Below, one piece after another: positions 1 to 21,114 of a stretch of DNA of 21,114 nt. Origin of the DNA: an uncultured virus (IMG/VR IMGVR_UViG_2061766007_000472) (taxonomy: Duplodnaviria > Heunggongvirae > Uroviricota > Caudoviricetes); IMG/VR virus record IMGVR_UViG_2061766007_000472. The stretch is one strand, 5' to 3'. Each line of letters opens with the position of its first letter. Within the stretch, counting starts at the first letter, position 1. Below the pieces are notes generated by a model. That model was given only the letters and a program-made list of their open reading frames with translations, did no database searches and was not told the DNA's origin. Position numbers and translations under genes: made by a program.

Positions 1-2
1 AC

Positions 3-194
3 GCGTTGTCGAAGCGTATCAAGGACAGGCCAGAAATGGTCGTCTTGGACCTTCCAGACGCATTGCTTAAATCAAGGGACAAAAACGAGGAAAAGTTCTT
101 GGATTCGGTGGAGGCATTTGCCTACAACACCGTGTCGAGGAAATACGGAGCCGAAGTATCATATTGCCAGGTATACCTTCCGCTGGAAGGCTAA
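3..194 (+). CDS. Hypothetical protein, 3' part (runs in from the window edge)
   Basis: Open frame ...LSKRIKDRPEMVVLDLPD...CQVYLPLEG ending in TAA; no recognisable motif. Confidence 0.6.
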   Translation, partial: ALSKRIKDRPEMVVLDLPDALLKSRDKNEEKFLDSVEAFAYNTVSRKYGAEVSYCQVYLPLEG

Positions 195-277
195 GNNNNN
201 NNNNNNNNNNNNNNNNNNNNNNNNNNNNNNNNNNNNNNNNNNNNNNNNNNNNNNNNNNNNNNNNNNNNNNNNNNNNN

Positions 278-1902
278 ACTGTTCCAAAATACATTTTTCT
301 ATTGTTCTGTCATAGAACTCAAGCCAAGGTCTTGATAATACTTTGTAACTTTTCTACTTGAGTCATTTGTTATTTTTAACATTTGTCCGAGGTTCACGGC
401 ATCTGTCTATTCAACCGCGTCAGCGACGTTTTTCACGTTCTACCCATACGCGTCTATATCTCCGTATTCTACTACATATATTGTTTTTGGATTGGTTTGT
501 CTATCATAAACGAGTTGCTCGTATTCATTCTATGATATTTTCACGACCGAAAGGTCGTTATAACCATCAACCTACTATTCATAGTTATTTATGTATATCT
601 TGTTGTCTACATTTACACTTATCGTGTTGTACACATCATCACTAATTGCAGATATGCACGAAGATAATCCAGACAGAGAAACAGATAGACTTCCGCTTAA
701 TTCAGAAACCCTTTCATCGAATTTAGAGTCTATTCCGACACTTACGTCCTGAACCGTCCTAAGGTTTACAGCGTCCATAGGTCCATTTGAGTCGCCTAAA
801 TTTATTATTCGTCTTCCATATGCGTTTAAAATTTCATAGTCAACAATATATATGGTTTTTGGATTTGTTTTCTCATTATATACAAGTTGTTCATATTCAT
901 CCTGTGTTAACCTTATTACTGAAAGGTCTTCAAAACCTTCAATGCCTTCATGTCCGTTTAATATGTATATCTTGTTGTCAACTTTTACGCTTATGGTATT
1001 ATAAACATCATCACTTAGAGACTAAACACACGATGAAATATTTTCAACTGATAAAGTCAACGAAGATAAATCCGAAGAAATTGTTGAAATCTGAGATGAT
1101 ATGCATGAAATCGAATTTGACAATTCTCCGCTCAAAAACTTAAACTTTCTATTAACATCAGCTTCAATTTCAGAACTCATGGTTTTAAGAGTACCAAGAT
1201 TTACAGCGTCCATTTCAGACGAAGCCGTTCCGACGTTTGAGACTCTTTGACCATANNNNNNNNNNNNNNNNNNNNNNNNNNNNNNNNNNNNNNNNNNNNN
1301 NNNNNNNNNNNNNNNNNGAGAAGCCTTGCGTATTCATCCAGTCCAAGTTTTACAACCGAGAGGTCTGAATAATCACTCAATCCGCAATCTGGATTTATGA
1401 TGAATATTTTCTTGTCTATCTTATCTGATACGTCCGACAAATTACAGCTTAGACCAGAAAGCTGGGAACTAATAGACGATACACAGTCACTTAACCCAGA
1501 AATCTAAGAATCAATAGACGACAGACTGTCGCTAAAATCTGATATCTATGAGTTGATTAACGTAAAATAATCACTTAGGCCAGAAATCTGGGAATCAATG
1601 GATGAAAGATGGTCCCCCAAATCAGAAAGTTCCCCTCCCAATGTAGACAATAGATTTGACAATCCGTCGATGGCTATGTTTGAAAGTTTAGAATCTACTA
1701 TGATTCCCCCACTAATAATACCATCGCGAATAATCGCATTTTCCGAGTTTACAACTCCGCTCAACTCCNNNNNNNNNNNNAACTCACCAAAAAATTTGTT
1801 TTCCCTGTTGCAGAGAATAACCTTCTGAGGGGAATGCCTGTCTTTTGTATCGACGTTAATCGATTCCTTTACCGCTCGGTTATATGGGTTGAAAGTTGCC
1901 AT
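278..1902 (-). CDS. Repeat-rich tail fibre/adhesin-like protein (>530 aa; TAG=Gln; 3' end lost in N gap)
   Basis: Continuous frame from ATG 1902 if TAGs at 1546, 1504, 1022, 575, 572, 530, 440, 407 and 299 are read through; one frame offset across the N gap near 1256-1317. Three repeats of D-K/N-KI(Y/F)I..DLSV.....EY..L(V....NPKTIY.V)...YG..(V/I).N......DAVNL. The DAVN part resembles the trimeric-adhesin (YadA/Hia) neck motif; Ser-rich coiled-coil-like spacers lie between repeats. Confidence 0.75.
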
Positions 1903-1936
1903 TATTCGGTCCTATTTCTTTATTATATTCTATGAG

Positions 1937-1971
1937 TATTTACAGCTTCCGAGACGTCCACCTCGTATAAT
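1937..1971. promoter_or_regulatory. Divergent promoter pair: GTAAATA on - (1937-1943) and TATAAT on + (1966-1971)
   Basis: Same arrangement recurs at four other divergent junctions; TATAAT is 6 nt before ATG 1978. Confidence 0.6.
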
Positions 1972-1977
1972 ATAATC

Positions 1978-2748
1978 ATGCCTGGATGCAGTAGACAGAA
2001 AAACCCAAGGGGAATAGAGATTTTGTTTGACGAAGATACACATAGGTATTCTTCGGTAATAAACGGAAAGGAAATAACATATGTTTCTGGTACGACCTTT
2101 GTTCATAAGTTCTTTCCCCAATTCGACCCGACTGGTGAAATAACGAAACGATGTGCCTTGAAAGAAGGAATAAGCGTTGAAGAAATCAGGGCAAAATGGA
2201 AAGCTAAGGGAGACGCATCATCTAAATTCGGAACCAAGATTCACGAAACAGTAGAAGACGTATTAAAAGGGAACATGCTCAGAAACAAGCCAGAAAACGA
2301 AAAAGAGCAAAAAACAATGCAGTCTGCCATAAAATTGGCAAAACTTATTCTGGAAAAAACCGAGATAATAGGAATAGAGAAGATAGTTTTCGATTCAGAT
2401 ATAAAAATAGCTGGGACGATGGACCTGTTTGCGAGGTCCAAGAAGAATGGAAGTCTTTGGATTTTCGACCACAAGACAAACGAACGAATAGACACTTTCA
2501 ACAGATGGAACAAGTTTGCACTTCATCCAATAGAAAATATCGCAGACACAAACTATTTCCAGTACGCATTGCAGTTGAATCTTTATGAAAACATACTCAA
2601 AAGAGCTGGATACGTTGACAAAAACGAGAAAATAGAAAAGGCCCTTTTCCATCTGACTGAATCTGGAAACAAGACATACCAGCTTCCAAATGCACAGTCT
2701 GAAATAGAGAGAATGATTGAGTATTTCTTGTCAGGAAAACTGAAATGA
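1978..2748 (+). CDS. PD-(D/E)XK exonuclease (phage RecB/Cas4-like family)
   Basis: Motifs FDEDTHRY, SGTT, GTKIHETVE, E..V....IAGTMDL, IFDHKT and YALQLNLY match this phage nuclease family. Confidence 0.85.
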   Translation: MPGCSRQKNPRGIEILFDEDTHRYSSVINGKEITYVSGTTFVHKFFPQFDPTGEITKRCALKEGISVEEIRAKWKAKGDASSKFGTKIHETVEDVLKGNMLRNKPENEKEQKTMQSAIKLAKLILEKTEIIGIEKIVFDSDIKIAGTMDLFARSKKNGSLWIFDHKTNERIDTFNRWNKFALHPIENIADTNYFQYALQLNLYENILKRAGYVDKNEKIEKALFHLTESGNKTYQLPNAQSEIERMIEYFLSGKLK

Positions 2749-3122
2749 AGATTTATACTAGTTATTTCGCCAATATAAGAAAAATACCGTTGAATTTTTC
2801 ACTTTTCTCAATAGCTGGGAAAACACCAGACTGGTTTCCTGGGGAACGTCTTACCATGTTCGCACCAAAATACTATTGGTGGAATGAATGGCATTCAACA
2901 TTCAAAGACGACTTAGAATCAGATAAATCCATTAAATTCTATAAAACGATGTACAATGAAACAGTTCTTTCGAAGATAGACCCGTTGTTGATGAAAGAGA
3001 TGTTTTATAAAATGGAGAAAACCCCCTGTCTTATGTGCTACGAGGGTCCAGGAAAATTCTGCCACAGGCATCTTGTATCTGATTTTCTTTTCAAAAACGG
3101 ATTTGAAGCAGAGGAGTATTAA
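2745..3122 (+). CDS. DUF488-like protein
   Basis: N-terminal IYTSYFAN and C-terminal CLMCYE....CHRHLV; ATGA overlap with the upstream gene. Confidence 0.7.
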   Translation: MKIYTSYFANIRKIPLNFSLFSIAGKTPDWFPGERLTMFAPKYYWWNEWHSTFKDDLESDKSIKFYKTMYNETVLSKIDPLLMKEMFYKMEKTPCLMCYEGPGKFCHRHLVSDFLFKNGFEAEEY

Positions 3123-3123
3123 C

Positions 3124-4068
3124 ATGAAAAACATCCTAATAACTGGCGGAAGAGGATTCATAGGATTCAATGCACTGAAATTATGGAAAAAATCAAGACC
3201 AGAGCTTAATTTTTTCAATATAGACGCAGAGACTTATTCCGATAAATTTCTAATAGACGAGAAAAATTCATGGCTTAATGAAAACAACGTACCTCATTTC
3301 ACATTGGACCTGGGTTCTTCGTTGGCACCAGAAGCCATAGATAGCATAATAGAGCTATTCCAGATAGACACGATATGCCATTTTGGTGCCGAAAGCCACG
3401 TCGANNNNNNNNNNNNNNNNNNNNNNNNNNNNGGAACAATAAACCTTCTTGAATCAATAAAGGGAAAAGACATTAGGTTTCATTATGTTTCAACTGATGA
3501 AGTATATGGAACTACTTTCCCTACAGATAATATAACCGAAAAATCACCATTCAATCCATCGTCTCCATATAGTTCTTCAAAGGCTTCCGCAGATTTTATA
3601 GTCCAGTCATACATGAAGAGTTTCGACATAAAAGCGTCCATAACCAGAAGCTCAAACAACTTCGGTCCTTATCAAAGCCCAGAGAAGTTTATCCCGACGA
3701 TTCTCAAAAAACTCGGAAAAGGGGAGAAGATACCCGTTTACGGAGATGGCCAGCAGTTCAGGCAATGGATTCCAGTTGACGACAATAACCTTGCGATTCT
3801 AGACGTAATGGAAAAAGAACCTGGTTCGATATGCAATGTGTCATCAAACAATTTAGGATACATGAAAAACATTGACGTAATCAGGATTTTTTCCGAAATG
3901 TATGGAAAAACAGTCGATGAATCCGTAGAATTTGTCGAAGACCGTAGAGCGCACGACATCTCTTACTACATTTTGAACTACAAAACCCCAGAATACGGAG
4001 AAACACACATAAAAGACATGTTTGTGAAAACCTATGAGTGGTATAGGGAACATGAAGAAAAGGTATAA
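3124..4068 (+). CDS. rmlB: dTDP-glucose 4,6-dehydratase
   Basis: ILITGGRGFIG (NAD binding), HFGAESHV, STDEVYG, PYSSSK (YxxxK), NNFGPYQSPEKFIP, YGDGQQFRQW. Start placed at ATG 3124. Confidence 0.9.
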   Translation: MKNILITGGRGFIGFNALKLWKKSRPELNFFNIDAETYSDKFLIDEKNSWLNENNVPHFTLDLGSSLAPEAIDSIIELFQIDTICHFGAESHVXXXXXXXXXXGTINLLESIKGKDIRFHYVSTDEVYGTTFPTDNITEKSPFNPSSPYSSSKASADFIVQSYMKSFDIKASITRSSNNFGPYQSPEKFIPTILKKLGKGEKIPVYGDGQQFRQWIPVDDNNLAILDVMEKEPGSICNVSSNNLGYMKNIDVIRIFSEMYGKTVDESVEFVEDRRAHDISYYILNYKTPEYGETHIKDMFVKTYEWYREHEEKV

Positions 4069-4069
4069 T
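4064..4069 (+). promoter_or_regulatory. TATAAT -10 element overlapping the rmlB stop, 6 nt before ATG 4076
   Basis: GGTATAATATT context as at 12786 and 18183 (GTATAATATT at 9892). Confidence 0.5.
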
Positions 4070-4075
4070 ATTCGC

Positions 4076-5125
4076 ATGGAAAACAAAATACGAATAACAA
4101 GGACCCTTCTGGACAAGAACAAAGACGAGCTCACCGAAGAGGAAAAGGAACTCGTTGACGAGTTCAACGAGGAAAGGTCCAGATTTGACAAAAGGATTTC
4201 CGAAGAAAACGAAAGAATAGCTTCGGAGTGCTCCATACTTTGCTCTGGTGGTGAACGGTGCCCCATTCCAGACTATGGATGGATTCGGCCTGTCAAGAGA
4301 CTATGCTACGCTCTGGAAAATTTGAATCATGATTTCAGAAAATACGGTATTTCTGTCGTACTTGACCAGACAAAGGAAAAATACGGAACTCTTAGATTCT
4401 ATACGCATATCAATACACGGGAAATTGGATTCTGGGGATTAATACTCAATCCACTGGACAAAATAGTGGAATGGATGTCGAACATCAACTTCGGAAGAAA
4501 ACTGGTTACGGACAAGCCAGAATACAGGACGGTCGAGTGGAGAGAAATAACAAAAGAGCAGTTCGACACCAAAACAAACGAATACGGAGTCCCGTTCGAC
4601 AAGTATGGAAACAAGGTCATTGTTGTAAGTTCGAAAAAAGAAGTAAAGAATCCAGAGAAGATTGAAAGAAATACGTATCTTGTCGAAGAAGACGGAAAAT
4701 TTTTCTATTCTTATACCTTATATCACATGGCCGAAACTCATGTTGAATACACGAAGCATTTTTTACTAAGGAAAATTCGTGATGCAATCAGACAGATTTC
4801 AACTTCACTTGACAGGTTCTACAAGGAACCAAAGATTCAAGCAGTGAAGATTCAGGAGATGGACTATAGGGTTGACGAACTTGTAAGAGATGCTGAAAGA
4901 GAGTGTATGAAGGTATGTCAGCATTGCGGTGCGGATTTCGGTGATTATTACAAGCAGTGTGAAACGCAGGGATGGTACATGTATCTCTGCCAGAGATGCG
5001 CCGACGCGACTGGAATGGAATACGTAATGGACGGAAAGCACTACATGGAAGGCGTCGACATATACCAGAACGAACCAAAGGAAAACCAAACTGAATCAAA
5101 CGAAAACGGAATCGGTGAAAAATGA
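4076..5125 (+). CDS. Conserved phage hypothetical protein with QxKEKxGxLRFY motif and C-terminal Cys cluster
   Basis: DQTKEKYGTLRFY and CQHCG...GW...LCQRC (possible Zn site). Start placed at ATG 4076 after TATAAT. Confidence 0.7.
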   Translation: MENKIRITRTLLDKNKDELTEEEKELVDEFNEERSRFDKRISEENERIASECSILCSGGERCPIPDYGWIRPVKRLCYALENLNHDFRKYGISVVLDQTKEKYGTLRFYTHINTREIGFWGLILNPLDKIVEWMSNINFGRKLVTDKPEYRTVEWREITKEQFDTKTNEYGVPFDKYGNKVIVVSSKKEVKNPEKIERNTYLVEEDGKFFYSYTLYHMAETHVEYTKHFLLRKIRDAIRQISTSLDRFYKEPKIQAVKIQEMDYRVDELVRDAERECMKVCQHCGADFGDYYKQCETQGWYMYLCQRCADATGMEYVMDGKHYMEGVDIYQNEPKENQTESNENGIGEK

Positions 5126-5550
5126 AAAGCAACGCAAAGCAACGCAATCTTGACAAAGAGAAGAAAAAACTCTGGAAAGAGTTCGAGAGGATTTACAGAA
5201 AATCCGTCAGTTCCGCAAAATCTCTTCTGAAAAAAGCGAAGGTCTTCCATTTCTTCGAGGAGAAGGACGGATGGGATGATACCCCACAGCCCATATCTGG
5301 ACATGTATGTGACGAGATGACACCAGAGGAAATCTTCGTATGGATGTACGAAAACGCAGTAAATCCAAGAAACATAAGGTCTCCGTACATCTACTCCGAC
5401 GAAGAGATAGAGTCATTCAGGAAGAATAGGAATCTCCTAAAAATCGAGGATTGGAAAAAGTCAATCGAGTTCTACAAAGAACAGATTAAGAAATACGAAA
5501 AGAGAATTTGCGACGTAGAACGGGAAATAAAGACTGGTAGGGACACATGA
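5122..5550 (+). CDS. Hypothetical protein
   Basis: 142-aa ORF coupled by ATGA overlaps at both ends. Confidence 0.7.
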   Translation: MKSNAKQRNLDKEKKKLWKEFERIYRKSVSSAKSLLKKAKVFHFFEEKDGWDDTPQPISGHVCDEMTPEEIFVWMYENAVNPRNIRSPYIYSDEEIESFRKNRNLLKIEDWKKSIEFYKEQIKKYEKRICDVEREIKTGRDT

Positions 5551-6227
5551 AAATCGAATTAGACGAAAATTTCTGGTATGATGAAAACGACGACAGGTCT
5601 CGTGTTTTCCAAGTATTTCCACAGGTGTTCGGAGACGACAGGGGCTCGTTCATCGAAACTTGGAAAAGCGTAAACGGAAACCTTCCAGACGAATTGAAGA
5701 AGTTTCCTTGGTTTTCACAGAACGGATGGATTAAACAGATGAACGTGTCGTACAGCAGGTCGAGCGTGATACGAGGTTGCCATGCCCAAGGCGGAGCTTC
5801 TTGTCAGGCAAAGCTAGTCTCGTCGTTGAACGGAAACATTTGGGACATAATAACAGATGCAAGGCCGCAGTCCGAGACTTTCATGATGACAAAGGTGTAC
5901 TTTCTTAACCCTAGACTCCAAAACAAGCTGTTTGTTCCGAGGGGTTTTCTTCATGCGTTTCTGACTGGAATAGACCTGAAAGACGACCAGAAGTACATAT
6001 TCAGCTACATATGCGATAATGTATACGACAAGACGAGCGAAATTGGAGTTTTTCCTCTTAACATCGTATTGCCAGCCTTCTCAAAATATTGTGAAAAATA
6101 NNNNNNNNNNNNNNNNNGTAATTCACCAATTACCTCAACGAGGGACACCAAAGGACAGGATGCCGATGATTTCTTCAAGTTAGTTAAGGAAGAATATAAC
6201 AAGAATTCAACTCTTTGGTATAGATGA
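5547..6227 (+). CDS. rmlC: dTDP-4-dehydrorhamnose 3,5-epimerase
   Basis: FGDDRGSFIETW, QMNVSYS...VIRGCHAQ, QAKLV and LFVPRGFLHAF are cupin RmlC motifs. Confidence 0.88.
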   Translation: MKIELDENFWYDENDDRSRVFQVFPQVFGDDRGSFIETWKSVNGNLPDELKKFPWFSQNGWIKQMNVSYSRSSVIRGCHAQGGASCQAKLVSSLNGNIWDIITDARPQSETFMMTKVYFLNPRLQNKLFVPRGFLHAFLTGIDLKDDQKYIFSYICDNVYDKTSEIGVFPLNIVLPAFSKYCEKXXXXXXXNSPITSTRDTKGQDADDFFKLVKEEYNKNSTLWYR

Positions 6228-6558
6228 ATGTATGTTCAGACAATTTAAATAAACTCCAACTGGAAAGACTTGAGGAAATTGAATACATGAAACTCATGTA
6301 TCAAAAAAGAATTTCCTTGGAAAAAGACCACGAGAGACATGAATTGGAAGAATGCATGAAATACGTATATCCAGAATATCTCAAAAAGAAAGCAAAAATT
6401 TTATCATATGACTTCTGCAAAATTGAAAAATACGAAGAGAAAAACCCAACAAAAAATGAAAATAAAACAATNNNNNNNNNNNNNNNNNNNNNTCTGTGAT
6501 TTTCGGGATATCAACTGCTATCACTTTAATATTGACATTTTTAGGTATATGTAAATAA
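6224..6558 (+). CDS. Hypothetical protein with C-terminal hydrophobic segment
   Basis: ATGA-coupled to rmlC; after the N gap another frame reads SVIFGISTAITLILTFLGICK-TAA(6556-6558). Confidence 0.55.
6551..6557 (+). promoter_or_regulatory. Putative late promoter GTAAATA
   Basis: Exact motif 22 nt upstream of ATG 6580. Confidence 0.45.
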
Positions 6559-6579
6559 CAACTGGAAAGAGATTTAAAT

Positions 6580-6789
6580 ATGAACAACAACTATGCCGTG
6601 TCATTCAAGGGAAGACAAGTCGACCTGTTCGACTATACTGGAAAGTTCATAAGACGTTTTACGGCAAGGGCAGATGTAGTAAACGCGGTGGTGAATGGGT
6701 CTGGCCAGAATTCAACGGTTGCAATAACCACCAAAGACGGGAAATTCGAAATCTACAAAAGCAACGGAACTGTCGTAAGAAAGTCCTGA
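6580..6789 (+). CDS. Small beta-rich hypothetical protein
   Basis: 69 aa; two similar halves (DLFDYTGKFIRR / EIYKSNGTVVRK). Confidence 0.7.
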   Translation: MNNNYAVSFKGRQVDLFDYTGKFIRRFTARADVVNAVVNGSGQNSTVAITTKDGKFEIYKSNGTVVRKS

Positions 6790-6841
6790 ACAGTATTAGA
6801 AAATCNNNNNNNNNNNNNNNNNNNNNNNNNNNNTATTCTGA

Positions 6842-9114
6842 TTATATATAAATTATTTCATCATAACAACGTATCTAAGAACCTGATTTCAGGCCCCATC
6901 TATCATATCCCATAAGTCTTACTCCCTATCCGTTCTTATTGATTTTAATTGTGAGTGGGTTATTTCCACCGAACGCATTCACGTCTATTGTTTCAATTGT
7001 ACTTGGAATAGAAATGGAAAGCAGATTTTCAACTCCGCCAAAAGCCAGCTCACCTATGGTTGTTACTCCATACGGTACGGTAAATTCGCCGCTAAGACCA
7101 GTGCAGTCTTCGAAAGCAGCTACACAAATACTTAATATGCTTGTTGGGAGTGATACACTCGAAAGACTTTTACAACTGTGAAATGTGCCAGAGTCAATAA
7201 TAGTAATCCCGTCTGGAATGGTTATTTCCGTAAGGCTGGAGCACCAATCGAAAGCCCCTCCTCCAATGCTCGTAACACTATTGGGTATATCTATGTTTTT
7301 CAGTTTTCCGCAGTACTAAAAAGCATCAAGCCCAATCTCGACAATGCTATCTGGCAATTTCACACACGATAGAGAACTACATGATTCAAATTGTTCCATC
7401 TAAACACACGAAATCCCGTTCTGTATTATCGCTGAAATCATGTTTTCGCAATGTGAAAAACATGCACGGCCAATGCTCAGAACACTGTTTGGAATGTTTA
7501 TAGACTGAATTCCATAGCAGTGGTAGAATGCCGCTTCTCCAATACAAGTGACACTATTCGGAATGTCAACAGAAGTAATGGACTTACATATTATGAACGC
7601 GCCACTTCCTATCTCCAATACTCCGTAAGGAATCTTTAACTATGGTATTTTTTCACAACCCGCGAATGAATTTTCTTCTATGCAGGAAATGCCATTTGGA
7701 ATGGAAATCGGGGTCTAAACGTTTTCACATCCAAAAAAGGCACTTTTTCCTATGCTCAACATGGTCTCTGGAAGAACCACGTCCCGTAATCTCGAACACG
7801 TATTGAATGCACTTTTTCCTATGCTGGACACCCCATTCGGGATTGTAAAAGAGGACAAATTCTGGCAAGCTTCGAACACCTCCTGACCAATGCTGTTCAC
7901 GTCCGTTCCAACCTGAACCGAATATACCTAAGTCCTGTCTATCCCGACATCCTACATAGCCTGTCTGTCGAGAACCCCAACTATATCGTGTTTTACTGGA
8001 TACTCCCCTATTACGCCGAATGTTGTCTCTTTCTCGCTTACTATCTAAATCACAACCCATTTTTCATCAGAAAAGTCGTAATTGAAGGAAAACTCTCCGT
8101 CCTTGCATGTGATATCTATTTCACGTGCGTCAGTCGTGAATGCACCATTGTCAAACCATTCTCTTATCTCATCGATTGACTAGTTCTGGAAAGTAAGGAA
8201 ACTCTTGTCTTGTTCCTGAACGAATCCAGTCCTAAAGAAAACTTCCTTTCCCATTCCAATTTGTCCGTTTTCTATGTATATTTCGTGCAGGTTTTCACAT
8301 CCGATAAAAGCATTTCGTCCAATAGTCTTCACGCTGCCTGGTATTATGACGCTTTTTACAAAATCGTTTCCACTAAATGCACTATTGGCTATTCCCCTTA
8401 CGCCTTCAAGGTCTATATTCTCAACATCGGAAATGCATGATACTGCCCATCCATCAACAAGAACCATTCCGTCTACAGTCTACTCGTCAAAAATGGATTC
8501 ACTGCATCTAGTGAAAACATCCGCTCTGATTTCCATTACGCTGTCTGGTATCTTGATTGAACTCAAGTTAGAACAACCGTAGAACGACATATGTGGAAGT
8601 TTTTTTATTCCATCCCTTAATGTAACATCTGTTATTTTCTGACAGTTTATAAAACAGCCGTTTGTCAAACCGACCACACCAGCCAAGTCCAATATTTCAT
8701 CGACGTTATCGTCATATTTGACGACCCATCCGTCAACTATCGACAATCCTGGAATTGAATGAGTATCGCACAGGTCTTGTGAACAGCGTAAAAACGAACC
8801 GTTCCCGATTTCNNNNNNNNNNNNNNNNNNNNNNNNNNNNNNNNNNNGCAGCTATTGACTCCTGATACTACAAGCACATCCGAACCTATTTCGATTCTTA
8901 TCACGTCTTTGGCCCATTCCTGGTTGGTTGAAACCCAAACCAGAAATCCGTTGTCCAAAAGCCATTCCCTGTCAAAAATACCCAGTATGTCATATTTTTC
9001 AACTGTTCCGTCGGCCATATAGAAAACAGTTTCTTTCGTACGTTCCCTATAGTCGATTTCAATCCACTTTGCGACGTCTCCGCCTGGATATCCCAAAAAT
9101 GCCTGCATTCCCAT
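6842..9114 (-). CDS. BspA/TpLRR-type leucine-rich repeat protein (~750 aa; TAG=Gln)
   Basis: ATG 9114 follows GAGGAAGG. After the gap at 8813-8847 one frame runs to TAA 6842-6844 through 11 in-frame TAGs (8480, 8180, 8045, 7952, 7928, 7715, 7640, 7400, 7316, 6926, 6875). Many IPxSVxxIGxxAFxxCxxL repeats continue across the TAGs. Confidence 0.88.
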
Positions 9115-9124
9115 AAAACCTTCC

Positions 9125-9850
9125 TCACTCTCCCCTGAACGCATTCAGGAACTTCATCACCGCTTTTCCAAGGAACTCGGCCTTGTTTTCGACTATGTTC
9201 GTGTTCGGCATCTTCGAAATGCTCTTCTCGAAGTCGTTGAACGTCTCCTCCAGGATTTCCCCATGAGTGTTCACGATGAAGCTCTTCGACTCGAGGATTC
9301 CGTTCACGAACCTGTTCGCATTTGATTTGTTGAATATCCCTATCGAAGGATTCAGAACGGTGTCGATGCATATCAGCTGGTAGTCCTCCACCACCCCAGT
9401 AGACTCGTTCACGTTCCCGACTCCCCTTGAAGAGTGCCCTATTGCCGTGTCGAACTGAAGAAGAGACTTCAGAAGGTCTCCGCACTTAGTTCCCTTTATC
9501 CCGAATTTCTCGTCAGACGCCAGCACCACCGAAGTTCCAATCCACGATTTGTTGTCTTCTTCAAGGGACAAGGTCCTTGCGCACACCCTGTCTGGGTTTA
9601 TCGTTATCTCGGAAGAATGTTCGAGCTCTTCAAGGGCGGTTTTCGTCTGGATTTTCTCCTTTATGAACTTGTCGACCGTCGGCTTAAGGTCCTCGTATGG
9701 ATATATTCTGTTGTTTCCGTTTTTTACGTCAGACGTGAGATACGTTCCCCTCATCATTATCGTCTGCGGCTTTGTCTGGTCGCCAGACTCCGTGATTACC
9801 TCGAAGTTCTCAAGGTTGGACTCTATTATTAGCTTGAGTTTCTTAGACAT
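9125..9850 (-). CDS. Prohead core protease, T4 gp21-like
   Basis: DVKNGNNRIYP, ALEELEHS (catalytic His), GHSSRGVG (catalytic Ser) and DTVLNPS correspond to the gp21-family motifs NxNxRxYP, GELxHP, GVSSRGxG and DxVxxPS. Confidence 0.9.
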   Translation of the reverse strand: MSKKLKLIIESNLENFEVITESGDQTKPQTIMMRGTYLTSDVKNGNNRIYPYEDLKPTVDKFIKEKIQTKTALEELEHSSEITINPDRVCARTLSLEEDNKSWIGTSVVLASDEKFGIKGTKCGDLLKSLLQFDTAIGHSSRGVGNVNESTGVVEDYQLICIDTVLNPSIGIFNKSNANRFVNGILESKSFIVNTHGEILEETFNDFEKSISKMPNTNIVENKAEFLGKAVMKFLNAFRGE

Positions 9851-9872
9851 TTGAAAATCCTGATGTTTTCCT

Positions 9873-9897
9873 TATTTACCCAGAAAAGACGTATAAT
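9873..9897. promoter_or_regulatory. Divergent promoter pair: GTAAATA on - (9873-9879) and TATAAT on + (9892-9897)
   Basis: GTAAATA precedes the prohead protease, a late gene in T4-like phages; TATAAT is 7 nt before ATG 9905. Confidence 0.65.
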
Positions 9898-9904
9898 ATT
9901 CAGT

Positions 9905-10174
9905 ATGAAAGAATCCACAAAACTTCCAAAGACGTTTCTTATCTTGGCAAAAACCAAAAACGGGAAATCTGGATACGTCAGATTCAGAAGCTATTTTACA
10001 GAAGACGGAAACGTCGAATACAGGATGTACCTTGTCGGAAAGGTCTCCGAGGCAAGCAAATACGTGACTTTGGACAACTCGAAGGTGAAGGCGAAGGAGC
10101 TTAAAACGAAATACGGATTTGCCGAAGTTCAGGTCATAGACGAACTTTCAAAGAAGGTTTACGTCATACATTGA
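9905..10174 (+). CDS. Hypothetical basic protein
   Basis: MKESTKLPKTFL...KVYVIH-TGA; start placed at ATG 9905. Confidence 0.7.
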   Translation: MKESTKLPKTFLILAKTKNGKSGYVRFRSYFTEDGNVEYRMYLVGKVSEASKYVTLDNSKVKAKELKTKYGFAEVQVIDELSKKVYVIH

Positions 10175-11894
10175 TTTCCTGACCTATTGAAATCCTATCC
10201 TTGTCCTTTATCTATGGATTCTTTTCAAGAAGCTCTTTCAGGGACATGTTGAATCTTTTCGCTATGACGCTTAGGCTGTCGCCTTTCTGAATCTTGTATT
10301 TTCCTTTTTCCAGGTCCTTTTTCGGCAGTGGGGTCATTGTCCCAGGAATTACGTATTTGGGGTCGTGCTCCTTGAGGTATCCAAATTTGTGACTTCCGAC
10401 TTCCAGGTCCAGCTTATCTCCCCATTGCGTTTTTGCTATCTGGCTGGCCTTGTCTGGATTCATGTACGAATTCCTGTTTCCTATCGTCGACTTGAACGTT
10501 CCGTTGAAGAGCTGCAATGCGAGACCTACACATTCCTTCCATATCTCCATATTCTTTCCATTTGAGAATATGCTGAGAGCCCCTCTGTTCGGAATCTTGT
10601 ACTTAAAGTTCTTCCAGTCTGACTAAGTCATTTTATTCCAGCATGAAAACGCCAATTTCTCCTTTATGACGGCTGGAAAGTTGTCCCTGTTCCCACCAGA
10701 CCTGTTCAGGATTACGGAACATATCGCCTTTCTCCCGTCCTGTCCCTCGGCATGCCCCTCTACGTAAATCGTCCTCGCAAGCATGTTCACAACGTCAGTT
10801 GCCGAATATCCACCGTATTTCTATTTGTCGGAACAGACTCCCTTTATAGCGTCCTGAACCTGCTTACTGTATATGTTCATCTCTTTCTGGTCAACTTTTT
10901 TCAGACCTTTCGCAAGTGCGTTTTGAGATACAAGTCCAGGAATTGCCAGAATCGACGCAAGGAGCATGTACTTCCCGAGATTCCTGACGCTTTGTCCCAC
11001 AGACTCGTTTACGTTTATTGACGACCCCACGCATCCAGTGACGCAATCCGCAACATCGTCCGCTTCATATCTGTCGATGTTCTCCTGAATCCTGGAAAAA
11101 CTCTTAAGAATCTTCAAATATCCGAACTTGTCCATCAGCTTGAACGAAGAATCGGCAATCTTCCATTTCCTGGACTGCCTTTTCCTGAGCGCGTCTTCTA
11201 CGCTCTTCGGAGACGAAAAAACCTTCCTGCATTGTTTGGCCGATTCGAAAATCTTCACCGCCTCGGAAATCTTCTCCTTTAGGAACTTGAACTCGTCATC
11301 CTTGAATTTTCCATCACTTGAATTCTGTATTACAAGAGCTGTTTCATAGCATTCCAGTATGGTGTTCCTTATGTCCTGTATGACTTCCTTCGCATATTCC
11401 ATGTCGTCCGAGTAGAATTCGGAATAGGGGTCGAAATCCAAAGGTTTCAATTCTGGTCCTACAAGCCACATTCCCTATATGAAATCGTAGCATCCTACGC
11501 TCATCAGGTCCTGGTAAGGATTAGCCTGGAAATAGACCTCCAGGGGATGGTCCCCTATTTTATCCTTATCTGTATGGATATCCTTGAAGTTTTCCTCGAA
11601 GTCCGCCCGCAATACCTTGTTCATGTCATCCGAGTTGTTTTCAGTAAGTCCTTCGAACGATATGTGGATATCTATGTCGGAATCCTTCGAATACTGGTTC
11701 GACGTTATGGACCCAGTTATCCTGACGGAAGGATTCTTGAGAGAAAACCTCTATGTAACGTAGTCAACTAGAGTCTGTATATTCTCCTTGGCCGTGTCCG
11801 TCAGAACGAAGGTCCCGTTCCCAGAGTCTTTCCAGACCTCCTGGTCGAGACCTTCCTTCGGGGAATCGAGTATTGACTCAAACTCAAGCATCAT
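10164..11894 (-). CDS. Nucleotidyltransferase - SleB-type cell wall hydrolase - LysM fusion (576 aa; TAG=Gln)
   Basis: Gap-free frame from ATG 11894 (ATGA overlap) to TGA 10164-10166 through TAGs at 11751, 11475, 10821, 10623 and 10212. Pol-beta NTase motif ITGSITSNQYSKDSDIDIH...HPLEVY. SleB/Hydrolase_2 motifs LARTIYVEGHAEG.....ICSVILNR, AFSCWN and VGSHKF. LysM: YKIQKGDSLSVIAKRFNMSLKELLEKNP[TAG]IKDKDRISIGQEINV. Confidence 0.85.
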
Positions 11895-12739
11895 CCCACC
11901 TTGACCGAGAAAACTGGTTTTCCACCGCTGCTCTTACTTTTTATCAAGTCGTTCTCTGAATACTGGGACTGTCCCATCTCTTCCACTTTTTCGGCAATCT
12001 TCGTCGCTATTGCCGCGACTATCATTCCCATCTGGACTCCTTGGACCTCGTCTCCTGGACATTCCAGTGAAAGATAAGTCTGTCCATCCTCAAGACCGTT
12101 AGTGGAGGAATTTCCAAAGCTCTTAAAGATTTTCTGCTTGTTTCCGAATGCACACTTTATTTCTATTTCCCTAAGGAATGGGTCCTTGTCGTGCATCTTT
12201 TGGAATTCGTCCACGACTTTGGCCATGAGTTCGGAGTTTTCCCCTCCTCCCTGTTCCGAATTTCCTCCCGCCTGGTCCATTCCCCTTACATTGACAGCGT
12301 AGAATCTTCTTTTTTGCTCTCCAGCCTTTCCTATATTTGCAAGCCCAATATCAGTTACGGTTTCATCAGTGAGTTTAATCCCTATGGAACCCAATATTTC
12401 ATTCATTTTCTCTATAAGCTCGTCTTTCTGGAAATCCTCCTGTGTAATGACTACCAGAAACTCCCTGGATGGAAGATTGTCTCTCGCTGATGCGAGGTCT
12501 GGATATCTTGTCAGAAGTTTCTCCTGGTTCGTCATATGCTGGTCAACGTTTCCAGAGATAAGCCATTCAAATTTAGATGTTTCCCCCTTAATCTTTTTTT
12601 GAAACGCGTCCGACCTCGCAAGGGCAATTACATGTGAAATCTTTTTTCCGAGTTCGCTTCCAACAGATGCAGTCCCCTCCGCAGTATCTCCCATTCCGAC
12701 TTCTGGTTCCCTATTTTTCTTCCTCGTGTTCTTTGTCAT
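11891..12739 (-). CDS. Hypothetical protein (putative late gene)
   Basis: 282-aa ORF with AGGA RBS, downstream of GTAAATA; no motif recognised. Confidence 0.75.
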   Translation of the reverse strand: MTKNTRKKNREPEVGMGDTAEGTASVGSELGKKISHVIALARSDAFQKKIKGETSKFEWLISGNVDQHMTNQEKLLTRYPDLASARDNLPSREFLVVITQEDFQKDELIEKMNEILGSIGIKLTDETVTDIGLANIGKAGEQKRRFYAVNVRGMDQAGGNSEQGGGENSELMAKVVDEFQKMHDKDPFLREIEIKCAFGNKQKIFKSFGNSSTNGLEDGQTYLSLECPGDEVQGVQMGMIVAAIATKIAEKVEEMGQSQYSENDLIKSKSSGGKPVFSVKVG

Positions 12740-12765
12740 GGCATTTTCCTGTTTTAATACCTTGT

Positions 12766-12791
12766 TATTTACCTGGAAACAGGGGTATAAT
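12766..12791. promoter_or_regulatory. Divergent promoter pair: GTAAATA on - (12766-12772) and TATAAT on + (12786-12791)
   Basis: TTATTTACC-N12-TATAATATT; TATAAT is 7 nt before ATG 12799. Confidence 0.65.
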
Positions 12792-12798
12792 ATTCCCT

Positions 12799-14129
12799 AT
12801 GAATTACACATATTTTGTAGACCTTGGAAGCATATTCTTCATAACGTTCATAATCGGGGCCTTCCTGGAATCAATGGTGGTCAATCTACTGCAATGGATA
12901 AATTCCGACAAAATGGACCTTAAGAACAGGATTTCTAAGATACGTGGTCTCGGAGAGCTTGCAGGCAAGCTCTTTTCCCAAAGAAAAGTTACCAAGGCGA
13001 TGAAGTACAAGGAAACCTCAGAGGGGTTTTCTGGAATGACTTCCTCGATACAATCTGGAATATCAACCATTTTGGTCATTTTCGGGATACTTCCATTCAT
13101 AGTCTGGTCAATCCACTCTTTCGTATTTCCCGATTCGAGAATGGTATGGAGCTGGATTCTGGCTTCGATTGTCACATCGTCTGCCGCCACGTTATTTGGA
13201 ATCCCATTTGGACTATACAATGATTTCGTGATTGAAGACAGATTCGGATTCAACACAAAAACAAGAAAAACCTTTTTTCTCGACGTGTTAAAGGGATTCG
13301 TCATTGGTTCCCTGATTACGGTCGGACTTCAGCTTGTTCTTGATTTTGCGTTGACTAGATTTGGAAAACTTGACGTCTACGGGGTCATTTGCTGCATAAT
13401 TACGCTGTTCTTCATAGCGAAAGTCATACAATGGTTTTCCGTAAACGTAATGTTTAGGATGTTCAACAAATTCAAGCCCCTTCAAGATAAAATGTTAAAG
13501 AAGAAGATAGACGAACTCTGCAGAAGATGTGGATTCAAGGTCTCTGGAATAGAGGTCATGGACGCAAGCAAGAGGACGAAACACTCAAATGCGTTCATAT
13601 GCGGCCCGTTTTGGAAAAAGAGGATAATCCTTTTCGATACAATATTCAAGACGCTTACCCATGACGAGATTCTTGGAATCATAGCACATGAAATAGGTCA
13701 CGGGAAACTACGCCACCTGGCAATAACGGATATGTTGATGATGATTTGGATGACGTCTTTCACTGCAATCTCCTTTGTTCTCATGAAAACCCCTTATTTC
13801 TATTCGTCCTTTGGCTACACGTGGGTAAACGAAACCAACATCGAGGAGAACTACATAATAGGGTTCAGCCTTGCCTCTGCATTCATATCCTCGATATCGT
13901 GGATTGTCACCCCAGTTTCAAACTGGATTTCGAGGAAANNNNNNNNNNNNNNNNNNNNNNNNNNNNNNNNNNNNNNNNNNNNNTTGAAAACGCTATTCTC
14001 AAGCTTACGTCCGAAAACCTGTCCGACGTCGCCCCGCATCCAGCATACGAGTTCGTAAACTACACACATCCATCGATTTACAACAGGATAACGGCAATCA
14101 GGAAAAATGAAAACCAAGAAAAGAGTTGA
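12799..14129 (+). CDS. M48 family integral membrane zinc metallopeptidase (Ste24/CAAX prenyl protease-like)
   Basis: Multiple TM segments, IEDRFGFN, MDASKRTKHSNAF, RIILFDT, AHEIGH (HExxH); after the N gap ENLS...PHPAYEFVNYTHP...RI in a second frame. Confidence 0.9.
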
Positions 14130-14460
14130 TTACGGAAAGATGGCTGAATTTCTAGCAAAATCCCTTCAGAGGTTCTATCCAGACAAACACATATTCGTCG
14201 GAACGAAATGGACAAAGGGACAAGAGGCGTGTTGGTCTCACATATCGGCAAGCAGAAAAATCCTTAAATCTGTTGACGAAGAATATGAATCCAGCCCAGA
14301 AATGTTTGGAACTATTTATCCCCTGTATTGCGGGAGCCTGGGAAAAACAATGGAAGACTCAATGAAAAATCTCGTGGAAGAATTCATCAAGGACAGAGAA
14401 AACAAACTTGGGATAATGAACATTAACGAAATACTCATGAACATTGATATTTTAGGATAA
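14107..14460 (+). CDS. Hypothetical protein
   Basis: 117-aa ORF with AGGA RBS, in a run of co-oriented genes. Confidence 0.7.
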   Translation: MKTKKRVDYGKMAEFLAKSLQRFYPDKHIFVGTKWTKGQEACWSHISASRKILKSVDEEYESSPEMFGTIYPLYCGSLGKTMEDSMKNLVEEFIKDRENKLGIMNINEILMNIDILG

Positions 14461-14462
14461 AA

Positions 14463-15062
14463 ATGAAAAATGCAAGACCGAGATTCTTCGACGACTGTTT
14501 TCACATCGGGATACGGAAATGCGTTGAATTCGAGAAATACATAGATATAGTCGAGAACCGTTCATCCGTTAATCCGTCGAAGAAATTTCCAGAAAAGCAC
14601 CATATAGTACCAAGGGAGTGGCTTTCGTGGAGAGTCAATGGATTCAATTTTGTCACCGAGGACGAAAACAACGTAGTGTACCTTTCCGTAAGGTCCAAGA
14701 TTATGGCAATGCAATACCTTGCGCTGGTGTTCCTAGAGATGGGCGATTCCGTGACGTACAAGAACATTACAAAGGCAATTTCAAGAAGATACCATATGAA
14801 GTGGTACGATTTCTGGAAAAACCCATATATGGACAGAAAACTCGTCGATGCCCTGGTTGAGAAGAGAATATCCGAACTAAACGGGAAGAAGACCAAATAC
14901 GGAGACGAATACCTTTCCAGGTGCATGGAAATAATGAATTCAGAAAAAGACAAGGACTCCGCGTTCGAGAAAGTAAGGTCCGAAATGGGATTTTCGTTCA
15001 CCAGAAGGGCCCTGGAAGAACAACTAAAACGAAGATTCGGGAAAGACTACACGAACAAATAA
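14463..15062 (+). CDS. Degenerate HNH endonuclease-like protein
   Basis: EKHHIVPREW...DENNVVYLSVRSKIMAM aligns with HHIxP...NLIRLTPKEHxxAH of the HNH genes in this window, but the later His residues are missing. Confidence 0.6.
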   Translation: MKNARPRFFDDCFHIGIRKCVEFEKYIDIVENRSSVNPSKKFPEKHHIVPREWLSWRVNGFNFVTEDENNVVYLSVRSKIMAMQYLALVFLEMGDSVTYKNITKAISRRYHMKWYDFWKNPYMDRKLVDALVEKRISELNGKKTKYGDEYLSRCMEIMNSEKDKDSAFEKVRSEMGFSFTRRALEEQLKRRFGKDYTNK

Positions 15063-15078
15063 CGGATTAAGGTGGATA

Positions 15079-15540
15079 ATGGATTTCAGACATAGGATAT
15101 ATAGAGCCATCAGGCTTCTTGGGTCGGACTACATCATAAGAATATATGGAGATTCCCTGCTAAAGAACACATTGGACATAGAAAAGACCCTAGGGATGAA
15201 ACTGTGCTATTCAACTGATTTCAGCCACGTTGAATCCGACAAGCTACCGTTCTGTTTCGTATGCGGGAAATCCATATACACGTTTTCAAACGAAAACCTC
15301 GAAAACATCGCAAGCCTGTTTTTCTCATATCCAAGCATATTCGAGGGAAATTTCGTCGTAAAGGAGACTGTTCCAGAAAACAGGAATCTTTTTCTGTACA
15401 GCGCAGTAAAGTATTTCCTTAAAAAATTCTCGCATGGAGGAAAACTCATCTGCGGAAAAGACTCCAGTTCAGAGATATACATACCAGAGTTCTCGACAAT
15501 TCCAGAGTTCAAAATGAAAATGGAGGTTTCTGGGATATGA
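15079..15540 (+). CDS. Hypothetical protein, IPxF...E(L/F)KMK C-terminal family
   Basis: Ends YIPEFSTIPEFKMKMEVSGI. Confidence 0.7.
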   Translation: MDFRHRIYRAIRLLGSDYIIRIYGDSLLKNTLDIEKTLGMKLCYSTDFSHVESDKLPFCFVCGKSIYTFSNENLENIASLFFSYPSIFEGNFVVKETVPENRNLFLYSAVKYFLKKFSHGGKLICGKDSSSEIYIPEFSTIPEFKMKMEVSGI

Positions 15541-15923
15541 TAGACACGATGGAGTCCGTACTTGAGTCAGTTGAGGTTCTGGAAAGAAAACTTGGATTGC
15601 ATTTTCTGGTCTTCAAATCGACAAACCAAACGTTTGTAATTCTTTCGTCAAGCAAATCCGTTGAAAACATCCTCTATGTATTCTCTGGAATAGAAGGAGC
15701 AGAGGTGGAACTAATATGGCCAGCCAGAGAATTGGAAATGTTCTCTGACGTATCCAGAATAAATGCGAAGGATATGTGGAAATCCCTTGTCGGACCAATA
15801 AACTATATAAACCGAGGGTTTTCTGTGTACAAAAAGAAATCGTGCGGAACGTTCGAGAAATATACTGACATCCCTTCTTTTTCATGCACTTCAGAATTAA
15901 AGATGAAATTGGACATATGCTGA
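15537..15923 (+). CDS. Hypothetical protein, IPxF...E(L/F)KMK C-terminal family
   Basis: ATGA overlap; ends DIPSFSCTSELKMKLDIC. Confidence 0.7.
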   Translation: MIDTMESVLESVEVLERKLGLHFLVFKSTNQTFVILSSSKSVENILYVFSGIEGAEVELIWPARELEMFSDVSRINAKDMWKSLVGPINYINRGFSVYKKKSCGTFEKYTDIPSFSCTSELKMKLDIC

Positions 15924-16612
15924 AAGCAAAAAACAAGTCAAAGAAGAAAAAATTCAAAAGCATAGCCAGGATGACAATGACCGACAGGCTCATGTTGTTC
16001 TTCTCTGGAGTTTGGACTTCGTCGATAGCAATGTCAGTTGTGAACGAGAAAATCTCAATGTCCATAATTTTTGCGTCCATTCTCATATTGTCCATGTCGT
16101 TCATCTCTCTTAAGCACATCTTTCGAGGAAGCCCCCAGTTTGACGGAACATGCAATTTCTACGACAAGGACGTGTCCAGGCTGTATTCAGACGACGAGAC
16201 CCTGTGCGTCCTGTGCAAGTTCTTCGGGATGTTCCTCGGGGTGTACACGGATTCGTTTTCTGGCATGAAGAGCAAAAGACTCGCCCTTTTCTGGCCGAAC
16301 GGGGACTTGTGCATGAAAAAATCCGAAATTTTAAACTGCAATGGAGACGAAGTGTCCATCATGGACCCAATTTCAACCCCATTCACAAGCTTTGACTTTT
16401 CTGAAATAAATTCTGAACGAGCATTGAGGTTGATAAAAACCATTGTTTCGAGCACGACAATAGGTGGGTCGAAAATACTAAACTACGACGGTACGATGGA
16501 AGCGGACATCCCAGAATTCAAGACGGCAAACGAACTCAAGATGAAGCTCGACATAAACGGAGCAAAGACATATGTACGAGATTTACACCAAAAACAAAAA
16601 AATCGTAAATAA
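15917..16612 (+). CDS. Hypothetical membrane protein, IPxF...E(L/F)KMK C-terminal family
   Basis: Basic N-terminus, two hydrophobic segments, DIPEFKTANELKMKLDING near the C-terminus. Confidence 0.7.
   Translation: MLKAKNKSKKKKFKSIARMTMTDRLMLFFSGVWTSSIAMSVVNEKISMSIIFASILILSMSFISLKHIFRGSPQFDGTCNFYDKDVSRLYSDDETLCVLCKFFGMFLGVYTDSFSGMKSKRLALFWPNGDLCMKKSEILNCNGDEVSIMDPISTPFTSFDFSEINSERALRLIKTIVSSTTIGGSKILNYDGTMEADIPEFKTANELKMKLDINGAKTYVRDLHQKQKNRK
16605..16611 (+). promoter_or_regulatory. Putative late promoter GTAAATA
   Basis: Exact motif 5 nt before ATG 16617. Confidence 0.45.
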
Positions 16613-16616
16613 AAAC

Positions 16617-17238
16617 ATGAAAAACCCGATTAAAGCCATTGGCAAGTGGACATACGGAATTTGGTCAAAATTCCTCGACATAATAGGAGACATAAAGGTT
16701 TTCAAGTGGCCGATGTTCATAGTCTACGACCCGTCGTACTTCCAGATGACTGGGCCGATGATTCAGGAGGCGATGAAAATCCTTAGGCCAGGGGACATAG
16801 TCCTGAGGGGATACGACCACTACCTCGACGGGCACTTCATAAATGGCGACTACTCCCACGGGTCGGTCTGCACTGGACCAGAGGAGATTACCCACGCCGT
16901 GTCACCGAAAGTGTGCACGGTNNNNNNNNNNNNNNNNNNNNNNNNNNNNNNNNNNNNNNNNNNNNNNNNNNNNNNNNNNNNNNNNNNNNNNNNNNNNNNN
17001 NNNNNNNNNNNNNNNNNNNNNNNTTCGGCTTCAACACTGGGGACCCAAACGAGGTGTACTGCTTCGAGCTCGCCGCAAGGTCGTATCCGTCGCTGTCATT
17101 CAAGAAATACACCGTAAAATATCTCCTCGGCCTCGTNNNNNNNNNNNNNNNNNNNNNNNNNNNNNNNNNNNNNNNNNNNNNNNNNNNNNNNNNNNNNNNN
17201 NNNNNNNNNNNNNNNNNNNNNNNNNNNNNNCCTCCTAA
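16617..17238 (+). CDS. Permuted papain-like NlpC/P60 enzyme (YiiX/YebB-like); two N gaps, end uncertain
   Basis: LRPGDIVLR...YSHG (His) precedes VYCFELA (Cys), the permuted order typical of this family. Confidence 0.7.
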
Positions 17239-17250
17239 TCTAAAACCTGG

Positions 17251-17288
17251 AAAAATAGACGTCCGTCGAAAGACGGACGTTTTCATTT
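17251..17288. terminator. Intrinsic terminator, probably bidirectional
   Basis: Perfect 9-bp stem ACGTCCGTC(17259-17267)-GAAA-GACGGACGT(17272-17280), with A-rich and T-rich flanks, between convergent genes. Confidence 0.75.
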
Positions 17289-17342
17289 GACATCTGGGGT
17301 TTCCGAATGCGTTCGCCCAGCGCTTTTTGTATTGTTTAAAGT

Positions 17343-18137
17343 TCATCGTCCCTAAGACGAGTAACCCATGTACAGCCCCTCTTCCTTCGGAATGTAGACT
17401 TTGTGTGTCTTGTTTTCGCGTCCGTCCCTCCAGTCCCGCAGTGCCAGAAAGTTAAAATACGCATTTCCATTGTCGTCTCCGTATTTTCCAAGCAGTTCAT
17501 CCACTGCGGATTTTGCGTCTTCGAGACTGTCTCCCTCGTATACATGAACCACTTCACCAGTGGATTCGGCCCCTATCGACACGTCATACGCTGGATGGTC
17601 GGAATACATGTGCTCGCCCAAGAACTCATGTGCCTCTTCAAAGTCGGCAAACGAGGTCCAATGGCAATCTCCCCCGTTTTCAAAGAGGACGAACTGCGGG
17701 TCTTCCACCTTTCTTCCATAAGGGGAAGTCATGTCCGTCCTGGCATAGTCTCTCAAAAATTGGTAGAAATCCTTTTCATTTCCCTTGTCCAGAACCCAGC
17801 TCTTGTACGCCCTTCCATCCTTGTCGTTATGGTCGCAAGCTGGCCATTCCTCTTTACCTATAGTGTCGAAGAACTTCTGGATGCACTCCCTTGCCTAAAC
17901 GTCCTTTTCGCTGTCGGAAAGGAAGAAGTTGTCGTAGAATCCATACATCATCAGGAGGAAAAATTCGTCGCTTCCGTACATTTTCTCGTTCTTTAGGTCG
18001 AAAAACGTCCATTCGTTGTGGTACATCGTCTTGAGCTCTTCGTCGTTGAAACCACCAGAAACCCCTCCGTTGTTTTTCATCTCTTCGCTCTCAAAAAGCA
18101 TCGCCCAGTGCCTGATGAGTCCTTTGTCTATGTCCAT
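17343..18137 (-). CDS. Acidic hypothetical protein (264 aa; TAG=Gln), putative late/virion protein
   Basis: ORF-track pieces 17895..18137 and 17352..17756 are the same frame; reading through TAG 17895 and 17352 ends at TGA 17343-17345. Confidence 0.7.
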
Positions 18138-18162
18138 GATTTTCCTTTGTGAGATTTTACAT

Positions 18163-18188
18163 TATTTACCAAACATGCACGGTATAAT
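18163..18188. promoter_or_regulatory. Divergent promoter pair: GTAAATA on - (18163-18169) and TATAAT on + (18183-18188)
   Basis: TTATTTACC-N12-TATAATATT, same as at 12766. Confidence 0.65.
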
Positions 18189-18197
18189 ATTAAGGAA

Positions 18198-18817
18198 ATG
18201 GGAAAAGCAACGGATTTCCGCGACCAGGCAAAAGGCTTTTCATGTTCGGTGAAGACGACAAGAAGCCTGCACGAGGTCCTCTCCGAACTCGGGGAGGAGG
18301 CGCTCTCGCTCGCCTATTCGGAGGTGTCGGCTGCGTCACGCTGGGCGCGCGGCGCAATCCTCACGACGAGGTACGGGCAAGCAGACGGCTCGTGGGGTTC
18401 GATATTCATATTGGGAATGCACGAGAACCTGGACGGGACGGTCGACGACAGGTACGACGGGTTCAACATCCCGAGGGAGGCCGTCCTTTCCGAATCGGAC
18501 GTCGTCCCAGCGTCCAAACGTCTCCTCGAAAGGGTTTTCAGGGGAATGCCGAGCCTGAAGGCAAGGGTCAGGATTCTGACGGACATCAGGGGTCAGAGGC
18601 TCGACATGGAGGAACCGCNNNNNNNNNNNNNNNNNNNNNNNNNNNNNNNNNNNNATACTTGAAATTCTCGCAAGACAGGGGCACGAGGACGTAAGCGCCG
18701 CGCTCGAAGCCGTTTTAGACGCCGTTCCACGGTCAATTGAATGCACTGGCCCAGATTTCACGAAAGACGGCGGAAAAGGCGGGGGACTTTACGTCTCGGT
18801 CACGTTCAAGGGAGCAA
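18198..18817 (+). CDS. GC-rich hypothetical protein, 3' end in N gap
   Basis: Open from ATG 18198; after the gap a frame ILEILARQGHEDVSAALEAVLD...LYVSVTFKGA stays open to the next gap. Confidence 0.55.
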
Positions 18818-19303
18818 NNNNNNNNNNNNNNNNNNNNNNNNNNNNNNNNNNNNNNNNNNNNNNNNNNNNNNNNNNNNNNNNNNNNNNNNNNNNNNNNNNN
18901 NNNNNNNNNNNNNNNNNNNNNNNNNNNNNNNNNNNNNNNNNNNNNNNNNNNNNNNNNNNNNNNNNNNNNNNNNNNNNNNNNNNNNNNNNNNNNNNNNNNN
19001 NNNNNNNNNNNNNNNNNNNNNNNNNNNNNNNNNNNNNNNNNNNNNNNNNNNNNNNNNNNNNNNNNNNNNNNNNNNNNNNNNNNNNNNNNNNNNNNNNNNN
19101 NNNNNNNNNNNNNNNNNNNNNNNNNNNNNNNNNNNNNNNNNNNNNNNNNNNNNNNNNNNNNNNNNNNNNNNNNNNNNNNNNNNNNNNNNNNNNNNNNNNN
19201 NNNNNNNNNNNNNNNNNNNNNNNNNNNNNNNNNNNNNNNNNNNNNNNNNNNNNNNNNNNNNNNNNNNNNNNNNNNNNNNNNNNNNNNNNNNNNNNNNNNN
19301 NNN

Positions 19304-19956
19304 TCGGCGTATTTCCAGACGAAGCCGTTGTGGGTTTTCATCCTTCCTGCGCAACAATGCGAAATGTCGCTCCTATGTGAATTGGTTTTAACCGCAGCTT
19401 CTTTAAGGGATGGATATTCCGCCACAAAAGTACCGTCAAGTGAATATTGAAGCACTTTCTTGAAAAACTTCACCCTTACCTCTGGATTTTTCATCGGGTT
19501 TTTGTCTCCCATAAACTTCGCCCTTACCTCTGGATTTTTCATCGGGTTGTTGTCTCCACTTATCCTCTTCACGAAATCGACCCTCAGCTCCTCGTATTTG
19601 TCGGAAATCCATCCAAGCTCAGCGTCCCCTTTCCATTCGATTGCATTTACCATTCTCCAAAACGCATAGCACATGCTGTTTTCCGAGTTTTTGTCGTCCG
19701 TCTCGTGCTTGTAGTGCTGCCACAGAAAAAAATGCGCCCTGACGTGCTCCTTCGGAGTAAGCCGTATCAGATTGCTCGGGTCGTTCGCAAGCTCTGGGGA
19801 AATGCTTTTCGGCCTTATGTGATGGACTTCGAACGGCACTCCGTCTGGAATCGGATTCCTCCTCCTGTAGTCTATCAGTTCCCGATACTGCTCCAGGTAA
19901 GTCTTTCCGTTCGTCTCGAAAATAACTTGTCTCGTCTCTTCTTCCATGTCTCTCAT
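19304..19956 (-). CDS. HNH homing endonuclease with NUMOD3-like repeats and a NUMOD1 domain (3' end in gap)
   Basis: EVHHIRPKS...NLIRLTPKEHVRAH; GDxNPMKNPEVR x2; VLQYSLDGTFVAEYPSLKEAA...ISHCC...GFVWKY. Confidence 0.85.
19473..19558. repeat. 48-bp-period coding tandem repeat
   Basis: cccttacctctggatttttcatcgggtt(t/g)ttgtctcc starts at 19473 and 19521. Confidence 0.85.
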
Positions 19957-19974
19957 ATCATTTATTGGCTTTAT

Positions 19975-20004
19975 ATTATACTGGGACGTGCGGGCGGGTA
20001 AATA
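19975..20004. promoter_or_regulatory. Divergent promoter pair: TATAAT on - (19975-19980) and GTAAATA on + (19998-20004)
   Basis: Inverted copy of the arrangement at the other junctions. A + strand TATAAT (20003-20008) also overlaps it. Confidence 0.55.
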
Positions 20005-20012
20005 TAATCATC

Positions 20013-21005
20013 ATGCTACTAGAACAATACATAACCCAACTCAGGGAAGAGGTCCTCAAAACCGAAACCCAGAAATACAGGCTAGAGGACGAGAAGCAAA
20101 CCGTTCATCTCCAGGAATACAACAGGATAATCGAGAACAGGGAAAAGGACCCGATTCTTCCCAGGATACCCTGGCTCGGGAAATACGTCGGGGAATACAG
20201 CGAGAAGCACCACATAAGGCCGAAGTCGCTCTTTCCAGAACTCGCCCACGACCCGAAGAACATAATCAGGCTCCTCCCAAAAGAGCATTTCGCCGCGCAC
20301 TACCACATCTGGATGCACTACAGGGAGACTGGAAACAGGTTCATGGAGGAGAAGATGTGCTGTGCGATAATGAACATGAAGAAAAACCTGAACAACAAAT
20401 ATTTAAAGAAATTCGACATATAGACTGACATAGACTGGCTTTCCGAGGAATACCAGCAGGCAAAGAAAAGGCTGTCGCAGCTAAGGTCCACACCAGTATT
20501 GAAATACGATTCAGACGGAAACTTCCTCGCGGAATACGATTCCATGGGATGCGTGGCGAGCGAATTTGGAATGAAGAACGTCCCAGACAAGTTCAAGACC
20601 AGCATGAAGACTGGCACGATGTTCAGGGGATACGCATGGAGATACAAGACATCCGACGAAATACCGAATAAGATAGAAGTCGTCAAGGAAGAGTTGGCAG
20701 TTTCGACAATTCCAAAAAACTCAAAGCCTATACTGAAATACAGCCTGGACGGAGAGTTTCTTGAGGAATATCCTTCAATAACACACGCCTCATCTAATAA
20801 GACCATGCATAGGACAATACAATGCGCATGCAAAGGAAAAAGACTAAGTGCATATGGTTTCATATGGAGATTCAAGGAAAACGAGGATTTTCCAAGAAGA
20901 ATAGAAGTTTCAGCAGAACAGAAGAAAACATCAATTCTACATGCAGAAAGAACCAGGGCCGTGTTGAAACTTGACATGAATGGAAATGTGCTTGAAAGAT
21001 TCGAT
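20013..21005 (+). CDS. HNH homing endonuclease with multiple NUMOD1 domains (TAG=Gln at 20421; 3' end in gap)
   Basis: EKHHIRPKS...NIIRLLPKEHFAAH, then TAG 20421-20423 in frame with three [VI]LK[YL]xxxGxxLxx[YF] NUMOD1 units. The text after the TAG (IDWLSEEY) matches LGWISDKY of the uninterrupted paralog. Confidence 0.85.
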
Positions 21006-21015
21006 NNNNNNNNNN

Positions 21016-21114
21016 TCTATTCATCGCCTCCTTCACCGCAGCCGACATCTTCGCCCTTAACTCTGGATTTTTCATCGGGTTTTTGTCTCCCATAAACTTC
21101 GCCCTTACCTCTGG
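21016..21114 (-). CDS. Fragment of another NUMOD3-repeat (probably HNH) endonuclease
   Basis: PEVRAKFMGDKNPMKNPELRAKMSAAVKEAMNR; 21061-21114 is identical to 19480-19533. Confidence 0.6.

Follow-up and report, generated by a model that had tools for sequence, protein, structure and literature searches.

TAG is most likely read as glutamine in structural and lysis genes of an uncultured phage from the cattle gut

Several genes of an uncultured virus (IMG/VR record IMGVR_UViG_2061766007_000472) are interrupted by TAG codons and are otherwise continuous, which raises the question of whether this codon carries a sense meaning and, if so, which amino acid it specifies. The window (i.e. the whole stretch of 21,114 nucleotides analyzed here) is a fragment of an uncultured phage from the cattle gut. 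Its GC content lies at 35–45% (about 40%) and the continuity of the scaffold is poor, with 14 N runs amounting to 1058 N in all and frame changes across three of these runs. The hallmark genes terminase and major capsid protein are absent from the window. Its features are as follows:

2..1902 (−): tail-fiber-like gene built of repeated modules; an N run at 1256-1317 divides it into the frame pieces 1318-1902 and 2-1255
1978..6499 (+): seven-gene block free of in-frame TAG, reading alike in code 11 and code 15 (PD-(D/E)XK exonuclease, DUF488, NAD-dependent sugar dehydratase/epimerase, dTDP-4-dehydrorhamnose 3,5-epimerase, two unknowns, and a 91-aa ORF)
6842..8812 (−): BspA-type leucine-rich-repeat (LRR) protein with 11 TAG, terminator TAA
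8848..9144 (−): TAG-free open frame upstream of the LRR gene and in a different frame, with an N run (8813-8847) between the two
9125..9850 (−): T4 gp21-type prohead (head maturation) protease, TAG-free (Pfam Peptidase_S77, 2e-15; PHROG 207, 6e-31)
10164..11894 (−): 576-aa protein with nucleotidyltransferase, SleB-like cell-wall hydrolase, and LysM parts, terminator TGA
11891..12739 (−): 282-aa protein with no function assigned, TAG-free, with TAG 12797 upstream of its ATG
12799..17117 (+): second block with no in-frame TAG (M48 (Ste24-like) membrane peptidase and six small unknown genes)
17343..18137 (−): 264-aa protein with no function assigned, with an internal TAG at 17895 and TAG 17352 near its TGA
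19965..21095 (+): HNH/NUMOD homing endonuclease with one TAG at 20421-20423 (PHROG 655, E = 6e-15)

Between positions 278 and 20423 we count 28 in-frame TAGs in five genes, the same number as in the original prediction. Nine of these fall in the tail fiber (1546, 1504, 1022, 575, 572, 530, 440, 407, and 299), 11 in the gene for the LRR protein (8480, 8180, 8045, 7952, 7928, 7715, 7640, 7400, 7316, 6926, and 6875), five in the LysM protein (11751, 11475, 10821, 10623, and 10212, i.e. residues 48, 140, 358, 424, and 561), two in the 264-aa gene, and one in the HNH gene. The tail-fiber frame holds two more (191-193 and 122-124) beyond a further N run at 196-277, bringing the total to 30. No in-frame TAA or TGA occurs in the TAG-bearing frames, and the homology-supported frames show no frameshifts outside N runs. 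As had been claimed, every gene with a complete 3′ end terminates in TGA (11) or TAA (6), with one caveat: TAG 17352-17354 of the 264-aa gene lies three codons before TGA, where the called proteins of both homologs end, and it could still act as a stop.

Homology runs through the interrupted frames. The tail-fiber gene matches PHROG tail-fiber families (E about 3e-12) and Pfam YadA_stalk (2.3e-9), and the LRR gene has a Pfam LRR_5 match (E = 6e-108) that extends across its TAGs. The 576-aa protein carries the Pfam domains LysM (3e-11), Hydrolase_2, and NTP_transf_2; it has 125 homologs, the best being 66% identical over the full length, and it aligns end to end with 62 uninterrupted homologs. 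Among the related loci examined, 17 of 22 have orthologs with in-frame TAG and no other stop, with counts of up to 17 (L049) and of 11 in L029, which sits on a 432-kb contig. In the syntenic relative L022, a 279-aa gene with 6 TAG weakly resembles (31%) the short, TAG-free open frame at 8848..9144; the prohead protease is 90% identical in L021–L023. We consider it beyond reasonable doubt that TAG is a sense codon in this phage. A check of coding density under codes 11 and 15, which the original prediction had called for, was run as a cruder comparison of ORF coverage and did not tell the two codes apart.

Judging from sequence comparisons, TAG is most likely read as glutamine (NCBI table 15), as first proposed, and this reading is supported by family columns, subclade columns, paralog pairs, and the tRNA-CUA of a recoded relative. 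The alignments point to glutamine more through the orthologs of relatives than through the window's own columns. Specifically, across 54 TAG columns of the LysM-protein family, Q is enriched 4.5-fold and reaches a log-likelihood ratio of +48.9, against −11.9 for E (the next best), −18.0 for K, and −18.5 for S; leaving out the window's columns gives +47.9 for Q. In a control, the same method recovered 20 of 20 sense amino acids. Two near-invariant Q columns (74/75 and 71/73) carry TAG in relatives, and the relatives' codons at TAG columns are enriched in CAG (64) over CAA (29). In the close subclade (the window, L022, and L024; 11 sites), analyzed with comparators at least 55% identical and with controls that were correct in 299–300 of 300 draws, Q scores −28.5, K −31.9, and E −33.0; Q is ahead of K by 3.4 log units, or about 30:1. 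One TAG column of L022 is Q in all 13 close homologs.

The repeats inside the tail fiber point the same way. The three paralogous pairs that had been put forward are present, with TAG 1504 facing CAG 1588, TAG 530 facing CAG 902, and TAG 440 facing CAA 1247, and all six codons lie on the minus strand at these lowest coordinates. The flanks of 1588 and 1504 are identical at 14 of 17 amino acids vs only 38 of 51 nucleotides, so the peptide has been conserved while the DNA drifted; because this drift is synonymous, the flanks appear to be under purifying selection. At tail-fiber site 258, Q is the plurality residue among homologs (45/102).

The window's own homolog columns, taken alone, are indecisive and do not separate Q from S, E, or K. 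At 11 such sites the scores are 2.7 for S, 2.1 for Q, 1.1 for E, and 0.9 for K, and in a control with 11 random true-Q sites Q was called in 496 of 500 draws. Q accounts for only 6.6% of homolog residues at the five LysM sites; true-Q sites reach 22.8%, and the background is 3.8%. In the 264-aa protein, both homologs have S opposite the internal TAG. The LRR homologs are uninformative on the amino acid because they are LRR proteins of a generic kind, about 30% identical. One argument of the original prediction, that NPQI is the common form of a LysM-domain motif matched by one TAG, does not hold: the column contains S 13, G 9, N 9, and Q 7 times among 62 homologs, with Q found in the closest relatives only. 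As a separate observation, the window's TAGs, unlike its CAA/CAG glutamines, occupy polar columns that are unusually free of constraint and rich in K, E, S, and Q, residues that are encoded by one-step neighbors of TAG.

The alternative that survives best, improbable as we judge it, keeps TAG as a sense codon and gives it another polar residue, with Lys the strongest candidate, followed by Glu or Ser, and with the suppressor derived from the corresponding tRNA. Scored against close orthologs, the five LysM sites give −13.26 for K and −13.36 for Q, and K occupies sites 358 and 424 in P0015, the closest fragment (73% identical). The distant columns favor S, Q, E, and K about equally, and AAG, GAG, and TCG are each one mutation away from TAG. 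Against Lys stands its deficit to Q in the subclade tally, and against both Lys and Ser their negative ratios in the family tally; the paralog pairs show Q codons in three of three cases and the L022 column is uniformly Q, which argues against any other polar residue. We know of no phage in which TAG is reassigned to Lys, Ser, or Glu. Recoded gut and rumen phages are described with Gln only in the published accounts considered here.

If TAG means glutamine, decoding would fall to an amber-suppressor tRNA (anticodon CUA) that the phage encodes outside the window and GlnRS charges. With UAG translated, termination would be left to UGA and UAA. There are no tRNA genes within the window. A recoded relative (G001) has a 91-kb record whose sole tRNA carries the anticodon CUA together with U1:A72 and G73; this relative is only 38% identical, in one protein, and the U1:A72 and G73 combination is not specific because it is found in 3 of 37 tRNAs examined. 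The flanks of 43 related loci contain no tRNA-CUA, and genes with an RF-1 domain (PF00472) or for GlnRS (PF00749) number zero in the records of five relatives, four of which are fragments. Accessory genes such as RF2 and GlnRS often accompany a code change in phages but are not required for it.

That TAG is a true stop, with expression through read-through that is leaky or depends on the host (via near-cognate tRNA-Gln or an amber suppressor of the host) and no change in the phage code, seems to us very unlikely, and less likely than another amino acid. Such read-through would agree with the lack of a suppressor tRNA, RF2, or GlnRS in the window and the relatives' records (bar the one tRNA-CUA) and with the one TAG that coincides with the C-termini of homologs; a suppressor is also missing from some recoded phages, according to a survey of rumen jumbo phages (PMC13037316, as far as considered here). 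However, with 11 or 12 TAGs in a single structural gene, leaky read-through would leave almost no full-length protein. Moreover, TAG is the sole terminator in none of the 17 genes, it is the commonest Gln codon in the tail fiber (9 vs 10 for CAA and CAG together), and a tRNA-CUA is present in a recoded relative.

The idea that the TAGs arose through errors of assembly or consensus calling, or by nonsense mutation in pseudogenes of a defective phage, draws on the N runs and the frame changes across three of them and has next to no probability, given that the interruptions are TAG in 30 of 30 cases and never TAA or TGA, that frameshifts are confined to N runs, that other assemblies yield identical sequence, that the TAG-only pattern recurs in orthologs on many independent contigs (in part at shared columns), and that purifying selection on the paralogous flanks argues against decay. 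Specifically, Logan contigs from two runs, which may be the source sample, equal window positions 8848-13938 with 0 differences, and a run of another study contains a strain about 98–99% identical, which spans two of the TAG sites and has no listed change at either.

The TAGs are unevenly distributed among the genes. Minus-strand genes contain 29 TAG vs 76 CAA/CAG, and plus-strand genes except the HNH gene contain 0 vs 56 (Fisher p = 1.6e-6). The minus-strand carriers are tail, LRR, lysis, and unknown genes. The same strand also has TAG-free genes, among them those for the prohead protease and the 282-aa protein. The relative L022 has the same strand partition, and there the gene set of the 1978..6499 block is likewise TAG-free. 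Apart from one homing endonuclease, the recoded codon is used only in structural and lysis genes on the minus strand, and both plus-strand blocks read identically in either code. This distribution fits the published late-gene recoding pattern (Borges et al. model), in which late genes would be untranslatable until the suppressor is made; the layout is consistent with this model and may reflect such a timing function. Taken together, UAG read as glutamine, a suppressor encoded outside the window, and use of the codon in late genes form what we regard as a highly probable explanation.

TAG-to-Gln recoding was said at the outset to be established in gut phages, and it is indeed documented in both gut and rumen phages; recoding of late genes in these phages, jumbo phages included, has already been published. 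Code-15 gut phages include Lak megaphages, crAss-like phages, and the Garnet, Amethyst, Jade, and Sapphire clades (bioRxiv 10.1101/2021.08.26.457843; PMC8346664; PMC9523058). As far as these accounts describe them, the window resembles such phages in that in-frame TAG aligns with Gln and genes end in TGA or TAA, in that recoding concentrates in structural and lysis genes and leaves other modules compatible with the standard code, and in having a homing endonuclease with a recoded stop, a relative with tRNA-CUA, and an animal-gut origin. Unlike them, the window and its LysM protein have no DNA or protein match among 50,697 deposited phage records. Recoding in the window is also light (0–12 TAG per gene), and its GC content differs from the about 26% given for the low-GC Lak clades in which Q was called (genome ~540 kb). 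Three family members at 24–27% GC (L026, L031, and L038) are only 34–40% identical.

The rumen jumbo-phage survey, at least in the part used here, assigns the code by coding density alone; it lists 8.75% of rumen jumbo phages as alternatively coded, with tRNA-CTA suppressors and recoding in hallmark genes (PMC13037316). As with those phages, relatives of the window lie on large contigs (199–433 kb), and the phage's clade includes genomes of several hundred kilobases and is present in runs labelled bovine gut metagenome.

The suggestion of a further recoded T4-like lineage stands for the recoding and only in part for the T4 affinity. The window shares with T4-like phages the S77-family head maturation protease (T4 gp21, Pfam PF03420), its sole marker of this kind. 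The nearest deposited relatives of this protease, at most 33% identical, come from T4-like cyanophages and from phages of Escherichia, Klebsiella, Vibrio, and Aeromonas. The window contains no further T4 core gene; gp23, gp20, gp17, and the others would lie outside this fragment. To our knowledge, no T4-like phage is recoded.

In one orthologous gene, the number of TAGs ranges from 0 to 17 across the clade. A speculative and rather doubtful reading is that the window represents a branch with light recoding within a large, uncultured clade of gut jumbo phages, and that selection for a translational timing gate, not neutral CAG-to-TAG drift, introduced TAG into late genes. If so, TAG would have been placed where any polar residue is tolerated, and the clade would form a natural series of how a code change begins.

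With this window, a TAG-recoded lineage without a deposited relative joins the recoded gut phages. The finding reproduces the late-gene recoding bias and opens no new question; its practical weight lies in the annotation of this lineage. Annotation under code 11 fragments the tail-fiber, LRR, and lysis genes, and code 15 restores them. A public gene call (P0244, 67 aa and 100% identical to part of the tail fiber) stops just short of TAG 575-577, and for the LysM protein the closest homolog in the protein collection, 343 aa long, is a piece starting just after the position of a window TAG.

Under the standard code (code 11, TAG as stop), the minus strand of the window is broken up, and long frames appear once TAG is read as sense. 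The window (21,114 bases, GC 35-45%) is phage DNA with the following features:

2-1902, minus strand: tail-fibre-like gene, a long frame with TAG as sense
6842-8812, minus strand: BspA-type LRR protein (Pfam LRR_5, E = 6e-108)
9125-9850, minus strand: gp21-type prohead protease
10164-11894, minus strand: 576-aa protein with nucleotidyltransferase, SleB-like hydrolase and LysM domains (the LysM protein)
minus strand: 282-aa protein, function not assigned
minus strand: 264-aa protein, function not assigned
plus strand: exonuclease, DUF488, two dTDP-sugar enzymes, M48 peptidase, small uncharacterized genes and HNH endonuclease

The window contains 14 N runs totaling 1058 N. Across 3 of these (1256-1317, 8813-8847, and 13939-13983) the frame shifts while the protein plainly goes on, in the tail fibre, the LRR gene, and the M48 peptidase, respectively. 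As such, these runs are not length-preserving, and genes across them were read in pieces rather than as one frame. The M48 peptidase is a phage-encoded, Ste24-like membrane metallopeptidase (12799-14129; Pfam Peptidase_M48_N and M48, E about 1e-20) with its C-terminus in the frame of 13746-14129, and its place beside the LysM gene is conserved in L021, L023, and L025, which are relatives. At 15079-16612 (plus strand), three neighboring small genes (153, 128, and 242 aa) share the C-terminal motif (I)PEF/SEL-KMK-L/M-D/E-I/V and look like tandem paralogues.

We find that TAG is a sense codon in the window. From 278 to 20423, the original prediction counted 28 in-frame TAGs spread over five genes, and our recount agrees (9 in the tail fibre, 11 in the LRR gene, 5 in the LysM protein, 2 in the 264-aa gene, and 1 in HNH); the tail-fibre frame beyond an N run holds two more, for a total of 30. 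No in-frame TAA or TGA occurs in the TAG-bearing frames, and the 17 complete genes all terminate at TGA (11) or TAA (6), as had been predicted. Pseudogene decay or consensus errors would not yield 30 TAGs with zero other stops and zero frameshifts. Logan contigs from two runs, possibly of the source sample, show 0 differences over 8848-13938, and a strain about 98-99% identical from another study's run (X3) extends over two TAG sites, 10212 and 10623, neither of which is altered among the differences listed (71 more lie beyond those listed). The listed runs matching the window include no RNA runs. Elsewhere, position 12798 is C instead of T in contigs of two independent runs (X3 and X4), which removes the minus-strand TAG at 12797-12799; this TAG precedes the ATG start of the 282-aa gene and is probably non-coding.

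Comparisons with relatives lead to the same conclusion. The LysM protein has 125 homologues among protein clusters, the best being 66% identical over its full length, and it aligns end to end with 62 uninterrupted homologues. Among 22 related loci of metagenomic or viral origin, 17 carry an orthologue interrupted by TAG alone, with as many as 17 TAGs in L049, 11 in L029 (a 432-kb contig), and 10 each in L030, L036, and L041. The remaining five loci (L021, L025, L034, L046, and the partial L045) have orthologues without TAG, and the four complete ones have a GC content of 49-55%. In heavily recoded relatives, summed ORFs of at least 100 aa grow more than threefold with TAG as sense; for example, those of L029 increase from 3938 to 13,335 aa. 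As a standard-code test, the high-GC locus L021 (protease 90% identical, 0 TAG in its orthologue) has about six real genes, in which TAG is used neither as sense nor as stop, a pattern compatible with either code. Coding density, the check suggested originally, gave a divided answer in the window. ORF coverage does not discriminate (0.868 under code 11, and 0.918, 0.927, and 0.907 with TAG, TAA, or TGA as sense), since gaps are filled by N runs and spurious ORFs; TAG is favored only by the mean length of ORFs (140 to 203 aa) and by the largest of them. The nucleotidyltransferase-SleB-like hydrolase-LysM fusion is itself a conserved family, present on contigs as long as 433 kb, in phages whose GC content ranges from 24 to 55%, with 0-17 TAGs per orthologue.

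One TAG may be an exception. The codon at 17352-17354 lies three codons ahead of the TGA of the 264-aa gene, at the C-terminal end of the called proteins of both homologues (P0391 and P0392). Either this TAG may still be a working stop, or code-11 gene calling cut both homologues at a TAG.

Glutamine (code 15) is the best-supported assignment for TAG, with evidence from the family of the LysM protein. A Codetta-like tally over 83 distinct sequences with TAG masked (54 TAG columns, 99 cells) finds Q 4.5-fold above background, with a log-likelihood ratio of +48.9 for Q; E (-11.9), K (-18.0), and S (-18.5) are all negative, and dropping the columns of the window leaves Q at +47.9. The same statistic recovers 20 of 20 sense amino acids. 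Two near-invariant Q columns (74/75 and 71/73) hold TAG in relatives, and codons of relatives at TAG columns are CAG-enriched (64 CAG vs 29 CAA, with a background of 202 vs 150). In the close subclade (the window, L022, and L024; 11 sites), Q scores -28.5, K -31.9, and E -33.0, controls for this tally being correct in 299-300 of 300 draws, and one L022 TAG site faces Q in 13 of 13 close homologues.

Paralogous positions within the tail fibre agree with this reading. All six codons quoted in support of the original prediction are in place on the minus strand, and the pairs they form (TAG 1504 with CAG 1588, TAG 530 with CAG 902, and TAG 440 with CAA 1247) hold, the flanks of the first being identical at 14 of 17 aa and 38 of 51 nt. 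Q is the plurality residue at tail-fibre site 258 (45/102, from 149 cluster representatives) and the most enriched residue over seven tail-fibre sites together (3.5-fold). The 7826 matches of the LRR gene, all generic BspA proteins about 30% identical, were excluded from column inference because repeats make the register unreliable.

Homologue columns at the window's own TAG sites, on the other hand, do not set Q apart. The 11 sites with such columns tally S 2.7, Q 2.1, E 1.1, and K 0.9; by comparison, 11 random Q sites coded by CAA or CAG lead to a Q call in 496 of 500 draws. At the five LysM sites, orthologues at least 55% identical score K at -13.26 and Q at -13.36. Specifically, sites 140 and 561 have Q in the closest relatives, while sites 48, 358, and 424 show K/E/R, K/T, and D/S, respectively, and K occupies both 358 and 424 in P0015, the closest fragment at 73% identity. 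The internal TAG of the 264-aa protein is opposite S in both homologues. The original prediction had also taken NPQI as the common LysM state, which does not hold: Q occupies only 7 of 62 positions in that column, and only in the closest relatives. The window's TAG sites are unusually variable polar positions. Those at 278-1213 and 10164-11894 are clearly less conserved than its CAA/CAG sites (mean per-site Q log-likelihood ratio 0.19 vs 1.08), and K, E, S, and Q, residues of one-step codon neighbors of TAG, abound in their columns. We regard glutamine as highly probable, if short of certain, with the honest qualification that for this phage the call leans on relatives and on its own paralogues, not on homologue columns at its own sites.

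Identity elements of tRNA-Gln in Escherichia coli include U1:A72 and G73. In G001, a 91-kb IMG/VR record of a recoded relative (LysM protein 38% identical, orthologue with 10 TAGs), the sole tRNA folds into a normal cloverleaf with a CUA anticodon and has both U1:A72 and G73; the combination of these two is present in 3 of 37 tRNAs examined, so it is suggestive of Gln identity but not specific to it. An Rfam search around this gene matches only the tRNA itself, with no ribozyme beside it. The window contains no tRNA gene, the flanks of 43 related loci yielded none with a CUA anticodon, and a search of the IMG/VR records of five relatives (four of them fragments) found neither an RF-1-domain gene nor GlnRS. 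We infer that this phage would encode its own suppressor tRNA.

TAG usage differs significantly between strands. Minus-strand genes use 29 TAGs vs 76 CAA/CAG, and plus-strand genes except HNH use 0 vs 56 (Fisher P = 1.6e-6); in the C-terminal piece of the tail fibre, TAG (9) nearly equals CAA plus CAG (10). On the minus strand, TAG is absent from the prohead protease and from the 282-aa gene. In L022, a syntenic relative whose protease is 90% identical, TAG is partitioned in the same way. Two HNH/NUMOD homing endonuclease genes occupy 18733-21095 in a back-to-back arrangement on opposite strands; one carries an in-frame TAG, and the other, which is interrupted by a 486-base N run, has none where it can be read. 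The distribution in the window matches the pattern described by Borges and colleagues (bioRxiv 10.1101/2021.08.26.457843), in which structural and lysis modules are written in the alternative code, the remaining modules stay standard-compatible, and a homing endonuclease carries recoded stops.

TAG-to-Gln recoding itself is already known in gut phages. Lak megaphages, detected in cow rumen also, are described with tRNA-CTA and RF2 (PMC8346664), recoding in crAss-like phages has been validated by metaproteomics (PMC9523058), and, according to a 2026 survey, 8.75% of rumen jumbo phages use alternative codes (PMC13037316). Membership in Lak is unlikely given the GC content of the window, which is related to contigs of 199-433 kb. 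The T4-like affiliation proposed originally fits the gp21-type protease and extends to that one gene, which is at most 33% identical to those of T4-like phages. Given this divergence, and since neither the window (megablast) nor the LysM protein (tblastn) matched any of 50,697 deposited phage records, the lineage is one without a deposited relative; scans of IMG/VR for close relatives with single proteins found nothing.

The observation behind the original prediction is thus confirmed and its interpretation supported. In public code-11 gene calls, proteins of this lineage appear as pieces delimited by TAG positions. For example, P0244 (67 aa) is identical to tail-fibre residues 146-212, and P0015 covers 343 aa of the closest LysM homologue and starts at the first Met past the window's TAG at aa 140. 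The recoding seen here adds to a known phenomenon and, while no surprise for the specialist, is of use for annotation. Borges and colleagues propose that recoding sets the timing of late expression (bioRxiv 10.1101/2021.08.26.457843), and by analogy it may do so in this phage.

Follow-up and report, generated by a model that had tools for sequence, protein, structure and literature searches.

What does a phage gain from a single gene in which a wall-cutting and a nucleotide-transferring enzyme appear to be joined, and is that gene real? The window analysed here (the whole stretch of 21,114 nucleotides from an uncultured virus) contains a minus-strand frame that, with five TAG codons read as glutamine, would encode a nucleotidyltransferase (NTase), a SleB-type lytic transglycosylase and a LysM domain in one polypeptide. 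The features discussed below are the following.

10164..11894, minus: whole fusion gene, 576 codons plus TGA stop, five in-frame TAGs read as Gln
11751-11753, minus: in-frame TAG 1, residue 48
11475-11477, minus: in-frame TAG 2, residue 140
10821-10823, minus: in-frame TAG 3, residue 358
10623-10625, minus: in-frame TAG 4, residue 424
10212-10214, minus: in-frame TAG 5, residue 561
11445..11858, minus: pol-beta-fold NTase core, about residues 13-150 (profile, motifs, Foldseek, AF2)
11709-11714, minus: NTase G61-S62, invariant in 42 full-length homologues
11670-11678, minus: NTase D73-I-D75, D73 and D75 invariant in the same 42
11538-11540, minus: NTase E119, conserved in at least 90% of the 42
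11019..11429, minus: helical bundle, second part of the N-terminal module, residues 156-292 (AF2 secondary structure, alignment A2)
11001..11012, minus: V295-N-E-S298, just upstream of the helix, a copy of the family motif [LIVM]-[DN]-E-[SG], candidate protease site
10929..10970, minus: weakly hydrophobic helix YMLLASILAIPGLV, then ALA-K, residues 309-322 (hydropathy)
10371..10814, minus: SleB/CwlJ-type (Hydrolase_2) lytic transglycosylase domain, residues 361-508 (PHROG, Foldseek, alignment)
10758-10760, minus: E379 (IYVEGHAE), putative catalytic Glu, invariant in 42 full-length homologues
10167..10298, minus: LysM peptidoglycan-binding domain, residues 533-576 (Pfam, PDB matches)
9125..9850, minus: T4-type prohead serine protease (Peptidase_S77 / phrog_207), downstream neighbour, no TAG
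11891..12811, minus: upstream ORF with no family match, its stop overlapping the start of the fusion gene

A TAG-recoded late gene

The strand of the gene, left unstated in the first-pass annotation, is the minus strand; a plus-strand reading of 10164-11894 was ruled out, the frame at those coordinates being full of stops. The fusion frame contains no TAA and only the terminal TGA, and the other two minus-strand frames contain 13 TAA plus 17 TGA and 8 TAA plus 12 TGA, an openness over 576 codons that is far beyond chance. Translation with table 11 stops after 47 residues and divides the gene into six pieces, as had been anticipated for code-11 annotation, and many code-11 fragments of the fusion protein are found among database entries (for instance P0123, 216 amino acids, 100% identical).

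On the evidence of the alignments, the five TAGs are sense codons, because relatives align across all of them and because four homologues (L012, L016, L018, L029) encode the fusion with no TAG. The alignment is continuous across all five sites, at each of which relatives carry sense codons (CAG at site 140 in L012, whose protein is 62% identical to the fusion protein), including TAG 10821, which had been singled out as a possible true stop; glutamine is 3.2-fold enriched opposite the TAG codons in the family, and AF2 folds the read-through protein with a mean pLDDT of 85.8. Seven gene models of the window contain in-frame TAGs (1-12 each, 34 in total), six of them on the minus strand, and 14 of the 15 plus-strand models have none. 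The stops of the 23 complete gene models are TAA (10) and TGA (13), with a count of zero for TAG that is partly circular, the models having been partly defined with TAG read through. In-frame TAGs in conserved genes and the lack of any model ending in TAG are what the TAG-to-Gln code (code 15) predicts. That the TAGs are real stops, and the region a string of small genes or a pseudogene, would fit the six pieces under table 11 and the lack of any tRNA, hence of a suppressor tRNA, within the window; it is already contradicted by the unbroken homology and the TAG-free homologues, and we consider it practically untenable. The single frame of the first-pass annotation was thus confirmed, and the gene is a true late gene belonging to a large phage with TAG recoding; the related contigs represent about 18-31% of genomes of roughly 280 kb (CheckV estimate).

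Predicted domains of the fusion protein

The N-terminal module is a predicted nucleotidyltransferase with an intact signature: T-G61-S62, D73-I-D75-I and L-E119-V stand at the positions of the pol-beta pattern hG[GS], [DE]h[DE]h, h[DE]h (Kuchta et al. 2009, cited in PMC7291057). Its core scored 23.0 bits against Pfam NTP_transf_2 (PF01909, cut-off 21), the domain model had an AF2 pLDDT of 89, all 50 of the 50 Foldseek PDB matches listed were pol-beta-fold NTases or their complexes (E 0.018-0.17), and the sole match of a sequence-profile search of the PDB was 2RFF (E 0.009), so that the pol-beta assignment of the first-pass annotation was upheld, as was its helical region. The helical bundle has four invariant residues (R223, P229, W244, K252; alignment A2) and matches generic four-helix bundles only. 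Structure searches aimed at the NTase subtype were unspecific: Foldseek retrieved NTases of many kinds (E of 0.018 or higher), the listings of both VIA-align runs were filled by generic four-helix bundles (Z of 9.7 or lower), uninformative in this respect, and BFVD gave uncharacterised phage proteins only; RlaP (PF10127) was absent from the Pfam matches at E of 1 or lower. The layout of core plus helical C-domain and the catalytic signature are shared with LinB, AAD(9)/AadA, ANT(4'), MNT antitoxins and CD-NTases, the kinds to which the top Foldseek matches belong, but the E-values are only 0.018 or worse and the global rmsd exceeds 14 A; unlike the small-molecule and minimal NTases, the module has no family-level Pfam membership beyond the generic NTP_transf_2.

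The C-terminal half is a predicted SleB-type lytic transglycosylase plus LysM. Foldseek matched the SleB domain to 4FET_A and 4F55 (prob 1.0, TM by target 0.71 and 0.68), and E379 is aligned with the Glu of YGESRGE in B. cereus SleB 4F55, which we take to be the catalytic residue. The SleB domain with its Glu, as first annotated, is borne out by this fold and by the invariance of E379, though the fusion protein scored 25.1 bits against PF07486, just under the gathering cut-off of 27 (the relatives P0197 and P0072 are above it, at 44.9 and 39.5 bits). The domain matches the endolysin family phrog_938, and all the PHROG labels on this half are lysis or transglycosylase, mostly "endolysin". The C-terminal LysM likewise held up (PF01476, E 3.1e-11, 43.5 bits against a cut-off of 20.9; PDB LysM structures matching at an rmsd of about 0.9 A). 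The catalytic-domain fold and the aligned Glu-bearing motif are common to SleB/CwlJ (4FET, 4F55) and the fusion protein, whereas the latter is phage-borne, has an attached NTase, scores just below the family cut-off and would bind the wall through a C-terminal LysM instead of an N-terminal peptidoglycan-binding domain.

Between the two halves, the hydrophobic stretch noticed earlier was recovered as the 19-residue segment of highest hydropathy in the protein (Kyte-Doolittle 1.62). In 41 of 42 family members hydropathy peaks at this helix, which is A/S/G-rich, weakly hydrophobic and followed by a conserved ALA-K. More columns are invariant in the N-half than in the C-half of the 42 full-length homologues.

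Homologues, domain partners and gene neighbourhood

At least 216 database clusters match the fusion protein, mostly over its full length (coverage of at least 88% in 100 of the 120 homologues listed). The rarity implied by the first-pass annotation was not borne out: the architecture is common in metagenomes, one member has already been auto-named "LysM repeat protein/predicted nucleotidyltransferase" by JGI, and the general theme, peptidoglycan-attacking plus effector domains, has been described for polyvalent proteins (PMC5512222). No paper describing the NTase-SleB-LysM architecture was found in literature searches; the supplement of PMC5512222, which was outside the search, may list it. 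There was no tblastn or blastn match to the whole protein or region in cultured phages, no relative in a pattern scan, which distant members may escape, of bacterial and archaeal genomes (one for each of 185,579 species), and no match in a single-sequence IMG/VR scan with the fusion protein. Hydrolase_2 gave one sub-threshold match, in a partial record, among five related viral records, and none in the two complete 414-434 kb genomes with a stand-alone N-module.

The N-module belongs to phrog_36119, a large, phage-only, uncharacterised family. The match is weak for the window protein (E 0.0033) and lower in E for the L001 homologue (3.2e-4) and the stand-alone relatives L003 and L008 (7e-12 and 2.6e-11); profile A2 links all of these, with 3924 representatives at 50% clustering. 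The module ranges over Lak megaphages, "huge phages" of 634-735 kb and T4-like cyano- and Caulobacter phages, stands alone in 86 of 305 collected proteins, and is found repeatedly at the termini of large phage proteins that have nothing else in common. The 58 multi-domain representatives scanned for partners include: C-terminal LysM and/or Hydrolase_2 (15); SLT transglycosylase at the N-terminus, with the order reversed and an unrelated muralytic fold (5); a second MNT-type NTase (4); cREC_REC (3); HAD_SAK_2 and DUF5662 (2 each); and ART-PolyVal, DMP19 and LigD_N (1 each). Clusters of the ESM Atlas whose fold is that of the module carry PAP2, cytidylyltransferase-like and Zeta-toxin-like kinase domains as fusion partners.

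The SLT fusions are located in myovirus tail modules. In L057 and L058, tail sheath and tail tube follow 3-5 gene models downstream of the fusion gene, and L055 and L056 have unannotated ORFs comparable in size and order; the best matches of the L057 SLT part are "lytic tail protein" and "internal virion protein with endolysin domain". In L008 the stand-alone module is part of a head module; in L005 it comes after TerL and is followed by a weak GT25-like ORF. The T4-like phages Cr30 and S-CRM01 carry distant stand-alone homologues amid genes of DNA metabolism, and that of Cr30 overlaps a gene annotated "endolysin".

The window gene is flanked by genes for head morphogenesis and genes of receptor-binding type; around it are late genes with in-frame TAGs (tail fibre, BspA-type LRR protein) and the prohead protease, which is found downstream in five loci (the window, L014, L015, L016, L017). 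In the window, L012, L015 and L016, a divergently oriented gene for an M48 integral-membrane peptidase is a conserved neighbour; tail-fibre-like genes lie both up- and downstream of the L001 homologue, and the neighbours vary between subclades. The upstream ORF, of 306 amino acids and probably a 282-aa version starting at 12739, was not similar by BLASTP to the ORFs found upstream in L001 or L002. Small membrane-protein ORFs of holin type did not recur on the strand of the gene (96 neighbouring ORFs, 18 loci), a small downstream ORF ending in EIGIxxDF, present in the other subclade, is not in the window, and Rfam gave no match in the intergenic region downstream of the fusion gene.

Possible roles: virion-associated protein or endolysin

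Judging from sequence comparisons, the fusion protein may be a virion-associated "polyvalent" protein, the most likely reading, to which we give an even chance. The protein would be made late and then built into the particle, and the neighbouring T4-type prohead protease may cut it at conserved [LIVM]-x-E-[SG] motifs flanking the NTase module. At infection, the helix-SleB-LysM half would bind and cut peptidoglycan, clearing a path for the DNA, and the NTase half would go into the cytoplasm with the DNA, where its substrate would be a nucleic acid or a nucleotide; the domain partners of the N-module suggest a role in repairing RNA ends or interfering with nucleotide-based defence. The late structural context, the independent SLT fusion in tail modules, the recurrent entry and effector partners, the acidic N side and basic C side of the helix and the lack of a recurring holin-like neighbour favour this reading. 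Against it stand the uniformly lytic PHROG labels of the C-terminal half, the common endolysin layout (hydrophobic helix, A-x-A, muralytic domain, LysM), the DNA-metabolism surroundings of the Cr30 and S-CRM01 homologues, the variable neighbours, a protein without MuF, portal or other known packaging domain, and the Q or T that replaces the third NTase carboxylate in part of the distant stand-alone relatives.

The first-pass annotation had proposed a virion-delivered or membrane-spanning protein. Delivery gains indirect support from the late structural modules and the tail-module SLT fusions; the membrane-spanning option was not supported, the charge bias of the flanks being wrong for an anchor with its N-terminus inside and the SLT fusions keeping both enzymes on the same side of the helix. 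The mean net charge is -2.0 in the N flank and +1.3 in the C flank, and the N flank is the more negative in 97 of 106 proteins (the reverse in 6, equal in 3), counts in which the helix was misplaced by the script in about a dozen of the 106 rows; the set derives from 121 proteins (P0001-P0121), 15 of which were dropped for want of a match to the catalytic-motif regular expression. The positive N-side flank of a signal anchor is absent, and these charges speak against an anchor of this type oriented with its N-terminus inside.

With respect to processing, 94 of 106 members have x-x-E-[SGANT] in the 14-residue stretch leading up to the helix, 76 of the 94 with L, V, I or M at P3, and P3 before the E-S start of the N-module is I, L, V or M in 74 of 96. 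The T4 prohead protease prefers L/I-x-E, and we infer from the motif that V295-N-E-S298 could be a protease site; in the MAFFT alignment the family motif column falls four residues further on than this copy. The presence of [LIVM]-x-E-[SG] at both borders of the NTase module, next to an S77 prohead protease gene, is nevertheless indistinguishable from ordinary domain-boundary conservation, and the N-terminus of the window protein (MMLEFE-S) has Glu at P3, not a hydrophobic residue; both points weigh against the processing step. An internal start at the motif before the helix, which would give a secreted SleB-LysM protein equipped with a signal peptide, was rejected in the two of two loci examined, where the P3 codon is GTA (window) or GTC (L002), neither of them a start codon.

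In the main rival reading, the same helix would instead belong to a membrane-tethered endolysin acting from within, exporting SleB-LysM as a signal anchor or SAR-like segment, with the NTase as cytoplasmic regulator, timer or dispensable part; we hold this to be possible and rather unlikely. Release could then be achieved by signal peptidase at A-x-A or by the neighbouring M48 membrane protease, which is conserved in four loci. Signal-anchored and SAR endolysins have a weakly hydrophobic, A/G/S-rich helix right before the muralytic domain, and the helix here has that composition and the conserved ALA-K after it; the mostly endolysin PHROG matches, the overlap between the Cr30 "endolysin" and the stand-alone homologue, and the lateness of the gene (late because it contains TAG) point the same way. 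In this protein, however, the helix is internal, after 300 residues, and in 97 of the 106 members the charge bias of its flanks is the reverse of what the positive-inside rule demands of an N-in/C-out anchor. The helix of the SLT-NTase proteins is N-terminal, and export would take the NTase outside, without NTP; the SLT versions lie in tail modules rather than lysis cassettes, and the lack of a recurring holin-like neighbour and the position of the window gene between genes of head-morphogenesis and receptor-binding type also speak against lysis from within.

Two further explanations concern the NTase itself. By analogy with MNT, which silences HEPN by nucleotidylylation, it might nucleotidylylate its own muralytic module or a cell-envelope precursor, making the protein a self-regulated wall-remodelling device. 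Three different wall-active links (SleB fusion, SLT fusion, Cr30 endolysin adjacency), the ESM Atlas fusions, the GT25-like ORF of L005 and the resemblance of the core to MNT antitoxins in Foldseek (2RFF, 8XEH; TM by target about 0.5) would agree with such coupling, but the N-module is equally fused to RNA-repair and ART domains without any wall link, it is often stand-alone, and no modification site is identifiable, the argument being one of analogy; we find it improbable. That the module is catalytically inert and serves a virion lysin as structural or packaging adaptor seems very improbable: some of the distant stand-alone relatives have Q or T at position 119, the site of the third catalytic carboxylate, and the module recurs at the ends of unrelated proteins, but G61, S62, D73 and D75 are invariant and E119 nearly so in the 42 fused members, where the N-half has the more invariant columns.

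The virion-associated reading places the protein beside the virion-associated peptidoglycan hydrolases of phrog_2013 and phrog_342, with which it shares a muralytic domain in structural modules and a hydrophobic segment by the lysin. The SLT-fused relatives match these families (lytic tail protein and internal virion protein, respectively), whereas the window protein matches lysis and transglycosylase families only. T7 gp16 and T5 Pb2 are presumably comparable virion-associated or ejected lysins, and we know of no member of this group with an NTase-like module.

Polyvalent proteins are described as being injected with phage DNA, and their domains include PF07486 and pol-beta NTases; delivery with DNA and proteolytic processing have been proposed for them (Iyer, Burroughs, Anand, de Souza, Aravind 2017, PMC5512222). 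With a predicted NTase, lytic transglycosylase and LysM in one ORF, the window protein has the two or more domains with disparate activities on one phage or plasmid polypeptide by which they are defined. The likeness lies in the combination of peptidoglycan-attacking and unrelated enzymatic domains, and the N-module partners ART-PolyVal, cREC and second NTase belong to the polyvalent repertoire. The polyvalent NTases described there, in contrast, are minimal, fused to ArdC-N and found in Firmicute conjugative elements, as opposed to the NTase-plus-helical-bundle family found here, and the fusion protein differs from the polyvalent proteins described there in lacking MuF, a zincin peptidase and any other domain typical of packaging or processing, and in having an internal hydrophobic helix.

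More speculatively, and with clearly less confidence than in virion association, NTases of the phrog_36119 type might form a new class of injected enzymes that accompany the wall-cutting enzyme of the particle. They would be made late as a single precursor with a muralytic module (of SleB type in the window, of SLT type elsewhere), freed by the prohead protease at the conserved hydrophobic-x-Glu sites and carried into the next host, there to repair or modify RNA ends or intercept nucleotide immune signals before phage gene expression begins. The window protein provides a handle on the function of the widespread N-module, which is tied in two independent ways to wall-cutting entry enzymes and elsewhere to RNA-repair and ADP-ribosyltransferase domains. 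If it is pre-packaged, a nucleotidyltransferase would join the short list of phage-injected proteins and show by what means recoded phages prepare for the first minutes of infection, when their late genes cannot yet be read; an injected enzyme would be especially relevant in such a phage, since early translation of recoded genes is impossible. Code-11 pipelines break the gene up into database fragments, and surveys of lysins and counter-defence therefore undercount it.

Recoding and the extent of the gene

The gene lies on the minus strand of the window (10164-11894); with TAG read as glutamine it encodes 576 residues and ends in TGA. The plus-strand reading of the same interval was ruled out by many in-frame stops. 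Within the frame TAA is absent and TGA occurs once, as the terminal stop, compared to 30 and 20 TAA/TGA stops in the two remaining frames of that strand. The first-pass annotation had proposed a single 576-codon frame with five TAGs as Gln and a standard-code stop after 47 residues; both were borne out, on the minus strand and by table 11 translation respectively. The TAGs fall at residues 48, 140, 358, 424 and 561, and all five sites are bridged without a break in the alignment of 42 full-length homologues, so the alternative that TAG 10821 (residue 358) is a true stop fails. In 11 homologues compared at the DNA level the five sites are occupied by sense codons, or by TAG again in a few (the 62%-identical homologue L012 has CAG at site 140), and glutamine makes up 12.7% of the residues aligned to TAG codons across the whole family, against a background of 3.9%. 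The whole fusion is encoded without any TAG in four homologous loci (L012, L016, L018, L029); therefore, it is not a by-product of stop read-through. Judged from these alignments, the TAGs of the gene are sense codons.

In-frame TAGs occur in seven gene models of the window, with 1-12 in each. Six of these models are on the minus strand: the gene and the ORF upstream of it, two tail-fibre-like genes, a BspA-type LRR protein and an ORF without annotation. Fourteen of the 15 plus-strand models have none, and the stop codon of each of the 23 complete models is TAA or TGA, never TAG. This distribution is the pattern described for recoded gut phages, in which recoding preferentially affects late genes (bioRxiv 10.1101/2021.08.26.457843). 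No tRNA was found in the window. The window has a mosaic structure, in which blocks on the plus strand (1978-6499, 12634-17117; a PD-(D/E)XK exonuclease, enzymes of sugar-nucleotide metabolism, an M48 peptidase and unknowns) lack in-frame TAGs and alternate with minus-strand late/structural genes (2-2121, 6842-8965, 10164-12811, 17343-18137), most with 1-12 in-frame TAGs each. Fourteen runs of N (1058 bases in total, e.g. 18818-19303) break several neighbours (tail fibre, LRR protein, homing endonuclease); none lies within 10164-11894.

Domain architecture and the family of the N-terminal module

Domains of the 576-residue protein (Pfam)
Residues 41-101: NTP_transf_2, 23.0 bits, above the cut-off of 21
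Residues 383-504: Hydrolase_2, 25.1 bits, slightly below the cut-off of 27
Residues 533-576: LysM, E 3e-11

The AF2 model built from 42 homologues (mean pLDDT 85.8) agrees with these matches: in Foldseek the C-terminal half resembles the catalytic domains of SleB (4FET, 4F55; probability 1.0, TM by target 0.68-0.71) and also matches LysM structures, and E379, invariant in the 42 homologues, is aligned to the Glu in the YGESRGE motif of 4F55. The N-terminal 300 residues modelled alone (pLDDT 89, pTM 0.82) form a nucleotidyltransferase (NTase) core plus a helical bundle, hereafter the N-module; its 50 listed Foldseek matches in the PDB are all pol-beta-fold NTases or their complexes (LinB, AAD(9)/AadA, ANT(4'), CD-NTases, MNT antitoxins, CCA-adding enzymes, TUTases), at E values of at least 0.018; subfamily and substrate are not readable from structure. 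Across the fused family G61-S62 and D73-x-D75 do not vary, and E119, which lies on the third strand, is kept in at least 90% of members; by these residues the catalytic signature is intact. The NTase, SleB and LysM calls of the first-pass annotation are thus supported by Pfam and by AF2/Foldseek, with Hydrolase_2 scoring below the Pfam cut-off, and the three-domain architecture is established.

The whole protein retrieved 216 clusters (E <= 0.001). Of 120 clusters listed, 100 align over 88% or more of its length with 35-66% identity, and the contigs that carry them reach 396 kb; one homologue had been named by JGI "LysM repeat protein/predicted nucleotidyltransferase". There was no match to the whole protein among 50,697 records of cultured or deposited phages, and a pattern scan showed no relative in bacteria or archaea (185,579 species, one genome each). 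Two IMG/VR contigs with full-length members (50 and 88 kb) are estimated to be 18% and 31% complete, which implies genomes of roughly 280 kb.

The N-module matches phrog_36119, a family of unassigned function. A profile of 25 members retrieved 3924 representatives at E <= 0.001 (180 at E <= 1e-30). Stand-alone modules of about 300 aa are present in recoded phages with complete genomes of 414-434 kb, among other places. More distant relatives, supported by hhalign (97.5-97.9%), occur in Lak megaphages, 634-735 kb phages, Synechococcus phage S-CRM01 and Caulobacter phage Cr30. BFVD proteins with this fold are uncharacterised phage proteins only, and ESM Atlas clusters that share the fold carry the labels PAP2, CTP_transf_like and AAA_33/Zeta_toxin.

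Partners of the N-module (Pfam scan of 58 multi-domain representatives)
C-terminal LysM and/or Hydrolase_2: 15
N-terminal SLT lytic transglycosylase, module last: 5
Second, canonical MNT-type NTase: 4
cREC_REC: 3
HAD_SAK_2: 2
DUF5662: 2
ART-PolyVal, DMP19, LigD_N: 1 each
NTase match alone: 4
No Pfam match: 22

In longer members of the window's family, cREC_REC and/or a second NTase are inserted between the module and the hydrophobic helix, and one metagenomic relative has more than 1000 further residues with a cytidylyltransferase-type HxGH motif, seen by eye, near the C-terminus. These partners overlap the repertoire of polyvalent proteins, for which PMC5512222 proposes injection with the DNA and processing, and names PF07486 and pol-beta NTases among the domains. 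For the cRec domain, cyclic-phosphate processing in RNA repair or NAD-related conflicts has been proposed (PMC7824862). Multi-domain phage proteins joining a wall-cutting domain to effector enzymes are a known kind; in the searchable literature, which does not extend to the supplement of PMC5512222, no description of the NTase-SleB-LysM combination or of this NTase family was found.

In Cr30 and S-CRM01 (L009 3731-5726, g127-g125) a cytidylyltransferase-like gene lies two genes upstream of the NTase homologue. In a complete 434-kb recoded phage (L005) the large terminase precedes the stand-alone NTase gene, one gene away, and a weak GT25-like (LPS glycosyltransferase) ORF follows it (10917-11612; 22.6 bits against a cut-off of 24).

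Genomic neighbourhood

An ORF of unassigned function, the gene, a small convergent ORF and, on the gene's strand, a T4-type prohead protease (Peptidase_S77, phrog_207) follow one another in the window. The target gene was located in 18 of the 20 loci compared, and the protease holds the same position in L014 and L016 (annotated directly) and in L015 and L017 (linked by BLAST cluster).

Other features of the window
3073-4068, plus strand: NAD-dependent epimerase/dehydratase, a sugar-nucleotide gene
5547-6227, plus strand: dTDP-4-dehydrorhamnose 3,5-epimerase, a sugar-nucleotide gene
6842-8965, minus strand: 707-aa BspA-type LRR protein (LRR_5, E 6e-108), 12 in-frame TAGs
About 9905-10174, plus strand: small conserved ORF (~89 aa) between gene and protease, without membrane segment
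12634-14058, plus strand: M48/CAAX-type integral-membrane zinc peptidase (Peptidase_M48_N + Peptidase_M48), standard code
18733-19956, minus strand, and 19965-21095, plus strand: HNH/NUMOD-type homing endonuclease genes, back to back

The end of the ~89-aa ORF, which is on the opposite strand, overlaps the 3' end of the gene; homologues occupy the same place in L014, L015 and L017, and a cluster mate lies further downstream in L016. Rfam gave no match between gene and protease. The M48 peptidase is divergent from the gene's operon, keeps its position in L012, L015 and L016, and may be relevant to how the helix-bearing protein is processed. Giant LRR or DUF285 proteins adjoin the gene in L016, L018, L030 and L035.

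Other subclades differ in their neighbours: upstream lies a conserved protein of 270-307 aa, downstream a small ORF, and the opposite strand carries an exonuclease. One subclade has the following directly before and after the gene:

200-307 aa conserved protein without assigned family, upstream: L026 9075-9998, L031 2329-3141, L036 9063-9983, L002 9386-9991
Small acidic ORF, downstream: L026 11769-12005, L031 5130-5468, L036 12218-12523, L037 1751-2200

The upstream protein is fused to the gene's N-terminus in the homologue P0056 (875 aa). The acidic ORFs, which match no family, share a C-terminal motif (EIGIS-x-DF in two loci, the variants EIGVKIDF and VIGIEGNF in the other two).

Tail-fibre-like genes stand up- and downstream of the gene, non-adjacent, in L001. 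The most telling context evidence comes from the SLT-fused relatives: in L057 and L058 tail sheath and tail tube follow the SLT-NTase gene at a distance of 3-5 gene models, and L055 and L056 have ORFs of matching layout, compared by size and order alone. In L057 SLT and NTase are split into adjacent genes, the SLT part best matching a "lytic tail protein" and an "internal virion protein with endolysin domain". Among 96 neighbouring ORFs, those on the gene's strand include no recurrent small membrane-protein ORF of holin type.

The hydrophobic helix and the proposed function

The hydrophobic stretch noticed at about 10930-10970 is present (residues 309-322, nt 10929-10970) and is the hydropathy maximum of the protein, as the corresponding helix is in 41 of 42 members; the mean hydropathy of these helices, about 1.6, is borderline for a membrane span. 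Across 106 members (15 of 121 proteins were dropped, and the script mislocated the helix in about a dozen rows) the mean net charge is -2.0 in the 14 residues before the helix and +1.3 in the 18 after it, being lower on the N-terminal side in 97, higher in 6 and equal in 3. Read from sequence, the charge bias runs opposite to that needed for an N-in signal anchor. The SLT fusions start with an acidic leader and an A/G-rich helix of the same kind and carry the NTase on the lysin's side of it, so a helix separating a cytoplasmic NTase from an exported lysin cannot be general. The membrane-spanning option of the first-pass annotation is disfavoured on both counts.

T4 prohead protease prefers L/I-x-E. 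The motif x-x-E-[SGANT] directly precedes the helix in 94 of 106 members (P3 L/V/I/M in 76 of these, P2 D/N in 78, P1' S/G in 89). The NTase module starts with an invariant E-S; of the 96 proteins in which 10 or more residues come before it, 74 have I/L/V/M at P3. At the window protein's own N-terminus P3 does not fit. The motifs bordering the module resemble the preference of a protease whose homologue is the gene's neighbour and are candidate sites, although conservation of an ordinary boundary could explain them equally well. At the pre-helix motif, an internal start codon was excluded in both loci examined.

We favour, giving it about an even chance, a virion-associated polyvalent protein, which would be made late, packaged into the virion and perhaps cut by the prohead protease; at entry the helix-SleB-LysM part would open the wall and the NTase part would be delivered to the host cytoplasm. 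The main rival, an endolysin acting from within, seems rather unlikely: its C-terminal layout is endolysin-like and the stand-alone Cr30 homologue (gp180; L010 2877-4212) begins 8 nt within the end of gp179, annotated "endolysin", but the flank charge bias, the SLT fusion architecture and the structural-module context speak against it. Two further readings are unlikely: direct coupling, in which the lysin or a precursor of the envelope would be modified by the NTase, and an inert adaptor role for the NTase module.

The separate SLT and NTase proteins of L057 (3613-4161 and 4165-5091) both start with a similar short leader, M-x-x-L-L-E-K-x-L, which may reflect a common targeting signal or be left over from the split.
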